IMG/VR virus record: IMGVR_UViG_3300048121_001678
Span: 124,001-188,000 of that record
Strand: one strand, 5' to 3'
Length of the DNA: 64,000 nt
Under the pieces are notes generated by a model. That model saw only the letters and a list, made by a program, of their open reading frames with translations, was not told the DNA's origin and searched no databases. The position numbers were made by a program, and so were the translations under genes. Positions 1 through 64,000 of the stretch are shown piece by piece; positions within the stretch are counted from its first letter, which is position 1, and every line of letters starts with the position of its first letter.

Positions 1-777
1 TGATGGGTCATAAATTGTGTAAATACCATCTTCCATACTCTTAGTCTGATTACCGTAAAGTGCAATCGCTAATGTATCGATATCATGTTCAGCCATTTCA
101 ATATCTAATGTAATTGGATTAAAATATGTATTAGTAATTATAATGTCTTGGTCAGGTTGACCAATGAATGGTGTTGCGTTAGGTTTGTTTGACGGAGCAC
201 TTGAAGGTGATAACGTACAGAACAATAAATCACTACCATTCTCAACATATCGATATCGAATACTTTTTTGTGAACTATTAGTTAAATTAGTAGTTACTGG
301 CTCACAATAAAATGAAGATGTTACAATTCTGTAAAAGTTAGGTATTTTAGTTCCATTATCGTTTAGATATTCAACTCTAAACCCAACTAATCCTTGTGCC
401 ACAAATTTATTTCTAAACTTGGCATCAACATTATTTAAATCAACAATAATACCTTTAACGTTAGGTAACGCAGATAAAACACCACAATCTGTTATTGTTG
501 TTCTAATCTCTGCAGGACGAATATATAGTGTATATATACCTGTTTGATTAAATTCATTTGCGGGTAAACGTAAATTATACATACCACCCAAAATTTCATT
601 TGTATTCCCACCAGTGTCGTTGTTGTGGAAATAAGGCGTCAATAAAGAAGCCGCATCTAATTCTTTAAGTACAAAGTCTTCAGTCACATCTCTACTTGGT
701 GTGTAGTTCATAATGATTTCAACGTCTTCTGGAGACATATCTGCGGGTCTTGTAATTCCGTAAGTTCCTAATGCCAT
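1..777 (-). CDS. Putative virion structural protein, truncated by the window edge (MALGTYGITRPADMSPEDVEII...)
   Basis: Not in the ORF track. ATG at 777, open frame to position 1, 3 nt after the stop of the upstream gene, co-oriented with the baseplate operon. Confidence 0.75.
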   Translation of the reverse strand, partial: MALGTYGITRPADMSPEDVEIIMNYTPSRDVTEDFVLKELDAASLLTPYFHNNDTGGNTNEILGGMYNLRLPANEFNQTGIYTLYIRPAEIRTTITDCGVLSALPNVKGIIVDLNNVDAKFRNKFVAQGLVGFRVEYLNDNGTKIPNFYRIVTSSFYCEPVTTNLTNSSQKSIRYRYVENGSDLLFCTLSPSSAPSNKPNATPFIGQPDQDIIITNTYFNPITLDIEMAEHDIDTLAIALYGNQTKSMEDGIYTIYDPS

Positions 778-780
778 TTT

Positions 781-1863
781 TTAAGTTTCATTAATTTTAT
801 AGAAACCATAACCATATCTAGTTAGGTCTCCAAGGTTATCAACTTCACCCAATCTTTCTAATCCTTCAAAAGCTGAGTTCTTGCCTCTGTCTATAAATAC
901 TTCACTCTGTATTTCTGGTGAAGAAACCATGTCTAATAATACCTCTTGTTTTGTAATCGCACTAACACTGATGTCATTTTCAGTAATTCCTGAGGATTTT
1001 TGAATATATATTGTCGACCCATCTGGGTAATCATAATAAGTAACCTCATTAATAGTATATGCGGTATATTGTGGGTTTATCTCATCTATCACACCCAATA
1101 AATCACCGTTTTTAAAAATAGGGACGTTAGTTGCGTACCTAATAGAACCATAACTACTTAAAGTTGTTAACTGACTTATAGTATACCCTGAAACTAAAAA
1201 AGGTACAGACACATAATTTGATGAAATTTGCGAATTTATATTATTCTCCGCGTCACCACTAAAAATAAAGTTGTAATTTAATGGTGTTCCTGACCAACTA
1301 CCTCCTTGAGGTGTAAAAGTTATATTACCTTGTTGATTTGATATCGTAACTCCGGTCATCGGAATAGTAATAGTTTTTTTAACTTCAGTTGTACCCCATG
1401 GATTCGTTTGAGTAATGGTTATTTTATAATCACCGCTACTTGCATAGGTGTGCGTTAAGAATGAAGGTGTTGTATCATTAATTGTTTGTGTAGATAACCC
1501 GTCTCCCCAATCAATAACATAGTTGGCTAACTTTAAAAACTTTTTAAAATCCCTATCAGACGTATTAAAGACTTTAATATCATAACCACTTGCAGTACTT
1601 GCAGAATAAACAAAGTTATTGACCACATCTTTCTGTAAAAGATAACCGTCAAATGGTGTGTAGTAACCCAAATCATTAAAGGATTGTGTAAACACTAATG
1701 GTATGGTTAAACCAGTTAATAATGAAGAACCACCCGTACCACCACTAAGTATTTCACTCATACCCGAATATACACCAAAAGTATTACCACTATAAGTTTC
1801 CTGAACAATGTCATCTTTTAACACTTCAGGTGAAATTTTAATATATGTTCTATCGGTCTTCAT
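781..1863 (-). CDS. Putative structural protein with a PKD/Ig-like domain
   Basis: YVIDWGDG...THTYASSGDYKITIT is a PKD-type motif; tail operon context. Confidence 0.65.
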   Translation of the reverse strand: MKTDRTYIKISPEVLKDDIVQETYSGNTFGVYSGMSEILSGGTGGSSLLTGLTIPLVFTQSFNDLGYYTPFDGYLLQKDVVNNFVYSASTASGYDIKVFNTSDRDFKKFLKLANYVIDWGDGLSTQTINDTTPSFLTHTYASSGDYKITITQTNPWGTTEVKKTITIPMTGVTISNQQGNITFTPQGGSWSGTPLNYNFIFSGDAENNINSQISSNYVSVPFLVSGYTISQLTTLSSYGSIRYATNVPIFKNGDLLGVIDEINPQYTAYTINEVTYYDYPDGSTIYIQKSSGITENDISVSAITKQEVLLDMVSSPEIQSEVFIDRGKNSAFEGLERLGEVDNLGDLTRYGYGFYKINET

Positions 1864-2693
1864 TATGGATTAACGTATTCGTAAAACTTCACAGGATTAT
1901 CTGTTGTACCAATTCTTATACCATTTAAATCAGTTAGTTTATATTGATAATTATCATAGTCGAGTACTATTTTACTATAAAACTTATCCTCTTTATTAAA
2001 GGTGAATATGTTTGGCATTAACGTTTGTGGTTCAATCATCATTCTAGTGAATTCACCTGTCTTACCATTAAAATGTTTTACAGACATATAAAATTCATCT
2101 AAATTGATATATCCCCTATCTTTTAACCAATACACAAAGAACCCCTCTTTATCACCTATATAATCTAAATAATATGTTGGTATTCTAACATTCACATTTT
2201 TAGGGACGGTATTTGAACCTATATTAACATTATTAGTTTGTCCCTGATATGAAGGTAGAATTATGGTAAAATATATCTGTTGACTTTGACTCTCATTTGT
2301 GTCATAAAAATCTAATTTAAAAAAACTATTTTTATAAGAATTTGCACTATAATATATTTCTTTATTTGTAAATCCTGCAGCGTTATAGTTATTAACCCAA
2401 TCACTAGATGTTGCACCTGTTACATCCACATTATCAGGTAAAAAATAAAACTGATAATTAACACTTGATTTAAATTCGGTTTGAGGAACATCTGGGTCTT
2501 TATTTACTATTCGATATGATTCATGGTCAAATCTAGTTACTTCAAAATCCTCAGTAGGATTTATCACTTGTTCAACAACATCTTGTTCATATATTTCAAT
2601 AGCGTCTTCACGGCCATTAACATCCCAAAATTGTTCTATTGGTATCTGAAGTTCCCTTTCTACCCCATTATCTGAAAATCTATACTTATTCAC
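1863..2693 (-). CDS. Hypothetical virion protein
   Basis: Long ORF coupled to its neighbours. The likely start is GTG at 2693, overlapping the upstream stop (track start 2702). Confidence 0.6.
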   Translation of the reverse strand: MNKYRFSDNGVERELQIPIEQFWDVNGREDAIEIYEQDVVEQVINPTEDFEVTRFDHESYRIVNKDPDVPQTEFKSSVNYQFYFLPDNVDVTGATSSDWVNNYNAAGFTNKEIYYSANSYKNSFFKLDFYDTNESQSQQIYFTIILPSYQGQTNNVNIGSNTVPKNVNVRIPTYYLDYIGDKEGFFVYWLKDRGYINLDEFYMSVKHFNGKTGEFTRMMIEPQTLMPNIFTFNKEDKFYSKIVLDYDNYQYKLTDLNGIRIGTTDNPVKFYEYVNP

Positions 2694-4386
2694 AATTATC
2701 AATTATTGGTTGTACTATCATATTTAAACCACTGTATCTTACTTGTGGTGACATCTGATAAAAGTTTATGTCTTTAAAGGGATAATGAGCACCATTTAAA
2801 AATGGGTAATCAACACCAACACCTTCACTATCAACATATCCGTAAGGATAAAGGTCTCTCCATCTCCATCTCTCCTCAAAATTTGAGTAAAACGCATAAT
2901 CAGGAATATTATCAACATCCTTTACGTTACCCGTTTCAACATATGACGAAAATTCTTTTACGTTAATTTTATGATAAGGGTAATAAACATAACCAATAGG
3001 AACCGCAGGATTATTTCTCATAAAAAAGTGGTCAACATTAAAACTATATTTATGTAAAAGTGGCGATATTACATTTTCAGTCATTAAAAAGTCATTCCAT
3101 TCACAAAAATCACCTAATAGTTCGTCACCATTTGATAAATTTTCATTATAATAAAATTGTTTACCATTTTTGGTGTATGTTGATAATGGTATATTATCTT
3201 TATTGTTACTATTAGTTGGTAACCACCAATTATCCACCACATTTTCAAGACGATTAAATTCCCAACCTATATTAATTGAGGTGTTTTGATTTGTTGGAGA
3301 CGGCTTATTAAACCAACCCATATAACCCTTATTAAGAATCGTTACAAATAATTCAGTTAAGGGCCTATCTTGGTTATCCCTATATTTCGATATATCAATG
3401 TCTTTTTCGAACGTATAGGATGCTGTTTGTGAACTATTTCTAACTGAAACTCGTTGTACATTATTTGGCGTTAGTGCCGAATACTCTAATTTTGAATTAT
3501 TATTAAATGGAATGTTTTCAAAACCCATTCTAGCTAAATTATAATCCTTAATATCTGTTAATATTTTGTGTTTTCTAACATAATACTTTGATGTGGTTTC
3601 GTCTGAGTTATTTTTATTAATAACCCTTTTAAGTGTACCCGTTACACCATCACCAAACGTAGTTCCCGTATACCCTAAATCATATATAGAAAAAACATTT
3701 AAATCACTTTTATATTCCTCATCACCCAATTCATAAACTTGAAAATAATATTCTCCATTGTAGTCAAATGATAATTTAGCGTACTCCCCAACACTTAAAT
3801 TATGATTTCCACCACAGTAAAAGGTAATCAGTTCTTTACCACTCACCTTCCTTTTTTTCATTACGAATGGAATACCGTCACTTACATTAAATAATGTCGT
3901 AGCACTTAATCTTTCATTGGTGTAGGACATTGTCTGAGCAGTTACATTTTCAAACGCGTATGAGAGATACATAGTCCAATTATATGTCGTTGCACTTTTT
4001 GTGACTAAATCAACATGACCATCTATACCTTCAGTCCTTAAGAAACTAAACTCATCATATTGTGGGTACCCTCTCCAATCATTACTAGTGACTGAGTTAA
4101 GAGCATCTACATAATATAAATCATTTCTAAATGGAGAATATGTTGTTTTACCAGTATATATATTATCAAAAATATTACTTAATTTACCCGTAATTCTTAT
4201 AGTGTTAGACGATTGACGTTCTTTATCAAACCTTTCAGCTAAATTTACTATAACTGTACGGTCACCTTCAACCATTTGTCTTTTCTGACCTTCTAAAGTA
4301 ATTGGTAATCCACTATCTAAAGTGGGTGCCCCTTTATACTGTTTTTCGCTCGGAACTATTCTTATATTGTTTGGTTCCTTACTCAT
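2686..4386 (-). CDS. Hypothetical virion/baseplate-associated protein
   Basis: 566 aa, aromatic and beta-rich, ATGA overlap with the upstream gene. Confidence 0.6.
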   Translation of the reverse strand: MSKEPNNIRIVPSEKQYKGAPTLDSGLPITLEGQKRQMVEGDRTVIVNLAERFDKERQSSNTIRITGKLSNIFDNIYTGKTTYSPFRNDLYYVDALNSVTSNDWRGYPQYDEFSFLRTEGIDGHVDLVTKSATTYNWTMYLSYAFENVTAQTMSYTNERLSATTLFNVSDGIPFVMKKRKVSGKELITFYCGGNHNLSVGEYAKLSFDYNGEYYFQVYELGDEEYKSDLNVFSIYDLGYTGTTFGDGVTGTLKRVINKNNSDETTSKYYVRKHKILTDIKDYNLARMGFENIPFNNNSKLEYSALTPNNVQRVSVRNSSQTASYTFEKDIDISKYRDNQDRPLTELFVTILNKGYMGWFNKPSPTNQNTSINIGWEFNRLENVVDNWWLPTNSNNKDNIPLSTYTKNGKQFYYNENLSNGDELLGDFCEWNDFLMTENVISPLLHKYSFNVDHFFMRNNPAVPIGYVYYPYHKINVKEFSSYVETGNVKDVDNIPDYAFYSNFEERWRWRDLYPYGYVDSEGVGVDYPFLNGAHYPFKDINFYQMSPQVRYSGLNMIVQPIIDNCE

Positions 4387-7300
4387 AATATTTCTTGGTT
4401 AAGTATAAATTTATCAATATATTTGTTCATCGCAGATTTACCCGACCTAAGACCAAAATAAAAATGATAGGGTGCACCAACTAACAACTTATCTCTATAT
4501 TTTCCTTGACTATTATACGTAATATTAGTACCAGTTAATTTTGAATTATATATAAATCCTGGTTTTTCACTAGTTGGTGTCTGTATTGAAGATGGAAACG
4601 TATGTGGGTTAGTTAATCTATCAATAGATTGGTAGTTTACCGTATATATACTACTTGTAGTATTTTTATATGACCAATCATTATCCTCATCTCCAAAAAT
4701 AACACCGTTATTTTTAACCGTCCATGGGTGGAACGGTATTTCTTGGTCTTTAAAACCATAGTAATTAAATAACGGACTAGACACTTGATTGTCTCTAAAT
4801 GTTACTCTACCTGGTGTTATTAAGTCTCTATCAATAGTATTTCCCTCAAAGAATATCCCAATATTTGGGTCGTTTGAATTCACATCGTAATATATTGCAT
4901 CTCCAGAGTAATTATTACCTAAGAAAGGTGTAACACCAAATTCTGAGTTAATACTAATTAATTGGGATAAATCACCGTCTAATCTTTGGTTTTCTCTACT
5001 GAATAATTTTCTTATTGATGCATTACCAAGACCAGTTATTTGACCAAGCCAGGTAGTGTTTGATAGTCTACTTATAATAAAAACTTGTAATAAATCTGAG
5101 GTATCTTTATAGGACGTCGAACTAACACTATCAATAATATACCCCTGATAGTCATCATTAAAACATATCTCCTGTAAAAATTCGTCTCTAGGTCCCAAAT
5201 CCATAATAGTCGTAGGGTTACCTAACATCACATTATTTTGACCAGGGTAAGTATTACCGTTATTTTTAAGTGGCGGTAATTTACCTGTGAAACTACCATT
5301 GTTAAATGGTGATGCTCTGTAGAAAAATGAATTATTTATTTCTTGGTACGAAATCGTGTCTTTACAATAATCATAATCTGGTGATGTTAAGAATTTTGTA
5401 TCGTTAATATCATTACTATAAACATCTTGTTTTTGAAAAGAATACATATATAATGTACCGTTTACCCAGTTATTTACAAATGTTAATGACATTACATTAC
5501 GGCATATACCAAACATCATTCTAAATCTAGCCTTCCACTCAGTAAAGTTACCAATATCTCTACCAATCGAGAAATATGGTTTCTGTAATAAAGTATAACA
5601 CCCATTCTTAACTAATGTTGGATTAGTGTTACTCGGACAATTTGGTATAACTATTATGGTATTATTTGGACCCGGTTGGTAACATTCTAGTGGTACCATA
5701 TTTGCACATGAAAAAGAATCCGTAACACTATTGATTGATGCATTATTGTTAAACTCATCATCTAAAGATTCCGCACCATCACTAGTATCAAAACCATTTT
5801 CACTTAACGATTCACCGCCGTCAGCGTCAACTTTAAATACCGCAAAATCTCTATTCAAGTGAAAAGCCATACTATTATGGTTACTAATACCAATAGTCTC
5901 ATTATCCGATGTCGGTAAATTATCACTCCTAATAATTAATTTTGGATTTGGACCACTAATATTTACATTTATATTACCGTATTTTGGTGAAATAGCATTC
6001 CCTTGTGGACTTGCAGCCGGTCCATTGAATCCAGGCGATACTAATAGTGTACCACCATTTACTATGTTTTGACTAACATTAACTGTGGGATTAGAAGAAG
6101 CAAATAACCTAATTTTATTTATATTATCATTTGATGTTACAACATTACCCGCAGATGAGGTGGCGTAAGTACTTAGATTCCAGGTTCCGTTAAAATTCTC
6201 GCCTAATGACGAATAATATTTTATCTTATTTGACGTTACCGTAGAATATGCAGATGGGTCAACCGCAAAATTATAAGGTTCGTGATAAAGTTTTTGGTTT
6301 GGGTCTGTGTATGATATTGTATGAGATGTATTACTATATCTGTTACTCGTAATTTCTTGAATGGGGACATTCATATAAAAGTCACCACTCACTACTTCAG
6401 TACCATAACCTTGACCAGATAATTTTGATAAATCATATTTAATATTTTGTTTATCTGTCCAAACATCAACACCCCTAACCATAATAACCAATTTAAAATT
6501 ATTTGTTAGGTTAGAACCCATCAAGGTAAATGGGTTACCCACCACATAACCTACACTATTATTATCCGGATTAAAATAAGGTATTTCAGATTGAGGAAGA
6601 TTAAAATGTCGATTTATTATACCACCATTTGTGTTTTGTATATCAGTAAATGTTTTAGTAGTGATGACCTGAAAATACTCAACACCTGTCTTAAATTCAT
6701 ATTCTTTTTCAGTTGTTGACGCACTTACGGCAACTGTTGCGTTGGCTAGTCCACCATTTTCATTAATATAGTTAATAGTTTTTGTGGCGGTTAACATCGA
6801 TGTTCCTGTAATTGATTGAGAACCAAATTGATTTATTGGGTTTGTACTTCCACTATAATTTGTGTCATTTATATCACCTACATCGTTGAATGTGACGATA
6901 TCTCCCTGATTGAATGAACCGTTAGACACTAACATCATAACAACATTATCTGTATATTCTGGTCCCCCATTAACTTCAGTTTTAATTATATTTTGACCAT
7001 TAGTCGTATTATATGTCGAATTAAAGTATCTTGACCTAACATTCATAAGATTCATTGACTGAGCAACTGTCGCCTGACTTGTCAAAAAATATTGTGAGGG
7101 GAGTGTTGGAAATGTTAGGTCCAAACCAGTATAGTCTCTAGTTATTGGTAATCCGTAATGTGGTGAATTTAAATCTGCATATCCAGCAAGCCCATATCTA
7201 AAACCGAATAAATTAGCCTGATATTTTTCATTTTTCTTACTTTGACTACCTGAATAATTATCTGGGTCCATACCAACAGGTTTTTCATTAGCTGGGTCAC

Positions 7301-9593
7301 CAGCTAATTTAGACCATGTAGTAGTATTTGTAAGTGGAGCCAAAATACTTTCACCACTATTATCCCATACTACATATGATTGACCTATATTTACACCACC
7401 ACTACCACTACTACTCTTACCTGTTAATATATTTGTAGTTATCTCATCACCATCTAAATCATCAACATCGCAATCGCAAGTTAGACAATCAGGATAACTC
7501 ATCATTGGTAAATTAAAACTTTTAAACTTAAATTTAACAAGGAGTGGTGACACAACAATAGCGAACGCCGTCGCAGCAGCCGCGAATACAAGCGCCAATA
7601 ACGCATTGACCACTATCAAACCAACCGCCGGAAATGAACTAACTGCCGCGATACCAAATTGAACCGCCTGAAACGCTAAAAACGCCGGAAAAAATATCGC
7701 TAAAAACCATTTAAGTATCGGCCAAAGTCCCGCGATTACATGTAATAGAACTATCAATGGTATCGCCACAAAACCAATTATCGTAATTATTATATTAAAT
7801 AAAAGAAATAAGAAATCAAAATTTCTAACTCCGTCATTCGTTGGAAATTTATTAGTTGTTGACTCACATCCTCTATCAAGTATCTCTTTAATACCCATAA
7901 ATTTAGCACGACCCGAACCTTTTCTATGTTCGTCAATCATTTGAGCAGTAGTATACACCTTATTGTATACCATATCATAAAAGAAATCTTCACATTTAAC
8001 ACCGGCTTCTTTATCCGCATATTCATTCCAATTTAATGAAAACCCATAACTCTTTTGAAACTGTGAATATCGGTAATCATATAATGTGTAACTAACATTT
8101 ACAGGTACAATGAACCCACCTGTAGAATTTTGTTTTTTAGTAACCCGTATCTCTAATGTACCACCCGATGGAAAATCTATCCACTTCTCAGTTCTTAGCT
8201 GTCCATTAACATAAGTTTCTATTTTTTCCGCATCAGTATTTTGTAATACTTCAACACTACGATTAAATGGTATAGTGATAAATGATGTTTGAACTTCGTT
8301 ACTATTGTTAAATACTTCAACTAAATTACCAACAGGTGTAGATAACGTACTAGGGTCAACACCAGGATTTGACGCATTTCCTTGCCAACCGTACTCACGA
8401 ATTTGTGGGACCAGGAAATTCGCTCTAATAATATCACCTTTAATAAAATTAAGAGTACCATCAGTGATAGCAGGTCCATTTTCCTCAGACTGATACTTAA
8501 CCTTAAATCTATATTTACCTTTTGTCGGTATACCTATTGAAGGGTCATTAGATGTCACCTGTTCACCAAACTCATTAGTAATTACATAATCTAAATTCAT
8601 TGGAATATCAGTGACAAACGTACCCTCATCATCAATAACTTTACCCCCATTAGGTAGTAAGTATTGTTCCAATACTGGATATCCATCCTCATCCAAATCT
8701 ATTGATTGTCTCACAGATAAAACCTCACCCGGTCCTGTAACCAACCCACATAAATCACCCTGCTCTGTTCTTGGCTTACAATTCTTCTTTAACATCTGAC
8801 TATCCGATGACGAAAAAATAGAACCCATAAAGACTGCGGTCGGCTGAATCTCAATGTTTATATCCCTTAAATCGAAATCAGTTCTTGTTATCCCAATATT
8901 ACATAAATCCTCTTGACCCCAAAAAGAGGCAACATCAATATCTTTAACTTGATTTATAATTTGAGGTAATGAATTAATATCTTGTGATGATTTAAATTGG
9001 GAACCATTGAACTGTGATGACACACCTCTACCCATTCTAATCAAATCTTGAGGTCTCAAAGAAAAACACCCCATATTAGATAAATCTAAATCTAACACTA
9101 ATTTTTGATTACCGAGTGGGACCCCTGTTATCATAAAATCACCAGAGTCATTTGTCTTAACAGTATACCTATAGTATTTTTCGTATATTTCTAAAACCTC
9201 ACTTCGGGTCATTACATCAGACCTTGATGGGAATGTTCCTGTCGGCGTATGTCCTCCGTATTGTTTTTCGTATGGAAGTAAGTTATATCTATACCCATCC
9301 TCATTCTTATCTGTAACAGACTTATATGGATATAATGTAGATATTACTGGGTCTTGTAAGTCTATTTCGTCTATTGGTACGAATATCGATACCGTAGCAT
9401 TAGGTATACCAAATCCACTGTTAGCCACCACACGACCAACAACAACACCGTAATCGGCACAAAATCTTGAGTACACGTCTTCTTGTCTTAACTTTAAAGA
9501 AAGTATCTCTAAAAAGTCAAAATCTTGTTCAACCGTAACATTAATATTTTGGTCGGTTCCTAACTTGGTTCTTATTCTATATGATTTAGACAT
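4383..9593 (-). CDS. Large tail/baseplate-associated protein with an N-terminal carboxypeptidase-regulatory-like beta domain and an internal multi-helix hydrophobic segment
   Basis: GVVVGRVVANSGFGIPNATVSIF...TNDSGDFMITGVPLG prealbumin-like motif; about 100 aa hydrophobic stretch near aa 590-690; directly downstream of the gp6-like gene. Confidence 0.6.
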   Translation of the reverse strand: MSKSYRIRTKLGTDQNINVTVEQDFDFLEILSLKLRQEDVYSRFCADYGVVVGRVVANSGFGIPNATVSIFVPIDEIDLQDPVISTLYPYKSVTDKNEDGYRYNLLPYEKQYGGHTPTGTFPSRSDVMTRSEVLEIYEKYYRYTVKTNDSGDFMITGVPLGNQKLVLDLDLSNMGCFSLRPQDLIRMGRGVSSQFNGSQFKSSQDINSLPQIINQVKDIDVASFWGQEDLCNIGITRTDFDLRDINIEIQPTAVFMGSIFSSSDSQMLKKNCKPRTEQGDLCGLVTGPGEVLSVRQSIDLDEDGYPVLEQYLLPNGGKVIDDEGTFVTDIPMNLDYVITNEFGEQVTSNDPSIGIPTKGKYRFKVKYQSEENGPAITDGTLNFIKGDIIRANFLVPQIREYGWQGNASNPGVDPSTLSTPVGNLVEVFNNSNEVQTSFITIPFNRSVEVLQNTDAEKIETYVNGQLRTEKWIDFPSGGTLEIRVTKKQNSTGGFIVPVNVSYTLYDYRYSQFQKSYGFSLNWNEYADKEAGVKCEDFFYDMVYNKVYTTAQMIDEHRKGSGRAKFMGIKEILDRGCESTTNKFPTNDGVRNFDFLFLLFNIIITIIGFVAIPLIVLLHVIAGLWPILKWFLAIFFPAFLAFQAVQFGIAAVSSFPAVGLIVVNALLALVFAAAATAFAIVVSPLLVKFKFKSFNLPMMSYPDCLTCDCDVDDLDGDEITTNILTGKSSSGSGGVNIGQSYVVWDNSGESILAPLTNTTTWSKLAGDPANEKPVGMDPDNYSGSQSKKNEKYQANLFGFRYGLAGYADLNSPHYGLPITRDYTGLDLTFPTLPSQYFLTSQATVAQSMNLMNVRSRYFNSTYNTTNGQNIIKTEVNGGPEYTDNVVMMLVSNGSFNQGDIVTFNDVGDINDTNYSGSTNPINQFGSQSITGTSMLTATKTINYINENGGLANATVAVSASTTEKEYEFKTGVEYFQVITTKTFTDIQNTNGGIINRHFNLPQSEIPYFNPDNNSVGYVVGNPFTLMGSNLTNNFKLVIMVRGVDVWTDKQNIKYDLSKLSGQGYGTEVVSGDFYMNVPIQEITSNRYSNTSHTISYTDPNQKLYHEPYNFAVDPSAYSTVTSNKIKYYSSLGENFNGTWNLSTYATSSAGNVVTSNDNINKIRLFASSNPTVNVSQNIVNGGTLLVSPGFNGPAASPQGNAISPKYGNINVNISGPNPKLIIRSDNLPTSDNETIGISNHNSMAFHLNRDFAVFKVDADGGESLSENGFDTSDGAESLDDEFNNNASINSVTDSFSCANMVPLECYQPGPNNTIIVIPNCPSNTNPTLVKNGCYTLLQKPYFSIGRDIGNFTEWKARFRMMFGICRNVMSLTFVNNWVNGTLYMYSFQKQDVYSNDINDTKFLTSPDYDYCKDTISYQEINNSFFYRASPFNNGSFTGKLPPLKNNGNTYPGQNNVMLGNPTTIMDLGPRDEFLQEICFNDDYQGYIIDSVSSTSYKDTSDLLQVFIISRLSNTTWLGQITGLGNASIRKLFSRENQRLDGDLSQLISINSEFGVTPFLGNNYSGDAIYYDVNSNDPNIGIFFEGNTIDRDLITPGRVTFRDNQVSSPLFNYYGFKDQEIPFHPWTVKNNGVIFGDEDNDWSYKNTTSSIYTVNYQSIDRLTNPHTFPSSIQTPTSEKPGFIYNSKLTGTNITYNSQGKYRDKLLVGAPYHFYFGLRSGKSAMNKYIDKFILNQEIL

Positions 9594-9606
9594 AAAGTAG
9601 TTTTAA

Positions 9607-9624
9607 GATAAATACTTATTTATC
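9607..9624. promoter_or_regulatory. Palindromic double copy of the late-type motif (GATAAATA-CT-TATTTATC)
   Basis: Perfect 8-bp inverted repeat; TATTTATC on the coding strand lies 13 nt before the ATG at 9593. Confidence 0.55.
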
Positions 9625-9669
9625 CGTTTTACAATGATAAACCCATAAGTAAGTTTTGTAAAACGTATA

Positions 9670-11508
9670 TTACTTGTAGTCCACGTTTTTAAGGTTTTTA
9701 ACCCTAACTTTGATATCTTTTTCTGGAAACCTAACTTGATAAATTTGAGATGGTTCTGCAAATATTGTCTCATCAATTAACGCAATTTCTCTTGTTTTTG
9801 GGTCAGAATATCTTTGAGAGGTTTCAGAAGAGGAGTATTGACCACCTACCTTATTAAAAACTTTTAAATCGGTCACAGATATCACACCCGCAACATCTTG
9901 TATGTTTTTCTTAACCTCAGATATAAACACGTTCTCACCCATCGTACTATTAATTGGTGACATGATACTTGTTACCTCATCAATTATTTTTGTGATTACA
10001 TTACCTTGGTTTTGACCCGAATCAATAACAACAGAAATATCGTACTCTAAATCAATCACTAAACCAACATTTACAGATATATAATCATTTATCATTCTAT
10101 ATTTTGAAAGGTAGTTAGCAATATTTTGTTTTAATGTATTAGACACTGTCTGTGTTAAACTTCCATTTGAATCGTATGATAAAACATTAATATTAATTTT
10201 ATTATCTTTTTCAGTGATTGCTGTTTTAGCAGGTGCACCGTATTTTCCTGGCATTTTTCTAATTAATGCATTATAATCATTAATTGTAACGGCCCTATTT
10301 TGAGAAGCATAATTAAATGTTACCATATTTCTAACCTCTTCAATAGATGGTTGGTTAGCACCACCAATAGCAGCAGTGACATTGTTAACCGTTAATGAGT
10401 TAGTTACCGTTTGATTAATAGTGTTAGAGGGACCACTCACAAAGAAGTTTACCGTACCTACTTGATTAATCGCATTAACACCAATATTCGATTGTGCACC
10501 TCCACCAACTCTATATTTAACAAATAAAGTTGTGTTAGCAGTAACTGTCCTACCTAACCCAATATTGTTTTGATATTCTTGTATTCTTAATGATACCCCG
10601 TTTCTAGCAAACTCAGCTAATTGGTCATCAGGTGTTGTTGTACCTCCACCAAACTGTACTTTCATAAAACCCTGTGGTGTATATTCTGTTATAAACCTTG
10701 TTTCGGTATCTATGTATTTACCAACCTTTAATCCCGGTAAGTCAGAAGGTTTTGTTGTGTCCTCAATGAAAACAGTACTCTCAGCCAATGAGTCCACTTC
10801 ATACCACTTATCTTGAGCATTAACAAATTCTGAATACGTTGGTGTGGATTGGAAGGATGTCCCATCTTTTTGTATGATGTCCACAACCTCTAAAACGTTT
10901 TGTTCAGGTAAGAAAAACTCGTAAAATGGTTTAACATCATTAGGGTTAACCGTTTTCTTAAAAACTTTTGTTATACCATTAACAACAACCTCTCTTTTAG
11001 TGATAGTGTAGTTTATTAATACATTGTTAGAATCAAAGTTAGGTATCTTAGTTCTATTAGGAAAACCCTCGTTGTTATATTGAGAGGCGAAATCAATGTC
11101 GTAAACATTTTCAAATACTTGACCTGCACCAATAACTTGAGAACCGGCTCTTAAGATACCTAAATATCTTGTATCTTCTTGGTCACCAGATGCTGGTACC
11201 ACAATAGAAAAATCAACAATACCTACTGAAGGTCTATTACCAGGTATTTTTAAACCGTAAGTTCTGGCGATGTTAAAAATAGATGAACGTTGTTGAGCAT
11301 ATTGTAAAACAGTTTCTTGAACACTTCTATCAATATGATAGTTTAGATTATCACCAATGGCAGCATTTAGGTCCATCAATACTGAATAAACCGCAGCGTC
11401 ATTAAAGTTATCTATCAATTCAGGATAATATTGTTTAGTGTAGTTTACTAAATCTTGTCTTAGTCCTTCAAAGTCTCTTTCTGTATATGAAATCTTTTTA
11501 CTTGCCAT
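9670..11508 (-). CDS. Baseplate wedge subunit (T4 gp6 / baseplate J-like)
   Basis: N-terminal RDFEGLRQDL...YYP..DFNDA; LNYHIDR...ETVLQYAQQRSSIFNIARTYGLK; YRVGGG; QNRAVTINDY; adjacent to the gp25-like gene. Confidence 0.85.
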   Translation of the reverse strand: MASKKISYTERDFEGLRQDLVNYTKQYYPELIDNFNDAAVYSVLMDLNAAIGDNLNYHIDRSVQETVLQYAQQRSSIFNIARTYGLKIPGNRPSVGIVDFSIVVPASGDQEDTRYLGILRAGSQVIGAGQVFENVYDIDFASQYNNEGFPNRTKIPNFDSNNVLINYTITKREVVVNGITKVFKKTVNPNDVKPFYEFFLPEQNVLEVVDIIQKDGTSFQSTPTYSEFVNAQDKWYEVDSLAESTVFIEDTTKPSDLPGLKVGKYIDTETRFITEYTPQGFMKVQFGGGTTTPDDQLAEFARNGVSLRIQEYQNNIGLGRTVTANTTLFVKYRVGGGAQSNIGVNAINQVGTVNFFVSGPSNTINQTVTNSLTVNNVTAAIGGANQPSIEEVRNMVTFNYASQNRAVTINDYNALIRKMPGKYGAPAKTAITEKDNKININVLSYDSNGSLTQTVSNTLKQNIANYLSKYRMINDYISVNVGLVIDLEYDISVVIDSGQNQGNVITKIIDEVTSIMSPINSTMGENVFISEVKKNIQDVAGVISVTDLKVFNKVGGQYSSSETSQRYSDPKTREIALIDETIFAEPSQIYQVRFPEKDIKVRVKNLKNVDYK

Positions 11509-11514
11509 ATATTA

Positions 11515-11979
11515 TTAAATATTTATAATTATGAAATCTTTAGATTGAAAAGTACTATCTGTGATTGTATAATCTATCCTTAATTTTGCTGTATACTCTT
11601 CGACACCCCTACCAGGTAATCTATATATCCCCCCAACACCTAATTTATCCATGTTTAATTCACCTTGAGACTCTAAGTCATCTAAATAAGGTGTAATTGT
11701 AATTTCATTAATTGTTAGGTTTGGTATATATTTTTCAACTGAATTTGTGATATCTGTTTTTATCCCTTCGAATGTTGTACCATCCATAGGTTCAAATATA
11801 AACTCATATATTCTAGTACCAAAGTCAGGTAAATAATACCTACTACCCTTTCTAGTTAGAATAAGATGTAACAAATCAGTCCTTATCTCCTCATCAGTTG
11901 TTTGAGAGAGTGAGACGTATTTTCCATCCCTACTATCTTGAAAAGGAAAATTAATACCATATGTTTTACCGTTTGCCAT
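11515..11979 (-). CDS. Baseplate wedge protein gp25-like
   Basis: GINFPF...LLHLILTRKGSRYYLPDFGTRIYEFIFEP is the GPW/gp25 signature. Confidence 0.9.
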   Translation of the reverse strand: MANGKTYGINFPFQDSRDGKYVSLSQTTDEEIRTDLLHLILTRKGSRYYLPDFGTRIYEFIFEPMDGTTFEGIKTDITNSVEKYIPNLTINEITITPYLDDLESQGELNMDKLGVGGIYRLPGRGVEEYTAKLRIDYTITDSTFQSKDFIIINI

Positions 11980-11983
11980 TATC

Positions 11984-11991
11984 TATAAATA
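11984..11991 (-). promoter_or_regulatory. Putative late promoter TATTTATA
   Basis: 4 nt upstream of the gp25-like ATG; recurring motif. Confidence 0.6.
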
Positions 11992-12010
11992 TCTTAACAC
12001 TATAAATTAT

Positions 12011-12038
12011 AAAAAAAAGAGGACCGAAGTCCTCTTTT
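12011..12038 (-). terminator. Intrinsic terminator with a cUUCGg loop
   Basis: Minus strand reads AAAAGAGGAC-TTCG-GTCCTC-TTTTTTTT, just after nrdA. Confidence 0.9.
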
Positions 12039-12065
12039 ATATTTATTGTATGTTAATTTTAACAA

Positions 12066-13772
12066 TTATCCCTCACATGCAACACATTGTAAATCATTCA
12101 GCCCTAACTTCTTTCTTGAGAAAGCTTGAGCGGAATTCATTGAGTGTTGGTAGTATAATGTTTTAACCCCTAATTTCCAAGAATCAATAAGAAGTTTGTT
12201 AACATCTTTTGTTGGCATATCAGGTGACACCATTAAATTTAACGACTGTGATTGGTCAATATATGTTTGACGTACTGCCGCTTGATTGATAATTGATGAT
12301 TGGTTAATTTCCGCAAAAGTTCTAAATACATCTTTTTGTTCATCATTTAAAAAATCTAAATGTTGTACTGAACCATCTGCCTGTTTAATACTATTCCACA
12401 CTTCTTTAGTATCCTTATCCATAGTTACTAATAACTCTTTAAGAACAGGATTCTTAATTGTGACTTTCATCTTAGCAACATCCTTTACATAACAATTAGA
12501 CCATATGGGTTCGATTGATTGTGAAACCTGTCCAAGAATAAACGCCGATGAGGTTGTGGGTGCAACTGCGTTAAGCGTTACATTTCTTCTCCCATACCCT
12601 TTTAAGTATTCAGGTTCCCCAAACATTTCAGCTAATTGCTCCGATGCTTTATATGACTTTTCTTTGATGTTTTTAAATACCTCAACATTCAGTCTTGCCG
12701 TTTCTCTTGTATCGAAAGCCAATCCTTTAGATTGAAGTAATGAGTGCCATCCTAATACACCTAATCCTAGTGCTCTTTGTCTTTTAGAGAAGTTATATGC
12801 TTTCTCTAAGTAGAAGAACGCTCTTTTACCCTCAATTGTTCCGTTGTCTCTTAACTCTTCAATTTTCGTCAATAATTCAGTAACTACAGCATCTAAGAAC
12901 ATAGTCATCACTTCAACAGCGTCTGTGTCTTTCCACTCATCATAATGAAGAACATTCATTGATGATAAAACACAAACAAATGATTCTTCCTCTGAATTGT
13001 GTAACGCAATCTCAGAACAAAGATTTGAATTATTAATTGTCGCTCCTTTGTCTTTATAAACGTCAACAGTACCATTGTTCATTGTGTCATGGAACATAAT
13101 ATATGGATACCCAATCTCACCTCTTCTTTGAATTACCTTAGCCCATATTGCTCTCTTATCTTGGTCACCAGCAATCATATCATTCATAAACTCATCAGTT
13201 ACTGTAACTGCGTGTGTTAAATCTTGGATAGGGAACCCTTCTGTACCTATTTCTAAGAACTCCATAATATCTGGATGTTCAACAGGTAGGTATGGTGAGA
13301 AACGACCTCTTCTAGTCGAACCTTGTGATATATTATCTACAACACTCTCAAAAAGATTCATAAAGTGTACTGCACCTGGTGCCAATCCGTTATCTGTGAT
13401 TTCAGCACCACGTCCTCGGATATTACCGAAGTAACCTGAAGTACCTCCACCCATTTTAGACATTTCACCAACCTCAGCTTGCGTATATAAAATTGATTCA
13501 ATATTATCACCAATATTAGAACCAAAACAACTTACAGGTAAACCTCTCTTTTTTCCGAAGTTTGCCCATACAGGTGATGATAGGGAATACCAACCCTTAC
13601 CCATATAGTCATAAAATTTATCAGCAAAACCTTCTATACCTAAAAGTTTTTCTGCGTGGTTAGCGATTGTTCTAATCCTTTCTAATGGTTCCTCTCCCTC
13701 ACTTAGATATCCTCTACGTAGGAAGGTAATTGATTCTTCATTAATCCAATCAAATGGTTTTTTATTATTCAT
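12066..13772 (-). CDS. nrdA: Class I ribonucleotide reductase alpha subunit, short form without ATP-cone
   Basis: PVSCF, SNLCSEI (catalytic N/C/E), APTTSS, KTLYY and the C-terminal CVAC redox pair; 568 aa. Confidence 0.95.
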   Translation of the reverse strand: MNNKKPFDWINEESITFLRRGYLSEGEEPLERIRTIANHAEKLLGIEGFADKFYDYMGKGWYSLSSPVWANFGKKRGLPVSCFGSNIGDNIESILYTQAEVGEMSKMGGGTSGYFGNIRGRGAEITDNGLAPGAVHFMNLFESVVDNISQGSTRRGRFSPYLPVEHPDIMEFLEIGTEGFPIQDLTHAVTVTDEFMNDMIAGDQDKRAIWAKVIQRRGEIGYPYIMFHDTMNNGTVDVYKDKGATINNSNLCSEIALHNSEEESFVCVLSSMNVLHYDEWKDTDAVEVMTMFLDAVVTELLTKIEELRDNGTIEGKRAFFYLEKAYNFSKRQRALGLGVLGWHSLLQSKGLAFDTRETARLNVEVFKNIKEKSYKASEQLAEMFGEPEYLKGYGRRNVTLNAVAPTTSSAFILGQVSQSIEPIWSNCYVKDVAKMKVTIKNPVLKELLVTMDKDTKEVWNSIKQADGSVQHLDFLNDEQKDVFRTFAEINQSSIINQAAVRQTYIDQSQSLNLMVSPDMPTKDVNKLLIDSWKLGVKTLYYQHSMNSAQAFSRKKLGLNDLQCVACEG

Positions 13773-13791
13773 TGTATTTTTAATTTTTTTG

Positions 13792-15054
13792 TTAAAATAA
13801 ATCGTTAGATGTAATTGATTTCGACTTCTTACTGTAGTTAATACTTCTCTTATTAAAGAAATCTGTGTGTTTTGTAGTTAATATCTCATCATCAAACCAC
13901 TCTGTAGTTTCCAACAAAGATTCGTTAACTTCGAAGATACCATCTACACCAATAGAGTTTAATGATACATTAAATCTATGTTTAATAAATTCCATAGTTT
14001 GGTTTTTAGTTAAGAAATCTAAATCTCCCTCCTCAAAAATCCATTCTACGATTTCTGACTCCGCCTCATATGCTTCCATAGTTGCAACAATTAAGTCTTC
14101 TTTTAGTTCGTCTGTCCACCAACTTGGGTTTTCATTTTTAATTAAGTTTACCAAATCAAAACCAAATCCAGCATGTATGTTTTCTTCTTTTGATGTCGCT
14201 TCAACAGCGTTACTAATACCTTTCAACATATTCTTATGTTTATTGAATGACATAATAACTAAAAATTGTGAGAATAGTGACACATTCTCTACGAACATTG
14301 AGAATAGAACAACCGATTCGAAGTATTCCTTGTCTTCAACTGCCTTTGAATTTGTAATTGCTTTCTCTAAATACTTAATTCTTTTACGAATAGCAGGTAC
14401 TTGTAAAAGTGTTTCAAACTCATTATTTAATCCCAACAATTGTACTAAATGTGAGTAAGCATCAGCATGTCTCACCTCTGACTCTGCAAAAGTAGCACCA
14501 ACGTTACCAATCTCTGGTTTTGGCATTCTTTTGTATATGTCACCCCAAAATGATTTAACAGCAACCTCAATTTGTGAAATCGCCAACATTGCTCTTTTAA
14601 CTGCAGTTCTTTCTTTTTTGTCGAGATTCACTTTAAAGTCCTGAATATCAGAAGTAAAATTAAATTCTGTATGTACCCAATATGAGTGTCTAATAGCGTC
14701 AACATACTCATTAAGATTAGGGTACTCGTAAGGTTTTAAGTTCGTTCTTTTTGTAAAGATATTCGGACCATTATCCTTACGGTAAATGATGTATTCTTTT
14801 GCAACGTCATTTAGACCGTTATCCATAAGTTTATTCTCTACCATATCGTGTATTTCATCAACGTGAGGAACTCTATCTGGTTCCCCTCTGAAAATCCCTT
14901 TTCTCGTTATTCTTGCAATTTTTTCAGCCATATCATCATCAATATTACCGACACTCTTCATTGCTTTTAATACCGCATATTTTATTTTTTCGGACTGAAA
15001 CTCTACTTTCTCCCCGCTTCTTTTAATCACATAATTAGTTTCTTTACTGTTCAT
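13792..15054 (-). CDS. nrdB: Ribonucleotide reductase beta subunit with N-terminal ATP-cone (class Id-like)
   Basis: ATP-cone VIKRSG...EKIKYAV...VDEIHDMVENKLM...VAKEYIIYR; ferritin-like ligands QIEVAVK, ESEVRHADAY, VENVSLF, KEENIH. Confidence 0.92.
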   Translation of the reverse strand: MNSKETNYVIKRSGEKVEFQSEKIKYAVLKAMKSVGNIDDDMAEKIARITRKGIFRGEPDRVPHVDEIHDMVENKLMDNGLNDVAKEYIIYRKDNGPNIFTKRTNLKPYEYPNLNEYVDAIRHSYWVHTEFNFTSDIQDFKVNLDKKERTAVKRAMLAISQIEVAVKSFWGDIYKRMPKPEIGNVGATFAESEVRHADAYSHLVQLLGLNNEFETLLQVPAIRKRIKYLEKAITNSKAVEDKEYFESVVLFSMFVENVSLFSQFLVIMSFNKHKNMLKGISNAVEATSKEENIHAGFGFDLVNLIKNENPSWWTDELKEDLIVATMEAYEAESEIVEWIFEEGDLDFLTKNQTMEFIKHRFNVSLNSIGVDGIFEVNESLLETTEWFDDEILTTKHTDFFNKRSINYSKKSKSITSNDLF

Positions 15055-15090
15055 ACTAGTAATTCTATTTTAGTTTATTTATATTTTATT

Positions 15091-16467
15091 TTAAATGTTC
15101 TCACGTTGCTTTCGCTTTTCCATGAGCTCCTTAATTCTATCCCTTTGTTTTTCTTCTTTCTGTTCTTCCAAACCTAAGAATGTCATACTTTGTTCAGTAT
15201 CAATTACCAACATTTCATTATCATACTTACAATTCTCAAACACAACACCATCTTTCCCGATACGAGACTTAGTGATTGCGATAGTTGCCAAGTTCATTTC
15301 TTTCTGTTGTAATGATTTAGCAACAGAAATGATTACGTGACCTACTTGAGCCTTCTTAATAGAACCACCCATTTGGTCTGTTGTTACAACTTCTGAAGAA
15401 ATCGATGAACGGTTACCTTGAGTTGCTGTCCATCCAACAATGTCCAATTCATGACACATCGCTTCAAACGCTCTCATTACTGAACCCTCACTCTTCCATT
15501 CATCACCTAAATTCTTATCAGGTGTAATACAATCAATATAATCTATAACTATCATATCAATCTTATTTCCTTCAGCAATCATCTTCCTAACTTGATTTTT
15601 TATCTGATTCATGGTCATCGTATCAGAAGGTAGTTTTTTCAAAGTTAAAGAGTTATTTGTGTTCTCCTTAATCTGTCTAACTTTCTCCATTACGTCATCC
15701 CTATGATTAGATAAATTATCAGGTGCAATTTCAGTCCATAGTGTGAAATGCTTACGTTGGATAATTTTCGGGTTATCCTCAAAGAAAATCTGTAACACAT
15801 TGTAACCCAAGTTAAATGCGTGATTCGACATCTTTGTTAGGAAAGTAGTTTTACCCACACCTGTTGGTGCCAATATAACACCGATTTCTCCCTTAGCTAA
15901 CCCACCTTTCATTAGATTATCAATACCTGGTACCCCCATCGGAATAGGGTGACGATAGTCATCGTCTAAAACCACATCTAAATTTGAGAACACATCTGCT
16001 GTTCCGGTATCAACTTCACCAACTTGTAACGCTTCTCTAACCATCTCTTCTAAATGGTCATACGATTCGAAATCACCCTTATCGATGATTTTCTGAGCCT
16101 TTGACATTACTTTCTGTAACTCTTGTTGTTTACAGAATTTAAGTGATTTTTCCTGTACGAAATCTGAACCTTCAATAGGTGAGTCTTTAACACTCTCTAT
16201 CATGTCAAAAACCATCTTCTGAGCCATAGGTGAACTAATTTCACTCTTCGTAAGTTGTTCCAATGTTGCAAATGTTGGAGTATGTTCGTACTTACTATAG
16301 TACTCCTTAATCATTTGCATTATGATTTTAAAATATTGATTATCAAAATACTTCGGGTCAATAACATCAACAATCGAATTGGCAAAATCCTTGTCAATAA
16401 CGATGTTGTTTATAAGTTGTATTTGAAATGAGTTACCTAAGTAACCGAAGTTTTTTTCTTTTGACAT
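15091..16467 (-). CDS. Replicative DNA helicase (DnaB / T4 gp41-like)
   Basis: Walker A APTGVGKTT, Walker B IVIDYID, WTATQGNR, KSRIG. Confidence 0.92.
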   Translation of the reverse strand: MSKEKNFGYLGNSFQIQLINNIVIDKDFANSIVDVIDPKYFDNQYFKIIMQMIKEYYSKYEHTPTFATLEQLTKSEISSPMAQKMVFDMIESVKDSPIEGSDFVQEKSLKFCKQQELQKVMSKAQKIIDKGDFESYDHLEEMVREALQVGEVDTGTADVFSNLDVVLDDDYRHPIPMGVPGIDNLMKGGLAKGEIGVILAPTGVGKTTFLTKMSNHAFNLGYNVLQIFFEDNPKIIQRKHFTLWTEIAPDNLSNHRDDVMEKVRQIKENTNNSLTLKKLPSDTMTMNQIKNQVRKMIAEGNKIDMIVIDYIDCITPDKNLGDEWKSEGSVMRAFEAMCHELDIVGWTATQGNRSSISSEVVTTDQMGGSIKKAQVGHVIISVAKSLQQKEMNLATIAITKSRIGKDGVVFENCKYDNEMLVIDTEQSMTFLGLEEQKEEKQRDRIKELMEKRKQRENI

Positions 16468-16504
16468 ATCAATTAATTTTCTTTAGGGTAAAATATAAAT
16501 ATGG

Positions 16505-16957
16505 TTATACTAAGCTATAATCCATGTACTCGTAAGTTAAATTTTCAGATGAGAAAATATCCGTTAGACCCCTAAGTACACTTTTTAGTTGCGGACGTAT
16601 GTCTACGGTGTATCTTATTTTAGGTGGGTATAATTTTCCGTTAAATACTCTATGACAAATTGTCTCATCACCAAGTCTAATTTTAATGTGGAAATTCTCT
16701 TCACCATCAGTATTTGAAGTGTCTAAGATTGCCGGGTCCAACGCAATTTGATTGTAGTGGTCTAACAAATACATGTTAGTTCTATCTTTCAAAATGTCGG
16801 TTAATTGACTCGTAAAATCATTAACAAATTCAAGTACATCAATACTCTTTCTTGCTTTAGGATTGTAACCTCTAACGTTGAAGTATCTTTGAACAACTAT
16901 GTTCTCATTCAACATCATTACAAACTCCATTTTTGTTACGTCATTTTTTTCTTTCAT
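16505..16957 (-). CDS. Hypothetical protein in the replication cassette
   Basis: 150 aa ORF packed tightly between the exonuclease and helicase genes. Confidence 0.7.
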   Translation of the reverse strand: MKEKNDVTKMEFVMMLNENIVVQRYFNVRGYNPKARKSIDVLEFVNDFTSQLTDILKDRTNMYLLDHYNQIALDPAILDTSNTDGEENFHIKIRLGDETICHRVFNGKLYPPKIRYTVDIRPQLKSVLRGLTDIFSSENLTYEYMDYSLV

Positions 16958-16961
16958 TTTT

Positions 16962-17969
16962 TTAAATTTTGTTTTTGTAACGTTTTTTTTCTTTTCTTGT
17001 TAGTTTCATAAAAGGTGTTATAAACTCTACCCAATTATCGTCTTTTTTGGGTAAATATTTGAAGATTCCATCACTCATCATCATTCTCATTAGATTCTGA
17101 TATCCTCTTCCTTCAGGGTCTAACTCTTCCGTATAGTAGAGTTCAACCATTTCCATACCTTCATTACTTATCATTGGTGAGGACAAATCTACAACTTTTT
17201 TGTTAATATCAAAGAATTCTTTTCCTAAAACCCCTCTTTTAGTTTTTCCTTCTTTGATACTTTGTAAAATCTTTCGATTATCTCCCTCCGATTGTAATTC
17301 TTTAGTACGTTGTATAATATCGTCAACAGATATGACATTGTCCAATATCTCAGGAAATATCTTAACAAATGTTTTCTCCCCTAATAAATAAATACCATCA
17401 ATATTGTCAGACTTATCACCTGACAAGATTTTAAATGTAGTAATATTATAGTGTGGTATTGAAATGTCTTTAAGGGGTATATTATCTCCTTCCTTATAGA
17501 CTCTTCTGTGGTTAGGTGAGTAAACCTCTACTTTGTCTGAGATAAGTTGTGTAAGGTCCTTATCTGATGAAAATATAGTTTTGTATTCATCATGAGATAT
17601 ATTACAATAGTGAGCAATTGCGTCATCAGACTCACACCCATCTATGGATACTTGTCTAATGAACATCTCTTCTAAATACTTCTTAACTCTCGACAACTGC
17701 CATTCAAATGAAATCTGTTGTTGTTCGTTAAGACTTCTTTTTCTATTTCTTTTGTATTGTTCGAGTATGTCTCTTCTCGAATTAGAATTATTCTCAGCAT
17801 CCCAAAATACAATTACTTTATCATAATTGTGGTCAACTAAGAATTTTTTCAATGTATTCACAAAGTGGAAAATACCACCAATATGGTTACCCTCATGGTA
17901 GAATTCCCTTACTCCGTGAAACCCAATTTTAAATAAGTTATTTCCGTCTACTAATAATGTTTTTGTCAA
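16962..17969 (-). CDS. 5'-3' exonuclease / flap endonuclease (T4 RNase H / PolI N-domain-like)
   Basis: LLVDGNNL, VFWD, YKRNR, ESDDAIA, SSDKDLTQL, GDKSDNIDGI. Confidence 0.93.
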   Translation of the reverse strand: MTKTLLVDGNNLFKIGFHGVREFYHEGNHIGGIFHFVNTLKKFLVDHNYDKVIVFWDAENNSNSRRDILEQYKRNRKRSLNEQQQISFEWQLSRVKKYLEEMFIRQVSIDGCESDDAIAHYCNISHDEYKTIFSSDKDLTQLISDKVEVYSPNHRRVYKEGDNIPLKDISIPHYNITTFKILSGDKSDNIDGIYLLGEKTFVKIFPEILDNVISVDDIIQRTKELQSEGDNRKILQSIKEGKTKRGVLGKEFFDINKKVVDLSSPMISNEGMEMVELYYTEELDPEGRGYQNLMRMMMSDGIFKYLPKKDDNWVEFITPFMKLTRKEKKRYKNKI

Positions 17970-17986
17970 AATACCTTTATTATAGG

Positions 17987-18988
17987 TTAGACTTCTTTTA
18001 CTTCTTCCAATTTGTAGTCACCATCAGTACCGATGACTTTTTTCCAATATTCCGCTTGTTCTCCTTTATATTGCTCAATAGACTTCTTTTCTTCAGTAGA
18101 TTCCTTACCAGCAAGGAAACCATGTGGTGTTACAATAATTTTACCGTCTTCATAACCTAATCCATTGATATGGTTTTTCATTACCGATATTTTTGTTCTT
18201 ACCGCAAACTTAACCTTTCTCTTGTCTTTAACCGCAGCAATCTTGTTGGTTCCCGCATTTTTCTGATTACCAAATAAAAACACTAAAGATGAGTTTAACC
18301 AAATTGCCTCACCACCCTTAGCTTTAATCTTTGGTTGACCAAATGGGTTGTCAGGTAATTCCACCCACGGTTGATTAACAATCAATAAGGTGTTTTCGTA
18401 TTTTGATGTCGCCTTACGTGAACCCGCAATTCTTTGGTTGATACCCATACCAATCTTATCCGCTAATGTTGCGGCATTGTGTTGTTTACCTCCCTTACCA
18501 TCAAAAGTCATCTTACAAGGGACAGAACCAACAGAGTCCCACAAGAATAGTAAGTCATATTCTAACTCACCTTTTTCTTGTGCATCTAATAGTTCGTTGA
18601 TATAGTCGGTAATTTGTTCGATATACTCGAAGTTGTTATTGAATAGGAAGAATCCATCCCAATCCAATTCACCTGTTTCTTCATCGACAACTTCCTCACA
18701 TTCGAAACCCATTGTTCTTGCATGGTCAAATGACCACTTTTGTTCAGTTATAATGAATACGGGTAACACTCCTTTATTTTGTGCATCAACAGCTGCCTTT
18801 ACAAGTGCCGTTGTCTTGCCTGTATCAGAATGACCTAAGAACATATTTAGATGACCAATAGCAGGACCTGGTACACCAACCGCATCTAAAAATGCTTCAC
18901 CCAAATCAAAGAACCTTTGTGGTTTATATTTTGCAGAAGTAGAATACTTCTTCTTCAGAGAACTGAAATCTGTTTTTTTAATTGCCAT
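17987..18988 (-). CDS. RecA/UvsX-like recombinase
   Basis: Walker A GHSDTGKTT, LWDSVG, IVNQ, KGGEAI, KNHING. Confidence 0.9.
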   Translation of the reverse strand: MAIKKTDFSSLKKKYSTSAKYKPQRFFDLGEAFLDAVGVPGPAIGHLNMFLGHSDTGKTTALVKAAVDAQNKGVLPVFIITEQKWSFDHARTMGFECEEVVDEETGELDWDGFFLFNNNFEYIEQITDYINELLDAQEKGELEYDLLFLWDSVGSVPCKMTFDGKGGKQHNAATLADKIGMGINQRIAGSRKATSKYENTLLIVNQPWVELPDNPFGQPKIKAKGGEAIWLNSSLVFLFGNQKNAGTNKIAAVKDKRKVKFAVRTKISVMKNHINGLGYEDGKIIVTPHGFLAGKESTEEKKSIEQYKGEQAEYWKKVIGTDGDYKLEEVKEV

Positions 18989-19005
18989 ATTTTTTTAGTG
19001 ATAAA

Positions 19006-19033
19006 GATGGTACCGATAAATATCGGTACCATC
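19006..19033. repeat. Perfect 13-bp inverted repeat (GATGGTACCGATA-AA-TATCGGTACCATC)
   Basis: Seen directly between the ssb and recA-like genes. Confidence 0.85.
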
Positions 19034-19046
19034 ATGTTAGTTTTAG

Positions 19047-19904
19047 TTAAAACGGTAAGTCCTCATCCACATCCATTTTAGATTGTGGGTCCTCAGTTTT
19101 TTCTGTTGTTGACTCAGTTGTAACACTACTTCCGAATGTTGTTTCAGTATTGTCACCGTATACGTATTTCTTAAGTTCTGTATCCCAAACAGGTGTCTCA
19201 CCTCTTGCGATTGCCTCTAAATACTCAACAGGTTTCTGTGCGTAAACATCTTGCCAAGTTAACTCATCTTCAACCCATTCCGTCATCTGACTCTTATCAG
19301 AGTGTATCGGTGCAGGGTCATCATACATAATAGTCTTAACTACTGTATATTCAATTCCTGAAGGTGTTTTTGCCTTAGACAAATCAACAATCAAGTCACG
19401 ACCTTCGTTAGCGTCAGTCACATCACCTTTTTGTCTCCAAATTGGAATGATTTTATCCAAGATACCCTCTTGTTTGTAATTATCTTTGAATCTCCAAAAC
19501 TTTGGTCCGTGGTCTTCATTCTCACGGTCAATAACCTTAACGATGTAGAATTTACGTGGACGGTACTGACGAGCCAATTCCTTATCTGAGTCTTTACCTG
19601 TTGACATCAATTCTTCGTAAACCTCAGTAAGTGGTGAACGCTCACCGTCATTTTTACCTGGGTCAAATAATTTAGTCCATTTACCGTCGATTTGAACTTC
19701 GTGATACCATACTTCTTTGAATGGTGATGAACCGTCTGGTGTTGGAAGGATACGAATAACCTTTTGTCCTGACTTAGTTCCTTTTGGGAGATACGTTGTA
19801 AAGTATCTTTTTAATCTGTCTTCTTGAGAGATTCTGTTACCTCCACCCGTGTTTTGGGTGTTCTTTTCATACTGCGATAACACAGCATCTAATGCATTTG
19901 CCAT
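19047..19904 (-). CDS. Single-stranded DNA-binding protein (T4 gp32-like)
   Basis: IRILP...PFKEVWYH; YIVKVIDR; GRDLIV; acidic tail ending DEDLPF; adjacent to the recombinase. Confidence 0.85.
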   Translation of the reverse strand: MANALDAVLSQYEKNTQNTGGGNRISQEDRLKRYFTTYLPKGTKSGQKVIRILPTPDGSSPFKEVWYHEVQIDGKWTKLFDPGKNDGERSPLTEVYEELMSTGKDSDKELARQYRPRKFYIVKVIDRENEDHGPKFWRFKDNYKQEGILDKIIPIWRQKGDVTDANEGRDLIVDLSKAKTPSGIEYTVVKTIMYDDPAPIHSDKSQMTEWVEDELTWQDVYAQKPVEYLEAIARGETPVWDTELKKYVYGDNTETTFGSSVTTESTTEKTEDPQSKMDVDEDLPF

Positions 19905-19954
19905 AATTTTTCTTTTTTTACTCTGTTAATTGTTTTCTCTTAAACTCAATAATA

Positions 19955-19982
19955 AAGATAGTAATTATGTCAATAAAGTCAA
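19955..19982 (-). promoter_or_regulatory. Sigma70-like promoter TTGACT-N16-TATCTT
   Basis: Upstream of ssb; same -35 hexamer as the other replication-gene promoters. Confidence 0.5.
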
Positions 19983-19993
19983 ACTCTATAAAC

Positions 19994-20019
19994 AAAAAAA
20001 ACCACTCTATTTGAGTGGT
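19994..20019 (-). terminator. Intrinsic terminator
   Basis: Minus strand ACCACTC-AAATA-GAGTGGT followed by a T run. Confidence 0.8.
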
Positions 20020-20023
20020 CTTT

Positions 20024-20052
20024 ATTATAGTTGTAAAATTTAATTAAGTCAA
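20024..20052 (-). promoter_or_regulatory. Sigma70-like promoter TTGACT-N17-TATAAT
   Basis: Near-consensus, at the head of the replication cassette. Confidence 0.7.
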
Positions 20053-20062
20053 ATGATTAATT

Positions 20063-20680
20063 TTATTCTGTTGGTCCGTTGAATGATTTACGAATGTCGG
20101 AATCAGAATAATTCTCAACCTCATCAGAAGTTAAAATATATTCATTCTTACCCGTTTTTTCCATATCGTCTTCTTTATCTGCAAAGAAATCGGTTAACTT
20201 TTGATTATAAGGATAACTATCTAAACTTCTTAGTTGTAGTTTCTCCTCAGGTGATTTTTGACGATACTTCTCGACTTTAGTTTCAATATCATTAATCTTA
20301 GTGAAAATTTGGTCCATCTGAGAAAGTTTACCTTCTAAATCAGATAACTTCTCGAACATTGTATCCATATACTCGTCTTGTTTATCTGATATCTTGTTCT
20401 GTGTATTCACTAAATCAGTTATATCTAACTCTTCAGTGTCCCCACCCATGTCTTTATCAGACTCAACATTTCCTTCGTCGTCAATTTTTTCAACTTCAGG
20501 GTCAGTATCAACATCAACTGGTTCCGCAATTTCTTCAGCACCACCTTCGACATCCATATCTAACTCTAAATCATCACCAGCCTCATCAGCGGTGTCTGTG
20601 GGTTCTTCTTGTTCAATAAGGTAACGATTAATAGTATTGTGTCTATTAAGTTCCTCAAGTATTTTTTTATCTATTGACAT
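20063..20680 (-). CDS. Acidic coiled-coil hypothetical protein (possible head-internal/scaffold protein)
   Basis: Very D/E-rich middle, heptad region, N-terminal KKILEE...YLIEQ leader. Confidence 0.6.
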   Translation of the reverse strand: MSIDKKILEELNRHNTINRYLIEQEEPTDTADEAGDDLELDMDVEGGAEEIAEPVDVDTDPEVEKIDDEGNVESDKDMGGDTEELDITDLVNTQNKISDKQDEYMDTMFEKLSDLEGKLSQMDQIFTKINDIETKVEKYRQKSPEEKLQLRSLDSYPYNQKLTDFFADKEDDMEKTGKNEYILTSDEVENYSDSDIRKSFNGPTE

Positions 20681-20691
20681 AATTTTTTATT

Positions 20692-20916
20692 TTAACCATT
20701 AAGTAATGTCTTAACACCATGAGGTGTTTCAACCTTTAAGGTTCTATTAACTTGTCTAGTATTATCAACTCGCTCAATAAGTCCGTCTCTCATACTAACT
20801 GTATAACAATCACCTGTATCTAAGTCACAAACCTCTTTGTAACCATTTCCGGCATCTCTTTCAGTAATTCTAGTGTCTTTTGACAAATACTGGTCTAATA
20901 ATGATTTAACATTCAT
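20692..20916 (-). CDS. Small hypothetical protein (74 aa, MNVKSLLDQYL..., CDLDTGDC)
   Basis: Start moved to ATG 20916 because TATTTATA lies at 20932-20939 and the longer track ORF overlaps the upstream gene. Confidence 0.65.
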   Translation of the reverse strand: MNVKSLLDQYLSKDTRITERDAGNGYKEVCDLDTGDCYTVSMRDGLIERVDNTRQVNRTLKVETPHGVKTLLNG

Positions 20917-20959
20917 AATATTACTTTTATATATAAATATACGTTTATTATCGTTTTTC

Positions 20960-23900
20960 TTACAATCCGTTATTTTTAGACCATCTAAAGGCCTGTTTAA
21001 ATATTGGGATTGAATTATCATACGTCTTTTTTATTAATTTTTCATCGTCAGTGGTAGGGTTATTTAATATATCATTAAGTTCATTATCGGTATTAATTCT
21101 TCTAAACCAATTTCTAATATATACCTTAGAATACGCAACAGCATAATTATCTTCACTAAAGTCAGAACCTATATAGTCTGTCAGTTGAGTACGTACTGAG
21201 TTACTATTATATCTAACCAATAATGGGTCAAAAGACCCGTTAGGGTCACTGAATGAAAAGTAACTTCTAGCCCTACCGTCAGATGTTGATGACACACAAA
21301 ATTGTCCACTAACTTTATCATTATCTAAACCTGACCACCGACCACTATCAGTAGTTAACCCAACGTAGTTATTATTAATTCCTTTAACATAACCATTTTT
21401 ATAACCTTGTTCTCTCCAAACAGTACCAATTGTTAATCTTTTAACATCAAAATTAGTAGTTTTAGTATTAACATACGTTATAATATCATTATAAGAATAC
21501 TGTGTGTTTTGTTTAGTTATAAAATCTAAACCTTGGTAAGCACTTACTGGCGAACAATTACTTGAACCCACACTTGAACCATTAGTTGAGTTAGTACTAA
21601 CACCATTAGAGTTTGAAGACCCATTCTGTAATGTTGGTGTGGTAGAAGGTGTTTCACTTGTTGGTTTTGCTTCTTTAGGTTTTTTATATGATTTATTAAT
21701 TCTCTTTAGTAAATCAATATTAACACTCATTGTTAGTTCGGTAATACTCGGGAATGAATATTTAGAAATTCTAACACCACTAAATGTAGTGATAAAATTA
21801 CCAGGACTAATACTGTGAGACACATCTGTAATCCAATACGGACCTGTGAACATTGGTACGTATCTTAGGTTAAAATACATTGTCGGCTGTATCATCATAT
21901 TACCCATTGACATAATCTGACAATTATAACTTCTATTTTTATAGATATTATATAATGAAGTTGATTGTTGAGATGTTTTCGAACCTTTACTCTGATTCGC
22001 CATGTCTGTTAATATACGGAACGATTCTGAGGTATCTTTAAATTGTGATTGGTCTAAACTTACGGATTTAAATATCCCTTGATTTCTCACACCAAAGTCA
22101 ACATTGAAACCAACCACTTTATTTGAGAAAGCATAATCTGTTTTATTTGTTTGATTTTCCCTAAGAACCTGTGCCTTGTACATATCAAAGCTATCATCAC
22201 CAAACCTATAATCTATATTTTCTGTTTGTTTTAAATGTTTCGACACTTTATCTGTGTATAAACATAAAAACCGAGGTCTACTTTTATTATCGTCAACCTC
22301 TAAGAACGTACCAAATACGTCGGACGCTGAGTTTTCAAAACCTTCTTCAGGTTTCGCGTTTTTAGATGGTTCATTAACACCATAAAAATTCGTATAGGAT
22401 GGTAATGCCATAAATAATAGGTTATTACCCTTAAATAAATGACCTATCAATGTGTAAATAGAATTAGAACCTGACTTATCATTAATAAATCCTGTTAGTG
22501 TACTAACATCCACAATAAGCTTATCACCAATATCTCTGTTCGCCCTATCTAAAAATAAAAATTCCTCAAATAATGTTCTATTTTGAAAGTCACCCCCTGC
22601 AATCCATTTATCATTTAATGTTTTAAAGAATTCATACAACTCTAACTTAGCCACCTCTCCCGACATAGACGTTTTAATCTGTTCAGTCTCTTCAGTAATT
22701 TTAGGTAAGTCTTTATTTAGTTTGGTAAATAAATTGTTTTGTACCTTCTTTTGTGAATTATCCATCAATGTCAAATATTGATTAAACAGCGACATAAACT
22801 TAGTACTTGTCATTGTTGGGTCTTGATATTTTTGAGTGGCGTAAATTTGTATGATTGGACCCAATTGTCTAACATTATTTTCACTAAATAGAATATCCAT
22901 TTCAACAAAGAAATCTGTAATTGTTGAACCACTATCACTATACTTCATTCTATCCTCATCATACACACCGACCACTAATCTTAGGGCGTTCCACGCATCG
23001 GGGTATTGTGATTCACTAATAGCTATTGTTGTTAAATTACTTGCAGTGGGTAGTGAGTCATTAATATAGTTACCAAAATTAATTTTTTGATTCTGAGTTT
23101 GATATTTTGTATCATCAGTGAATGAGTACCAAACACGTCTATTAAAATTAGAAGGATTACCCTGTTTAAAAATAAAAGTTTCTGATAATAAATTTTGAAC
23201 AGTATTTCTTAAACTAATCATTTGTTGATTGGCTATTATTTGTCCGTCTAAATCAGATTGACCTGTTAATGTTGGTCTATTAATAAAAAACAAACCATTT
23301 AAACTTGTCATTAAATTTGGTTTAAGAATATCTTCAGCGGGTATATTATCACGAACAGGGTCTTTACAGAACTCTAAAAATTCAGTCTCAAACATATCCA
23401 TAATACCCTCATTAAACACCGCCAGTATTTCATCAATTGATGAGTATTCAGATACCGACTCTAAACTAAATGCCGTTTGGTTGTTAGTTGTATTATCAAT
23501 TGTTTTTATATATTGTCTATATGTTGGTTTTTTAATTAAAGACGTATCAAAATACCCATAGTGTGAACCACCCCAAAGAGTTTTTATTGAACCATCATAT
23601 AACGATTGTCTTAACGGCTCCCCCTCATATATGCCAGGAATTTTACATATTTCAAACTCATACTGATTAAAATTACCACCACCCGCAGAAGGATAACATA
23701 GTAACTTTTCTGTATTATTAGTATTATCATAGGTTTTAGGTTTATCGTAAAAAGTGTAATATGAGGACACGCTATACGTAGTGTTTCCTGAAGACATATT
23801 AATAATGGAATCCGAATTACTCGCAATCTTTAAACCATTACCATCAAATTGTGTATTACCACTAAAATAATTATCAAAGTCTGACTGGGTCGTACCACTA

Positions 23901-26900
23901 ATAAACTCATCATAACCAAATAAATAATTAACATCATTAACCAATTTAGGATAAAATCCAACGTTAGATGTGTTAAAATTAAAGGTAAATAAAGGCGGTA
24001 TTGATATTAGTGATGGGTTCATACTGTATGTTGTATTACCACTTCCACCATAGTTTGGGAACGTATATGTCTTTGTCTTTGATGGTGTGGTACTAAAAGG
24101 GTCGTATAAGTCGTCTTCATTGACACTATTCCAAACACTATCTAATATATCCACGTTTTCATTAATGTATTTTTTATACCTATGCCATATTGAACCGTAT
24201 TTAACAACCCATGCGTACGGCATCTTGTGTAGTGCACCGAACTTATTATAAATTGCAAAATTATAATCATTAGACTTACCACCAGTACCATGATTCATCT
24301 TTTCTTTTAACGTCTGAAGTGGTAATGAATTTAAATACATATAACCCATCGTAACATATGGATTATCCACATTATTTTTTCTGTTTTCGACAGACTCACT
24401 AAGTGAGTTTATAAAATATGGACTGTTCAATAAAGAGGTTGTCTGATATCTAGACGTGAAACCTGAATAATTATTTCCGTAATCTATTTTTCCTTCCGTA
24501 GCAAAATAATCATTATTTGTGATTGTTTTATCAAACTTAGTCTTAATTGAAGAATAACCAGGTATACTTATAGTCGCGTCTGTATTGTTCACCCACGAAC
24601 GGTTCAAACTAGGGGTGTCAGCAAAATCACCAAATAACCTATTCTCATTAAATGATGTTATTGTCATTTTACTATTTGAAAAGTACATGGAATTAATTGT
24701 TGAATTAGCCCCATTAACACTTGTTACACCACCACCTTTAGATATGTTTTTTCTTAACCAAGTTAGGTCTGTTAGAGGATAAACATCCGTAAAACTTATA
24801 GCATCAGTGTCTGATGACGACTTTAAAAAGTCGTTCATTTTTTGTTGACTCTCATCTGAAACGTCAATCACAGGTGAGTTTGACTCATAAGTTAATAAAT
24901 CATATAAACCATAATATTTTTCATTATATTCCCTAATATATGGTGTTACGAAAACATCGGCCAAATAAGTATTCCATAACTCACCAGTACCATTATTAGA
25001 AATATGAGATAGAACATTTTCAAAGTTTGACGAGTTTATTCCAAGTTTCTTAAGTTTCATCTTAAGATATGGGTCACTTTTAATTGAGTTTTTTATTGTT
25101 AACGTTTCGAAATCTGCGACCACCTGAAATAAATTCTGTGACGAGTTTTTTTCTCTATATATTTTACTGTAGTTTGATGATAGTAACGTCCTTTCCCATA
25201 ATTCATATAAGAAATTCACTTCACTTAAGTTGATATAAGGTGGGTTGTCATAAGGGAACTCCGTAGCATTTACGGGTATGGTTTTAATTTCTTTTTTTTC
25301 ATTTGTGAAATTAGCACTTCTTTGTTCCTCTTTTCTTTGTAGTTTACCTTTTATAAATTCTTCAATGAATTCTACTTCAGGCCACTTATCATACAAATAC
25401 GCCTTAGTTCTAGACTCAACTTTTGGGTCACCAACATATTTTACGACATATTTCTCATTACCGTCTTCGTCAGATTCTGTTTCGAAATATTGTGGCCATG
25501 GGTATATAATTTTTTCACCATCGTTAGTTGATAGAACACTATCCTTTGAATCAACACCATTAGCTGTTGACTCACTAATAATGACATTTTGTCTAATTGG
25601 GTCCGCTTTAACGTTCCACGCATCTCTATGTACCTCATCCATTAACCTATAAAACGCATCAACATTTGCCATCAACATACCCATAACATTTCTAATTGTC
25701 GGCTTAAACCCTAACCCTCCATCAGGACTTTCAATTTTTTGAGCCAATGCGGTAGATAACTCTTTCTGTATAGACTCGGCCTTATCGGTATATATTCTTT
25801 CAATCTTATCTAACTTATTTAAAAATGAACCAGGTAACGTCTTTTGAGAACCACTTACCTGACCAAAACCATAAAATTTAGAACTCAATTCTTCATCTAC
25901 CGTTAAGTCTTTGTTGTAATATTTGTCTTTAATTTCAAAATAACTAAGTGTCTCCGCAGAAAATTTAGTCAATTCAATTTCTGTGGGTGTCGCCTTTTTT
26001 TGTAACTCATAAGTCTTTTCAAGATTTAAATCATCATATTCTAAATCAAACATAAGGTCACTACTAGAAATAGTTACAGGTATGTTTGAAGATTGTTCTT
26101 TACCTAAAATACTATAAGTACCTTCGTCACCAAAAGTACCATTAGTCGTCAACTTATTATTATACTCATTAATTTTGGCGTCTAATAATGCTTGAGCAGA
26201 CTCTTGACCTTGTAACCCGTCAGCCCCCTTTTTTAGCCCATAATATAAATTACCTTCATTATCAACAAAAGTTTTACCTACATCTAAATTTTCAAAAGGC
26301 CATCTTTTAGACCTAAAAAGAGTAATATACTCTCTATATTGATTTAAAGTTTTTCTATATAATTCAATATCATTTAATACCGATAAATCCTCCTTACTAA
26401 ATTGTTGTCTTACATACTCTTCTAAACCATTTAGTCTCGAAGCAAGTGCAGATAGATTTAACCTTGGTATTGAGGGGTCTATTAGTCCCTTAGAGATATA
26501 TGTAGAATACACATCATTAATAACCTTACTACCTCTGGTTACTGTAACAGGTGTTGTTTGAACATCATTATTACCCGCAGCCATTTCTATTAGTCCTTGA
26601 ACATTTAACTGACTTTCTAATGAACTTAAATCTCCATTATAATCAGAAGGGTCTTCATTACTATCAATTAATAAATTCGTTTCATACATATGAGGTAACG
26701 CAAATAGTGCACCTAAAGATAAATCTGAAAGTATTGCGGCAGTACGACCAATAAATGAAACTGAAACTTTATAATTACCATCTGTAGGGTCAAATCGAGC
26801 GTTAAAACTTTTCATCATTAACTCATATTTGACAGCTTTACCGTAGTATCCTTTAACCGTTAGAAAGAATAATGGGTATGGTAATTGTAAAAATGCGGAA

Positions 26901-27439
26901 TATGGTGATTTTTCACCTAACTCAAATAATGTTCTTCCTTGGACATCCACCATTTCAATATCTACCTGTGGTATGTATGAACTATTATTTTTAATATTGA
27001 TACTTGTAATACCTAAAAGTTGAGTATCTTTAGAGTTGTTAACAACAGTACCCTCTTCAGTTATTTGTGTTTGATTAATTCCTTTACCATTCAACGAATC
27101 TTGTCCCGTTAATTGGTCAGTATATGAAGTATCTAAATAACTCTTACCTTGTGGTTTTAGAAAATTAATTTTACCGTCTTCATTACCACCAAAATTAGCA
27201 ATCTTAAGATTTTTAGACATTTGGTCAGTATTTTCACCTAACGCTAATTTTGTTCTTGGAATCATTCTAGCTTCTAAGTTAGCGTACATAACCAAATTTT
27301 CGTGGTCAACCAACCTTTCAATTTGTTTACCATCTGAATCAACAACCTTATTTGGGTCGACTAACACGATATTATCAAACTGGTCAAAGGCAATCTTCTC
27401 ACCTCCATAGAAACTTCTGAAATTTTTATTAACGGCCAT
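20960..27439 (-). CDS. Giant baseplate hub-like protein with a putative C-terminal lysozyme-fold/GH73-like domain
   Basis: Hub-like N-terminus (GITSINIK...VDIEMVDVQGRTL); MGNMMIQPTMYFNL...FTGPYWITDVSHSISPGNFITTFSGVR resembles the gp27/gpD end; S/T/N linker, then WREQG...NNNYVG. Confidence 0.65.
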   Translation of the reverse strand: MAVNKNFRSFYGGEKIAFDQFDNIVLVDPNKVVDSDGKQIERLVDHENLVMYANLEARMIPRTKLALGENTDQMSKNLKIANFGGNEDGKINFLKPQGKSYLDTSYTDQLTGQDSLNGKGINQTQITEEGTVVNNSKDTQLLGITSINIKNNSSYIPQVDIEMVDVQGRTLFELGEKSPYSAFLQLPYPLFFLTVKGYYGKAVKYELMMKSFNARFDPTDGNYKVSVSFIGRTAAILSDLSLGALFALPHMYETNLLIDSNEDPSDYNGDLSSLESQLNVQGLIEMAAGNNDVQTTPVTVTRGSKVINDVYSTYISKGLIDPSIPRLNLSALASRLNGLEEYVRQQFSKEDLSVLNDIELYRKTLNQYREYITLFRSKRWPFENLDVGKTFVDNEGNLYYGLKKGADGLQGQESAQALLDAKINEYNNKLTTNGTFGDEGTYSILGKEQSSNIPVTISSSDLMFDLEYDDLNLEKTYELQKKATPTEIELTKFSAETLSYFEIKDKYYNKDLTVDEELSSKFYGFGQVSGSQKTLPGSFLNKLDKIERIYTDKAESIQKELSTALAQKIESPDGGLGFKPTIRNVMGMLMANVDAFYRLMDEVHRDAWNVKADPIRQNVIISESTANGVDSKDSVLSTNDGEKIIYPWPQYFETESDEDGNEKYVVKYVGDPKVESRTKAYLYDKWPEVEFIEEFIKGKLQRKEEQRSANFTNEKKEIKTIPVNATEFPYDNPPYINLSEVNFLYELWERTLLSSNYSKIYREKNSSQNLFQVVADFETLTIKNSIKSDPYLKMKLKKLGINSSNFENVLSHISNNGTGELWNTYLADVFVTPYIREYNEKYYGLYDLLTYESNSPVIDVSDESQQKMNDFLKSSSDTDAISFTDVYPLTDLTWLRKNISKGGGVTSVNGANSTINSMYFSNSKMTITSFNENRLFGDFADTPSLNRSWVNNTDATISIPGYSSIKTKFDKTITNNDYFATEGKIDYGNNYSGFTSRYQTTSLLNSPYFINSLSESVENRKNNVDNPYVTMGYMYLNSLPLQTLKEKMNHGTGGKSNDYNFAIYNKFGALHKMPYAWVVKYGSIWHRYKKYINENVDILDSVWNSVNEDDLYDPFSTTPSKTKTYTFPNYGGSGNTTYSMNPSLISIPPLFTFNFNTSNVGFYPKLVNDVNYLFGYDEFISGTTQSDFDNYFSGNTQFDGNGLKIASNSDSIINMSSGNTTYSVSSYYTFYDKPKTYDNTNNTEKLLCYPSAGGGNFNQYEFEICKIPGIYEGEPLRQSLYDGSIKTLWGGSHYGYFDTSLIKKPTYRQYIKTIDNTTNNQTAFSLESVSEYSSIDEILAVFNEGIMDMFETEFLEFCKDPVRDNIPAEDILKPNLMTSLNGLFFINRPTLTGQSDLDGQIIANQQMISLRNTVQNLLSETFIFKQGNPSNFNRRVWYSFTDDTKYQTQNQKINFGNYINDSLPTASNLTTIAISESQYPDAWNALRLVVGVYDEDRMKYSDSGSTITDFFVEMDILFSENNVRQLGPIIQIYATQKYQDPTMTSTKFMSLFNQYLTLMDNSQKKVQNNLFTKLNKDLPKITEETEQIKTSMSGEVAKLELYEFFKTLNDKWIAGGDFQNRTLFEEFLFLDRANRDIGDKLIVDVSTLTGFINDKSGSNSIYTLIGHLFKGNNLLFMALPSYTNFYGVNEPSKNAKPEEGFENSASDVFGTFLEVDDNKSRPRFLCLYTDKVSKHLKQTENIDYRFGDDSFDMYKAQVLRENQTNKTDYAFSNKVVGFNVDFGVRNQGIFKSVSLDQSQFKDTSESFRILTDMANQSKGSKTSQQSTSLYNIYKNRSYNCQIMSMGNMMIQPTMYFNLRYVPMFTGPYWITDVSHSISPGNFITTFSGVRISKYSFPSITELTMSVNIDLLKRINKSYKKPKEAKPTSETPSTTPTLQNGSSNSNGVSTNSTNGSSVGSSNCSPVSAYQGLDFITKQNTQYSYNDIITYVNTKTTNFDVKRLTIGTVWREQGYKNGYVKGINNNYVGLTTDSGRWSGLDNDKVSGQFCVSSTSDGRARSYFSFSDPNGSFDPLLVRYNSNSVRTQLTDYIGSDFSEDNYAVAYSKVYIRNWFRRINTDNELNDILNNPTTDDEKLIKKTYDNSIPIFKQAFRWSKNNGL

Positions 27440-27746
27440 AGTAATAGAAATGTGTGTCTAAAGCATTTTTATAATCCTGTAAAGATTGTACCAATGGAAA
27501 TGGAACAATCAAAACAGACCCATCAGGTATGTCTTTTTCTAAACTACCATATTGAGGATTAGCCATTTGTATTAACCAACCAAAATAAGGTGTTTGGTAA
27601 AATTCAAAACTAATTTTATCTAATCTACTCACATCTGCTTTATAAACATACCTCTTATCTGTAGTTTTTGAAGGCAAAACTATATTTGGGACCACAGTTT
27701 GTTGCCCATTTAATAAAAACTTTTGATATCTATCGTAGTATCTCAT
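27429..27746 (-). CDS. Baseplate wedge gp53-like / LysM-like (tail X) protein
   Basis: SRLDKISFEFYQTPYFGWLIQMANP...IPDGSVLIVP. Confidence 0.8.
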   Translation of the reverse strand: MRYYDRYQKFLLNGQQTVVPNIVLPSKTTDKRYVYKADVSRLDKISFEFYQTPYFGWLIQMANPQYGSLEKDIPDGSVLIVPFPLVQSLQDYKNALDTHFYYYGR

Positions 27747-30700
27747 TATTGTAGTTTTACTTTATTATTCCATTTTGTTGGGTCACCTTCATTACCACCT
27801 GTGTATAATATATCAATTAAATCTTTATCTAAAGCTGATGGTGATGGATTATTAGTGAATGTAAATTCTCTTATTTTACCCTTAGTATATGGTATGTCAT
27901 TAAATTCACTTTTTAATTTAGTCTCATTTTCGTAAGCTTCAAATAATTTTTTAATTTGTGTTTCACCCTTTTTAAAATCCGATAAAAGATTGTTTATGTT
28001 ATCTGTAATTGATTTCACCCATATCTCAGTGTTTTTAAACTTGTTCTCTTTAACAAATTTTGTTAACTCATCAATTAAGTCATTACTATTATCTAACATA
28101 TATCGATAAAAAGTTAAGTAAAATCTTTTAAATTCTGCGTCTGAAAAATCTGAAACCATTATTGTCATACTCAAATCTTTTTGGTAAGTAGTGTTTGTGT
28201 TTTCAAGTGACAAAATTTCAAATCCATTATTATTAACATTATAAACTTTAGTTTTAGTAATAGTATCTAACTCATTTAATTTATCTTGTATTATAACTAA
28301 GTCCCCATTTAATTCATCTAAGGTGTTAGCGTAGTTTGAACTATAAACCTCAGTAGTTGCTGTTAAATCATACACCACGGTATTACCACCTTGAATAAAA
28401 CCATCAATTTCTTCATTAATAACATTCATCTTATCAATGACTCTCGTTAAATCGGTTTCATATTTTGTTAATGTCTGAAGGTTTGTAACCATTTCAGATT
28501 CAAAATTATTAATTCTTGAATTAATTATTTGTTTTAGTTTATTGTTATATTTTCTAACATCTTTTCTTTTAAAATCATTACCCTCACTAAAAGTTTGTGT
28601 TTTATTAGCAAACTGCAATGGATGTTTATCATTATCAACATCAATTAATGATTGTTCAAATTGGTAACTTACTTTTTCTGTAATCTTTTCTGACTTACCA
28701 AACAATTTAGTATTACCATTTGCAACATACGCCACCGAAGCAATATTACCTTCAATTAAATTTCTATCTTTAGTGAATAATCTTAAACCGATTTCCCCAT
28801 AGTTTTCAGCAACACTTTGTAGTGATGGACCTATCGAGTCCCTATATGTTTCATACTTAACTATTAAATCATCCATTATTGTTTTATAGTTGATTACCCC
28901 ACTAATTGATGTCCCACTATTGGATATCTCTTTACTCGTAATTTCACCAATCGTACTACCACCATCTTTAGTATCTAAATTACTAATATCATCAATACTA
29001 AATGGTACCTCAGGTCCTAACGCCTCAATAGTTTCTAAATCAATCTTAGTTGTGTCTTCTGTTGCCACTGCCCTTTCATCATACATTTCAGTATTAGCGT
29101 AATAGTTAAACGACAACGCATTTTGTAATCGTGCTACAGGACCCTTTAATCCATGTCCACCAATAAAGTAGAATGATAAAGTAACATCCGCAATCATTGG
29201 TTGAACACCAATACCTTCAGGGTTTATATCTAACGTCAAAGGCTCATACCTTATACTCATCTGATTTATGGCAATTTTAGTATGAAAGAAATCCCCAACC
29301 CTTAAAATACATATTGGTGGTGAACCAAATGAAGTATTTAACGCATTGTTTTCTAAAGGTTGACCATCAGGACCAATAGTCGGTATAGTCTCACCCGGTC
29401 TCATACATTGTTGTAAGAACGTTAATCTACTGTTTAACCCTTCAGGTGTCATTGAATGGAATGTAGGATTAAAATATTTAATCTTTTCTTTTATTCCTTG
29501 ATATAAAAAAGATGTGTCCTCAGCAACACTTTCAAAATAATCACATTCTGATAATAACTTTCTTAACACCTTTTTAGTTATTCCCTCTCTTAATGAAACC
29601 TCACTCGTTGTTCTTGGTGCCCCTTTTCCTTTTTCAATCACAGCAACCTTATCATCACCAACACTAACACTTGTAGTTTCTTCCTCAACGGGTGGTGTTT
29701 CCTCTACAGGTGGTGAAATAATATTAATTGATTTTATTGTCGTTCTACGACATTTCATAGCTTGTGTTGAATATATTTTAGCTACTTTATTAGTTATTTC
29801 CTGAGAACAATCTGTACCACCAATAGTTATCGATTCACCACTAAATGCACTCTGAATACCAATATATCCTTTTTCGTTAACTTTTTTAATTCTAGGGTCA
29901 TTTAAAATTTGTTTTTTAACTGAATCTACCCTTCTTTTAGATAGGTTAACATTATAACTTTTATCGTTAGGTGAAGATGCAGAACCCGTTAATAAAATAT
30001 TAACACCAAATTTATTGGTCGCCGCGTCAACTAACTTATCAATTAAACTATCAAGTTCATTCTTACCTTTCTCAATGTTATTTTCAAAAAATGTTTCAAC
30101 CTGTTGTTCTTCATTAATTGTTTTGGCTTTTGTTAAATAATCACTTTTTTTCGCAATATAATTATTATAAGTTACATCATAATTAACTGATGAGGTTGTC
30201 CCTCTAGACCTTGAATCTGGCTTATCATTATCAAAATATAAATTTACACCTTCAAATTGATTGAAATTTGGTTTTTGTATCGTTTCTGTTTCGACATTAT
30301 CAGGTTCAGGGTTTTGTTTAGGTATTTCCTTAACAACTTCTCTAAAAACATCAGGATTATTAGTTTTACTAACAACCTCATAGATGTCGTTAAAACTTAA
30401 CTGACCATACTTTCGAGCCAATTCATAGATATCTAAAGTTTTACACCCAGAAAAGAAACTATCAACAATCTTAGTAACCTCAGAGTCGGGTGTCACATTC
30501 GCTAATTCCTTATCAACTAACGTATTTAATACCGATGGATGGTCAACTATTATTTTAAAACTTAATGAACCCTGTCTTTGGGTATTTGAGTATGTATATA
30601 TCGGTTCAGGTCTACCTAAAAAATCATTAGTTGTCCAACTTGCAGACACGTTCTCATCAACTCTTAAATCATAAGGGGGGAACCACATTACACGTCCACC

Positions 30701-32383
30701 ATTAGGTCCTTTCTCACACTCAGCTAAATCTTGAGTCATATTTGACGTTCTCCAAGCAAGGTTCTCAAGTGATAACATATATTTAGTCATGTTTTCACCT
30801 TTATCATTTACCCCAAAATTTGTTGGTATTCCTCCTGATTTTTGTGGTGCAATATTTAAATTATATGTGTTATCCAAAACAGAATTGGTAAATTTACGTA
30901 TGTTACCATCCCTTTTTTGTAAGTCAGCCATTGTATAGTATGGTGTGTCTTTTGTGAATACACGACAATATTCCTCACCAACAAACGCACCATTTTCATT
31001 AACATATCTTTTAACTCTTGAACCCTTAGTTATCTCACGTGTCCCGTCAAAAAATACTTTAGACACTTGATTAATTGCGGTACCAACGTGACTTAAACGT
31101 GCTTGACCCTGTAGTCCATCCGCAGAATCAACTAATCTCTGTGTATCATCAAGTATTGACCCTTCAGTTAATTTATAACTACTTGAAGATGATGAGGTAA
31201 ATTGTGAACTAATAGGTCCAAATCCAGCATCTCCTGACTTGATATCACCACCTACACCAACTTTTTTACCCGCAGCCCCACTGCTTTTTGGTGATACCCA
31301 TGTGAATCCACCTTGGATATCGGGGTTATCCCCTGGCTCAACTGTGTTTAATCCAAATTTAAAATTTTGTTCACCTTCATATAGTTTAGCCAATTCTCCA
31401 TAACCTCTAACTGCCGTTTGAACTCTCTCACCATCCATATTAACAGGTAACTCATCAGGTGGAGAAATTATATCGTTAGGGTCCTGAGTTCGTTTACCAA
31501 CATAGTAGTTACCGTTAGGTGCACTTAAATTAAGGTCAGAAATAAAGTTTGCTTTATAGTCAGGTCTAAATCTATTATACTCAAGTGATTTAAACATTGT
31601 TGATGTCTGACCACCACCAGTATTATTTAGGAATATATCAGAACCACTTTTTCTCTCAGGTAGCAGTTTACCACCACCAAATAAATTAGAAATTTTGTTT
31701 ACCGCAATGTTTGAGTATACTTTTTTACCACCAAAATAATCACCTGGTATCCATGAAAAAGGAACATAAACACCAGTAATTCTACTTATAAAATCTAATC
31801 CCTTCCCAACTATGTTTGTTGGTGAGGATATTACCCAATCAGGCTCTATTAACTCTTGTCGTCCTGTTAAAATATCTGCGGCAATGAAAGGGTCTTTTAA
31901 GGCATTAAGGAAGTTTGCTCGACCTAATGTCTCTTGTCTAATCTCCTCATCAACACGGTACTGAAATTCATCTTTCAATGATTTTGCACCAATCTGAATC
32001 ATTGCAGAATCTTGTGTTAACGAACCATTAGTTCCCTGTGGGTCTTTATTAAATAGTATATCAGCGCTTGTATATGTTGATGAAACAAACTTAAAATAAG
32101 TGTCCCTATCAGTGATTAACTGTTGTACATCTTGTACACTATACCTATTATCATATCCCCCTGCTGGTCCATATTGATTCTGTAAAAATAATTTTACTTC
32201 TTCAACATCACCAATATCCTCAACCTCGGCACTATCAACAACTGCGTAGTTTGAAAGTATTAATTCAGACTGTCCAGGATTTGTAGAAGGGGCAAAACCA
32301 TCACTATTAAAAGGTGGTAAGTTTTTGACCAACAGTTTTTTTCTGAAGTTTTCTGTAGAATTAAATGATAATGGACTTGGCAT
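27746..32383 (-). CDS. Large baseplate/tube-initiator (gp48/gp54-like) protein with an inserted OmpA-like domain
   Basis: WFPPYDLRVDENVSASW...GRPEPIYTYSNTQRQGSLSF and PPICILRVGD...ADVTLSFYFIG flank YFDND...GSASS...YNVNLSKRRVDSV...CRR; lies between tape measure and gp53-like genes. Confidence 0.7.
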   Translation of the reverse strand: MPSPLSFNSTENFRKKLLVKNLPPFNSDGFAPSTNPGQSELILSNYAVVDSAEVEDIGDVEEVKLFLQNQYGPAGGYDNRYSVQDVQQLITDRDTYFKFVSSTYTSADILFNKDPQGTNGSLTQDSAMIQIGAKSLKDEFQYRVDEEIRQETLGRANFLNALKDPFIAADILTGRQELIEPDWVISSPTNIVGKGLDFISRITGVYVPFSWIPGDYFGGKKVYSNIAVNKISNLFGGGKLLPERKSGSDIFLNNTGGGQTSTMFKSLEYNRFRPDYKANFISDLNLSAPNGNYYVGKRTQDPNDIISPPDELPVNMDGERVQTAVRGYGELAKLYEGEQNFKFGLNTVEPGDNPDIQGGFTWVSPKSSGAAGKKVGVGGDIKSGDAGFGPISSQFTSSSSSSYKLTEGSILDDTQRLVDSADGLQGQARLSHVGTAINQVSKVFFDGTREITKGSRVKRYVNENGAFVGEEYCRVFTKDTPYYTMADLQKRDGNIRKFTNSVLDNTYNLNIAPQKSGGIPTNFGVNDKGENMTKYMLSLENLAWRTSNMTQDLAECEKGPNGGRVMWFPPYDLRVDENVSASWTTNDFLGRPEPIYTYSNTQRQGSLSFKIIVDHPSVLNTLVDKELANVTPDSEVTKIVDSFFSGCKTLDIYELARKYGQLSFNDIYEVVSKTNNPDVFREVVKEIPKQNPEPDNVETETIQKPNFNQFEGVNLYFDNDKPDSRSRGTTSSVNYDVTYNNYIAKKSDYLTKAKTINEEQQVETFFENNIEKGKNELDSLIDKLVDAATNKFGVNILLTGSASSPNDKSYNVNLSKRRVDSVKKQILNDPRIKKVNEKGYIGIQSAFSGESITIGGTDCSQEITNKVAKIYSTQAMKCRRTTIKSINIISPPVEETPPVEEETTSVSVGDDKVAVIEKGKGAPRTTSEVSLREGITKKVLRKLLSECDYFESVAEDTSFLYQGIKEKIKYFNPTFHSMTPEGLNSRLTFLQQCMRPGETIPTIGPDGQPLENNALNTSFGSPPICILRVGDFFHTKIAINQMSIRYEPLTLDINPEGIGVQPMIADVTLSFYFIGGHGLKGPVARLQNALSFNYYANTEMYDERAVATEDTTKIDLETIEALGPEVPFSIDDISNLDTKDGGSTIGEITSKEISNSGTSISGVINYKTIMDDLIVKYETYRDSIGPSLQSVAENYGEIGLRLFTKDRNLIEGNIASVAYVANGNTKLFGKSEKITEKVSYQFEQSLIDVDNDKHPLQFANKTQTFSEGNDFKRKDVRKYNNKLKQIINSRINNFESEMVTNLQTLTKYETDLTRVIDKMNVINEEIDGFIQGGNTVVYDLTATTEVYSSNYANTLDELNGDLVIIQDKLNELDTITKTKVYNVNNNGFEILSLENTNTTYQKDLSMTIMVSDFSDAEFKRFYLTFYRYMLDNSNDLIDELTKFVKENKFKNTEIWVKSITDNINNLLSDFKKGETQIKKLFEAYENETKLKSEFNDIPYTKGKIREFTFTNNPSPSALDKDLIDILYTGGNEGDPTKWNNKVKLQ

Positions 32384-32428
32384 CTATTTTAGTTTACTAT
32401 ATAAATAGACGAATTACTTATTTTATAA

Positions 32429-34231
32429 TTAATAAGTCGTTCCTTGTCTAGCAATTTCTTGTTGTATCATATTAGTTAAGTTTGACAAAGCCGCTGGGTC
32501 TGTTTGTAATGATTGTATTGTCATTCCTGCACCCTGTAACTGTATGGTTCCTGTATGGTTTACATTTAGGTCCTCATGTTTTTGTATTGCGGTTTCAACC
32601 TTCATCGGAGTATTCGTTGTTATTTCCGCAATATTAACAGGTGATAAACTTAGTGGTGTAGGGTTACTCATTGTACCCATAGTATTACTCGATGAGGTAT
32701 TTGGATTTATTGGTACATTAGTATTACTTGCAGGTCTTGGGGTGTTTTGAGTACTTCCTGATGACGAACTAAAAGAAGGTAATGTATATGTTGGAAGCGG
32801 TACACTTGGTAGATTTATACCTTGAAGCAAATCATTAAATCCAACAGCAATTGATTTACCAAGACCTATTGCCCCTTCATTTGCATACGTGGTAAAAGCG
32901 TCACTAAAAATACGTCCGGCGTCTTTGAAGACGTCGTCTGTTACTTCAAATGCTTTTTGTACGTTTTCAGGTGTTAAAGATTTCTCGATAGTCCCACTAA
33001 TTGTCTCGGCGGTGGATTTTAACCTAGTTTCTAACTTATCAAATTCATCAGTTGCTGCAACTCCGGCGGTAATACCTTTAGCACCTTGTTTAAGGGTAGT
33101 TTCTATTTGTTCTAAAACCGTAAGTTGTTCTACTGCAACTTCTTTTGAACTCAACTGACCTTTTTGAAAACTGTCTTTTAATGTAGCAATTTCTTCAGTT
33201 GTCAAGTCGGTTGCTGACTTCAACACTTCTTGACCAGGTATTTTAAATTTTAACTCACCCCCCTCAAACTGACCAATATTTGATAAAAATTCTTTAGTAT
33301 CGTCATCATAGTTACTACTAAAATCTAATTGTGATAGTGCCTCCTGTTTTTGTGCAGATTTCACTGCAGTATTAGCTAATTCTTCATAGTCCATACCAAG
33401 AGCACTTGCCTGAGCCCTTAATCTTCTCATCTCAGTCGCTGAAATAGCAAAACTACCTGTTTCTGAATTAAATGATACCGTAGCACTCGCAGCGTCAATA
33501 ATCGATTCTTGGAGACCATCAATATCATTCTGAGCCATGTTCATTAACTGAAATGGGTCCGCTAAAGCACCAACAGCACCACCTAACATTTGGAACTCAG
33601 CAGCTAGATTGATTGCTTCAGAAGGGTCGAGTAGTTTACCCGCCAAACTAGTTACATCCGCCATGTTAATTCTTAATGCCTGAGAACGAGCAACCATATT
33701 AGTAAATCCTTCTACACCATTTCTAAAATTATAAGAGTTGATAAGTTTTACATTAGCACCAACAGTTTTTAAGAATTGTCCTGTATTAAGACCTAAAGAC
33801 GCCGCCCTTTTACGTGATAACTCTATTTGTTCAGCAGCTTGAGTCGGCCCAACACCTATCGAGTCAAAACCCTCAACTAAGGAACCCATATCTTCACCAG
33901 TAAGATTCGCGGCTTTTTGAATTGCTACAAAATTTTCAAGTTGTTCATTAGTTAGATAAACATTTCTTTGTAATGAAGTGGTAATTGAAGCGTAGACAGA
34001 ACCAACCTCAGACGCAGTAACACCTAATTTAGCCATATTACCCACCGCCTGTGCAATTTCTTTTCTCATCTCCTTCGCGGAATCTGCACCTTGACCGAAG
34101 ACATCGGCGGAAACTGATTTAGCAACTTTATCGAATTCTAAAATTGCTGATTGTAACTGAGTATAGGCCTGAGCGGCACTACTAAATGCCCCTTTTAAAT
34201 CTGATGGTCCACCTGTGTCTTGTAAAAACAT
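32429..34231 (-). CDS. Tail tape measure protein
   Basis: Ala/Gln-rich helical 600 aa protein downstream of the tube and chaperone genes; S/T/P-rich segment near the C-terminus. Confidence 0.75.
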   Translation of the reverse strand: MFLQDTGGPSDLKGAFSSAAQAYTQLQSAILEFDKVAKSVSADVFGQGADSAKEMRKEIAQAVGNMAKLGVTASEVGSVYASITTSLQRNVYLTNEQLENFVAIQKAANLTGEDMGSLVEGFDSIGVGPTQAAEQIELSRKRAASLGLNTGQFLKTVGANVKLINSYNFRNGVEGFTNMVARSQALRINMADVTSLAGKLLDPSEAINLAAEFQMLGGAVGALADPFQLMNMAQNDIDGLQESIIDAASATVSFNSETGSFAISATEMRRLRAQASALGMDYEELANTAVKSAQKQEALSQLDFSSNYDDDTKEFLSNIGQFEGGELKFKIPGQEVLKSATDLTTEEIATLKDSFQKGQLSSKEVAVEQLTVLEQIETTLKQGAKGITAGVAATDEFDKLETRLKSTAETISGTIEKSLTPENVQKAFEVTDDVFKDAGRIFSDAFTTYANEGAIGLGKSIAVGFNDLLQGINLPSVPLPTYTLPSFSSSSGSTQNTPRPASNTNVPINPNTSSSNTMGTMSNPTPLSLSPVNIAEITTNTPMKVETAIQKHEDLNVNHTGTIQLQGAGMTIQSLQTDPAALSNLTNMIQQEIARQGTTY

Positions 34232-34259
34232 TTAAATTACTTTTATTATAAATACCTTA

Positions 34260-34448
34260 TCAAGACTTTTGTCTGCGTTTTTCATTTAAGTTTTCCATAT
34301 CAGATATGAATTTATTAATAAAATACTTTCTTTCAAAAGTGGGCATTTTGAGCACGTCTGAGTATGAGAAACCTAATTCCTTAACGGAATAGTAAATCTC
34401 ATCGAGCATAGCTTGCCTGTAATCAGAAGAAAGGACGAAAAAACTCAC
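34260..34448 (-). CDS. Small tail assembly chaperone C-terminal ORF (gp51 / 'T'-like), possibly made by frameshift
   Basis: EIYYSVKELGFSYSDVLKMPTFERKYFI; overlaps the 3' end of the upstream chaperone in the +1 frame. Confidence 0.7.
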   Translation of the reverse strand: MSFFVLSSDYRQAMLDEIYYSVKELGFSYSDVLKMPTFERKYFINKFISDMENLNEKRRQKS

Positions 34449-35175
34449 CCCCGAAGGCTATACGAGTAGTAACCTTTTCTCCTGACGGGGCGTTAAAGAC
34501 GCGTGTCAAGTCTAATCTTGGCTCCGCACCTTCCATTGTTTTTTTAATATGTTTAGAATCTGCGATTGGTAAATTAGCAATTATTGATGAAATTTCTGAA
34601 AGGTCTTTTGACCCGTCAAATTCAACAATAGTTCTTTCAAGACGTTTTGTTACTACTGGTGTAACAACTCCATCAGGATATGATTCCATCATTTTTTGAA
34701 GTTCTTGAGTATCTCTTTGATTTAATAATCTACATTTTACCATTTTTTTAGAAACGGGTAACATTATTTCAAAAAGACCTTCTGTGTTTGGTTCGATAGT
34801 TGCCGCCTTAACTGAAATCTCGTCTAAGGTGATTGTACTTTCAAAATCTTTAAGTGTTTTTGGGTCTTTTAAATTAAAGGTATAACTACTACCAAATGAA
34901 GTGTTTCTTAGAAATATTAAAATCGCTTCAACATCACATTCAAGTAGTTCCATTGGGTCAAAATTTGGCTCGTATATTTTATTCCTCAAAAGAGTCATAA
35001 TTACATTGTCATTTTGCCTTTGACCACCTAATAAGGTGTTTTCATCAGAAGCAGTTAAATAACCAACTTTAATTGATGATTTACCATTTGCATAAAATTT
35101 ACCTTTAGAGGGTAACTCAACCACGTCATGTGGTAGGTTAAAATCTTGTTGTCCATATTGTGCTGATGTATCCAT
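34423..35175 (-). CDS. Baseplate hub / tail assembly chaperone (T4 gp26-like)
   Basis: VELPSKGKFY, LTASDENTL, DVEAILIFLRNTSFG, C-terminal FFRP; lies between tube and tape measure genes. Confidence 0.8.
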   Translation of the reverse strand: MDTSAQYGQQDFNLPHDVVELPSKGKFYANGKSSIKVGYLTASDENTLLGGQRQNDNVIMTLLRNKIYEPNFDPMELLECDVEAILIFLRNTSFGSSYTFNLKDPKTLKDFESTITLDEISVKAATIEPNTEGLFEIMLPVSKKMVKCRLLNQRDTQELQKMMESYPDGVVTPVVTKRLERTIVEFDGSKDLSEISSIIANLPIADSKHIKKTMEGAEPRLDLTRVFNAPSGEKVTTRIAFGGEFFRPFF

Positions 35176-35187
35176 ATTTTGTAAATT

Positions 35188-35220
35188 AAAAAACCATAGA
35201 AAGTTTCCCTTCTATGGTTT
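35188..35220 (-). terminator. Intrinsic terminator with a GAAA loop, after the tail tube gene
   Basis: Minus strand AAACCATAGAAGG-GAAA-CTTTCTATGG-TTTTTT. Confidence 0.8.
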
Positions 35221-35221
35221 A

Positions 35222-35249
35222 ATTATAGTTGAACTGATTTTAACGTAAA
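35222..35249 (-). promoter_or_regulatory. Sigma70-like promoter TTTACG-N16-TATAAT
   Basis: Perfect -10 box in the same CAACTATAAT context as the 20024 promoter. Confidence 0.5.
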
Positions 35250-35258
35250 TAGTATTTC

Positions 35259-35747
35259 TTAATAAACTAAAACACATCTATCAGGACGTAATGTCGCCGT
35301 AATAGTTGCAATACCATCGTCAGAGTAACCTAACGAATCAAAGTTCACATCAGTTAAGAATGTTCCTTGTAATATCCACTTTTCGACAGCTACACCTGTT
35401 GGGTCTAACATTTCTAAGTTGATATTCTTTTTATATCCTGCTGCGTATCCCATACGACCAGTTACAGATTCTGCGTGTAAACGAACCCACTCCATTAATG
35501 CTTGTGAAGCTGAAGGACCGATTGGGTCACGGAATGTCACGTTAAGTGTACTCCATGTGAACCTACCTGCCACATATGTTGAAGTGTTTAAAAAAGGAAC
35601 CTCAACAGGGTTAATTGATACTTGTGGACGTGAAGTTGACTCTACGTACCAAGAGTTGATACCTAACGACGAATCGAAAGTCATTATAAACCTGTTCTTT
35701 CTTTTTGGTTCGTAAGGTACCGGCATTTTCATTAATAAATCAGCCAT
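35259..35747 (-). CDS. Tail tube protein (T4 gp19-like)
   Basis: EPKRKNRF, RPQV, YVAGRFTWSTLNVTFRDPI, GYKKNINLEMLDPTG..VEKWIL.G, LRPDRC. Confidence 0.9.
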   Translation of the reverse strand: MADLLMKMPVPYEPKRKNRFIMTFDSSLGINSWYVESTSRPQVSINPVEVPFLNTSTYVAGRFTWSTLNVTFRDPIGPSASQALMEWVRLHAESVTGRMGYAAGYKKNINLEMLDPTGVAVEKWILQGTFLTDVNFDSLGYSDDGIATITATLRPDRCVLVY

Positions 35748-35865
35748 TGTATTTTAATTTTAATTGTTTTTTAGTTTATTACTTATAAATAGTTGAAGTC
35801 TTAAAATTTTTTCTATTTACTTTTAATCTTAATTTTCCATAATATATAAAAATATCTAGAAAATT

Positions 35866-36720
35866 TTATACTTCTATTTTATCTCCTCCTTTAGTTAAAT
35901 AAGTTTTAACTGGTTTTTCATCTTTATATTCTTTATCTAGAAAATCTTTAATAGAATCAATATTTCCTGGGTCATCATCAGAAAATCCAATCATTGGTAC
36001 AAAGTTATTTTTTACATCATTTTTGAAAAAAGCTCTTTGATTAAGTTTTGATGACATTTCTTTCACATATGAGATAAATCCTCTTAATGCCTTTATCTTA
36101 CCCTCCTCAGGATTCGCAGCACTACCTTCACCATATGTCACAGGGTGGAACTTCAACATATCTAAGTATTTTTCAATCATATCTTCACTAGTCATTTCTT
36201 CTTCACCAGCAAATTCACGAAATCTTTTAAGATTACCTATTAACTCTTCCTTACTTATACCCTTGTGGTTCGTCATAATCATATTATAGACCGCATCTCT
36301 TAATACTGAGGGTGTGTGTCCACGTGCGGTGATGATTGAGAATATAGACCCCCCATTTACCGCTTCAACAAAATCTTCCCATGATGGACCAACATCAGCA
36401 ACCATAGAATCAACTATAAATTGTGAATCACCCTTTACGGTAAAGTTTCTATACGGGTCTTCAGCATAACCAACAATTGTTTCACCATTATAGTTAAAAG
36501 GTTCTTTACCCAATATACCTCTATATTCTGCAAAATCTTCAGTAGACATACCAATTTCTTTACCTTCATCATTCAACACAATAATTTGTGTTGGCATATA
36601 AAGTATGTTGTCGTCCCAATCGAAAGCATAATACTTTAAATTAGGGTTACCGACATCATCAAAACCCTCTTTGAGTTCTTTTTCTTCGATGTACTCTTTT
36701 AATATTTTACGAAATATCAT
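35866..36720 (-). CDS. HAD-superfamily phosphatase-like protein
   Basis: Motif I YYAFDWDDNIL, motif II SIITARGH, Lys in EEGKIKAL, motif IV IGFSDDD. Confidence 0.75.
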   Translation of the reverse strand: MIFRKILKEYIEEKELKEGFDDVGNPNLKYYAFDWDDNILYMPTQIIVLNDEGKEIGMSTEDFAEYRGILGKEPFNYNGETIVGYAEDPYRNFTVKGDSQFIVDSMVADVGPSWEDFVEAVNGGSIFSIITARGHTPSVLRDAVYNMIMTNHKGISKEELIGNLKRFREFAGEEEMTSEDMIEKYLDMLKFHPVTYGEGSAANPEEGKIKALRGFISYVKEMSSKLNQRAFFKNDVKNNFVPMIGFSDDDPGNIDSIKDFLDKEYKDEKPVKTYLTKGGDKIEV

Positions 36721-36860
36721 TTCTTGTTGTTTAATTTTTCGATTAGTCTTTCAAGTTGTTCTTCAGATATAATTACATTTTGTGGTTTTTCTGAAAAAGT
36801 CTTAACCCCATTATCTTTCACATTGAGGTGTTCTGTTAACATGTGCTTTTTAAATTCCAT
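36717..36860 (-). CDS. 47-aa protein MEFKKHMLTEHLNVKDNGVKTFSEKPQNVIISEEQLERLIEKLNNKK
   Basis: Not in the track. Fills the gap, has an A-rich leader and an ATGA overlap with the HAD gene, and follows the TATTTATA at 36925-36932. Confidence 0.75.
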   Translation of the reverse strand: MEFKKHMLTEHLNVKDNGVKTFSEKPQNVIISEEQLERLIEKLNNKK

Positions 36861-36894
36861 TTCTTTAATTTATTTAAACGTTTAATTAAGGCTA

Positions 36895-36919
36895 ATGGGG
36901 ACCACTATGTAGTCCCCAT
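36895..36919 (-). other. GC-rich RNA hairpin (ATGGGGACTAC-ATA-GTGGTCCCCAT)
   Basis: 11-bp stem with one G-U pair and no U-tract; 5 nt downstream of the late-type motif. Confidence 0.6.
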
Positions 36920-36939
36920 ATTAATATAAATATACCGAA

Positions 36940-39900
36940 TTAGATATCTTCGAAAGATGCTCCTGTTGGAGTTATCAAGAATTCAATATCGATGAATTCA
37001 AGTGCTCTCGTTGGTTTAAGATAAATCTTACCCGTTAACGTGTTATTATCCAAATCTTCAGGTGTGTTTTCTACAACCACACGGAAGTCAATAAGACCTC
37101 TATCTCTTCTAATTGAGTCTAAGATTGGATTAACCGCATCTAAGAAGTCTTGTCTTACTTGGTCATCATTCTGTTCGAACAATAATCTTACCGCCACCGC
37201 AGAAATCAATTTACGTGCTTGTAACAATAATCTTCTTACGTTAATTCTATCAAGTGCAGATTCTCTAAGTTGTAGAGTTTTATTACCCCAAATTACGGTA
37301 CCGACATCAGAGAAGGTTGCAATTGGGTTTAATCTACCTTGATATAGTGTATCTCTATCTTCTTGTGTTAGCTTCTTACGTGCTTTAACAGAATTAACTA
37401 AACCTCTTGTGTAACCCGCAGTTGCGAACCAAGGGAAAGCTACGTTATCCGTTAACGCCAAGTTTTTAACTACCTCAGATGTTGGTGGAATATAAACTTG
37501 TGTGTTATTTACACCATCTCTTGTTAAAATCCATGGGTAATAAGTTGCAGTGTAGTTAGAATCAATATCTGATTCCTCTAAATTGTCAACCGCTTCATCA
37601 GGATAGATAAAGTCCGTATCAAATGACGATGTGTTAGGTACAAACATATTGTAATCAGGTGTTGTACAGATGTAGATAGAATCTGCTCTATCTGTTTCAA
37701 TCATATCAATTGCATCCTCAACTAAGTTTGAATGATTAGTATAATCAATACCTGGTGTTACAAAAATATTAATGTTTACCGCTTCAGGGTTTTCAAAAGT
37801 TTTCTGACCCATTAAGTAAGCGTAGTAATCAGTATTTGCCCAATCAGTTGAATCTTCACCTACTGTGATTTGTTTAAACTGTCCCCATCCTGATGCTGTT
37901 GGGAATGTAGGTGAAGGTGTAGCACCTAATAAGTAACCTGTACCACCTAATCTAAACGAGTCTTGATTAGAACGGAATTCTCTGTAAACATCCCATCCGT
38001 CAAAACCACCTTTAGCTAATAAAGTGAATTTACGTGCATTTAATTTATAGTAAGGATTAGTTTGGGATGTTGGTTCACTTGTGAAATCCGCGACACCGAC
38101 ATCAAACGCTGACGTACCTGAACTAATATATTGACCAGAAATTGTAACAACAGTTGCTCCTGAATCCATATGGAAACCTTTTGTAAGGTAAGACCAATCA
38201 CTACTTTCAGTTGCTGTTCCTAAGTTAGATGGGTTTTGTTTACCACCATAGTTAAAGAAGTCTGGGTCAATTCCAACAGTATTAGAAATACCTAAATAAG
38301 TTTTTCTCACTTTATCACCTGAACTTCTCGTAGCGTTACTACTTCCTGCGGTTGTACCGAATGGTGGGTTATAAATAACTTCTCCTGGTGTGTTATATTT
38401 TGTTTTAAATTCAACAAAAGGACTCCTTGCCCCTGAGTATTCTCTCATCACATAACCTTCAAATCCACATGGTAGTGCATCTACAGGTGCGTCTTCATCC
38501 ATATCTAACATTATGAATCTTGACTTAAGTTCAAACTCACCGTTAGAAGTACCAACTTTCTTAGCCACGTAACCATTCTCACCTGGACTCATAGTACAGT
38601 TTGTGAATTTTTCTAAAACTACCGGATTTGCATCTGTATCAAAATAATCACGAACGATTATATCAAATGTGTTATTTGAGAATGACATATTTGTCAATGA
38701 TACTTTTACTAAATTATTAGCCGCGTTACCATCAGATATTAAGATAAACCTAAATAACCTATCTACTTTACTACCTCTTAGTTCTGAAACCACAAACGGT
38801 GTTGATGGTGTTTGATACTGTTCTAAATACCAACCAATTGAAGTATTGCTAGCATTATCTTCTCTAGCTGAAGGTAAATTAATTAATTCACAATTAAGTC
38901 CACGAACTTTACCAAGTCTATATCCTTGTGTTAGTAATGAGTAATATGTTTCTTCCACAAATAATGGGAACTCACTACTTGTTTTACCGAAATTAGTAGA
39001 ACCAAAAACTTTAGTTAGGTAGTTTGTATCTGATAGTGAAAAAGATGTTTTAAATGTAAAAACATCACCACCCGACGTTAAACCTGATATTCCAAATGGT
39101 GAGTAAGGATTTTTCTGTACATCAGCGTATGAACCTGAACAATCCATTACTACATCAGTTAACCCTGTTACGTTGTAAACGGGTCCACCATCAGAGTTGT
39201 CATTAACACCTCTTGAACGAAGTGTTGCAACAACAACATCATTATATTCAGTGAATGCCGTTGCGTTGTATGTTAATACAGTACCACTAATCGTACCTGC
39301 AAAGACACCAGGACTTGTTTCTGTAAATGTTCCCGGTTCCATAACTGCATTAAATGACATACCCGAATAGTTGTCCCCTGAACCAGGTTCAAAACACCCG
39401 TAATACCAAGGGTCCATTAATGAGTCATCATAATCTGCAACTGAATTGTATAAACCATCAACACCTAAGTTATTAGTAACTGTTGTATAACCGTTACCAG
39501 TATACGCAGAATATACTGAATCTGTTAATACTCCCCATTGAGAAGAGGTTGTTGCTGATGACGGATTATCTAACATTAAATTGAGTACAAAAGTTTGTAA
39601 CTGACCTTTAATAGTTGCTGAATCACCGTTATATAAGGTAATGTCATCATCAAAGTAATCACTAATTGGTGATGGGATAGTACCAGTAAATTCAACAGTG
39701 TCTGTTGAACCTGTACTACCCGTAAATGTTACCGACCAAGTGGTTTCTACAGGTGTAGATAATGTTGCCGGGTCTAAGTTTGCTTGAGTCGTTATAGACC
39801 AAGACGGACCCGCATCATAACCTGATAAACCTAATACTCTGGTTACAAATAATTGATTTGATTGTTGTAAATATGCTTTCGCAATATATGCCGCTTCATA

Positions 39901-40122
39901 TTTTGGAATTTGTGTGTTCACAAATTTAGTTGGATTTGTTCCCCCGAAGTAGGATTGAAACTCGTCAAAGTTTGTGATAAAAATTGGTTCAAATGCGGGA
40001 CCTGTTAATGTCTCCCCTACTAAACCTAAAGTTGTTACCCCAACACTTTGTGCTACGAAACTCAAATCTCTTTCTGATGTATATACACCTGGTGAAACGA
40101 AGACTGTGTTTGAACTTGCCAT
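36940..40122 (-). CDS. Contractile tail sheath protein (T4 gp18-like)
   Basis: VSPGVYTSERDLS, GETLTGPAFEP, YYPW, PWFATAGYTRG, INVRRLLL, FEQND, PTRALEFIDIEF. Confidence 0.95.
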   Translation of the reverse strand: MASSNTVFVSPGVYTSERDLSFVAQSVGVTTLGLVGETLTGPAFEPIFITNFDEFQSYFGGTNPTKFVNTQIPKYEAAYIAKAYLQQSNQLFVTRVLGLSGYDAGPSWSITTQANLDPATLSTPVETTWSVTFTGSTGSTDTVEFTGTIPSPISDYFDDDITLYNGDSATIKGQLQTFVLNLMLDNPSSATTSSQWGVLTDSVYSAYTGNGYTTVTNNLGVDGLYNSVADYDDSLMDPWYYGCFEPGSGDNYSGMSFNAVMEPGTFTETSPGVFAGTISGTVLTYNATAFTEYNDVVVATLRSRGVNDNSDGGPVYNVTGLTDVVMDCSGSYADVQKNPYSPFGISGLTSGGDVFTFKTSFSLSDTNYLTKVFGSTNFGKTSSEFPLFVEETYYSLLTQGYRLGKVRGLNCELINLPSAREDNASNTSIGWYLEQYQTPSTPFVVSELRGSKVDRLFRFILISDGNAANNLVKVSLTNMSFSNNTFDIIVRDYFDTDANPVVLEKFTNCTMSPGENGYVAKKVGTSNGEFELKSRFIMLDMDEDAPVDALPCGFEGYVMREYSGARSPFVEFKTKYNTPGEVIYNPPFGTTAGSSNATRSSGDKVRKTYLGISNTVGIDPDFFNYGGKQNPSNLGTATESSDWSYLTKGFHMDSGATVVTISGQYISSGTSAFDVGVADFTSEPTSQTNPYYKLNARKFTLLAKGGFDGWDVYREFRSNQDSFRLGGTGYLLGATPSPTFPTASGWGQFKQITVGEDSTDWANTDYYAYLMGQKTFENPEAVNINIFVTPGIDYTNHSNLVEDAIDMIETDRADSIYICTTPDYNMFVPNTSSFDTDFIYPDEAVDNLEESDIDSNYTATYYPWILTRDGVNNTQVYIPPTSEVVKNLALTDNVAFPWFATAGYTRGLVNSVKARKKLTQEDRDTLYQGRLNPIATFSDVGTVIWGNKTLQLRESALDRINVRRLLLQARKLISAVAVRLLFEQNDDQVRQDFLDAVNPILDSIRRDRGLIDFRVVVENTPEDLDNNTLTGKIYLKPTRALEFIDIEFLITPTGASFEDI

Positions 40123-40211
40123 GTTTTTTTAATTTCTTTTAGAATTTATTTTATTATAAATATTTAGAAAAAACGCAAAAAACTTTCACTGAGGGGACAT
40201 ATTTATAAATT

Positions 40212-40236
40212 AGGCAGTATTTATTCTGCCTTTTTT
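40212..40236 (+). terminator. Terminator-like hairpin AGGCAG-TATTTATT-CTGCCT-TTTTT
   Basis: 6-bp stem plus U-tract just upstream of the small RHH-like ORF. Confidence 0.5.
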
Positions 40237-40248
40237 CTACCTTTATTT

Positions 40249-40398
40249 ATGAAAGAGATAAAAAATATTAAAATATCGACAGAAGTTCACACTACCTTAA
40301 AAACCTATTGTGAAGAAAATGGTCTAAAAATGTATAAGTTTTTGGAAAAGATGATTATGGATAAATGTTCCAAACCAAAAGACATCTACGGAGAGTAG
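40249..40398 (+). CDS. Small ribbon-helix-helix-like DNA-binding protein (49 aa)
   Basis: Not in the track. MKEIKNIKISTEVHTTLKTYCEENGLKMYKFLEKMIMDKC fits the beta-strand/helix/G-turn/helix pattern of CopG/Arc proteins. Confidence 0.7.
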   Translation: MKEIKNIKISTEVHTTLKTYCEENGLKMYKFLEKMIMDKCSKPKDIYGE

Positions 40399-40399
40399 A

Positions 40400-41446
40400 T
40401 TATAGTAACTTTGCAGTTGTAAACATCTTTGATTCACCCGATGTGTTTTTAGTAACTACGAACCTTACTAAATCATTAGTATTAATTTGTACTTTGTTTT
40501 CGTCCTTATTTAGTTCACCGACATAGTCATTATTAATATAAACATCACAAGTTTTTATGTTTTCTGTTCTGTCTAAATATAAATCTATAGTGTATCTGAA
40601 AATTTCACTCAATTCGTCATTACCATCTACAAATAATAAATCAACAGGAAACTCATTTGGGTTCTCAGGTTGTGGGTCAACTTTTCTTGATTTATTTAGT
40701 AATGGTACTTCGTACATTGTAAGTGCTCTTGATATACCAGGGCTAACCTCAAACTCATCTTCATCCATTAAGAACCCTAACATTGTAAACTCGTAGTTTT
40801 GAATGTAGTATTTTCTTTTATCAATATCTAAAACAGATTCATCAGAAATGTTATTTAATACAATTGGTATATAGTGTCCTTTAATGTTAGTATATGCCTG
40901 ACGAGACGCAAAATTTTGAAGAACGTTTTTGTTGAACTCATTCAACGACCTCATTCTGTTTACAAACAGTTTAACATTATAAGTAATATCAACAGGAATA
41001 GGTTGAGGAATTTTATAGACATCGACACCTTTTCTTTGTCCGTCCCAAGTTGGTACTTTAGCATAATAAAATTGTTTTCTATTTGGAATTGTATATTGTA
41101 ATGATGGGTTAGAACCATAAGGAACTTCAGGTTGTCTAACTGTAGACACAAAAGGGGGTTTTACATTCTTATCTAAATCTTGAAAGTTCCAAGTCTCAGT
41201 AAACTGTGCCCAATTCTGTGTTGTTATAATAATATCAACAGTAGGTATAACCTTACCATCCATAAATGTTTTTAAATCATTTTTAACAAAATCCAACATA
41301 CCACGGTCTAAATCCGCGTGACCAATACCTTTCGGCAAATAAGTACCATCCCTTTGAATATCCTCCAAAAGTTCTATCCTTCTATCTAAACCTGTTTTTT
41401 TAGGTATAAGATTAATCGTTTTCTTTATTTTTTTTGGTAATGCCAT
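40400..41446 (-). CDS. Tail terminator / sheath stabilizer (T4 gp15-like)
   Basis: DLDRGMLDFV, PQPIPVDITYNVKLF, YEFTMLGFL; lies between neck and sheath genes. Confidence 0.65.
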   Translation of the reverse strand: MALPKKIKKTINLIPKKTGLDRRIELLEDIQRDGTYLPKGIGHADLDRGMLDFVKNDLKTFMDGKVIPTVDIIITTQNWAQFTETWNFQDLDKNVKPPFVSTVRQPEVPYGSNPSLQYTIPNRKQFYYAKVPTWDGQRKGVDVYKIPQPIPVDITYNVKLFVNRMRSLNEFNKNVLQNFASRQAYTNIKGHYIPIVLNNISDESVLDIDKRKYYIQNYEFTMLGFLMDEDEFEVSPGISRALTMYEVPLLNKSRKVDPQPENPNEFPVDLLFVDGNDELSEIFRYTIDLYLDRTENIKTCDVYINNDYVGELNKDENKVQINTNDLVRFVVTKNTSGESKMFTTAKLL

Positions 41447-41961
41447 TATACTCCGTTGAATTCATCATTTGATACCGGCGACGCAGTGATACTGCGGTAA
41501 TATGGTTTATAACCACCATAAGTGTGCCTGTTATCCGAGGTGATACGTCCGTCATCAACAACGGAATAATACCTAACTCTATCTTCTTTTTCATAATAAC
41601 CAATATAGTCTCCGAACTCAACATCTACATCCATCTCATCTAAATAAGACTGATAAATACCAACCTTGAGATTACCAGGTTCTAATTGTTCAATTCTTGA
41701 AGACCCCATATACGCATTTGTCGGTGCTTCAACCTGAACATATCCTTTGAGTTCCACAGGTGCGTGATATTGTACCCCTTCGGAGACCACCTCACCATAA
41801 ACATCATCTTTTTTTGTTCGTTGTTTATCAACACGATACAATACAAACGTAAAGTTCATATCCCCGTGTAACCATTCTTGGCCGAGAGATATGTCTAAAT
41901 CAAAATCTTCTTCTGCGAAGAATTTATTTAATCGTGTTATTGGAACTTTTCTTTGACTCAT
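41446..41961 (-). CDS. Neck / head-closure protein (T4 gp14-like)
   Basis: LYRVD...DDVYGE, GDYIGY...YYSVV. Start moved to ATG 41961 (MSQRKVP), 5 nt after TATTTATC; the track extension overlaps the SNF2 gene. Confidence 0.7.
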   Translation of the reverse strand: MSQRKVPITRLNKFFAEEDFDLDISLGQEWLHGDMNFTFVLYRVDKQRTKKDDVYGEVVSEGVQYHAPVELKGYVQVEAPTNAYMGSSRIEQLEPGNLKVGIYQSYLDEMDVDVEFGDYIGYYEKEDRVRYYSVVDDGRITSDNRHTYGGYKPYYRSITASPVSNDEFNGV

Positions 41962-42010
41962 CAATTGATAAATATCTATAAAATGATTATATTTAAATGT
42001 ATTTAAGTTT

Positions 42011-43765
42011 ATGCAAGAAAATAAAGTGGTATCAAAGATACCCGAAATTAAGGCAACACGTATTTTAGAAGAATACGAAGGGTACAACAATTATATACTT
42101 TTGTTGAAAAAAAAGATGCAAATAAAAAAGCATTTTAAAATGACCCGAGCACAGGCTGACTATATTATTGATTTTCATAAACGAACACCAAAAGTTGCAA
42201 GAAAGTGGGTTGAGTTAGATGAATACTTTGCTAATAAAATGAAAGAAGAAAAATTACTTTCTAAAAAACCAACTCAAATTTATGTTGAAAAAATATTGGT
42301 AGAGAAGGACAAATCATTTCATATTTATGGGAAATTATTTGAAACAGAGGAACTCCACGATTTTTGGTTACCCAAGGCAGCAGTAATACAAAATAAGGAA
42401 AGAAAGGTTGAGGTTGACTACACTAAATATTCAAACAGACCGCCACTAGAACATCAGAAACTTGCCGTCGAAAAACTAGTTGGTAACGATAAATACATTT
42501 TAGCAGATGACATGGGTCTTGGTAAGACGACCGCAACTGTAATGGCGGCATTAGAGTCAGGAGCAAAAAAAATATTAATCATATGTCCCGCATCTTTAAA
42601 AATCAATTGGCAAAGGGAAATTGAAAACTACACGGATAAGTCAATATCGATAGTAGAGGGTAAAAAATGGGAACCCGCCGATTTTATGATAATAAACTTC
42701 GACATATTAAAAAACTTTCACAACCTAAAAAAAATAAAAGAATCTGTTATCCTTAATTATGGTTTTGATTTAGTGGTAATAGATGAGGCACATTACATAC
42801 AAAACAAACAAGCACAGAGAACAAAAATAGCAAATGATATTTGTAAAAAGGTTGGTAAAGTATGGTTACTAACGGGAACACCAATGACCTCAAGACCAAT
42901 TAATTATTACAACCTACTGGACTTGGTCGACTCACCAGTCGCATATAATTGGATGGCATATGCAATTCGATATTGTGAGGGTTACCAATTTAGTGTGGGG
43001 AATAGAAGAGTGTGGAATGTTAATGGTGCATCAAATCTATTAGAACTTAGAGACAGAACAAAAACACACGTACTAAGAAGATTAAAAGAAGATATTTTAG
43101 ACTTACCTGAAAAAATATTAACACCTGTTTACCTCAGACTTAAATCTAAACAATACGAGGCAATGATGGGTGAATATTTTGAGTGGTATGATAATTCAGA
43201 GGAATCGTCCTCATTAACAGTGCAATTCTCAAAGCTGATGAAAGTAAGACAAATCATCGCAGAAGAAAAAGTTAGAAACACAATAGAAATTGCACAAAAC
43301 ATTATAGAACAAGGAAAAAAAGTTATTATTTTTACAAACTTTACAGATACATTAAATCAAATAAAAACTCATTTTGGTAAAGAGGCCGTCACTTTAGATG
43401 GACGAATGAGTAAACCTAACCGACAGCACTCCGTTGACGAGTTTCAAACAAACGACAAGGTCAAAGTATTTGTTGGTAATCTTAAAGCTGCGGGTGTTGG
43501 TATAACACTAACAGCCGCGGAAGCGGTTATCATGAACGACTTATCTTTTGTACCTTCGGACCATTCACAGGCCGAAGATAGGGCATATAGATATGGTCAA
43601 AAATCCAATGTGTCTGTCTTTTACCCAATTTTTGAAAATACTATTGAAGGTGCAATATATGATATCTTATCAAAAAAGAAAAATGTATTTGAAACAGTTA
43701 TGGGTGATAATGAAGATAAAGGGAATATTGTAGAAGAAATATTAAACTCAATCACAAGAAGATAG
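42011..43765 (+). CDS. SNF2-family helicase/ATPase (SMARCAL1/HARP-like)
   Basis: LADDMGLGKT, ICPASLKINW, DEAH, LTGTP, LRRLK, GVGITLT, QAEDRAYRYGQ. Confidence 0.93.
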   Translation: MQENKVVSKIPEIKATRILEEYEGYNNYILLLKKKMQIKKHFKMTRAQADYIIDFHKRTPKVARKWVELDEYFANKMKEEKLLSKKPTQIYVEKILVEKDKSFHIYGKLFETEELHDFWLPKAAVIQNKERKVEVDYTKYSNRPPLEHQKLAVEKLVGNDKYILADDMGLGKTTATVMAALESGAKKILIICPASLKINWQREIENYTDKSISIVEGKKWEPADFMIINFDILKNFHNLKKIKESVILNYGFDLVVIDEAHYIQNKQAQRTKIANDICKKVGKVWLLTGTPMTSRPINYYNLLDLVDSPVAYNWMAYAIRYCEGYQFSVGNRRVWNVNGASNLLELRDRTKTHVLRRLKEDILDLPEKILTPVYLRLKSKQYEAMMGEYFEWYDNSEESSSLTVQFSKLMKVRQIIAEEKVRNTIEIAQNIIEQGKKVIIFTNFTDTLNQIKTHFGKEAVTLDGRMSKPNRQHSVDEFQTNDKVKVFVGNLKAAGVGITLTAAEAVIMNDLSFVPSDHSQAEDRAYRYGQKSNVSVFYPIFENTIEGAIYDILSKKKNVFETVMGDNEDKGNIVEEILNSITRR

Positions 43766-43809
43766 TAATTTTTCCCATATGGTGTTATTTATAAATAAAA
43801 CACAGACTT

Positions 43810-45348
43810 ATGGAGTTTAAAAAGAGCCAGGAAAAAATCCGTGAAATAGAAAACAAAATTACGGAATCAGAAAGAAAAGATATCGTTACCGAGAATAAAA
43901 AAGGTAGTAAAATGATAACGGCAATAAAGTTACCATATTCATATTCGTCGTTAAAACGATTCATAGATAAAGAAACAATGAATGTTCATTATAACCAACA
44001 CTATAAAGGTTATATTAGAAAACTTAACAAAGCGTTAGAAAATGTTAAAGATAAAGACCTTGATTTAGAGTCTTTAATAAAGGGTGTTTCAAGATATAGT
44101 AATACCATCAAAAATAATGCTGGTGGGGCATATAATCATGAGTTATTTTGGCAGATGTTATCACCAAAACAACAACAACCAAATGGTCCAGTATTAGATA
44201 AAATTAAGAAGAAGTTTAAAACATTTTCAAATTTTAAGAAAACATTTAAAAACAAAGCTTTAGGTCAATTTGGTTCAGGATGGGTATGGTTAGTACTCAC
44301 AAAAAGTGGTGACGTTAAAATTGTAACTACATCTAATCAAGATAATCCGTTAATGAACACTATTAAATTTGGTGGAATACCATTATTAGGTTTAGATTTA
44401 TGGGAACACGCATATTACTTAAAATACAAAAATAAAAGAAACGAATATATTGATAATTTCTTTACAGTTATTAATTGGTCTTTTGTTAATAGACAATTTG
44501 ATTCACATCAAAAGGGTAAACTTAACGAATCAAAAGTTGTAAAGAGCTTAATTAGTGAGGGTTTATCTAAAGGATGTTCACCACAACAGGTAAACACATA
44601 TAGAATGGTCTTTAACAGAAATCCGCAAGTTAAGAAAAAGTTTATGTACGCAATTATGGATATACTTAAAGAAGTTTATTCTGAATTTCATTACGAAAAA
44701 AATCAATACGCAGATGGACAAATGTCAGGAATATACGATTTTGAACAACCTGGTCGTTCAGTAATTAATAAATTAAACACTAACTACTCCGCATTTTGTA
44801 TTTTAGTTAATGACCTTAATGCAGTATTAAAACACTACGGGCAGAATCCATTAAATTTTGTAGGTGTTAATGATAAACAACAGTTGAGGGAGGTACAAAG
44901 AATGATAAAACTTATGGTTGAATTCAGATATCGTATTTTTAATCAAGAATCAGGAACATTCCAAAGCATTATGGCGTCATTAGACAAAACAAATAAATTT
45001 GGTGATGAAAGGGAAATAAAGGCAGTTGTTAATATGAAAGATATCTTTAACACTAAAAAAGTATTCAAAGTAGGTGAACTAGGTGGGAAAGATGATATGA
45101 TTGGAGGTATTGATGCGACAGTAGAAATAAATGGCGAAACTAAAACAATACAAATAAAACCATTTAATAATACTGAAGAAAGTGAAGGTAGAGTCACTGT
45201 ATTTGGTACAGGTAATGTTAAACCCTATAAAACCGACTATATGTGTTTTCATGATAACTCTAAAGGTACGTTAGTTTTTGAAAATAATGATACAAAAATT
45301 GTTAACGGTAGATACACTTTCCCTATCGATAGTTTAATAAAACAATAA
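43810..45348 (+). CDS. Fe/Mn superoxide dismutase (Mn-type signature) fused to a C-terminal PD-(D/E)xK nuclease-like domain
   Basis: LPYSYSSL, HYNQH, NNAGGAYNHELFW, FGSGWVWL, NQDNP, DLWEHAYY (all four metal ligands); C-terminal GDERE...GIDA...IQIKP. Confidence 0.85.
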   Translation: MEFKKSQEKIREIENKITESERKDIVTENKKGSKMITAIKLPYSYSSLKRFIDKETMNVHYNQHYKGYIRKLNKALENVKDKDLDLESLIKGVSRYSNTIKNNAGGAYNHELFWQMLSPKQQQPNGPVLDKIKKKFKTFSNFKKTFKNKALGQFGSGWVWLVLTKSGDVKIVTTSNQDNPLMNTIKFGGIPLLGLDLWEHAYYLKYKNKRNEYIDNFFTVINWSFVNRQFDSHQKGKLNESKVVKSLISEGLSKGCSPQQVNTYRMVFNRNPQVKKKFMYAIMDILKEVYSEFHYEKNQYADGQMSGIYDFEQPGRSVINKLNTNYSAFCILVNDLNAVLKHYGQNPLNFVGVNDKQQLREVQRMIKLMVEFRYRIFNQESGTFQSIMASLDKTNKFGDEREIKAVVNMKDIFNTKKVFKVGELGGKDDMIGGIDATVEINGETKTIQIKPFNNTEESEGRVTVFGTGNVKPYKTDYMCFHDNSKGTLVFENNDTKIVNGRYTFPIDSLIKQ

Positions 45349-45387
45349 TAAACGGGTAAAGCCAGATATTTATAATAAAAGTTAACG

Positions 45388-46500
45388 ATGTCAATAATTT
45401 TAGAACCACAAAGAACCAAGCTATACACTAGAATTCGTCATCTTTTAGGTGCACCTTTAAGGGGTATTGAAATAGAAGATGAAATGATGGATTCATTATT
45501 GGAATTATCTATTGAAGATTACTCACAATATGTAAATGATTGGTTAATTGAATCACAATGGACATCACTATATGGTTTGAATCAGGATACTCAGTCCGTT
45601 GCCAAAGCATTAATAACACGTTCTTTAGATTGGGAAACACAGTACACTTACGCATATTCTAAAATTGTTGGTTTACAAGCGGGTGGTGATTCTGAATTAA
45701 AAAAGGACTATTTTGACCTTAAGGCTAACCAACAAATTTATGAAATACCTGCAGGTAGGGAAATAAATGAACTTTTATGGTTTACACGTGCCGAACTTGA
45801 TGCCGCTTTCTTTGACCCATTTATGGGTGGATTTGGTGGATTTGGTGGTATTGGTTTAGGTGGTGGTGCCGGTTTCTCACAAATGGGTGGTCAGGGCAAT
45901 TACTTTGTTTCACCAGGTTTTGACATCTTACTTAGAATGCAAGATATTAACATAAAAAGAAGACTTATAGGTGGAGAGCTAACTTATAGAATAACTGCAT
46001 TACCTGAGGGTAAAAAGGCTATACATCTTTATAATGTTCCTGGTGGTAAGTTTGATTTTGGTAACATGGCTAACAACAACTATAGAGTGTGGTATTGGTA
46101 TTATGAAACAGACGATAGAGAAAGTTGTTTAGCTAAAAATCCTGATATTGTTAGATTACCATCAGACGTTAATATGGAAAATTTAAATTGGGCGGAATTA
46201 AATTCACCCGCACAAACATGGGTTCGTAGATGGTTTACCGCATATGTTAAAGAGACACTGGGTCGAGTAAGAGGTAAATTTAGTGGTAACTTAAAAACAC
46301 CTGATTCAGAATTACAATTAGAATACGATTCTTTATTGAGTGAATCTAAAGATGAGAAGTCTAAACTAGAAGAAGAATTAAAAATGAGACTAGAAAGACT
46401 TCGTCCTGATAAAATGATGGAAGTTAAGGCCAATCAAGCAGAAAGTTTAAACAAATCACTACAATATAGAGCACTTCCTCGTCAAATCTATATAATATAA
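45388..46500 (+). CDS. Neck / head-tail adaptor protein (T4 gp13-like)
   Basis: LGAPLRGIEIEDEM, WVRRWFTAYVKETLGRVRGKFSG...P, LLSESKDEKSKLEEEL. Confidence 0.85.
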   Translation: MSIILEPQRTKLYTRIRHLLGAPLRGIEIEDEMMDSLLELSIEDYSQYVNDWLIESQWTSLYGLNQDTQSVAKALITRSLDWETQYTYAYSKIVGLQAGGDSELKKDYFDLKANQQIYEIPAGREINELLWFTRAELDAAFFDPFMGGFGGFGGIGLGGGAGFSQMGGQGNYFVSPGFDILLRMQDINIKRRLIGGELTYRITALPEGKKAIHLYNVPGGKFDFGNMANNNYRVWYWYYETDDRESCLAKNPDIVRLPSDVNMENLNWAELNSPAQTWVRRWFTAYVKETLGRVRGKFSGNLKTPDSELQLEYDSLLSESKDEKSKLEEELKMRLERLRPDKMMEVKANQAESLNKSLQYRALPRQIYII

Positions 46501-46832
46501 TGGGAATATTTAAATCATACCCCGTTACTAAAATAATAAATGGGGTTGAAATAAAAACTTCAGATGCAATAATATGTACTAACTCTAGTCATACCACAAA
46601 TGGGGAGTCTGCAATAATTGTTAAAAACACCGATAGTTGTGTGGTTACATTAAATGAAAATACAACAGACCACATAACAATTAAATCTATGACTAATGTT
46701 ACTATCAAAAGTGACTTACTCATTGATGATGAATATAATCAGATTGAAACTGAAAGAGGTGCGTCTGTTGAATTACGTTTCATCGGTAAAGGATGGTATA
46801 TAATGTCTTCTGATGGATTAAAAAACTCTTAA
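46500..46832 (+). CDS. Small beta-rich hypothetical protein
   Basis: Coupled to the gp13-like gene; ends GASVELRFIGKGWYIMS, similar to tail-fibre accessory modules. Confidence 0.6.
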   Translation: MGIFKSYPVTKIINGVEIKTSDAIICTNSSHTTNGESAIIVKNTDSCVVTLNENTTDHITIKSMTNVTIKSDLLIDDEYNQIETERGASVELRFIGKGWYIMSSDGLKNS

Positions 46833-49672
46833 CCAAATAGTGATTGTTGATTAGTTTCAATCTTCTTTTTAACTACTTTTCTCTTTTCTGCGATATAAGG
46901 TTTTTCTTCATTTCTAACATTCTCAACTTCAAGACCTAACATTATATCACTATTTTTCTTAATGTAATCACCATCAACAAGTTCCATTGTACCATCAACA
47001 TACATATAGTATGGGTCAATACCAACCTTCTGCCAAAATGTAATCTCAGTATCTGATAATGTTAAAACTTCTTCAAGAGTATCTTGGTCACCTTCTCTAC
47101 GAGGGAAACCACGAACTAATTTTGATTGTGTTTTAGTAAAGACAGGTCTATCTTTTGGGTCATCAATTAAAATATCGGGTCTAATGTCTGGTGAGAATAC
47201 AACTAAAAGTGGTTCGATTCTTTTATTAAATGCTGCTAAGTAACGTGCGACATTATATTCACCTAACATATCAGGACTTTCTGTGATATATTTTTCGTCA
47301 ATATGATAACAATTTAATACCACCTCATCTTTTTTCTTTTGTACGTCACCATGTGATTTTCTCTCACCATTATTTACGTAATATATGGTGTCACCTAAAC
47401 CGATGGGTAAATTGTGTTTCATTGCCAACTCCATATGTGCTTGACGAGACATTAATGAACCAGATTTAGTTCTTTTTGTAATGTGTTTTTTGTATTCTTC
47501 AATACTTTGTTTTACACGGGCTTTATTGGCTATTTTAGAAATAGGTATTTCTCTGTTGTATATGACCTCAACATATTCATAATAGTAATCTAAAAATTCA
47601 TGACCCTTACCGTCCAATAACATACGAAGACTTTTATCTAAAAATTCCGCCACATATGTTGGTAATTTTTTTGACTTAATTGTGTTACCTGTAAGTTTAA
47701 CTTTCCCCTTATCTGTTAATAGTGCGTAGTTCTTACGTGCCACATTTATAGTTGCTGGCCATTGACCATCAGTATCTAACCCCATTTCATTTCTCATAAA
47801 AAGGTCGTTATACTCGGCAACATCCGCTTCTGAACCATAATAGGTTTTACCTTTTTCAACTAAACCATTAAGACCAATACCAACATAACTATGATTTTCC
47901 TTACCTTCAGGAACTGAAAAGTTAACACCATCCGTATCCATGACTAATGGTTTATAATCCCTTTCCATGAACCACATAATCATCTGTCTTAAGTATTGTC
48001 GACCAGTACAGGTTATCTGCTCACCCATATCCATATCACCCCACGGAAATACATGAGGTGCAGATAGTGAACCAAAGAACGCATTAATAAAAATCTTAAT
48101 AGGTAATTGTTTACGGTTGTATTGTGAAGAAAGTTTAGGGTCTGTCTTTGAATAGTCAGCAGCTAATTTCTTATATTTAATACGAGTATCACGGAAATAC
48201 TTTAACATACTCTTCATTGCCCCTGTAACATCACATTTAGGGAACACATCATGAACTAATTGAATAGATGGGTATAGAGAGGAGTAATCGAGTTTTAATA
48301 CGTTTGTAGAGTAACCCACAGCTAATAGTCTCGATAGACCTCCCGTGAATGGTCTTTTCTCACCTTTCTTAGGTATTGCTAATCCGTGCTTGTATGACCA
48401 AGACGCCATAATCATTTTCCATAAAGTTGCAGTACCCATTGTTGATAGTCTCTCATATGTTGTTGGTACTAACTTTGCAAGAAGAAAGTTTGCTTGGTTA
48501 AACTCCTCATCAACCACCATGGTCTCCCAAATATCATCATAAAGATATCTTTCTACAATATACTTACCCGTTACCTTTTCATAATGACCAGGAAACTTAC
48601 CCATCAAGTTTTCAGTACCTTTTGAACCAACTTCTTTAAACCCACCTGTTTTTGGGTTAAAGTAGTAATCTTTATTGTCGAAATAAGTTTTACCAATCTT
48701 ATCACCCTGAACGTACACACGATTTTCTTTCCCAGCACCGATAAACTGAGTGATATATTTAAGTCCCCAACTCTTAATGTCAGAGTTAATTGCCTGTGCC
48801 CTACGTACCGCATGTGCAATATCAACAACATTATAACCCCACATTTGCATCTGAGTAAAATCTTCCATCTCATTTGCAAGTTTGAGTATACTATCTTTTT
48901 GTCTAAACTTAACTTCGGGATTTAAGGTCCTAATTATCTTTTTAGGGTCTAATCCTAATATTTCTGCTCTACGAATTAAAAACGGAAAATCGAAGAATGC
49001 CGAGTTATACCCACCAATTAGTGTTGGTTTTAATTGATTAACAATCTTAAAAAACTCAATAATAAGTTGTCTTTCTTCTTCATCGTTGTTGGCTGAGATA
49101 ACTTTTTCATATCCTTTATTGTCTTTCATACCAATAAGAAATATACTACTATCTTCAGGTGAAAGACCTGTGGTCTCAATATCGAATACAAATCTATGTA
49201 CCTCATCATATTCATCAAAACCTTTGAATAACCTCTTTCCCTTTTGACAGAGATATTGTTCAACAGGTGACATTATCATTATGTGTTCTGAATTACCCCT
49301 TTCCCATGGGTCTAAACCACCACCTTTAAAGAAGTTAACTAAGTTGGAGTAAGACTTCGTAGTCTTAACCATATATTTTAAACCTTTTTCCATTCTATCG
49401 TCACCATGAGTATCTAACTTTTCAATTAATATACCATGTGTTGACATTGCTTGTTTTTGTGCAGCTTTAGACCCACCATAAAACTTTTTACCGTGAAGGT
49501 CACCAACCCAAGCAAATGGAATAAATGTGTCTGATTTTATTTGTTTACCCTGAATCGGGTCTTGAATTACTTTAAATACTTTTCCTGAGCGATAGTCGTA
49601 TTCTAACGCAACAATGTACTTTTCAGGGTCTTCCCCTAATAGGAACTGTTCGATTACTTCTTGTGATACCAT
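46829..49672 (-). CDS. Family B DNA polymerase with 3'-5' exonuclease
   Basis: FDIETTG, GYNSAFFDFPFL, YLYDD, LDYSSLYPS, KIFINAFFG, MDTDG, KNYA. Confidence 0.95.
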   Translation of the reverse strand: MVSQEVIEQFLLGEDPEKYIVALEYDYRSGKVFKVIQDPIQGKQIKSDTFIPFAWVGDLHGKKFYGGSKAAQKQAMSTHGILIEKLDTHGDDRMEKGLKYMVKTTKSYSNLVNFFKGGGLDPWERGNSEHIMIMSPVEQYLCQKGKRLFKGFDEYDEVHRFVFDIETTGLSPEDSSIFLIGMKDNKGYEKVISANNDEEERQLIIEFFKIVNQLKPTLIGGYNSAFFDFPFLIRRAEILGLDPKKIIRTLNPEVKFRQKDSILKLANEMEDFTQMQMWGYNVVDIAHAVRRAQAINSDIKSWGLKYITQFIGAGKENRVYVQGDKIGKTYFDNKDYYFNPKTGGFKEVGSKGTENLMGKFPGHYEKVTGKYIVERYLYDDIWETMVVDEEFNQANFLLAKLVPTTYERLSTMGTATLWKMIMASWSYKHGLAIPKKGEKRPFTGGLSRLLAVGYSTNVLKLDYSSLYPSIQLVHDVFPKCDVTGAMKSMLKYFRDTRIKYKKLAADYSKTDPKLSSQYNRKQLPIKIFINAFFGSLSAPHVFPWGDMDMGEQITCTGRQYLRQMIMWFMERDYKPLVMDTDGVNFSVPEGKENHSYVGIGLNGLVEKGKTYYGSEADVAEYNDLFMRNEMGLDTDGQWPATINVARKNYALLTDKGKVKLTGNTIKSKKLPTYVAEFLDKSLRMLLDGKGHEFLDYYYEYVEVIYNREIPISKIANKARVKQSIEEYKKHITKRTKSGSLMSRQAHMELAMKHNLPIGLGDTIYYVNNGERKSHGDVQKKKDEVVLNCYHIDEKYITESPDMLGEYNVARYLAAFNKRIEPLLVVFSPDIRPDILIDDPKDRPVFTKTQSKLVRGFPRREGDQDTLEEVLTLSDTEITFWQKVGIDPYYMYVDGTMELVDGDYIKKNSDIMLGLEVENVRNEEKPYIAEKRKVVKKKIETNQQSLFG

Positions 49673-49742
49673 AATATTTGTTTTTCGTTTGAGACATTTT
49701 ACTCACACCACAATGGCATGATTTCCCTTAACATTCAAACAA

Positions 49743-49771
49743 ATAATAGTGTATTAATAAATCTAAGTCAA
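49743..49771 (-). promoter_or_regulatory. Sigma70-like promoter TTGACT-N17-TATTAT for the DNA polymerase
   Basis: Same -35 hexamer as the ssb promoters; 70 nt upstream of the ATG. Confidence 0.65.
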
Positions 49772-49807
49772 ACTATTTGTTTTGATTCTTTTCTTGTATC
49801 CCCATAA

Positions 49808-50161
49808 TTAAATAATATTGATATATAAATTTTCTCTGATTGGGGTAATGAGTTCACCCATTGAATTAATTATCGAGAATTCACCCAAAAAACGACCTTT
49901 TCTTTTAGTGTCCCTCAATAACCACTTATAATATATGTAGTATGTGATTGGGGCGTTAGGGTTGTCTTGTGTTTTTTCAGTTATAAACGCATTGTTCATA
50001 ATAATCTTTGGAATGCCAGTCGACTCTTCTTTCATTGAAAAACGGATTGTTGCGTTGTCTAAATCAGCGTCGAACAATTTCCAAGAATCTGTTCGACCAT
50101 CTCTTACAACTTCCATCTTTAAGATTGGTAACTCACTGTTTTGTTTTATAAAGAATTCCAT
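49808..50161 (-). CDS. Small BppU-N-like adaptor domain protein
   Basis: MEFFIKQNSELPILKM...ATIRFSM...YKW...DT...G.F.GEF; paralogous to the N-terminus of 53640..58664. Confidence 0.6.
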   Translation of the reverse strand: MEFFIKQNSELPILKMEVVRDGRTDSWKLFDADLDNATIRFSMKEESTGIPKIIMNNAFITEKTQDNPNAPITYYIYYKWLLRDTKRKGRFLGEFSIINSMGELITPIRENLYINII

Positions 50162-50180
50162 AATTATAAATATATCAATA

Positions 50181-50208
50181 AAGAAAAACCCCTCCGAAGA
50201 GGGGTTTT
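50181..50208 (-). terminator. Intrinsic terminator with a cUUCGg loop
   Basis: Minus strand AAAACCCCTC-TTCG-GAGGGG-TTTTTCTTT. Confidence 0.9.
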
Positions 50209-50231
50209 ATATTTTATAGGTTTTTAATTTA

Positions 50232-53200
50232 TTATAATGCCTGTGGTACAAAGTCGTAACTAATCGTTATATTGTTGTTACCAAGTGTGAACGACCTTGA
50301 AGCATTTCCAGGATTTATTCCACTATTTGCAGAAATCGATGATACACTTTGTCCTGTTACTGATGCGACACCTTGTGTTTCTCCGTATATCTGACATCCC
50401 GAACCTAACACACCTTGAGATTCAATGTAGAATAGGATTGTATCACCAGCTACCGCTTGGATTGAATCTGTTGAATCATTTCCACTACCAGTCGCTTGGT
50501 ATGAAGATTGTAACACTCCGTTCACATAAATAGAACCTGAACCTCTAGCACATGTCGCACTTGTGAAATTGAGATTAATTGTTCTCAGTGTTACCGAGGT
50601 TGACGGTGTTGGTGTTGGTGTCTTAGTTGGTGTACGTGTTGGTGTTGCCGACCTCGTTACTGAAGGTGTTGGTGTTGGTGAAGCAGGTGCCGGAGTACCT
50701 GTTGGTGTTCTCGTTGGTGTACTCGTTGGAGTCGGTGTTGGTAGTGCACAGAATGAACAAGTGTCCCCAACGGCAGTAATTGTATACGGCGGTGGTTCAG
50801 GGCTTTCATCAATAGCCACAATCTGCCAACAACCCGTTGTCTCTTTAACAGAACAGTAATCACCGATTGACGGTACTGATGAGAAACCAGAACCTAATAA
50901 TGCACTTGCTTGTGTTCCACCTGGTTGACAATTACCGTCAACGTAATTTATTGACTGTAATATGAATTTATATTCTACACATGGATGCTCTTGTAAACAT
51001 GATGTACATCCTTCATAGAACGAACCTCCTGGTGACCATATACCCTCTTGATTCCTAAATGTTCCGTCAATTATACCTAAATCGGTTACGTCGTCACCAC
51101 CATAGCTCTGTCCAATAAACTTAACACAAGTATCAAGAATACCTGTTTGTTCTTCTAAGTATAACGACACGTCACTACTCTCTTCGAGTGCGGATAAAAT
51201 GGAACCTGTCTGACTTTGATTTAAGGATATTCTATATACTAGTGCTGGTGTATTACAACATTCTGAGAAGTACATTGGGTAATATACCGTAGATGGTGTT
51301 ACTGATGGAGTAACAGACGGAGTAACACTAGTAGATGGTGTTATCGTTGGCTGTGGAGTTTGTGTTGCCTGTGGAGTATTAGATGGTGTAACCGTTTGTG
51401 TAGGTGCCGGTGTTTGTGTTGCCTGTGCCGTTGGAGTAACTGTTGAAGTTGCCGTAGGTTCAGGTGTTGATGTCGGAGCCGGTGTACCTGTTGGTTCAGG
51501 TGTTGACGTAGGTGCCGGTGTACCTGTTGGTTCAGGTGTTGACGTAGGAGTTACACTTGAAGTTTGAGTTGGTGTATTAGTCGGTGTTTCTGTAGGTGTT
51601 GGGGTTACACTTGCAGTTGGAGTTACACTCGCTGTTGGAGTAGGACTCGATGTTGGAGTATTAGTTGGTGTATATGTTGGCGACGGTGTCACTGAACTTG
51701 TAGGGGTTACAGACGATGTCGGTGTAACCGTTGATGTCGGAGTGTTACTTGGTGTTACTGTATTAGTAGGTGTTGGTGACTGAGTAGGTGTGTTTGTCGG
51801 TGTTCTTGATAGAGAAACCGTTGGAGTCACTGTACTTGTTGAAGTAACGGTTGGAGTAACTGTCGGTGTTACTGATGACGTTACTGAAGGCGTTGGTGTT
51901 ACTGAGGCAGTTACTGTTGCGGTAACTGTAGGTGTTACGGTCGATGTAGCCGTCGGTGTGAATGTTGACGTTGGTGTTACTGTCGATTGAGGGGTAACAG
52001 AAGGTGTTACTGAAGAACTTGGAGTTACTGTAGGTGTTACCGTTGATGTGTTTGTTGGTGTAACGGAAGGTGTTACTGAAATTGTTGGTGTAACTGTAGA
52101 TGTGTTTGTTGGTGTTATTGTTTGAGTAGGGTCAGGTGTTGAACTTACTCCTGGCGTTTGAGATACTGATGCAGTTATCGATGGTGTCGGTGTAACATCT
52201 GCGGTTGGAGTCACACTCGATGTTGGTGTAACTGGTGGTGTTGAAGTTTTAGTCGGCGTTGGTGTTGAAGTAGATGTTGATACAGGTGTTGCTGTTGTTG
52301 TTGGTGTTACTGTAGATGCTGGTGTTGATGTCGGTGCAGGTGTGGATGTTGTTGTTGGCGTAGAAGTACCACCTGGTGTTGACGTAGGTTGAGGTGTAGA
52401 TGTCGGTGCCGGTGTACCTGTTGGTTCAGGTGTTGTAGTTGCCTCAGGTGTGGATGTCGGTTCAGGTGTTGTAGTTGCCTCAGGTGTTGTAGTCGCCTCA
52501 GGAGTAACTGTAGACGCTGGTGTACCTGTTGGTGTTGGAGTAGCACTTGAACCTGGTGTATTTGATACTGAAACCGTTGGTGTTACAGTTGGTGACGGAG
52601 TTGCTGTCACTGATTGTGTTGGAGTGTTTGTAGGTGTAGACTCAGGAGTCAATGTAGGTTGTGCTGTCGAAGTAGGTGTTGGAGTCGATGTACCACCTGG
52701 TGTTTGTGTAGGGTTAGGTGTTAATGTAGCTTGTGGTGTTTGACTTACACTAGCCGTAACTGATGGTGTCGGAGTTGCCGTACCACCTGGTGTTTGTGTA
52801 GGAGTATTAGTTGGTGTTGCAGTTGCCGTGTTAGACGGTGTAACTGAACTACTTGGCGTATTTGTTGGGGTAACATCAGGTGTTGATGAAATGGTAGGGG
52901 TTGGTGTTGCACTTGCACCTGGAGTATCAGATACTGAAACTGAAGGTGTCGGTGTACTTGTTGTTGTTGATGTTGGAGTAGATACCGGTGTACCCGTTGG
53001 GGTTGGCGTCCCTGTAGACTGTGGAGTACTTGTTGGAGTTGCAGTTGTTGTAGAAGTTGGTGTTGAAACAGGTGTACCTGTTGGAGTTGCCGTCGTTGTC
53101 GATGTCGGTGTTGTTGTTGGTAACGGTGTACGAGTTGGAGTAGTCGTTGTGGTTGGCTCTGGTGTTGAAGTAACAGTAGCCGTAATAGTTGCTGTTGGCG

Positions 53201-53585
53201 TTGAAGTGGATTGTGGAGTACTTGTTGGTGTTCTTGTTGGAGAAACCGTTTGAGTAATCGTTGCCGTCATCGTAGGTGTTACCGTAGATGTTATCGTTGC
53301 AGTGATAGATGGTGTTACCGATGGTGTATTTGACGGGGTAATTGTTGGGGTAACTGTCTGTGTTTGTGTTGGGGTTGGTGTTGGATGACCAATTACATAA
53401 GTGTAAGATGCTTCGTATGTTTCAGAATAGATTGTGTAGGTACCGTAAAAATAATCAGTAACTAAATCAGCCGGCATAGTAACAACACCAAAGTCCGTTA
53501 CAGTCGAACCTGTATCCGCAGTAAAAGTAATGTGAACACTTTCACCTACTAAATTATCACTCAAAAATCTAATTCCATCTGCCAT
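50232..53585 (-). CDS. Mucin-like Thr/Pro/Ser-rich surface or fibre protein with Cys-rich and C-terminal beta domains
   Basis: About 700 aa of TPT/TVTP/TSTP repeats, a Cys-rich globular region, a second TP linker and a beta-rich tip; two TATTTATA copies upstream. Confidence 0.75.
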
Positions 53586-53639
53586 TGTGTATAAATACTT
53601 TAATATATTATTTTATAAATAGTTTATCTTATGAGAATA

Positions 53640-56600
53640 TTATGGGTAAGGTGTGGTAGTATTAAAGTTGTTTAATATTTGTGACGATGTTAACGCGGTA
53701 TTGTATAATCTAATAATACCGTACTCACCCCTAAAGTCACCAGTATTATCCGCACCTGGATTCTGTTGACCAAAGAAGATGTTATTATCAACACCACTTG
53801 ATAAGTATGATACCCCCGCTTCTGAGTCATTTAACACACCATTGATGTATAAACTTTGTGTACCACTTGAGAAATCCCAAACCAATACCACCTGATACCA
53901 CTGACCTTGATTAAATGGTGATGTTGAGTAAAGATAGTTATTCTGCCAAATCTTACCTCTAAATCTACCATCTTCAGCAGCTATTGGTGGCATGTTCCAT
54001 CCCGTTTGTGGGTTTGATTCCGACATTGACATAATGTTACCATTAGTATCATCGGGATTAATCCACAATTCATAAGTGAATGATTGAGTGGCGTTACCTG
54101 TACCCGCAACATTACTTAATAATATGTAATCGTCAATACCATCTGTGACTATAGACTTATCTGTGGAGTTATATGTTGGTCCATTAACTAAAGTACCATT
54201 ATAGTTACCTTGTAAATCCGTCCATAGAGTTCCGGTACCCAGATATGAATTTGAATTTCTGGCGTCTAAATAGACTAATAAATTAGATACTATTGGAGAT
54301 GTCCCTGATGGTGTTACTGTTTGTGTTGGCGTTATTGATGGAGTAACAGAAGATGTTACAGATGGTGTTGGAGTAGATGTCACCTGTGGTGTTTGTGTAG
54401 GTGTTGGTGTAGGCGTAATACAATCATCCGCAAAATAACCTGAAACCCCACCGTGGTTATCTTGGAAAATGTTTCTTAGTGTTACAAAACTTGGTTTAGT
54501 TAAAACTGGTGCGAAATAAGAATTAAATAAGTTATAACCTAAAATATTATTTGTTTGAATACCCGATGGAGTTCTCATATTATCATTCCACTCAGGAGAT
54601 AAAGAACCTCCCGCCCAAAACTCAGACATCTCCCACATACTCCAGTTAAGTAAATACATATACTCTTTATATGCTAATTGAGCCTGTTCTGTATCACCTG
54701 ACCAATTAGGTGCGTATTCACTAGGGTCAAACATACTATTGTCAATAGCTTGTTTCATAGCCAAATGTAAGTCAGTTGTTTGCCAATTCGGATTTTGTTC
54801 CGCCATCCAGTTTACTGCGGTTGACGAACCAGGAACCGCACCCATTATACCAAACAAGTGAACCGTATGGAAAATATGTTCAAATACTTCTCCAATCACA
54901 GTATCTCCACTTGTGGAGCCACTACTGTACCACACCATGTCATTAGTTGCGTGAGTATCTAAGAATTCTTGGTATCCTGTATACCCTGTTATACCTTCAT
55001 CGGTCAACCAATTAGGGTCATAGTCGTCCCCACTACCATAACCAACTCTTTGGGCTGTAGGTATTCCCTCATGTATTGTGCCTACATCACCTCTTAAAGT
55101 GGCTACTAAATTATTTTGATATGACAAAGTAATCCCTGTTGCTGATGGGTCCATTATTAATTGGAATGAACGGGCAACTTTTTTAGAGAATTCATCAGGT
55201 ACAGCAACATTACCACCAACCGCACCGGCTATAACTTCTAACATACCACTAACATTTATACTTCTATCGAATACTGCCCCATTACTGGTATCGGCAGTTA
55301 AAGGTCCTGCGACATAACAACTAAGAAGAGATGCTGCGGATGGGGTCGGTGTTGGAGTTACAGATGCTGTTGGTGTATATGTCGGAGTTGTTGTTGGTGT
55401 AGGTGTATTAGATGCAGTAACTGTAGGTGTTGGTGTTACGTATGGTAAAGGTGATAATGAATATCTCTGTCTGTATTGGTCATAGAATGATGTGATATCT
55501 GAATCAGATATTGCACTATCATATAATGCAACAATACCCATATCTCCATCAAAGAAGTCATCAGCAGCCCAGTTACTATCACCAATGTAATTATTATTTC
55601 TTGTAATTACGTTTGGTAACACACTTGTTAAACCAGATACCGAAGTCGTTTGATTAAACATCGTGTATGTTGAACCGTCAAGACGACCCACATAGAATCC
55701 CCAACCATTGTTTGTTATACCATTAGTAATTGTTTGTGTGAATGCTTGAGTGGCCCCTTGTCTAATCTCAAACCATAGATTATTAGTAGAGCCATTCCTA
55801 CCAAATATGATATTATCACTCTCATCTCCATTACCAAAGTCTATTATTCTCTCCCAATTAGATACCCCATTGAAATTAACAAAGGCTAATATTGTAATAC
55901 CATTACTAAAGTTGTCAAAGCCTGAAGGTACTTCACCATATTGAGATGTTCCGTCAAATGTTACAATACCACCATTAGATGATGACACTGTTGGAGAATT
56001 ATATAATGTGGCATCGTTTCCACCACCACTTGTATCTGTCCATGTTGATGATGTTGCATTCGCACCATCAAGTAATAATATTGGTGAACCTACAACCGAT
56101 GTAGGTGATGGTGTTGGTGTCAATGTAGGAGTTGGAGTGGCTGAATTAGCAAATGGTGTTGCGGTGAAGTCCATTGTCGGTGCTGGTGTATCAGTTGGAG
56201 TAACTGATTGAGTGACCGTAGGTGTTACCGTTGACTCAGGAGTGACTGAAGGAGTTACAGATTGTGTCAATGTTGGAGTTACCGTCGATGTCTTAGTGAC
56301 CGTAGGTGTGTTTGTCGGTGTATTAGATGGTGTTAATGTTTGAGTAACAGAAGCGGTTACTGTTTGTGTTGGGGTGTTTGTATTTGTTACAGTCGGAGTA
56401 ACAGTAGAGGTAACTGACGGAGTTACTGTATTTGTTGGAGTACTCGTTGGTGTTACACCCGGTGTTTCAGATGCGGTTACTGTTTGTGTTGGGGTGTTTG
56501 TATTGGTGACAGTTGGTGTTACTGTTGATGTCACTGACGGAGTTACTGTATTTGTTGGTGTGTTAGAAGGGGTTAATGTTTGAGTAACCGAAGGACTTAC

Positions 56601-58664
56601 TGTCTGTGTTGGCGTATTTGTTGGAGTAACCGTAGGTGTACTTGTTGAAGATGATGTTGGTGTTATGGTGTTTGTTGGTGTGATACTTGCAGTCACCGTT
56701 GGTGTAACCGTACTCGTAGGTGTCGATGTAGGACTTGATGGTGGAGTTACCGAAACTGAAATACTTGGGGTATTTGTTGGTGTGTGTGTTGGAGTAACTG
56801 TAGAAGTGACAGTCGGTGTTACTGACGAAGTAACCGATGGTGTTAATGTTGCAGTCGCAGATGGTGAAACCGTTTGAGTCGGAGTGTTTGTGTTCGTTAC
56901 TGTTGGTGTTACCGTTGAAGTAACCGAAGGTGTTACTGATTGTGTTGGTGTATTTGTTGGTGTCAATGAAGGCGTAACAGATGCCGTTACCGTTTGAGTC
57001 GGAGTATTAGTTGCCGTCACTGTTGGTGTAACAGATGAGGTAACCGAAGGAGTAACCGTCTGAGTTGGGGTGTTTGTCGGTGTTAATGTTGGGGTAATTG
57101 ATGCCGTAACTGTTTGAGTAGGTGTATTTGTGTTCGTCACTGTTGGTGTTACTGACGAAGTGACTGATGGCGTTAAACTTGGACTCACTGAAACCGAAGG
57201 TGTGATACTTACAGAAACCGTGGGTGTTGGAGTATTAGTTGCGGTTTTAGATATCGTAATTGTGGGGTTAGGTGTGTTAGTGGTAGAAGGTGTAACTGTC
57301 GGTAACGGAGTCGTCGATACAGAAGGTGTTAACGTATTTGTTGGCGTGGGCGTCGAAGACCCGATAGGTGTTGCGGTAACATCTGAAGTTGGTATAGGTG
57401 TAGATGTCATAGTAGGTGTTGCAGTACCAATAGGTGTTGCGGTAATATCAAAAGTGGGTATCGGAGTATCCGTAGGGTTTGGTGTATTTGTTGGTGTTGG
57501 GGTAACATCTATAGTTGGAGTAACTGTCGGTGTTGATGTATGACTAATACTTGGTGTGTTTGTTGGAGTTAATGTATTACTAACAATAGGTGTGTCAGTA
57601 GGGTTTGGTGTATTTGTTGCCGTTGGGGTAACATCTATAGTCGATGTAGGTGTAACAGTTGGGCTTTTACTAATAGTTGGTGTGTTTGTTGGAGTTAATG
57701 TATTACTAACAATAGGTGTGTCAGTAGGGTTTGGTGTATTTGTTGCCGTTGGGGTAACATCTATAGTTGGAGTAACTGTCGGTGTTGATGTATGACTAAT
57801 ACTTGGTGTCTGAGTAAGACTAACAGAAATGGAAGGTGTTACACCAATTGTTTTTGTAACTGTTGGTGTTGATGTGATTTGTAAAGTGGATGTGGGTGTG
57901 ATTGATGTTGTCGGAGTTACCGTTGGTGTTGGTGAAGGTGTAGATGTTGGTGTCGGAGTAATCGTAGTATCAAAGTTAGACTTTGGCTCAACCACAAACC
58001 TATATTTACCTGAAGAACTTATATTGTCAACTTTAATATCTTCATAGTAACTTTCACCAGTAATTAAATTATAATTGTATGGGCTTATAATTTTATATGT
58101 GGCATTTTTCTCACCCTTATTTATGGTTAATTTAACTTCATTAACTATTTGACGACCATCAACCATTAAAAGTACATTTTTAAAGGTGATATTCACTTCA
58201 GTATCCACAGGGTATGTTGCGTTGGCTGCGTAGTCAGAAATTACAGAGCCACTACTGTGTGTGTCAGTAAGTGATATTTGATTTGATATCTTATTTCTAC
58301 GACAACACATTTCAGAGTCGGCAAATGATTCCGCAACCGTAATAAATAAACTACTCTCTATCGGTACTCGGTATACTCCCCTTTCATTAGTTATTGTGAA
58401 AAAACCATTGTAACTACCGTTTTTATTAGTATTCTTTTTAGAGAATTGATAAGACAAGATGTAACCTGAATCATCTTTATTTGGTAATACTTGTGCTTTT
58501 GAATTTGCAATCTTATAAATACCTGTTTCGACATCCTGCATTGAAAAGGTAACAGTGGATGCATAGATAAGTGGGTCAAGTTGGTTGTAACCATTTCTTG
58601 ATTCATTTAGAACCTCAACTTGTAGTTTAGGTAACGTACTATTCTTTTTTATAAAAAACTCCAC
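53640..58664 (-). CDS. Mucin-like fibre protein: BppU-like anchor, Thr/Pro stalk, LamG domain, zincin-like domain, second LamG domain
   Basis: LLLDGAN...WTDTSGGGNDATL...FDGTSQY...WERIIDFGNG and LLVYLDARN...WTDL...TYELWINP...WYQVVLVWD...LYING are LamG/ConA-like; EVFEHIFHTVH...KEYMY lies between them. Confidence 0.75.
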   Translation of the reverse strand: MEFFIKKNSTLPKLQVEVLNESRNGYNQLDPLIYASTVTFSMQDVETGIYKIANSKAQVLPNKDDSGYILSYQFSKKNTNKNGSYNGFFTITNERGVYRVPIESSLFITVAESFADSEMCCRRNKISNQISLTDTHSSGSVISDYAANATYPVDTEVNITFKNVLLMVDGRQIVNEVKLTINKGEKNATYKIISPYNYNLITGESYYEDIKVDNISSSGKYRFVVEPKSNFDTTITPTPTSTPSPTPTVTPTTSITPTSTLQITSTPTVTKTIGVTPSISVSLTQTPSISHTSTPTVTPTIDVTPTATNTPNPTDTPIVSNTLTPTNTPTISKSPTVTPTSTIDVTPTATNTPNPTDTPIVSNTLTPTNTPSISHTSTPTVTPTIDVTPTPTNTPNPTDTPIPTFDITATPIGTATPTMTSTPIPTSDVTATPIGSSTPTPTNTLTPSVSTTPLPTVTPSTTNTPNPTITISKTATNTPTPTVSVSITPSVSVSPSLTPSVTSSVTPTVTNTNTPTQTVTASITPTLTPTNTPTQTVTPSVTSSVTPTVTATNTPTQTVTASVTPSLTPTNTPTQSVTPSVTSTVTPTVTNTNTPTQTVSPSATATLTPSVTSSVTPTVTSTVTPTHTPTNTPSISVSVTPPSSPTSTPTSTVTPTVTASITPTNTITPTSSSTSTPTVTPTNTPTQTVSPSVTQTLTPSNTPTNTVTPSVTSTVTPTVTNTNTPTQTVTASETPGVTPTSTPTNTVTPSVTSTVTPTVTNTNTPTQTVTASVTQTLTPSNTPTNTPTVTKTSTVTPTLTQSVTPSVTPESTVTPTVTQSVTPTDTPAPTMDFTATPFANSATPTPTLTPTPSPTSVVGSPILLLDGANATSSTWTDTSGGGNDATLYNSPTVSSSNGGIVTFDGTSQYGEVPSGFDNFSNGITILAFVNFNGVSNWERIIDFGNGDESDNIIFGRNGSTNNLWFEIRQGATQAFTQTITNGITNNGWGFYVGRLDGSTYTMFNQTTSVSGLTSVLPNVITRNNNYIGDSNWAADDFFDGDMGIVALYDSAISDSDITSFYDQYRQRYSLSPLPYVTPTPTVTASNTPTPTTTPTYTPTASVTPTPTPSAASLLSCYVAGPLTADTSNGAVFDRSINVSGMLEVIAGAVGGNVAVPDEFSKKVARSFQLIMDPSATGITLSYQNNLVATLRGDVGTIHEGIPTAQRVGYGSGDDYDPNWLTDEGITGYTGYQEFLDTHATNDMVWYSSGSTSGDTVIGEVFEHIFHTVHLFGIMGAVPGSSTAVNWMAEQNPNWQTTDLHLAMKQAIDNSMFDPSEYAPNWSGDTEQAQLAYKEYMYLLNWSMWEMSEFWAGGSLSPEWNDNMRTPSGIQTNNILGYNLFNSYFAPVLTKPSFVTLRNIFQDNHGGVSGYFADDCITPTPTPTQTPQVTSTPTPSVTSSVTPSITPTQTVTPSGTSPIVSNLLVYLDARNSNSYLGTGTLWTDLQGNYNGTLVNGPTYNSTDKSIVTDGIDDYILLSNVAGTGNATQSFTYELWINPDDTNGNIMSMSESNPQTGWNMPPIAAEDGRFRGKIWQNNYLYSTSPFNQGQWYQVVLVWDFSSGTQSLYINGVLNDSEAGVSYLSSGVDNNIFFGQQNPGADNTGDFRGEYGIIRLYNTALTSSQILNNFNTTTPYP
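57472..57809. repeat. Near-exact 126-bp tandem repeat (about 2.7 copies, 42 aa unit)
   Basis: About 90 nt starting ttggtgtgtttgttggagttaatg are identical at 57551 and 57677; the block at about 57472 recurs 252 nt later. Confidence 0.85.
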
Positions 58665-58683
58665 AGACTATAAATACATTTAA

Positions 58684-60717
58684 TTAATCATTAACTTCAA
58701 TACCAACATCACAGTTAGGATTGGAAACACTGAATCCTACACCACAATCAGTATCTACAACATCAAAACCAAATGCACAACCTTCATCGACAACATCAAA
58801 ACCAAAATTACATGACACATCATTCATAATGAAATCAAAATCACAAGCATTCAAATCAATGTTAAAATCGAAGAAACACTCCGATAATATTTCTAAACAA
58901 TTAGGACACCAAAAATCAAATAAATTATATGTGTCTCTTTCAACTCTAAAATTATGTTGTACCTGTGGTGAATTTAATGGTTCTGTGTAAAATCTCATTT
59001 TAGAAATCCCACCCATAAAAGTCCCACCAAAATTAGGTTCCATCTCAATATTAGTGACAAGTATTGGCTCATATGTTGTACCTGAAATCATTTCATTTGG
59101 CATACATTCAGGGTCTTGTATATATGGTCCGTTTATGTTAGTACAAGATGTTGGTATTAAACTCTCTCTTAAACCTTGTGTACCACCACCCCATGAAATC
59201 GTATATGGTACACCTATTTGTTTTTCTTTCTCAGTGTTTAATTCATGTGGTATAATTTCTTCAAAATCTTCAATAACCATAAACAAATATCCGTTTACGT
59301 ATAATTTTAAAGAACCACGCCTATCACTTACCTCATCCAACCATTTTTGAGTCCATTTAATGTTACCAACTTTTTCATCGTTAGCACCACTTGGACCTAT
59401 TAGTTTAACAGTGTCACCTGCAGTAGATGCCGTATATGTTTCGGTACGGATATCCCCTAATCCACCGACATTTAATAAATCACAATTTTCTAAGTACCTA
59501 TATCTTTCAAAAACGGCAGATAACATAACCCACCTTTCTTTAGTTTTTTCAGACTCGTTAATCGGGTATCCACAAACATCGTATATACCTGATGTCGAAC
59601 ATATCTCATTAATACAATACCCTGATGAGTATGTTGTCCCTGTATTTTCACATGTTCCTGTTGTAATACAACTACCAGTATATTTTATATATTTGACACA
59701 TAATTTAGGATTTTTTGGGTCACCACTTAATCGTAGTGAAACGGCATTTGATAATAAATCAAGTACGGGGTCAGACTCCTTATTAGGGTATATGGTGATA
59801 TTACCACAAGTTTTAAAACAACTAACTAATCCGGCGGTAACCCTTTTATAGTCTTCGACAGATGCACTACTAATCACTTCATTTGAACCACAGATAAACA
59901 AACCATTGTAAATTACAGGTATACCTGTGGCTTTATGGTAAAATTTATTTTCAGAGCGTGTACCAAGAAAAAAGAATGTACCAGAATTACCTGAATAAAC
60001 ATCATTAAGATATTCTTGACTATCACTTAATTCATATTCATCGTACTGTCGGGGTTTGATAAGTGTTTCCATTGACCATCCTTTGTTTACTCTCTCAGGA
60101 AAAATTTCATAGTCATAACCATGTAATTTATAAAATCCTTGAAAGAATCCACCATATAATTCTTGGTAGTAACCTACAGAACTATCTATTTTGTTAACAA
60201 TATTATAAACAGTTTCTTTTGTTTTACCCGTAAATCTTTGGTTTGGGTTTTTGGCAAATGTATTTACAGGGTGTAATTTCATTCTCCTATCGTGATATAG
60301 TGGGTCGTGAGTTTTACTTGGAAAAACACCCATAGAATAATATAATGTATTACCCGATATCTTATCAAACATACCTACATCAATCATTGTAAGACCTACA
60401 TCACAAATACCAGTGAATCCTGTATAACAAGATAAATCGACATTATTAGGGTTATAATAATTTAAAGATGTAAAAGTGTTCGCTGTATTTGCAACATTCC
60501 AGTAAAGGTTTGGTTTCGTAGTTGTACCCGATTGAGTTAAATCAAAATTAATTGGTAAACGATTACCATCATCATATGCAATGACTTTATCTGAAAAAAC
60601 AACTTCGCTGTCGTAGTCGCTCTCATCAGATGCCAAAGTAATATCAAAATACTCACTGGTATCCAACTTAACCTTAAATCTTTTGGAGTTATAACTATTA
60701 ATACTCTGACCTGCCAT
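58684..60717 (-). CDS. Cys-rich LamG-like structural protein with C-terminal 11-aa Cys repeats
   Basis: GWSMETLIKP, LKLYVNG, GGISKMRFYTEPL...VQHNF are dispersed LamG-like strands; C-terminal C-x-[FV]-x-[FI]-x-[VIM] repeats. Confidence 0.6.
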   Translation of the reverse strand: MAGQSINSYNSKRFKVKLDTSEYFDITLASDESDYDSEVVFSDKVIAYDDGNRLPINFDLTQSGTTTKPNLYWNVANTANTFTSLNYYNPNNVDLSCYTGFTGICDVGLTMIDVGMFDKISGNTLYYSMGVFPSKTHDPLYHDRRMKLHPVNTFAKNPNQRFTGKTKETVYNIVNKIDSSVGYYQELYGGFFQGFYKLHGYDYEIFPERVNKGWSMETLIKPRQYDEYELSDSQEYLNDVYSGNSGTFFFLGTRSENKFYHKATGIPVIYNGLFICGSNEVISSASVEDYKRVTAGLVSCFKTCGNITIYPNKESDPVLDLLSNAVSLRLSGDPKNPKLCVKYIKYTGSCITTGTCENTGTTYSSGYCINEICSTSGIYDVCGYPINESEKTKERWVMLSAVFERYRYLENCDLLNVGGLGDIRTETYTASTAGDTVKLIGPSGANDEKVGNIKWTQKWLDEVSDRRGSLKLYVNGYLFMVIEDFEEIIPHELNTEKEKQIGVPYTISWGGGTQGLRESLIPTSCTNINGPYIQDPECMPNEMISGTTYEPILVTNIEMEPNFGGTFMGGISKMRFYTEPLNSPQVQHNFRVERDTYNLFDFWCPNCLEILSECFFDFNIDLNACDFDFIMNDVSCNFGFDVVDEGCAFGFDVVDTDCGVGFSVSNPNCDVGIEVND

Positions 60718-60729
60718 TCCCTTTTTTAA

Positions 60730-60757
60730 GATAAATACTTTCTTTGTTGTATTTATA
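60730..60757. promoter_or_regulatory. Back-to-back divergent late-type motifs (TATTTATC minus, TATTTATA plus)
   Basis: One copy faces each of the divergent genes starting at 60717(-) and 60765(+). Confidence 0.7.
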
Positions 60758-60764
60758 GTTAAAA

Positions 60765-61469
60765 ATGAGTATGATAAAGCCCGATATCTTTAGAAAAGAA
60801 AAAGCTGCAGAAAAAAAGGCACTAGAAATAGGATGTAAAGGAACTCACAAACATGACAACGGTTTTATGCCTTGTGGGTCACACAAAGAGTTTGAGGAGG
60901 TGACTTCAAAAACAGAAGGTGAAATTGATGAATTAGTTGATTTTGATGGTACTATGAATAACTCAAAAATACCAATTATTGACCCACACGTATCACCAAA
61001 GAAAACTACTGACCAAACAGTCGCAGCTGCACGTACAAAACAAGACCCATATGCATTAGGGTTCAGAAGATATATAGGTGAGGAAGATATGTCCTCAGCA
61101 TTTGGATGGGAGGAGACAGAAGATATGAGTTTTGATGATACCATAGAGTATCTTGAAGACGAATTAGGGGTTGACAACGCAGAAGAAAGAGCTGAAGAAA
61201 TGGGTAAGGACCCAAAACTTGAAAAGAGAAAAGTAGATGGGGCATTTACGAGGATGAGACTTCAAGAAAAAGAAAAAATGTTCACTAAAGAACAAATAAT
61301 TAAAATGAAAGAAGATTTGTTAGTTGATAAAGGTAGTGATAACGATATCAGTATTTCTGATGATTCAATTTCAAAAATAATTATGAGAAATATTAAATCA
61401 CTTAAGAAATTGGCAGATAAAGAGGGTATAAGTGTAAAACAGTTATCAAGGTTAATGAGTAATGAATAG
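60765..61469 (+). CDS. Acidic hypothetical protein with an N-terminal Cys/His metal-binding motif
   Basis: ALEIGCKGTHKHDNGFMPCGSH. Confidence 0.65.
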   Translation: MSMIKPDIFRKEKAAEKKALEIGCKGTHKHDNGFMPCGSHKEFEEVTSKTEGEIDELVDFDGTMNNSKIPIIDPHVSPKKTTDQTVAAARTKQDPYALGFRRYIGEEDMSSAFGWEETEDMSFDDTIEYLEDELGVDNAEERAEEMGKDPKLEKRKVDGAFTRMRLQEKEKMFTKEQIIKMKEDLLVDKGSDNDISISDDSISKIIMRNIKSLKKLADKEGISVKQLSRLMSNE

Positions 61470-61917
61470 TAATTTATACGATAGAAAAGCAAAGTTACCT
61501 AAATCACTAATTAAGTATTTAGAAGAGTGCGGTGGTATGGTTGAGGCTGACTCAAACACAGAGGGGTTTAATAGAAATAAGGAACTCAGGGAATCGGGTG
61601 TGGTTAGTTATCAACAAATCAAAAGAATTAAGAATTTCTTTGATTCTTTTGATGGTAAGAAAGAAGACGCACCATTCGTATTAAACGGAGGTGATAGAAT
61701 GCAAAAATGGTGTGACCACGTATTAAACCATTGGAGGTCAGTAGAACAAGGTGGTAAAAAAAGAAAAGCCGATGGGGGAATGGAAAACCAATTCATAGAT
61801 AACCATGAAAAAAATGGTATAGTTATGAATCCACATGATAAACATGAAAAAGGTATTAATAAGTTTGATACAACCGTAAGAGAAAGTATCATTAAAAGAT
61901 TTAAAAGATTAACATAA
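61462..61917 (+). CDS. Hypothetical protein (possible head-morphogenesis domain)
   Basis: RNKEL...VSYQQIKRIKNFF...LNGG...KW; overlaps the upstream stop. Confidence 0.6.
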   Translation: MNSNLYDRKAKLPKSLIKYLEECGGMVEADSNTEGFNRNKELRESGVVSYQQIKRIKNFFDSFDGKKEDAPFVLNGGDRMQKWCDHVLNHWRSVEQGGKKRKADGGMENQFIDNHEKNGIVMNPHDKHEKGINKFDTTVRESIIKRFKRLT

Positions 61918-61918
61918 A

Positions 61919-62215
61919 ATGGCAGAACAAAACGACAGATTAGATTTCTCACAACCAAAAAACACTTTGAGTGAAATCGCAGAAAGAGAAAGAGCAAGAC
62001 TTTTTCCACGTAATGACTATTCACCTGTTTCAGACAAGTATTCAGCAGAGCACCCTGACGCACTTGCGGATGGTGATGATGAAGGTAGAGGTACCGGAGT
62101 ATTCTTAGACATCCATAACTTAGGTGGTGGAACAAGTACTGATATCAACGAAAGAAACGATGATATAAAAATTAATAAGTATAACTACAAAAACGGTTAT
62201 AAAGTAGAAGAATAA
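61919..62215 (+). CDS. Hypothetical protein
   Basis: Coupled ORF; YSAEHPDALADGDDEGRGTG. Confidence 0.65.
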   Translation: MAEQNDRLDFSQPKNTLSEIAERERARLFPRNDYSPVSDKYSAEHPDALADGDDEGRGTGVFLDIHNLGGGTSTDINERNDDIKINKYNYKNGYKVEE

Positions 62216-62610
62216 TGAATTTACAAGATACTCTAAGGTCAGTTCTTTTAGAAGTTGCATCAATGGACGATGTTCAAAATGCAATTAGAAAAAAACAGGT
62301 TGTCACTATTTTTTACGATGGTGATGAACCAGGTGGTCGTGGTTTAAGAACCATAGAACCCGTTTGTTTAGGGACCTCAAAATCGGGAAATAGAGTATTA
62401 AGAGCGTGGGACATGGAAGGTGCTTCCCACACTGCCAAAATAGGTGAACAACCCTTACCAGGATGGAGACTTTTTAGACTAGATAAGGTTATGACAATTA
62501 AACCTACAAATGATTACTTTACATCTCCTAGACCTGGCTATAACTTTAATGGTGATAAGAGTATGACTAACGTCATCATTAACGCACAATTTAATAATAA
62601 CGATGAATAA
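62215..62610 (+). CDS. Stand-alone WYL-domain protein
   Basis: AIRKKQVVTIFYDG...RTIEPVCLG...LRAW...WRLFRLDKV. Confidence 0.85.
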   Translation: MNLQDTLRSVLLEVASMDDVQNAIRKKQVVTIFYDGDEPGGRGLRTIEPVCLGTSKSGNRVLRAWDMEGASHTAKIGEQPLPGWRLFRLDKVMTIKPTNDYFTSPRPGYNFNGDKSMTNVIINAQFNNNDE

Positions 62611-63181
62611 CGACTTAATGCAAAAATTGGCAATGTCTAAAAAAATTATGGACGCCTCTGACAATATTAAACCAGGACAATCAGGTGCCGGATTACCTAT
62701 GACTGAAAATGTAAATGCGACATATAACATACCGCCAAATATGATTCAACAATCATCACCACAACAAATGTCTCAACCACAACCAGTGACTGAAGATAGA
62801 ATTCAAAACTCTAAATTACCTGATGAAATCAAACAATTAATGATGGAACACCCAATCCAACAACCAGGTTTTGGTGCAGGTGGACCAGTACTTTCTAATG
62901 ATATTATTGAAGGTGCTCAGAGATTAATGGGTAATAACCAAAAAAGTTCAGTTAACGAAACAAAAACAACAAATAGTGTTGCTACACCAAACTACGATTC
63001 GGACCTCAAACAAATGATTAGGGATGTTGTACGTGACACAGTAAGAGATGTTGTTAGAGAAGAACTACAAAACTCAGGAATGTTAACTGAGAGTGGTGTG
63101 AAAACAAATGAATCATTACAACTTAAAGTGGGTAAACACGTTTTTGAGGGAAAAGTTACTAAAATTAAAAAAGTAAAATAG
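62603..63181 (+). CDS. Hypothetical Q/P-rich protein
   Basis: Coupled ORF; NSKLPDEIKQLMMEHPI and IRDVVRDTVRDVVREEL...LTES. Confidence 0.65.
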   Translation: MNNDLMQKLAMSKKIMDASDNIKPGQSGAGLPMTENVNATYNIPPNMIQQSSPQQMSQPQPVTEDRIQNSKLPDEIKQLMMEHPIQQPGFGAGGPVLSNDIIEGAQRLMGNNQKSSVNETKTTNSVATPNYDSDLKQMIRDVVRDTVRDVVREELQNSGMLTESGVKTNESLQLKVGKHVFEGKVTKIKKVK

Positions 63182-63236
63182 TCACCCCCTTTTCTTATTA
63201 CTATTTTTATCTTATACTTTTTAATAAATTAAAAGT

Positions 63237-64000
63237 ATGTCAAAGATAAAAGTATTAGTTTTACCATCTGACCGTACAGGTGTTGGTAAATTCCGTTCAG
63301 TAGAACCCCATATATTCCTACAACAATCATATCCTGAAGATTTTCATGTCGATATTGACTATGAACCAAAACTCAACGATTTAGAGTATTGGAAGAACTA
63401 TGATATGGTGGTTTATCATCGCTCTATTGGTCGTAATCCGAGCCAATCGATAGAGATTATTAAGATGTTAAATAGTATGGGTATTGTTACCGTAATGGAT
63501 TTAGATGATTATTGGTTACCAACAAAAGACCACCCCGCACATAATATTGTAAAGCAAAATAAGATACATCTTTCGATTATTGAGAATTTAAAAGTTGCAC
63601 AACACGTCACAACAACAACTACAATTTTTGCAAATGAAATTAAAAAATACAATAAAAGTGTTTTTGTACTACCAAATGCAATTAACCCTAAAGAACCTCA
63701 ATTCATGGAGGAAACAAAACCATCAGACAAATTAAGATTTGGATGGTTAGGTGGGTCATCTCACTTGGAGGACCTAAAACTACTTAAAGGCTCATTCAAT
63801 AGATTAAAATCGGACAAAGATAAATTTAGGTTATTTTTATGTGGGTTTGACATTCGTGGAACTGTAACTGAAATTAACCAACAAACGGGAGAACAAAAAC
63901 AAAGACCTATCAAACCACATGAAACTGTGTGGTCTGAGTACGAAAATATATTCACAGAAAGAGGTTCATTAATCACACCTGAACATAAGGAGTTCTTATC
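63237..64000 (+). CDS. GT-B fold glycosyltransferase (GT4-like), truncated by the window edge
   Basis: Not in the track. MSKIKVLVLPSDRTGVGKFRSVEPH...VMDLDDYW...VTTTTTIFANEI...VLPNAI...RFGWLGGSSHLEDL. Confidence 0.8.
   Translation, partial: MSKIKVLVLPSDRTGVGKFRSVEPHIFLQQSYPEDFHVDIDYEPKLNDLEYWKNYDMVVYHRSIGRNPSQSIEIIKMLNSMGIVTVMDLDDYWLPTKDHPAHNIVKQNKIHLSIIENLKVAQHVTTTTTIFANEIKKYNKSVFVLPNAINPKEPQFMEETKPSDKLRFGWLGGSSHLEDLKLLKGSFNRLKSDKDKFRLFLCGFDIRGTVTEINQQTGEQKQRPIKPHETVWSEYENIFTERGSLITPEHKEFL

What the first reader, a model, noticed from the sequence alone, without database searches (positions are those of the whole stretch)
9607..60757. Genome-wide TATTTAT(A/C) motif: a T4 late promoter in reverse orientation
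Seen on the coding strand shortly before gene starts at 9607, 11984, 16494, 20932, 32400, 34247, 35784, 36925, 40155, 40200(+), 41967, 43786(+), 45367(+), 50165, 53590 and 53614, 58669, 60730 and 60750(+). It flips with gene orientation, mostly precedes structural genes, and is absent before pol and ssb. Known: the T4 gp55 late promoter is TATAAATA, the exact reverse complement of TATTTATA. Several copies are only 3-5 nt from the start codon and Shine-Dalgarno sequences are generally not evident. Inference: a clade-specific late promoter read by a phage sigma factor, often giving leaderless or near-leaderless mRNAs.
Basis: partly seen in the sequence, partly recalled or inferred. Interest (0 to 1): 0.7.

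Follow-up and report, generated by a model that had tools for sequence, protein, structure and literature searches.

The report
Phage-specific TATTTAT promoter box
A 297-kb marine phage of a Flavobacterium-type host puts an almost invariant TATTTAT(A) box a few bases before about a quarter of its genes, mainly virion genes. The box is most likely a promoter read with a phage-encoded sigma-like protein, and it often leaves little or no mRNA leader.

Summary
All 19 listed sites exist. TATTTATA is the most enriched 8-mer upstream of genes in the whole 297-kb genome: 49 sense copies against 2.5 expected, and 36 sense against 4 antisense between same-strand genes.

It behaves like a promoter box:
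- It is kept upstream of the tail-sheath gene in 41 distinct relatives.
- It is enriched in Flavobacterium phage immuto and in Microcystis phage Mel-JY01. In Mel-JY01 it sits about 33 nt before the ATG, ahead of Shine-Dalgarno sites.
- It follows terminators.
- Metatranscriptome contigs start just downstream of it at the sheath gene and the capsid operon.

The phage has no RNA polymerase of its own. It encodes a divergent 251-aa sigma-like protein with weak similarity to T4 gp55, and immuto and Mel-JY01 share this protein.

The distance from box to ATG is bimodal, 3-5 nt or 12-19 nt. The 3-5 nt spacing is conserved in relatives, which supports leaderless mRNAs.

The "reversed T4 promoter" framing is not needed. 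Read in the same direction, TATTTATA and T4's TATAAATA agree at 6 of 8 positions, and the box also agrees with the Bacteroidota -7 box at 6 of 8. "Late" is mostly right, but a DnaB-RNR operon also carries the box.

No transcription start site has been mapped at nucleotide resolution.

The parts
9607..9614 (-). TATTTATC box, 13 nt before the ATG of the 1736-aa gene 4383-9593
11984..11991 (-). TATTTATA box, 4 nt before the ATG of the gp25-like baseplate wedge gene 11515-11979 (the gp6-like wedge gene 9670-11508 follows). A terminator hairpin lies 23 nt upstream. Leaderless candidate.
16494..16501 (-). TATTTATA box, 26 nt before the DnaB-like helicase gene 15091-16467, which is followed by the RNR genes. 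This is the non-structural exception.
20932..20939 (-). TATTTATA box, 15 nt before an in-frame ATG at 20916 (74-aa ORF 20692-20916)
32400..32407 (-). TATTTATA box, 16 nt before the 1545-aa gene 27746-32383
34247..34254 (-). TATTTATA box, 15 nt before the 600-aa gene 32429-34231
35784..35791 (-). TATTTATA box, 36 nt before the tail tube gene 35259-35747
36925..36932 (-). TATTTATA box between the sheath stop codon (36940) and a conserved hairpin (36896-36920), 64 nt before the 47-aa ORF 36717-36860. In relatives the box lies before the hairpin, after it, or is absent. Its function here is uncertain.
40155..40162 (-). TATTTATA box, 32 nt before the tail sheath gene 36940-40122. TATTTAT is invariant in 41 distinct relatives. 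RNA contigs reach 40134 and none covers 40137-40333.
40200..40207 (+). TATTTATA copy with no ORF downstream, followed after 4 nt by the hairpin 40212-40231. Probably not a gene promoter.
41967..41974 (-). TATTTATC box, 5 nt before the 171-aa gene 41446-41961. The spacing stays at 3-5 nt in about 35 distinct relatives while the spacer letters change. Best leaderless candidate.
43786..43793 (+). TATTTATA box, 16 nt before the 512-aa gene 43810-45348 that carries an Fe/Mn-SOD domain
45367..45374 (+). TATTTATA box, 13 nt before the 370-aa gene 45388-46500 (weak head-tail adaptor match)
50165..50172 (-). TATTTATA box, 3 nt before the 117-aa gene 49808-50161 and 12 nt after the terminator hairpin 50185-50208. 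Leaderless candidate.
53590..53597 (-). TATTTATA box, 4 nt before the 1117-aa gene 50232-53585. Proximal box of a tandem pair.
53614..53621 (-). TATTTATA box, 28 nt before the same gene. Distal box of the tandem pair.
58669..58676 (-). TATTTATA box, 4 nt before the GTG that opens the 1674-aa frame 53640-58664 (Laminin_G_3 virion protein). The first ATG is 127 nt downstream, so the start codon is uncertain.
60730..60737 (-). TATTTATC box, 12 nt before the 677-aa gene 58684-60717. One arm of a divergent pair.
60750..60757 (+). TATTTATA box, 7 nt before the 234-aa gene 60765-61469. The other arm of the divergent pair.
49740..49772 (-). Contrast case. Upstream of polB (46829-49672) there is no TATTTAT, but TTTG-N20-TATTATTTG, close to the Bacteroidota host-type -33/-7 promoter.

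Best explanation
TATTTAT(A>T>C) is the core '-10/-7' box of a phage-specific promoter class.

Proposed mechanism:
- The phage has no RNA polymerase of its own, so the host core enzyme must be used.
- A phage-encoded divergent sigma-like protein (251 aa, genome 200184-200939, outside the window) is the likely specificity factor.
- The box occupies about -12 to -5 and needs no conserved -33/-35 element.
- Transcription starts at an A about 4-6 nt after the box.

Consequences for the mRNAs:
- The host (Bacteroidota) does not use Shine-Dalgarno pairing.
- Most leaders are therefore only about 8-15 nt long.
- About a fifth of the boxes place the start codon at the predicted start site, giving leaderless mRNAs.

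Gene classes:
- The box drives mainly virion genes, a late or middle-to-late class.
- A separate set of genes carries host-type TTTG/TAnnTTTG promoters, an early class.

Shown: enrichment, orientation, invariance, conservation, spacing pattern, the two promoter classes, the presence of the sigma-like gene, and RNA coverage starting near the box.

Inferred: the exact TSS, the timing, and which protein reads the box.
For: Enrichment and strand bias.

Conservation:
- TATTTAT is invariant upstream of the sheath gene in 41 distinct relatives with 63-98% protein identity, while the flanks drift.
- ATATTTAT and TATTTATA are the top upstream 8-mers (35-fold and 29-fold) in 64 distant loci.
- The box is enriched 18.6-fold in cultured Flavobacterium phage immuto.
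- It is enriched 7-fold (12 sense, 1 antisense) in Microcystis phage Mel-JY01.

Promoter rather than a translation signal:
- In Mel-JY01, which uses Shine-Dalgarno sites, the box lies about 33-40 nt before the ATG.
- 13 of 87 boxes follow a terminator-like hairpin.
- Divergent gaps carry one box per arm.

RNA coverage:
- Sheath contigs span 36914-40134 and none covers 40137-40333.
- Over the capsid operon the depth is 50-1400. It is 0-18 upstream of the box and the furthest listed contig ends 34 nt downstream of it.

Start-site geometry:
- A is 68%, 77% and 65% at the 4th, 5th and 6th nt after the box in leadered sites.
- F. johnsoniae TSSs lie 4-5 nt after its -7 box at -12..-5 (PMC6847099).

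Leaderless design:
- Box-to-ATG distance is 3-4 nt in 15 sites, never 8-10 nt, and 12-19 nt in 45 sites.
- Relatives show the same pattern, and the 171-aa gene keeps 3-5 nt.

The reader protein:
- No phage RNAP was found.
- The 251-aa protein hits the T4 late-sigma family (phrog_234, E 3e-4), SigA region 2 (E 1e-3) and T4 gp55 chain 7d7c_F (E 0.086).
- hhalign against a gp55 family profile gives 84.5% probability and E 7e-6.
- The AlphaFold model has pLDDT 91.5, and its 50 best PDB matches, as far as their titles tell, are sigma factors or RNA-polymerase complexes that contain one.
- The protein is shared by the window genome, immuto and Mel-JY01, whereas the second, canonical sigma gene is not.

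Functional split:
- Box-bearing genes include sheath, tube, baseplate, portal, prohead protease and the capsid operon.
- Genes with host-type promoters encode proteases and a methyltransferase, and polB has a near-match to the host type. These promoters cluster at 220-280 kb.
Against: - No 5'-end mapping was possible. The RNA evidence is assembled metatranscriptome contigs, which stop 16-34 nt short of the predicted start, carry no strand information and may contain some DNA.
- All sigma similarities are weak: E 1e-3 to 1e-5, and Foldseek E 0.03 or worse with TM about 0.25-0.3.
- No T4-type clamp gp45 was found and no gp33 was identified.
- The box also precedes a DnaB-RNR operon and many small genes, so 'late' is not clean.
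- A more distant phage with a 22%-identical sigma-like gene shows no enrichment of the box.
- One short-distance case would need a GTG start (window 58664).
- Gene starts came from a simple ORF caller of my own.
Confidence: 0.7

Rival explanations
1. The box is a variant of the host -7 element that the host primary sigma reads directly. A phage activator or a change in sigma competition would help, and no phage sigma would be involved.
For: - TATTTATA matches the Flavobacterium consensus TAHHTTTG at 6 of 8 positions in the same register (PMC6847099).
- Host-type promoters occur in this genome.
- The sigma-like assignment is weak.
Against: - The two differing positions (A for T at -7 and A for G at -5) are nearly invariant in host promoters and equally invariant, with other letters, in the phage box.
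- The same box is used by a relative that infects a cyanobacterium, whose sigma reads TATAAT-type boxes.
- A sigma-like gene co-occurs with the box in all three genomes.
Confidence: 0.12
2. The box is the operator of a phage DNA-binding regulator (activator or repressor) placed next to gene starts, and is not the core promoter element itself.
For: - The 7-8 bp word is strictly invariant and lies in front of many genes.
- No TSS data exist to fix its position relative to +1.
Against: - No other conserved promoter element lies between the terminators and the ATG at sites such as 50165 and 11984. Only about 23-35 nt are available there, and the box fills them.
- An A-rich patch lies at a fixed 4-6 nt after the box.
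- The box-to-ATG spacing has the gap expected from a TSS constraint.
Confidence: 0.1
3. The box acts in the mRNA. It could be an AU-rich translation enhancer for a host without Shine-Dalgarno sites, or an RNA processing or stability site.
For: - It lies close to start codons in a host that lacks Shine-Dalgarno pairing.
- Its orientation follows the gene.
Against: - It precedes only about a quarter of the genes.
- In Mel-JY01 it is about 33 nt upstream of the ATG and ahead of the GGAG sites.
- It occurs in divergent gaps and just after terminators.
- The listed RNA contigs stop before reaching it at the sheath gene and the capsid operon.
- With 3-5 nt to the ATG there is no room for a ribosome-binding leader.
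Confidence: 0.06
4. It is a compositional artefact of AT-rich intergenic DNA.
For: - Intergenic DNA is 29% GC.
- Many A/T-rich 8-mers are somewhat enriched upstream of genes.
Against: - About 50 sense copies are observed against about 9 per strand, even under an order-3 Markov model trained on the intergenic DNA itself.
- There is a 9:1 strand bias.
- One-letter variants are at background.
- The box is conserved in relatives.
- It is not enriched in LR756508.1.
Confidence: 0.01

Closest known systems
Phage T4 late promoters (TATAAATA) read by gp55 with gp33 and the gp45 clamp
   Same: - A single, nearly invariant 8-bp A/T box about one helical turn before the start site.
- No conserved -35 element.
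- It stands in front of virion genes of a large myovirus with T4-like sheath, baseplate, portal, protease and gp23-like capsid genes.
- The host core polymerase is redirected by a small, divergent sigma-like protein with detectable gp55 similarity.
- The boxes agree at 6 of 8 positions in the same direction.
   Different: - The central two bases are TT, not AA.
- The candidate sigma is longer (251 against 185 aa) and matches cellular sigma region 2 at least as well as it matches gp55.
- No gp45-type clamp or gp33 was found.
- The box also precedes a helicase-RNR operon.
- Leaders are far shorter than in T4, or absent.
Bacteroidota housekeeping promoters (-33 TTTG / -7 TAnnTTTG, sigma-ABfr)
   Same: - The same slot, about -12 to -5, with the start site 4-5 nt downstream.
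- T-12, A-11, T-8 and T-6 are shared.
- AT-rich DNA lies upstream.
- The phage also carries true host-type promoters on another gene set.
   Different: - A at -7 and A at -5 replace the near-invariant T and G.
- There is no TTTG at -33.
- The box is also used in a cyanophage relative.
- Leaders are 0-15 nt, against a host mean of 33 nt.
Phage-encoded alternative sigma cascades (e.g. Bacillus phage SPO1 gp28, gp33/34)
   Same: Temporal classes are defined by phage sigma factors that give host core polymerase a new promoter specificity. This statement rests on my own knowledge and was not tested here.
   Different: SPO1 promoters are bipartite (-35 and -10), and the sigma families and motifs are unrelated.

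Membership tests
T4-type late transcription system | Promoter box TATAAATA centred near -10 on the non-template strand | tested here: not met
   The box is TATTTATA. TATAAATA is not enriched in the sense direction between same-strand genes: 6 copies, about what composition predicts.
T4-type late transcription system | No -35 element required | tested here: met
   No conserved word lies upstream of the box in 52-87 sites, only a T-rich tract 14-20 nt upstream.
T4-type late transcription system | gp55-family sigma-like protein | tested here: inconclusive
   - phrog_234: E 3e-4 and 8e-3.
- PDB gp55 chain 7d7c_F: E 0.086, against SigA at 1e-3.
- hhalign against a gp55 profile: 84.5% probability, E 7e-6, 116 columns.
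- The fold matches sigma factors in general.
T4-type late transcription system | gp45 sliding clamp as mobile activator | tested here: not met
   phrog_223 gave no match at E <= 1 in the whole genome. A clamp of another family was not searched for.
T4-type late transcription system | gp33 co-activator | not tested
   No gp33 profile was run. A conserved 116-131-aa gene follows the sigma-like gene in three phages, but its role is unknown and the complex prediction gave no answer.
T4-type late transcription system | Late timing coupled to replication | not testable with these tools
   This needs a time course of infection.
Sigma-70 superfamily (the 251-aa protein) | Region 2 (core-binding and -10 recognition helices) | tested here: inconclusive
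   - Pfam Sigma70_r2: 15-17 bits, below the 24-bit cut-off.
- Profile against PDB SigA region 2: E 1e-3.
- The Foldseek top 50 matches, as far as their titles tell, are sigma factors or RNA-polymerase complexes that contain one, but with E >= 0.03.
Bacteroidota host-type promoter (TTTG / TAHHTTTG) | T at -7 and G at -5, nearly invariant | tested here: not met
   The box has A at both positions. TATTTTTA, TATTTATG and similar variants are at background. The host consensus is from PMC6847099.
Leaderless mRNA | Start codon at or within a few nt of the transcript 5' end | tested here: inconclusive
   - Spacing peaks at 3-4 nt, with none at 8-10 nt.
- Spacing is conserved at 3-5 nt in relatives.
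- A terminator lies 12-23 nt before the box at two sites.
- No 5' ends were mapped.

The most novel reading that the evidence does not exclude
A large, very abundant group of aquatic myoviruses carries a portable late-transcription module. The group includes hosts as far apart as Flavobacteriia and Microcystis, and the sigma-like protein has more than 1,200 clusters at 50% identity.

The module would consist of a gp55-related but longer sigma, possibly a small partner protein, and a TATTTAT box that differs from T4's only in its central dinucleotide.

In the Bacteroidota-infecting members the box is set so close to the ATG that roughly a fifth of these genes would be expressed as true leaderless mRNAs. 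That mode is rare in the host.
Probability: 0.4. Interest if true: 0.7.

Novelty: new variant of a known kind. Interest (0 to 1): 0.55.

Why it matters
- It gives a ready rule for finding transcription units and the probable late genes in a widespread but barely studied group of marine and freshwater large phages. Most of their genes have no annotation.
- It offers a natural specificity series: host TAHHTTTG, phage TATTTATA and T4 TATAAATA. This could show how sigma region 2-like proteins read the -10 strand.
- It suggests that phages of hosts without Shine-Dalgarno pairing compress or drop mRNA leaders. This can be tested in the cultured immuto/Flavobacterium pair.
- The box with its sigma could serve as an orthogonal expression switch in Bacteroidota, where standard promoters do not work.

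Tried and rejected
The T7-like control rang nowhere, so that absence is weaker.
- A third, canonical TTGACA/TATAAT promoter class for replication genes, suggested by the polB hit TTGACT-17-TATTAT: counts were 3 against 3.5 expected and 24 against 29 expected, so it was rejected.
- De novo k-mer search in the 74 intergenic regions that lack both promoter types: no further strong word.
- Binding of the sigma-like protein to the neighbouring 125-aa protein: the complex prediction gave no answer and is not evidence either way.
- RNA runs for the leaderless candidates at 49.7-55.6 kb: the only run found is of unstated library type, so no RNA run was confirmed and this could not be tested.
- Literature: no paper in the searchable library links TATTTATA to a phage promoter, and no promoter work exists on immuto or Mel-JY01.
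- Rfam and tRNA scans of the window: nothing found.

Full report
**Context**

The window is bases 124001-188000 of a single 297,164-bp virus record with 34% GC. Its DNA is held by seawater metagenomes and marine or estuarine metatranscriptomes.

It is a large myovirus with T4-like morphogenesis and replication genes:
- Tail sheath, gp6-like and gp25-like baseplate wedge, baseplate hub and tail tube.
- Portal, prohead protease and a gp23-like capsid protein outside the window.
- DnaB-like helicase, RNR, UvsX-like recombinase, gp32-like SSB, an exonuclease and a family-B DNA polymerase.

The nearest named relatives are Flavobacterium phage vB_FspM_immuto, Microcystis phage Mel-JY01 and an uncultured 484-kb phage.

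Three things point to a Bacteroidota (Flavobacteriia-like) host:
- The immuto relationship.
- Shine-Dalgarno-like tetramers before only 6 of 313 genes.
- Textbook Bacteroidota promoters, TTTG-N19-21-TA(H)(H)TTTG and mostly TATATTTG, before a subset of genes (consensus as in PMC6847099).

**The observation**

Every coordinate in the finding is an exact match.

Enrichment:
- In the window, 30 matches to TATTTATM against 18.7 in shuffles.
- Genome-wide, TATTTATA is the most frequent upstream 8-mer: 49 sense copies in the 60 nt before genes against 2.5 expected.
- 61 of 91 copies are outside coding sequence, although only 7% of the genome is non-coding.

Orientation follows the gene:
- 36 sense against 4 antisense in gaps between same-strand minus genes.
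- 14 copies in divergent gaps and 1 in convergent gaps.
- 14 against 13 inside genes.

The word is almost invariant. Only the eighth base varies (A 49, T 20, C 9), and all other one-letter variants are near background. Of 165 upstream gaps of 25 nt or more, 74 carry TATTTAT, 19 carry a host-type -7 box and 74 carry neither. No further strong word emerges in that last set.

**It is conserved, and conserved as a promoter would be**

- Upstream of the tail-sheath gene, TATTTAT is invariant in all 41 distinct relatives (63-98% sheath identity), while the eighth base and the flanks vary.
- Across 64 of the more distant loci, ATATTTAT and TATTTATA are the top upstream 8-mers, at 35-fold and 29-fold.
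- In immuto the same 8-mer is 18.6-fold enriched.
- In Mel-JY01 it is 7-fold enriched, with 12 sense and 1 antisense copies.

Mel-JY01 infects a cyanobacterium and does use GGAG-type ribosome sites. There the box lies mostly 30-40 nt before the ATG, upstream of those sites. This argues strongly that the box is a DNA-level promoter element rather than a translation signal. The very short distances in the Bacteroidota phages would then reflect their hosts' mode of initiation.

As a negative control, the first 260 kb of the 484-kb phage LR756508.1 shows no enrichment.

**Geometry**

In leadered sites the 4th, 5th and 6th bases after the box are A in 68%, 77% and 65% of cases, against about 45% nearby.

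In F. johnsoniae the -7 box spans -12 to -5 and the TSS lies 4-5 nt after it (PMC6847099). Placing TATTTATA in that slot puts +1 on the conserved A.

The box-to-ATG distance is bimodal: 15 sites at 3-4 nt, none at 8-10 nt and 45 at 12-19 nt. Immuto shows the same gap, while Mel-JY01 has no short class.

In the relatives the histogram is again 3-5 nt (47 sites), almost nothing at 6-12 nt, then 13-16 nt. For the 171-aa gene at window 41446-41961 the spacer letters change (aattg, aatat, aata, aat, aagg) but its length stays at 3-5 nt in about 35 distinct relatives.

At window 50165 and 11984 a strong terminator hairpin ends 12 and 23 nt before the box, and the ATG follows 3-4 nt after it. No other promoter could fit there. 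Together this supports leaderless mRNAs for about a fifth of the boxes and 8-15-nt leaders for most others. The F. johnsoniae mean leader is 33 nt.

**RNA evidence**

This evidence is limited. Only assembled contigs of metatranscriptomes were available.
- Over the sheath gene, contigs span 36914-40134, and none covers 40137-40333. The ATG is at 40122 and the box at 40155-40162.
- Over the capsid operon, summed depth is 50-1400 from the capsid gene up to 34 nt downstream of the box. It is 0-18 upstream of the box in four runs (L106 3807-3814 is the box).
- This places a strong promoter within about 100 nt around the box in both cases, but does not give the TSS.

**Who reads it**

No multisubunit or T7-like RNA polymerase was found. 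Two sigma-like genes exist.

The first (274 aa, genome 67714-68538, minus strand) is a canonical sigma-70 protein with regions 1.2, 2 and 4. It has no counterpart in immuto or Mel-JY01.

The second (251 aa, genome 200184-200939) is the better candidate:
- It is the only genomic hit to the T4 late-sigma family (E 3e-4).
- A 58-sequence profile of it hits SigA region 2 (E 1e-3) and T4 gp55 (E 0.086) among PDB sequences.
- It aligns to a gp55 family profile with 84.5% probability and E 7e-6.
- Its AlphaFold model (pLDDT 91.5) finds, as far as the entry titles tell, only sigma factors or RNA-polymerase complexes that contain one among the 50 best PDB matches, though with weak scores.
- Its family is very large: 1,204 clusters at 50% identity.
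- It is present in all three genomes that use the box.
- In all three it is followed by a homologous gene of 116-131 aa that is itself preceded by TATTTAT. A complex prediction for that pair gave no answer.

**Comparison with T4 and with the host**

The outer triplets TAT and ATA are each other's complement, so in the same direction the two boxes differ only in the central dinucleotide (TT against AA) and agree at 6 of 8 positions.

The box also matches the host TAHHTTTG at 6 of 8 positions. It differs at -7 and -5, the positions that are near-invariant in the host.

No inversion of the transcription direction is needed. The strand statistics, the divergent pairs and the RNA coverage all put the gene downstream of TATTTATA as written.

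**Temporal class**

Box-bearing genes with a known function are overwhelmingly virion genes: sheath, tube, baseplate wedge, portal, prohead protease, the capsid operon and a Laminin_G_3 virion protein.

Genes with host-type promoters encode an FtsH-like protease, a peptidase, a DNA methyltransferase and a ClpP-like protease, and these promoters cluster at 220-280 kb. The polB upstream region carries only a near-match to the host type.

PolB, SSB, UvsX and the exonuclease lack the box. However, the DnaB-RNR operon has one (window 16494), and many small genes at both genome ends do too. "Late" is therefore probable but may be "middle plus late".

**Verdict**

This is a real, strongly supported, clade-wide promoter-like box with a plausible phage sigma and a conserved leaderless or near-leaderless design. 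In kind it is a variant of the T4 late-promoter/gp55 theme, adapted to hosts with a different promoter grammar. I found no description of it in the searchable literature.

Noticed in passing
window 36860-36940 (hairpin 36896-36920), and the same place in loci L012-L091: Just after the sheath stop codon lies a hairpin kept by compensatory changes in relatives. It is followed by the conserved words TTAGCC and TTAAACGTTTAAA, and then by a conserved 47-aa ORF that begins MEFKK. This could be a shared terminator and 5'-UTR regulatory element.
   Followed up: partly
genome 67714-68538, minus strand (L003:1081-1905), outside the window: A second, canonical sigma-70 family gene of 274 aa with regions 1.2, 2 and 4. 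No region 1.1 match was reported. It is absent from immuto and Mel-JY01. Its promoter class is unknown.
   Followed up: partly
genome 200967-201344 (L002:2095-2472), outside the window: A conserved small gene (125 aa here, 116 aa in immuto, 131 aa in Mel-JY01) directly follows the sigma-like gene. It is preceded by TATTTAT in all three phages. It could be a partner of the sigma, but the complex prediction was uninformative.
   Followed up: partly
window 43810-45348 (+): A 512-aa protein with complete Fe/Mn superoxide dismutase N- and C-terminal domains in residues 39-228, fused to about 280 further residues. It is expressed from a TATTTATA box.
   Followed up: no
window 48000-60000: GC rises to 0.38-0.41, against 0.32-0.35 elsewhere, and the GC skew flips sign. 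This stretch is largely occupied by two giant minus-strand genes (1117 and 1674 aa) that share phrog_15511 repeats. One of them ends in a Laminin_G_3 domain.
   Followed up: no
window 53590-53621 (-): Two TATTTATA boxes 24 nt apart stand before one gene. They would give one leaderless transcript and one with a leader of about 24 nt.
   Followed up: no
window 46829-49672 (-): This phage uses a family-B DNA polymerase, whereas its relative immuto has family-A enzymes. This fits the polymerase swapping reported for that group (PMC11348598).
   Followed up: no
window 19008-19029 (-): The TATTTATC copy at 19015 sits in the loop region of a perfect inverted repeat, GGTACCGATATTTATCGGTACC, upstream of the UvsX-like gene. 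It is probably a hairpin and not a promoter box.
   Followed up: no
whole genome and protein databases: The sigma-like protein family is very abundant in aquatic metagenomes. More than 8,000 90%-identity clusters were scored, and some lie on contigs of up to about 310 kb. This phage group is therefore common and mostly uncultured.
   Followed up: partly

What the first reader, a model, noticed from the sequence alone, without database searches (positions are those of the whole stretch)
12066..15054. Phage RNR with the ATP-cone on NrdB and class Id (superoxide-activated Mn) signature
Seen: NrdA lacks an ATP-cone while NrdB carries one at its N-terminus. The first metal ligand is Glu with a Lys four residues later (QIEVAVK). 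Known: ATP-cone-NrdB fusion was described in the flavobacterium Leeuwenhoekiella blandensis, and class Id enzymes such as Flavobacterium johnsoniae use all-Glu/His dimanganese sites, with that Lys helping capture superoxide. Inference: the phage has a dATP-regulated class Id RNR, which hints at a Bacteroidota donor or host.
Basis: partly seen in the sequence, partly recalled or inferred. Interest (0 to 1): 0.6.

Follow-up and report, generated by a model that had tools for sequence, protein, structure and literature searches.

The report
Jumbo-phage class Id RNR, ATP-cone on NrdB
A 297-kb uncultured jumbo phage carries a two-gene ribonucleotide reductase of the manganese-dependent class Id type whose on/off nucleotide sensor (ATP-cone) sits on the small subunit; this arrangement is real but already described in bacteria and viruses, so it is a new member of a known kind, and it does not identify the phage's host.

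Summary
Window 13792-15054(-) encodes a 420-aa NrdB with an N-terminal ATP-cone plus an R2 core. Window 12066-13772(-) encodes a 568-aa NrdA with no cone. QIEVAVK is residues 161-167 (Glu163, Lys167).

All ten class Id signature residues are present and invariant in about 200 relatives. The best solved matches are L. blandensis ATP-cone NrdB (5OLK, E 3e-158) and class Id alpha subunits (6DQX, 6DQW). The phage genome has no NrdI, no second RNR and no other ATP-cone. It does encode thioredoxins and a glutaredoxin.

The cone is under purifying selection. It keeps most mapped nucleotide-contact residues and all six mapped tetramer-interface residues. A dATP-inhibited, Mn-dependent class Id enzyme is therefore the best reading, by homology only.

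The host or donor inference is not supported by the RNR. The same fusion occurs in Patescibacteria, Thiotrichales and phages of Bacillota and Salicola. The window's protein sits in a separate clade of syntenic jumbo-phage contigs, 55-65% identical to any cellular copy. Its branching order is unresolved (AU p 0.53).

Virus-encoded ATP-cone NrdBi was already reported in 2018.

Side finding: the window also encodes a conserved MnSOD fusion protein (43810-45348), notable because SOD blocks class Id activation in vitro.

The parts
13792..15054 (-). nrdB: 420-aa radical-generating subunit, ATP-cone fused to a class Id (NrdBi) R2 core
   Evidence: ORF; Pfam domains. PDB 5OLK aligns over the full length, E 3e-158. 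The AF2 model has pLDDT 80, and Foldseek's top hits are 5OLK and 6SF5 (TMt 0.97, rmsd 1.2 A).
14773..15033 (-). ATP-cone domain (residues 8-94): predicted beta-hairpin plus four helices
   Evidence: Pfam PF03477, E 1e-19. The genome scan gives 75.7 bits. Model secondary structure: E8-10, E16-18, H21-35, H40-55, H65-78, H82-93. K11, R12, F19, Y88, R92 and interface residues D70, M77, K86, I89, I90 are conserved. dN/dS is 0.04-0.13.
13924..14748 (-). Ferritin-like R2 core (residues 103-377) with metal ligands E163, E193, H196, E256, E291, H294 and second-sphere K167, W170, Y200, T287
   Evidence: Pfam PF00268, E 1e-57. Residues were mapped onto L. blandensis numbering and the papers. All ten are invariant in about 200 homologues.
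14554..14574 (-). QIEVAVK (residues 161-167): the first metal ligand Glu163 and Lys167 in the segment that refolds on metal loading in L. blandensis NrdB
   Evidence: Translation; alignment. The role of the Lys is described in PMC8463856 and PMC6754362.
13795..13878 (-). Disordered C-terminal tail (residues 393-420) with invariant Tyr407 and terminal Asp-Leu-Phe: the predicted NrdA-binding and radical-transfer tail
   Evidence: pLDDT below 50 for 393-420. Y407, D418, L419 and F420 are invariant or nearly so. dN is about 0 in the viral clade. The role of the tail Tyr is from PMC8463856.
12066..13772 (-). nrdA: 568-aa catalytic subunit of the minimal class Id (NrdAi) type, without an ATP-cone
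   Evidence: TIGR02510 scores 746 bits against a cut-off of 602. PDB 6DQX E 4e-205 and 6DQW E 1e-167. C82, N250, C252, E254, C267, Y540 and Y541 are invariant in all 70 homologues. The C-terminal C563-x-x-C566 pair is present in the 55-56 whose sequence reaches the end; the other 14-15 are gapped there.
12015..12038 (-). Intrinsic-terminator-like hairpin (10-bp stem, T-run) 27 nt after the nrdA stop codon: the likely end of the transcription unit

Best explanation
nrdB and nrdA form a two-gene unit at the end of the replication module of an uncultured 297-kb myovirus-like jumbo phage. The neighbouring gene order is SSB, UvsX-like recombinase, 5'-3' exonuclease, DnaB helicase, nrdB, nrdA, terminator, then baseplate genes.

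They encode a class Id (NrdAi/NrdBi) aerobic ribonucleotide reductase. By homology, NrdB assembles a dimanganese centre on E163, E193, H196, E256, E291 and H294. A reduced oxygen species, most likely superoxide attracted by Lys167, oxidises it to Mn(III)Mn(IV) without an NrdI activase. This metal centre, not a tyrosyl radical, initiates radical transfer through Tyr200, the tail Tyr407 and NrdA Tyr540/541 to Cys252. NrdA is re-reduced through its C-terminal CxxC pair, plausibly by the phage's own thioredoxin or glutaredoxin.

Overall activity is probably switched by the N-terminal ATP-cone of NrdB. With ATP the enzyme would be an active alpha2beta2. With dATP bound, cone-cone contacts would make beta4 tetramers that hold NrdA in non-productive complexes, as shown for L. 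blandensis and F. ignava.

Shown here: gene structure, domain architecture, every signature residue, fold, conservation, purifying selection and genomic context. Inferred: metal, oxidant, dATP inhibition and oligomer states.
For: Architecture:
- Pfam ATP-cone plus R2 on NrdB; no cone on NrdA.
- Only one cone and one RNR in the genome; no NrdI and no NrdD.

Subclass:
- Best solved relatives are class Id beta subunits: 5OLK 3e-158, 6SF4, 8DQ3, 6CWO 1.5e-96. Class Ic scores 1e-20 and class Ia 1e-4.
- NrdA matches class Id alpha 6DQX and 6DQW, and TIGR02510 above its cut-off.
- Foldseek on the AF2 model ranks class Id first, then Ic, then Ia.

Residues:
- E163, K167, W170, E193, H196, Y200, E256, T287, E291, H294 and Y407 are invariant in about 200 homologues.
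- NrdA's catalytic Cys, Asn, Glu and Tyr residues are invariant; the C-terminal CxxC is present wherever the aligned sequence reaches the end.

Cone function:
- K11, R12, Y88 and R92 match the nucleotide-contacting Lys7, Arg8, Tyr83 and Arg87 of P. copri NrdD.
- D70, M77, K86, I89, I90 and R92 match the L. blandensis tetramer-interface residues Asp73, Met80, Lys89, Ile92, Ile93 and Arg95.
- dN/dS of the cone is 0.04-0.13 in the viral clade.

Context:
- The gene pair is conserved in the same neighbourhood in other ~290-kb phage contigs and in 477 viral-contig loci.
- A terminator follows nrdA.
- The genome encodes a WCGPC thioredoxin and a CPFC glutaredoxin.

Mechanism of the reference enzymes: PMC5794259, PMC6754362, PMC8350387, PMC6187632 and PMC8463856.
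Against: - Nothing biochemical is known for this protein. Metal and oxidant cannot be read from sequence.
- H2O2 also activates the L. blandensis and F. ignava enzymes.
- The viral clade differs from all cellular cone-bearing NrdBi at two otherwise invariant cone positions: Asp66 for Glu and His69 for Gln.
- The position matching P. copri Arg91 is Gly96 in the window. Nucleotide affinity or stoichiometry may therefore differ; F. ignava already binds one ATP where L. blandensis binds two.
- The AF2 model shows helix B uninterrupted, like the apo form, so the metal-induced loop is not demonstrated.
- The same phage encodes a MnSOD-type protein, and SOD inhibits class Id cofactor assembly in vitro.
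- A test of cone self-association could not be run.
Confidence: 0.82

Rival explanations
1. The enzyme is class Id, but the cone is a regulator with altered logic in this phage lineage. It might sense only ATP, bind a single nucleotide, or be inhibited at a different dATP set-point. This would suit a phage that needs very high dNTP flux.
For: - Asp66 and His69 are fixed in all 80 viral-clade sequences, while 111 cellular sequences have Glu and Gln.
- Salicola jumbo phage SCTP-2 has the same Asp and His.
- The position matching Arg91 of P. copri NrdD is Gly96.
- Cones of F. ignava and L. blandensis already differ in ATP stoichiometry.
Against: - The phosphate-binding Lys-Arg pair, the stacking Tyr88, Arg92 and all six mapped interface residues are kept.
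- His at the equivalent position occurs in the dATP-inhibited E. coli NrdA cone (my recollection, not tested here).
- No structural or binding data are available.
Confidence: 0.12
2. The cone is an inherited but functionless appendage, and the phage RNR is not activity-regulated.
For: Most NrdBi proteins and all NrdAi proteins lack a cone and still function. Examples are the 14 cone-less copies among 74 Flavobacteriaceae hits and the Rhizobium and Chryseobacterium phages.
Against: - The cone has dN/dS of 0.04-0.13 across the viral clade, with synonymous sites saturated.
- It is kept full length in all 120 best database relatives.
- Most mapped nucleotide-contact residues and all six mapped interface residues are conserved.
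Confidence: 0.04
3. The enzyme is a class Ia, Ib or Ic RNR (Fe or Mn with a tyrosyl radical, or Mn/Fe) that was mis-assigned as class Id.
For: Many database records of related phage genes are annotated 'class Ia (aerobic)'. A Tyr is present at the radical position (Y200).
Against: - The first ligand is Glu, not Asp.
- Lys167 and Thr287 are present.
- There is no NrdI.
- Sequence and fold matches to class Id are stronger by tens of orders of magnitude than to Ic, Ia or Ib.
- NrdA is the 568-aa cone-less type.
Confidence: 0.02

Closest known systems
Leeuwenhoekiella blandensis NrdAi/NrdBi (PDB 5OLK, 6SF4, 6SF5; eLife 2018 PMC5794259; JBIC 2019 PMC6754362; Front Mol Biosci 2021 PMC8350387)
   Same: - The same architecture: ATP-cone, short linker, R2 core and disordered tail.
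- A cone-less ~570-aa NrdA.
- The same ligands, Lys, Trp, Tyr and Thr.
- The same cone-cone interface residues.
- The alignment covers the full length, E 3e-158; core TM 0.97 and rmsd 1.2 A.
   Different: - Identity is only about 56-64%.
- The host is a phage, not a flavobacterium.
- The cone has Asp66 and His69 where the bacterial proteins have Glu and Gln.
- The linkers are shorter: 3-residue and 4-residue gaps relative to L. blandensis.
- Nothing has been measured for this protein.
Flavobacterium johnsoniae class Id RNR (PDB 6CWO/6CWP/6CWQ beta, 6DQW alpha; summarised in PMC8463856)
   Same: The Glu/Tyr pairing, Lys four residues after the first Glu, the Thr partner of the Tyr, no NrdI, and a minimal alpha subunit.
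   Different: F. johnsoniae beta has no ATP-cone and is about 44-46% identical. Cone-less Flavobacteriaceae copies form the outgroup in the trees.
ATP-cone NrdBi of cultured phages: Staphylococcus Silviavirus (Romulus, Remus, SA11), Sporosarcina phage Lietuvens, Salicola phage SCTP-2
   Same: A full-length cone plus NrdBi followed by nrdA in a phage replication module. SCTP-2 shares the Asp/His cone variant.
   Different: They are 48-51% identical. The Staphylococcus and Sporosarcina copies branch inside the Patescibacteria group, not with the window's clade. None has been characterised biochemically, as far as the papers I read show.
Facklamia ignava Grx::ATP-cone::NrdBi (PMC6187632)
   Same: Class Id with a cone on beta, dATP-induced beta4, and a Mn(III)Mn(IV) cofactor.
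   Different: It has an extra N-terminal glutaredoxin domain. In the phage, the glutaredoxin and thioredoxin are separate genes about 90 kb away.

Membership tests
Class Id RNR beta (NrdBi) | Glu as the first metal ligand, paired with a conserved second-sphere Tyr (Asp/Tyr in Ia and Ib; Glu/Phe in Ic) | tested here: met
   E163 and Y200 are invariant in about 200 homologues. The definition is from PMC8463856.
Class Id RNR beta (NrdBi) | Complete Glu/Glu/His/Glu/Glu/His ligand set | tested here: met
   E163, E193, H196, E256, E291 and H294 map to L. blandensis E170, E200, H203, E263, E298 and H301.
Class Id RNR beta (NrdBi) | Conserved Lys four residues after the first Glu, Thr partner of the Tyr, and Trp on helix 1 | tested here: met
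   K167, T287 and W170 are invariant. Their roles are described.
Class Id RNR beta (NrdBi) | No NrdI activase encoded with the RNR | tested here: met
   PF07972 was not found in the 297-kb genome, while the control genomes matched.
Class Id RNR beta (NrdBi) | Closest sequence and fold relatives are characterised class Id proteins | tested here: met
   rank class Id first, then Ic, then Ia. RNRdb's own NrdBi profile was not available, so membership rests on these rankings and on the trees.
Class Id RNR beta (NrdBi) | Mn(III)Mn(IV) cofactor, no tyrosyl radical, activation by superoxide without a helper protein | not testable with these tools
   This needs EPR, metal analysis and activation assays with and without SOD.
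Class Id RNR alpha (NrdAi) | Minimal ~565-aa catalytic subunit lacking an ATP-cone, with catalytic Cys/Asn/Cys/Glu/Cys, a Tyr-Tyr pair and a C-terminal CxxC | tested here: met
   The protein is 568 aa with no PF03477 match. TIGR02510 scores 746 bits against a cut-off of 602. It matches 6DQX and 6DQW. C82, N250, C252, E254, C267, Y540, Y541, C563 and C566 are present. The median length of 565 aa is from PMC9531940.
ATP-cone::NrdBi fusion (L. blandensis type) | N-terminal ATP-cone above Pfam's gathering score, in the same polypeptide as the R2 core | tested here: met
   71-76 bits against a cut-off of 25.8, in a single ORF without stops.
ATP-cone::NrdBi fusion (L. blandensis type) | Nucleotide-contacting residues of two-nucleotide cones | tested here: inconclusive
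   K11, R12, Y88 and R92 are conserved. The Arg91 equivalent is Gly96, and Glu/Gln are replaced by Asp66/His69 in the viral clade. The residue list of the 5OLK figure was not available as text.
ATP-cone::NrdBi fusion (L. blandensis type) | Cone-cone tetramer interface (L. blandensis Asp73, Met80, Lys89, Ile92, Ile93, Arg95) | tested here: met
   D70, M77, K86, I89, I90 and R92 occupy the equivalent positions.
ATP-cone::NrdBi fusion (L. blandensis type) | dATP-induced beta4 formation and inhibition; activation by ATP | not testable with these tools
Biochemistry is needed.

The most novel reading that the evidence does not exclude
The marine jumbo-phage clade may be the earliest-branching lineage of cone-bearing NrdBi. 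In that case the ATP-cone::NrdBi fusion arose in, or was spread by, large phages rather than by flavobacteria.

The lineage may also run a phage-tuned version of the enzyme. It has a cone with a fixed Asp66/His69 pocket variant, shared with Salicola jumbo phage SCTP-2. It also has a co-conserved MnSOD fusion protein that could control the superoxide/H2O2 supply for a superoxide-activated RNR.
Probability: 0.1. Interest if true: 0.55.

Novelty: new member of a known kind. Interest (0 to 1): 0.27.

Why it matters
The finding adds a large, environmentally abundant phage lineage to the known ATP-cone::NrdBi (class Id) enzymes. This query found 477 viral-contig loci and thousands of metagenomic proteins 83-95% identical.

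It also shows that the fusion is spread over at least three bacterial phyla and several phage groups. That corrects the 2018 picture of a mainly flavobacterial trait.

For phage biology, it shows that a jumbo phage keeps feedback control over its own dNTP supply through the small subunit. The co-occurrence with a phage MnSOD fusion gives a concrete, testable question: how does a superoxide-dependent RNR get activated in an infected cell?

None of this changes how the enzyme class is understood.

Tried and rejected
- **Host from cultured relatives.** The DnaB helicase and baseplate proteins have only 25-29% identical matches: Microcystis phage Mel-JY01, Flavobacterium phage immuto and an uncultured 484-kb phage. 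There is no close cultured relative.
- **Host from the phage tmRNA.** BLAST against 301 Bacteroidota genomes matched only the universal 3' 30 nt. Dead end.
- **Host from the Bacteroidota -7 promoter motif TAnnTTTG.** Upstream enrichment is 1.3-fold in the phage and 2.8-fold in the Flavobacteriaceae control loci. Inconclusive.
- **Donor of the SOD domain.** The best Bacteroidota identity is 43-49%, and PDB E-values are similar for Bacillota enzymes. No signal.
- **Cone remnant in Rhizobium phage TM40.** The tblastn extension to residue 68 lies outside the annotated CDS. BLASTP starts at residue 98. Rejected.
- **Names for close homologues.** The cluster look-up gave no organism names.
- Neither was retried by other means.
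- **C-terminal part of the SOD fusion.** Foldseek gave only weak PD-(D/E)xK nuclease hits, best E 4e-3.
- **The large representative-protein search.** Not used, because family scans had already settled the proteins' identity.
Full report
**What is there.** The window is bases 124001-188000 of a 297,164-bp IMG/VR virus record that CheckV rates 99% complete. It has 34% G+C. The finding's coordinates cover exactly two adjacent minus-strand ORFs:
- nrdB, 13792-15054, 420 aa.
- nrdA, 12066-13772, 568 aa, starting 19 nt after the nrdB stop codon.

A 10-bp-stem hairpin with a T-run lies 27 nt after nrdA. Upstream on the same strand lie a DnaB-like helicase, a 5'-3' exonuclease, a UvsX-like recombinase and a gp32-like SSB. 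Downstream lie gp25-like and gp6-like baseplate wedge genes. The RNR pair therefore closes the replication module of a myovirus-type jumbo phage.

**Checking the observation.** NrdB matches Pfam ATP-cone at residues 8-94 (E 1e-19) and Ribonuc_red_sm at 103-377 (E 1e-57). NrdA matches only the all-alpha and barrel domains of the large subunit. A family scan of the whole phage genome finds one ATP-cone (on NrdB), one NrdA, no NrdD and no NrdI. The heptad QIEVAVK is residues 161-167.

**Which kind of RNR.** Several lines of evidence point to class Id.
- *NrdB against solved structures.* It aligns over its full length with the ATP-cone NrdB of L. blandensis (5OLK, E 3e-158). Next come other class Id beta subunits: 6SF4, 8DQ3 and F. 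johnsoniae 6CWO at 1.5e-96. Class Ic scores about 1e-20 and E. coli class Ia about 1e-4.
- *NrdA.* It matches the two solved class Id alpha subunits (6DQX 4e-205, 6DQW 1e-167). It also exceeds the cut-off of TIGR02510 (746 against 602 bits). Its 568 residues fit the 'minimal' class Id alpha, median 565 aa (PMC9531940).
- *Predicted fold.* An AlphaFold2 model of NrdB (pLDDT 80, pTM 0.70) shows a beta-hairpin plus four helices for the cone, a helical core, and a disordered tail from residue 393. Foldseek ranks 5OLK first. The core superposes on Mn-loaded L. blandensis NrdB with TM 0.97 and rmsd 1.2 A, followed by Aggregatibacter and F. johnsoniae class Id, then Ic, then Ia.

**Signature residues.** I used the alignment together with the published numbering.
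- The ligands are E163, E193, H196, E256, E291 and H294.
- K167 is the Lys proposed to attract superoxide.
- Y200 and T287 are the sequestered Tyr and its Thr partner.
- W170 is the NrdBi-specific Trp.

All ten are invariant in about 200 homologues from phages and bacteria. So are the tail Tyr407 and the terminal Asp-Leu-Phe. In NrdA, C82, N250, C252, E254, C267 and the Y540-Y541 pair are invariant. The C-terminal CxxC pair (C563, C566) is present in every homologue whose sequence reaches the end.

**Is the cone likely to work?**
- Across 80 viral and 111 cellular cone-bearing sequences, K11, R12, F19, A27, A31, V72, E73, A85, Y88, I89, Y91 and R92 are nearly invariant.
- K11, R12, Y88 and R92 correspond to Lys7, Arg8, Tyr83 and Arg87, which contact the two nucleotides in P. 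copri NrdD. That paper states the binding mode is the same as in L. blandensis NrdB.
- The L. blandensis tetramer-interface residues Asp73, Met80, Lys89, Ile92, Ile93 and Arg95 correspond to D70, M77, K86, I89, I90 and R92.
- Pairwise Nei-Gojobori estimates against ten viral relatives give dN/dS of 0.04-0.13 for the cone, 0.014-0.046 for the core, and dN near zero for the tail. Synonymous sites are saturated.

The cone is therefore maintained by selection. There are three differences from the cellular proteins:
- Asp66 replaces Glu in the whole viral clade, and also in Salicola phage SCTP-2.
- His69 replaces Gln in the same sequences.
- Gly96 stands where P. copri has Arg91.

Their effect is unknown.

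**Mechanism.** By homology with L. blandensis, F. ignava and F. johnsoniae, the enzyme should use a Mn(III)Mn(IV) centre. That centre is formed from Mn(II) and superoxide (less efficiently from H2O2), without NrdI. It initiates the radical itself. dATP binding to the cone should drive beta2 to beta4 and trap NrdA in inactive complexes. The phage supplies likely reductants: a WCGPC thioredoxin and a CPFC glutaredoxin side by side at genome position 44.6-45.1 kb, and a second thioredoxin at 274.7 kb. It also has a ThyA thymidylate synthase. All catalytic and regulatory behaviour is inferred, not shown.

**Relatives and the donor or host idea.** The protein has thousands of metagenomic relatives. 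All of the best 120 (83-95% identical) carry both domains. In IMG/VR, 477 loci encode relatives at 82-100% identity. Two of the 83-88% relatives were inspected. They lie in the same DnaB-nrdB-nrdA-gp25 neighbourhood on contigs of 214-430 kb. This is a widespread lineage of large phages.

In species-representative bacterial genomes the best matches are only 55-62% identical. They come from Polaribacter and Crocinitomix, and in larger numbers from Patescibacteria and Thiotrichales. In a sample of 301 Flavobacteriaceae genomes, 60 have a cone-bearing copy (58-65% identical) and 14 have a cone-less copy (42-46%).

Among cultured phages, full-length cone-bearing copies occur in Staphylococcus Silviavirus, Sporosarcina phage Lietuvens and Salicola phage SCTP-2 (48-51% identical). 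Phages of Chryseobacterium, Flavobacterium, Maribacter and Cellulophaga have cone-less NrdB at 30-40%.

Maximum-likelihood trees were rooted on the cone-less Flavobacteriaceae copies.
- The window falls in a viral-contig clade, with SH-aLRT 98 in the 83-row tree and 91 in the 38-row tree.
- That clade is sister to a group holding all cellular cone-bearing sequences, with support 93 and 83.
- Flavobacteriaceae, Thiotrichales and Patescibacteria each form their own clade. The Patescibacteria clade includes the Staphylococcus and Sporosarcina phages.
- I left out L001 (the window's own copy) and L014/L164 (a copy interrupted by a TGA) from all trees. L204, L206 and L048 were also left out of the AU test.
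- The AU test does not reject a viral+Bacteroidota clade: p 0.53, with the log-likelihood difference essentially zero.

The RNR therefore neither supports nor excludes a Bacteroidota donor, and the architecture alone does not point to that phylum.

Separately, only 3% of 247 phage genes have a Shine-Dalgarno-like motif upstream, against a background of 7%. The figure is 1% in Flavobacteriaceae loci, 7% in Patescibacteria loci and 23% in Thiotrichales loci. This is compatible with a Bacteroidota host but is weak evidence. Other host tests failed or were inconclusive.

[quoted passage not shown] The finding is thus a new, uncharacterised member of a known kind. Two things are modestly new: the size of the phage clade, and the abundance of the fusion in Patescibacteria and Thiotrichales.

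**Side finding that bears on the mechanism.** The window also encodes a 512-aa protein at 43810-45348(+). Residues 39-228 are a complete Fe/Mn superoxide dismutase (Pfam E 2e-20 and 6.5e-39). The best PDB matches are MnSODs at 3e-55, and the ligand motifs are present.

It is fused to a ~280-aa C-terminal part that is conserved at 61-99% identity in 20 related viral contigs. Two of those contigs also carry the cone-bearing nrdB about 30 kb away, as in the window. The C-terminal part gives only weak leads to PD-(D/E)xK nucleases: Atlas feature scores of 0.90-0.91 and a best Foldseek E of 4e-3. No cultured phage has this fusion.

SOD blocks class Id cofactor assembly in vitro. The coexistence is therefore worth an experiment, but no functional link is shown.

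**Limits.** No read-level or expression data could be obtained, and no complex prediction could be run.

**Verdict.** The class Id plus regulatory-cone interpretation is supported by homology. The Bacteroidota inference is not supported by the RNR. The finding is a new member of a known kind, of low to moderate interest.

Noticed in passing
window 43810-45348 (+): A 512-aa protein has a complete Fe/Mn superoxide dismutase at residues 39-228; the best PDB matches are MnSODs, E 3e-55. It is fused to a conserved ~280-aa C-terminal part with weak PD-(D/E)xK nuclease leads. The fusion is conserved full length in 20 related viral contigs, two of which also carry the cone-bearing nrdB. It is notable next to a superoxide-activated RNR.
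   Followed up: partly
window 14848-14860 (-), NrdB residues 66 and 69: All 80 viral-clade sequences, and Salicola phage SCTP-2, have Asp66 and His69 in the ATP-cone. All 111 cellular cone-bearing NrdBi have Glu and Gln at these positions. The effect on nucleotide sensing is unknown.
   Followed up: partly
outside the window: G000 C1 234463-234852: The phage encodes a tmRNA (Rfam RF00023, 82.5 bits, E 4e-32; found first by ARAGORN). A cluster of five tRNAs (Arg, Met, Thr, Ser, Tyr) lies at 267.7-268.5 kb.
   Followed up: partly
outside the window: G000 C1 43000-46700 (L222): Three adjacent genes encode a CPFC glutaredoxin-like protein (92 aa), a WCGPC thioredoxin (105 aa) and a 376-aa glutamine-synthetase-like protein. 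A second thioredoxin lies at 274.7 kb, and a ThyA lies at 11.5-12.4 kb.
   Followed up: partly
whole phage genome: Shine-Dalgarno-like motifs precede only 3% of 247 predicted genes, below the 7% background. This resembles the Flavobacteriaceae loci (1%). The Bacteroidota -7 promoter motif is not clearly enriched.
   Followed up: partly
window 50001-58000: G+C rises to 0.38-0.43, against about 0.33 elsewhere. GC skew is strongly positive (up to +0.47) over the giant minus-strand ORFs 50232-53585 (1117 aa) and 53640-58664 (1674 aa). The cause was not examined.
   Followed up: no
window 4383-9593, 20960-27439, 27746-32383 (all -): Very large ORFs of 1736, 2159 and 1545 aa flank the replication and baseplate modules. 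The 1736-aa protein has a hydrophobic central stretch. Its syntenic counterparts in related contigs have no Pfam hits on record. The ORFs themselves were not scanned.
   Followed up: no
window 42011-43765 (+): An SNF2-family helicase (SNF2-rel_dom plus Helicase_C) lies immediately upstream of the SOD fusion gene, in a short plus-strand island within a mostly minus-strand region.
   Followed up: no
L048 (JALVEJ010000288.1, a 1.7-kb contig of a 'Flavobacteriales' MAG): Its NrdB groups inside the Patescibacteria clade, so the contig is probably mis-binned.
   Followed up: no
L014 / L164 (OZ245922.1, Patescibacteria chromosome): The nrdB match contains one in-frame TGA. This could mean an alternative genetic code in that organism or a broken gene. 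The copy was left out of the trees.
   Followed up: no

Follow-up and report, generated by a model that had tools for sequence, protein, structure and literature searches.

In bacteriophage T4, the internal head proteins IPI-III and Alt carry an N-terminal peptide (the capsid targeting sequence, CTS) that is removed by the prohead protease gp21, which cleaves after L/I-x-E (PMC9026906, PMC3012670). The CTS is an N-terminal 10-mer with the determinants of processing at positions 8 and 10 (PMC9026906), and an Asp at P1 blocks the processing (PMC9026906, PMC3012670). In the giant phages phiKZ, 201phi2-1 and SPN3US, which contain many head-internal proteins, the gp175/gp245 protease cuts the propeptides of inner-body and ejection proteins after a three-residue motif, on the C-terminal side of its Glu, and redundant sites occur within the propeptides (PMC9026906). 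The motif is S/A-x-E and no common propeptide sequence is known. In the bacterial microcompartment (BMC) encapsulation peptides of PduP, PduD and EutC, an N- or C-terminal amphipathic helix of about 18 residues is joined by a hydrophilic linker to unrelated enzymes; these peptides are not removed by proteolysis and their sequence is not conserved between enzymes. Encapsulin cargo-loading peptides are likewise short terminal peptides, which load diverse enzymes into a shell of HK97 fold.

The phage analysed here encodes a 22-residue tag, MKK[IV][IV][KR]LTESDLxR[IL]V[KR]RVIxE. Like the CTS, it is a short N-terminal peptide on unrelated proteins that closes with L/I-x-E and has Glu at P1; moreover, the phage shares with T4 a protease of the gp21 family (S77) and the order of the head module, and one of its putative cargo proteins is small and basic. 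In contrast to the CTS, the tag has 22 instead of 10 residues and two sites, is near-identical across thousands of clusters, occurs also internally or in tandem between domains and has no sequence similarity to T4 leaders. While the removal of the CTS is known, targeting and cleavage of the tag are proposed here. The phiKZ group is comparable in the cut after Glu, which for the tag is putative, and in the redundant sites, but not in the motif, and the present phage is T4-like rather than phiKZ-like. With the BMC peptides the tag shares an identical hydrophobic spacing, and their possible C-terminal position resembles the C-terminal helix of a 47-aa ORF described below, whereas the BMC shell is not a capsid. 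The encapsulin peptides differ from the tag in being C-terminal and uncleaved, in binding the shell directly and in their sequence.

The phage and its head module

The window, a stretch of 64,000 nucleotides, comprises the tail, replication and late-gene portion of the 297-kb genome of an uncultured T4-like jumbo phage, whose host probably belongs to the Bacteroidota. A gp21-like protease, for which the preliminary description of the window had suggested a search, was found as a Peptidase_S77 protein (86.5 bits) retaining the motifs ELNHP and GVSSRG, which we take to carry the catalytic His and Ser. It is encoded in a head module of T4 order: portal, gp67/68-like protein, protease, acidic scaffold (net charge -89) and gp23-like capsid protein, in which INE↓A aligns exactly with the T4 gp23 cut site LTE↓A.

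The motif TATTTAT(A) was located 12-32 nt 5' of 55 of the 344 ORFs, including those for portal, protease, sheath, tube, tape measure and fibres. As described before, the noted proteins all belong to units headed by this late-type motif at a distance of 12-32 nt from the ATG, for which four copies were located in the window (Table 1). Between the copy past the sheath gene and the 47-aa ORF lies a GC-rich hairpin, and the HAD-like gene follows next.

Table 1. Features of the window with coordinates, strand and supporting details.
Feature	Position	Strand	Details
Very acidic late protein, 205 aa	20063-20680	-	net charge -0.19 per residue
Late-type motif TATTTATA	20932..20939	-	heads unit whose last gene encodes the acidic protein 20063-20680
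HAD-like protein	35866-36720	-	quoted leader MIFRKILKEYIEEKELKEG; motifs FDWDDN, IITARG, K208, GFSDDD
47-aa ORF, conserved small late protein	36717..36860	-	alignment of related contigs
Tag-like helix of 47-aa ORF, NVIISEEQLERLIEKLNNKK	36720..36779	-	HMM and hhalign
Late-type motif TATTTATA	36925..36932	-	past sheath gene; heads 47-aa ORF and HAD-like gene
Late-type promoter-like motif TATTTATA	43786..43793	+	24 nt 5' of SOD fusion ATG
SOD fusion	43810-45348	+	quoted peptides MEFKKSQEKIREIENKITESERKDIVTEN
SOD fusion leader, 36 residues	43810..43917	+	orthologue alignment
Fe/Mn superoxide dismutase domain and ~280-residue C-terminal domain	43918..45348	+	Pfam, PDB
Late-type motif TATTTATA	60750..60757	+	heads unit 60765-63181: DUF3721 protein, 61462, 61919, WYL-like, 62603
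151-aa protein	61462-61917	+	quoted TVRESII at C-end
WYL-like small protein	62215-62610	+	Pfam WYL E 7e-4, 19.9 bits, under 21.8-bit cut-off
192-aa protein	62603-63181	+	quoted VVREE...MLTES within C-terminal third

The hydrophobic-x-Glu pattern and the named proteins

The preliminary description had proposed that unrelated proteins of the window share leaders rich in hydrophobic-x-Glu. All quoted peptides were found and the late units are real, but the pattern itself does not exceed chance. Per position, [LIV]xE was observed at 0.0160 compared to an expected 0.0139; at least one copy occurs within the first 30 aa of 46% of all ORFs and at least three in 16 ORFs, among them the SNF2 helicase (42011-43765) with three. 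A frequency no higher than in replication proteins had been named beforehand as speaking against such leaders. Since exactly this was found, with 2.10 per 100 aa in the noted proteins compared to 2.06 in the replication proteins of the window, the motif fails as it was defined. The pattern defines no shared leader, but reflects the composition that charged amphipathic N-termini ordinarily have in this AT-rich genome. When all N-termini were compared with one another without bias, the HAD-like and SOD leaders lay within the shuffled range, and those of the HAD-like, SOD-nuclease and WYL-like proteins resembled neither one another nor any common model. The common start MEFKK of the 47-aa ORF and the SOD fusion is real, but the genome contains five such coincidences over 5 residues, of which it is one, while the peptides quoted from 61462 and 62603 are C-terminal and lie outside any leader.

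The dismutase assignment of the SOD fusion is based on Sod_Fe_N (2e-20) and Sod_Fe_C (6.5e-39) in Pfam and on PDB SODs (3e-55). Residues 37-232 align with residues 4-203 of solved cellular SODs, in which the 36-residue extension is absent, as the preliminary description had anticipated for cellular homologues. This leader comprises a conserved MEFKKSQ.RI.EIE, a variable stretch and [IVL]-x-E28 directly before the SOD domain; [LIVM]xE was present at E12 in 8/10 and at E28 in 10/10 orthologues. For the C-terminal domain, the sole lead is a restriction-endonuclease-like PD-(D/E)xK fold, given by an Atlas feature search (0.90-0.91 to RE_TaqI/RE_MjaI clusters) and to be read as a lead only.

The HAD-like gene is flanked by those for sheath and tube; its product showed no sequence match in Pfam or PDB, and the fold matches to HAD phosphatases were weak (Z 6-6.8). 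In the AF2 model (pLDDT 77 overall, below 50 for residues 1-14) an N-terminal helix spans residues 2-15 and the first strand begins at residue 30; after the helix, the alignment of 22 orthologues contains an invariant L16-x-E18-G19, with E18 in [LIVM]-x-E context in all 22. Since [LIVM]-x-E is kept at a fixed position in all orthologues of the SOD, HAD-like and 47-aa ORF families, protein-specific propeptides are possible for these three, and their packaging is putative.

The WYL-like protein contains one LLE in its N-terminal 16 residues and gave no match in the tag scans. In the acidic protein 20063-20680, three [LIV]xE lie within the first 30 aa; it showed a weak PHROG match ('virion structural protein', E 0.0025), and no tag was found by the tag scan. 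Neither family nor tag was found for the 151-aa protein, and the 192-aa protein reached 5.9 bits against the tag model, which corresponds to noise.

A modular N-terminal tag on late proteins

Nine strong copies of the tag (24-31 bits, next-best match below 8 bits) are carried by unrelated late proteins encoded outside the window, and in the unbiased comparison of N-termini this family exceeded the shuffled controls. No relationship exists among the tagged bodies, and the DNA encoding the tag varies at synonymous sites. One tagged gene lies between portal and protease, which is the gp67/68 position, and another encodes a poly-Lys basic protein, a composition also known from the T4 internal proteins. 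TATTTAT was found at -20 to -27 in 8/10 tag genes compared to 16% of all ORFs, and arrays of genes with promoter and tag are present on other contigs. The interpretation in the preliminary description stands for the gp21-type protease and for a modular tag ending in [LIV]-x-E on unrelated late proteins, but not for the enzymes it had named, which carry neither the tag nor a shared leader. Against the tag profile, hhalign gave the HAD-like family a probability of 0.5% and the SOD leader one of 0.9%, and the HMM scores did not exceed 3 bits.

Among 1.84e9 metagenomic representatives, the tag profile matched 7,231 protein clusters (E <= 0.001), nearly always at residue 1-8 and often repeated internally between domains. 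In the best 150 of these 7,231 matches, the first tag begins at residue 4-8 in 146 and two to three copies occur in 52; in relatives, the Met precedes the tag by 1-5 residues. The domains behind true tags include WYL_2 and GNAT. Neither a Pfam family nor a paper describing the tag was found, and the closest cultured relatives (Flavobacterium phage immuto, Mel-JY01 and RM378) are without it.

The hydrophobic moment of the tag helix, 1.64 compared to 0.81 for shuffled sequences, marks it as amphipathic, and two gp21-type sites, L-T-E↓S and [VI]-I-x-E↓Q, lie within it. Every one of 167 distinct tags has L/I in column 3 and E in column 5; [LIVM] occupies column 16 in 99% of them, and column 18 is E in 96% and D in none. 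The best metagenomic matches were chosen by profile likeness, which inflates their conservation. A further [LIVM]xE was present 4-8 residues upstream of 28/56 internal tags compared to a background of 12% (p = 8e-12).

Proposed role and alternative explanations

The tag is best, though tentatively, interpreted as a propeptide targeting proteins to the prohead core and hence the capsid, to which we assign a chance not far below even; core binding, cleavage and presence in the virion are presumed. The hydrophobic face (L8, I11, V12, V15, I16) would bind the highly acidic scaffold core during assembly, and after assembly of the shell the S77 protease would cut the [LI]-x-E sites, so that the tag would be destroyed and the cargo released within the head. 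Against this reading, helix packing by itself could account for the invariant Glu and the hydrophobic residues, and with 22 residues and strong conservation the tag differs from the 10-residue CTS of T4. We know of no T4 CTS consensus that is as conserved. Another possible reader of the tag is a Clp-type AAA+ (ClpA/B-like) ATPase (phrog_4871, E 4e-244), encoded with a peptidase at genome 226131-229291 and adjoining the tagged genes 231438 and 233306. This neighbourhood and the coiled-coil-like spacing of the amphipathic helix, together with the N-terminal degrons known for Clp systems, are consistent with an unfoldase/peptidase handle, a common oligomerisation helix or tail/baseplate targeting. 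Such a role, unconnected with the prohead core, is considered unlikely; it does not explain why both Glu in [LI]-x-E are invariant, why column 18 is never Asp, why internal copies are preceded by an extra site or why a tagged gene lies within the head module.

About equally doubtful is the original proposal that the SOD-nuclease, the HAD-like phosphatase, the WYL-like protein and others bear L/I/V-x-E capsid-targeting leaders and are loaded into the head, trimmed by the gp21-like protease and delivered by injection as a kit against stress or defence. It gains from the encoded protease, the late units, the SOD leader missing in cellular SODs, the [LIVM]xE kept at SOD E12 and E28, at HAD-like E18 (with G19 invariant) and at E10 of the small ORF (22/22), and the WYL_2 and GNAT domains behind true tags. 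To our knowledge, the leaders of unrelated T4 head proteins (IPs, Alt, gp68) have little sequence in common, and therefore the missing common leader is not decisive. However, replication proteins contain the motif at equal density, with the SNF2 helicase scoring equally high, the leaders are unlike each other and unlike the real tag, two examples are C-terminal, MEFKK is shared at chance level, and late expression is unspecific for head cargo, since tail and neck genes have it too. No targeting role would be needed if the tag were the conserved initial helix of a multigene family that evolves fast, or a 5' gene cassette that recombination has spread and that is kept for expression or folding; many tagged genes are indeed small and of unknown function, and they stand behind identical promoter motifs in tandem arrays, which are typical of paralogous expansion. 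This is very unlikely in view of bodies without detectable similarity (with EF-hand, GNAT, PG_binding_1 and poly-Lys domains), unconserved synonymous sites and the recurrence of the tag between domains. Least probable by far is an encapsulation peptide for a protein shell of host or phage other than the capsid, although a terminal amphipathic helix of 15-20 aa before a hydrophilic linker is the BMC format and the hydrophobic spacing (i, i+3, i+4, i+7, i+8) is that of PduP L6, L9, I10, I13 and L14 (PMC4594438). No BMC shell gene was found in the phage by a search in which control genomes matched, and the features of the cleavage sites would be left unexplained. Moreover, BMC loci are not known to us to be common in Flavobacteriia, which counts against this explanation.

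The 47-aa ORF

The 47-aa ORF ends in a stop codon that overlaps with the HAD-like ATG. It was present and syntenic in 21/21 related contigs aligned and in most others examined. Its 10-residue N-terminus closes with [LI]-x-E10, which is invariant, and is followed by a linker and, at the C-end, an amphipathic helix resembling the tag; M1, K5, E10, K25, Q27, E33, Q35 and E37 are invariant, and [LIVM]-x-E occurs at both E10 and E33 in 22/22 orthologues. The helix lacks the closing [VI][IL]xE of the tag. Nonetheless, it scored 15.5 bits (E 0.003) against the model of the nine genome copies in a six-frame scan, and the family matched the tag profile with an hhalign probability of 93.8% (E 1.7e-7), whereas the match to the A3 tag model was weak (11.1 bits, E 0.16; single-sequence range 11-15 bits). 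Judged by these similarities, the helix is the only tag-family element within the window. With its leader in CTS format and its tag-like helix, the 47-aa ORF would be the sole member of the tag system there, and it is most simply explained as a small core protein or the precursor of an internal peptide.

The LTESDL tag in the phage genome

Many small proteins in the ORF listing of the genome (297,164 bp, approximately 33% GC, 99% complete according to CheckV) start with the pattern ...I[KR]LTES[DEQ]L..[IL][IV]..., which belongs to a 22-residue N-terminal helix, MKK[IV][IV][KR]LTESDLxR[IL]V[KR]RVIxE, referred to here as the LTESDL tag. With a strict pattern followed by an HMM, nine copies were found at 24-31 bits, while the next best candidate scored below 8 bits, and the same nine were retrieved by an independent tool. 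The bodies behind the tag are unrelated to each other and comprise a poly-Lys, Cys-rich 83-mer, an acidic EF-hand protein, an ORF in the gp67/68 position and two proteins of 355 and 386 aa without a family. Searches of the tagged proteins and their neighbours against Pfam and PHROGs returned only the EF-hand, a cell-wall hydrolase/PG_binding match and two PHROG families of unclear meaning. Since synonymous sites in the tag-coding DNA vary freely, the conservation acts on the protein. The late-type motif TATTTAT was located at -20 to -27 in eight of ten tag genes, compared to 16% genome-wide, and a ninth sits in an operon behind such a gene.

In the tagged 83-aa protein (phrog_27331), the tag is followed by about 14 Lys in a row, and a motif with Cys lies at the C-terminus. 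Orthologues of this protein lie within a few kb of the capsid gene in many relatives, and it resembles a basic internal protein of the T4 kind. Two other tagged genes adjoin a ClpA/B-like AAA+ ATPase (phrog_4871, E 4e-244) that is followed by a peptidase.

Positions of the features in the window and in the whole virus record
Feature	Reference	Position	Strand	Remark
RNR large subunit	window	12066-13772		
RNR small subunit	window	13792-15054	-	N-terminal ATP-cone
HAD-like protein	window	35866-36720	-	
47-aa ORF	window	36717-36860	-	
GC-rich hairpin	window	36895-36925	-	
SOD-nuclease fusion	window	43810-45348	+	
SOD-fused C-terminal domain	window	44503-45348	+	about 280 residues
Fibre-gene region	window	48000-60000		
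117-aa ORF	window	49808-50161	-	
Fibre-like protein	window	53640-58664	-	1674 aa
WYL-like protein	window	62215-62610	+	
Late-type motif TATTTATA	window	20939, 36932, 43786, 45367, 53597, 60750 and others		
Prohead protease, gp21 family (Peptidase_S77)	genome	213433-214152		PF03420 86.5 bits, above cut-off; phrog_207 9e-44
Tag copies	genome	12726, 69018, 206549, 214191, 231438, 233306, 286254, 290279; 62021		62021 is an internal copy
Tagged 83-aa protein	genome	206549-206800		
AAA+ ATPase and peptidase	genome	226131-229291		
[ED]IxRI[KH]E[IV]MG[LI] family	genome	240812-241981, 243264-243557, 283114-283713, 289620-290264; C-end of 62021-63040		outside the window

Spread of the tag

In related contigs the tag recurs with the Met one to five residues upstream, and several copies are present in the genomes of partial relatives. 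Other contigs carry arrays of promoter-plus-tag genes, one of them including a peptidoglycan-binding domain. A profile built from 23 N-terminal tags and searched against 1.84 billion representative proteins gave 7,231 matches with E <= 0.001, of which 44 reached E <= 1e-10; the matched proteins are all metagenomic and unnamed. Of the best 150 of the 7,231, 146 have their first tag starting between residues 4 and 8, and 52 contain two to three copies in the order tag-domain-tag-domain. Proteins of this repeated type (P0004, P0006, P0017, P0152), for example one of 77 aa with two tags and one of 751 aa with three tags and a WYL_2 domain, look like polyproteins.

Pfam holds no model for the tag, while GNAT and WYL_2 domains do occur behind it, and LTESDL-type strings gave only unrelated matches in the literature searched. 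The tag is absent from the closest cultured relatives and from a 484-kb uncultured phage, and a tblastn search of cultured phages with a 26-aa tag sequence and the tagged acidic protein gave no match. A word-indexed homology search with residues 1-40 of one tagged protein returned three close orthologues only, because the index requires shared 5-mers.

The cultured phages nearest to this genome are remote, namely Flavobacterium phage immuto (41% capsid identity), Microcystis phage Mel-JY01 and Rhodothermus phage RM378, and 11 kb of the window showed no megablast match to cultured phages. A related capsid protein was found on more than 599 IMG/VR contigs, the best 80 of these being 72-84% identical.

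Head module, prohead protease and late genes

Outside the window, the genome contains a head module in T4 order, comprising the large terminase, the portal, two small ORFs, a 132-aa ORF, a Peptidase_S77 protein, a very acidic scaffold and a gp23-like capsid protein. The preliminary description had proposed a gp21-like system with a modular leader. The protease is present, and so is a modular [LI]-x-E tag, although it is not carried by the enzymes that had been named. The S77 protease shares about 40% identity with cyanophage gp21 and has retained the motifs ELNHP and GVSSRG, which align with T4 gp21 and presumably hold the catalytic His and Ser. In the capsid protein, INE|AANAS aligns exactly at the T4 gp23 cut LTE|AEIGG, and the scaffold, with a net charge of -89, retains NLIE|S ahead of a conserved C-terminal 20-mer.

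The window itself (bases 124001-188000 of the virus record) comprises tail genes (a long tail sheath, tail tube, baseplate hub and very large tail/fibre proteins) as well as replication genes (ribonucleotide reductase, DnaB-like helicase, 5'-3' exonuclease, gp32-like protein, family-B polymerase and SNF2 helicase). By 8-mer enrichment of the upstream regions of the whole genome, TATTTATA was found; read on the opposite strand it gives TATAAATA, the consensus of T4 late promoters. Of 344 ORFs, 55 have TATTTAT at 12-32 nt upstream, including those for portal, protease, hub, tape measure and fibres, and for the sheath and tube genes TATTTATA was located 40-44 nt upstream. The earlier assignment of the named proteins to late-type units was borne out, as the motif heads the SOD fusion, the 47-aa ORF with the HAD-like gene, the genes at 60765-63181 and the unit containing the ORF at 20063. 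TAnnTTTG-like 8-mers (TATATTTG) are likewise enriched upstream of genes. Between the TATTTATA that follows the sheath gene and the 47-aa ORF lies a GC-rich hairpin, GGGGACTAC...GTGGTCCCC, so that a promoter-like motif precedes a terminator-like stem.

The 47-aa ORF and the enzymes of the window

Judged by its sequence, the 47-aa ORF is the only member of the tag family in the window. Its C-terminal helix matched the tag profile with 93.8% by hhalign, while the single sequence scored weakly (15.5 and 11.1 bits). A frameshift fusion with the HAD-like gene was considered; the ORF is a separate conserved frame just upstream of this gene in all 21 related contigs of the alignment, and the distance of its stop from the HAD start varies from none to a few codons. 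The residues M1, K5, E10, K25, Q27, E33, Q35 and E37 are invariant, and the first ten residues end with [LI]-x-E in 22 of 22 orthologues, which is the format of the T4 capsid targeting sequence.

For the named enzymes themselves, the HMM of the tag gave 3 bits at most, and hhalign probabilities were 0.5% for the HAD-like protein and 0.9% for the SOD leader. The HAD-like protein shows no sequence match in Pfam or PDB; its motifs FDWDDN, IITARG, K208 and GFSDDD are invariant in 22 orthologues, while the fold matches to Ceg4, MDP-1 and Lem4 are weak (Z 6-6.8), equal to those to Rossmann domains of G6PD. Residues 1-14, inside the N-terminal helix (residues 2-15), have a pLDDT below 50, and L16-x-E18-G19 is invariant. 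The SOD fusion contains a Fe/Mn SOD at residues 37-232 with both domains (Sod_Fe_N 2e-20, Sod_Fe_C 6.5e-39; SODs in the PDB 3e-55). The expectation that cellular homologues lack the leader holds true for the SOD, whose leader of 36 residues is missing from cellular SODs, and all 10 orthologues retain [IVL]-x-E28 between variable flanks. The WYL-like protein (Pfam WYL 19.9 bits, E 7e-4, under the gathering cut-off of 21.8) carries no leader worth the name, and for the ORFs at 61462 and 62603 the motifs are C-terminal, so that these are no examples of leaders either. Altogether, the named enzymes can be classed as late proteins, and they may or may not undergo processing.

The fusion of the SOD with its C-terminal domain is conserved in 20 related contigs. 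The neighbours of this domain in feature space are RE_TaqI, RE_MjaI and Mrr-like clusters (0.90-0.91), which we regard as a lead only towards a nuclease-like function.

Interpretation of the tag

The reading given in the preliminary description, in which protein-specific leaders rich in [LIV]-x-E load the named enzymes into the head, started from peptides that are all found in the sequence where they were quoted. As a mark of cargo, the motif does not hold up: [LIV]-x-E was observed 0.0160 times per residue compared to an expected 0.0139, which corresponds to chance level, and the seven proteins concerned contain 2.10 per 100 aa versus 2.06 in eight replication proteins, an outcome that the preliminary description itself had named as refuting its proposal. 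At least one motif occurs within the first 30 residues in 46% of the ORFs and three or more in sixteen, the SNF2 helicase among them. When N-terminal 30-mers were compared all against all, the top scores for the HAD and SOD leaders were 37 and 36, within the shuffled range, and the shared MEFKK start of the 47-aa ORF and the SOD fusion is one of five such coincidences of 5 residues genome-wide. A leader that is N-terminal and common to otherwise unrelated proteins is given by the LTESDL tag, but not by the named leaders. For the window this calls for caution, as three residues of the type [LIV]-x-E cannot pick out cargo in an AT-rich genome with a Lys/Glu/Ile-rich proteome.

The tag itself could be read by the Clp-type ATPase of the phage, or it could be the conserved first helix of an expanding gene family. 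It could also be a peptide of the type used by bacterial microcompartments: an amphipathic terminal helix of 15-20 aa and a linker are present, and the hydrophobic residues are spaced (i, i+3, i+4, i+7, i+8) like the key residues in the encapsulation peptide of PduP; however, a PF00936 shell gene is absent from the 99%-complete genome, while controls gave matches. T4 gp21 cuts after L/I-x-E, and processing is blocked by Asp at P1 (PMC9026906). All of 167 distinct tags have L/I at column 3 and E at column 5 (site L-T-E); 99% have [LIVM] at column 16, and 96% have E at column 18, where D never occurs. The two positions with the greatest invariance are thus each a Glu within [LI]-x-E. Beyond column 18 there is a hydrophilic stretch, and the hydrophobic moment of the tag lies in the top 3% of shuffles. 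Internal tags are preceded by a further [LIVM]xE with its Glu 4-8 residues upstream in 28 of 56 cases compared to 12% in control segments (p = 8e-12), and a cut at this site would regenerate an N-terminus such as NKKVVRLTESDL.

From these patterns, the tag is most likely a propeptide for targeting to the prohead core. Its hydrophobic face would attach to the acidic core of the scaffold while the head assembles. Cleavage by the S77 protease would follow, at L-T-E|S and [VI]-I-x-E|Q as well as at the upstream sites in polyproteins. These cuts would fragment the tag and free the cargo inside the head, where it would be expected in virions. Fragmentation and release are proposed here on the model of the T4 internal proteins (PMC3012670, PMC9026906), and on present sequence data the tag looks like a very widespread form of T4-type capsid targeting that has not been described before. 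An electrostatic pull to the acidic scaffold was considered as well and has weak support at best, the tag core being mildly basic (+0.7; about +2 to +3 with MKK).

Of all phage products, those that are injected or internal to the head are some of the earliest to arrive in the host cell, and anti-restriction factors like T4 IPI belong to this group. Spotting them from sequence is difficult since, to our knowledge, there is no strongly conserved targeting leader with which one could search. Provided that the tag is a capsid-targeting propeptide, candidate injected proteins of a widespread group of uncultured marine jumbo phages could be counted directly by bioinformatics; the profile already matches no fewer than 7,231 protein clusters. 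The tag would then also provide a compact, portable encapsidation signal for trials in engineering. A broader reading is put forward tentatively, as we rather doubt than expect it: a clade of abundant uncultured marine T4-like jumbo phages might load a huge, fast-changing capsid repertoire for injection by means of one near-universal 22-residue label. This label would be flanked and bisected by prohead-protease sites, and the cargo might amount to thousands of clusters, including tag-domain-tag-domain polyproteins, GNAT, peptidoglycan-binding and WYL_2 domains. If so, injected effectors of phages could be recognised in sequence data by this label.

Further observations

A second N-terminal motif, [ED]IxRI[KH]E[IV]MG[LI], was found on unrelated late proteins. 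By eye it resembles the scaffold C-terminus PQF[LM]RMKDLMGKL, but a model of scaffold C-termini fails to retrieve these proteins, so that the resemblance is unsupported.

The small subunit of the ribonucleotide reductase carries an ATP-cone (Pfam 1e-19), while the large subunit has none. An ATP-cone on NrdB is known from Flavobacteriia and would fit a host from the Bacteroidota.

The fibre-gene region differs from the rest of the window in its GC content (0.38-0.41 compared to 0.32-0.35) and in a reversed sign of the GC skew. Within it, the 117-aa ORF and the 1674-aa fibre-like protein have in common an N-terminus of about 30 residues (M/VEFFIKxNSxLPxLxxEV), which is the best-scoring N-terminal pair of the genome (score 67), and TATTTATA heads both genes.
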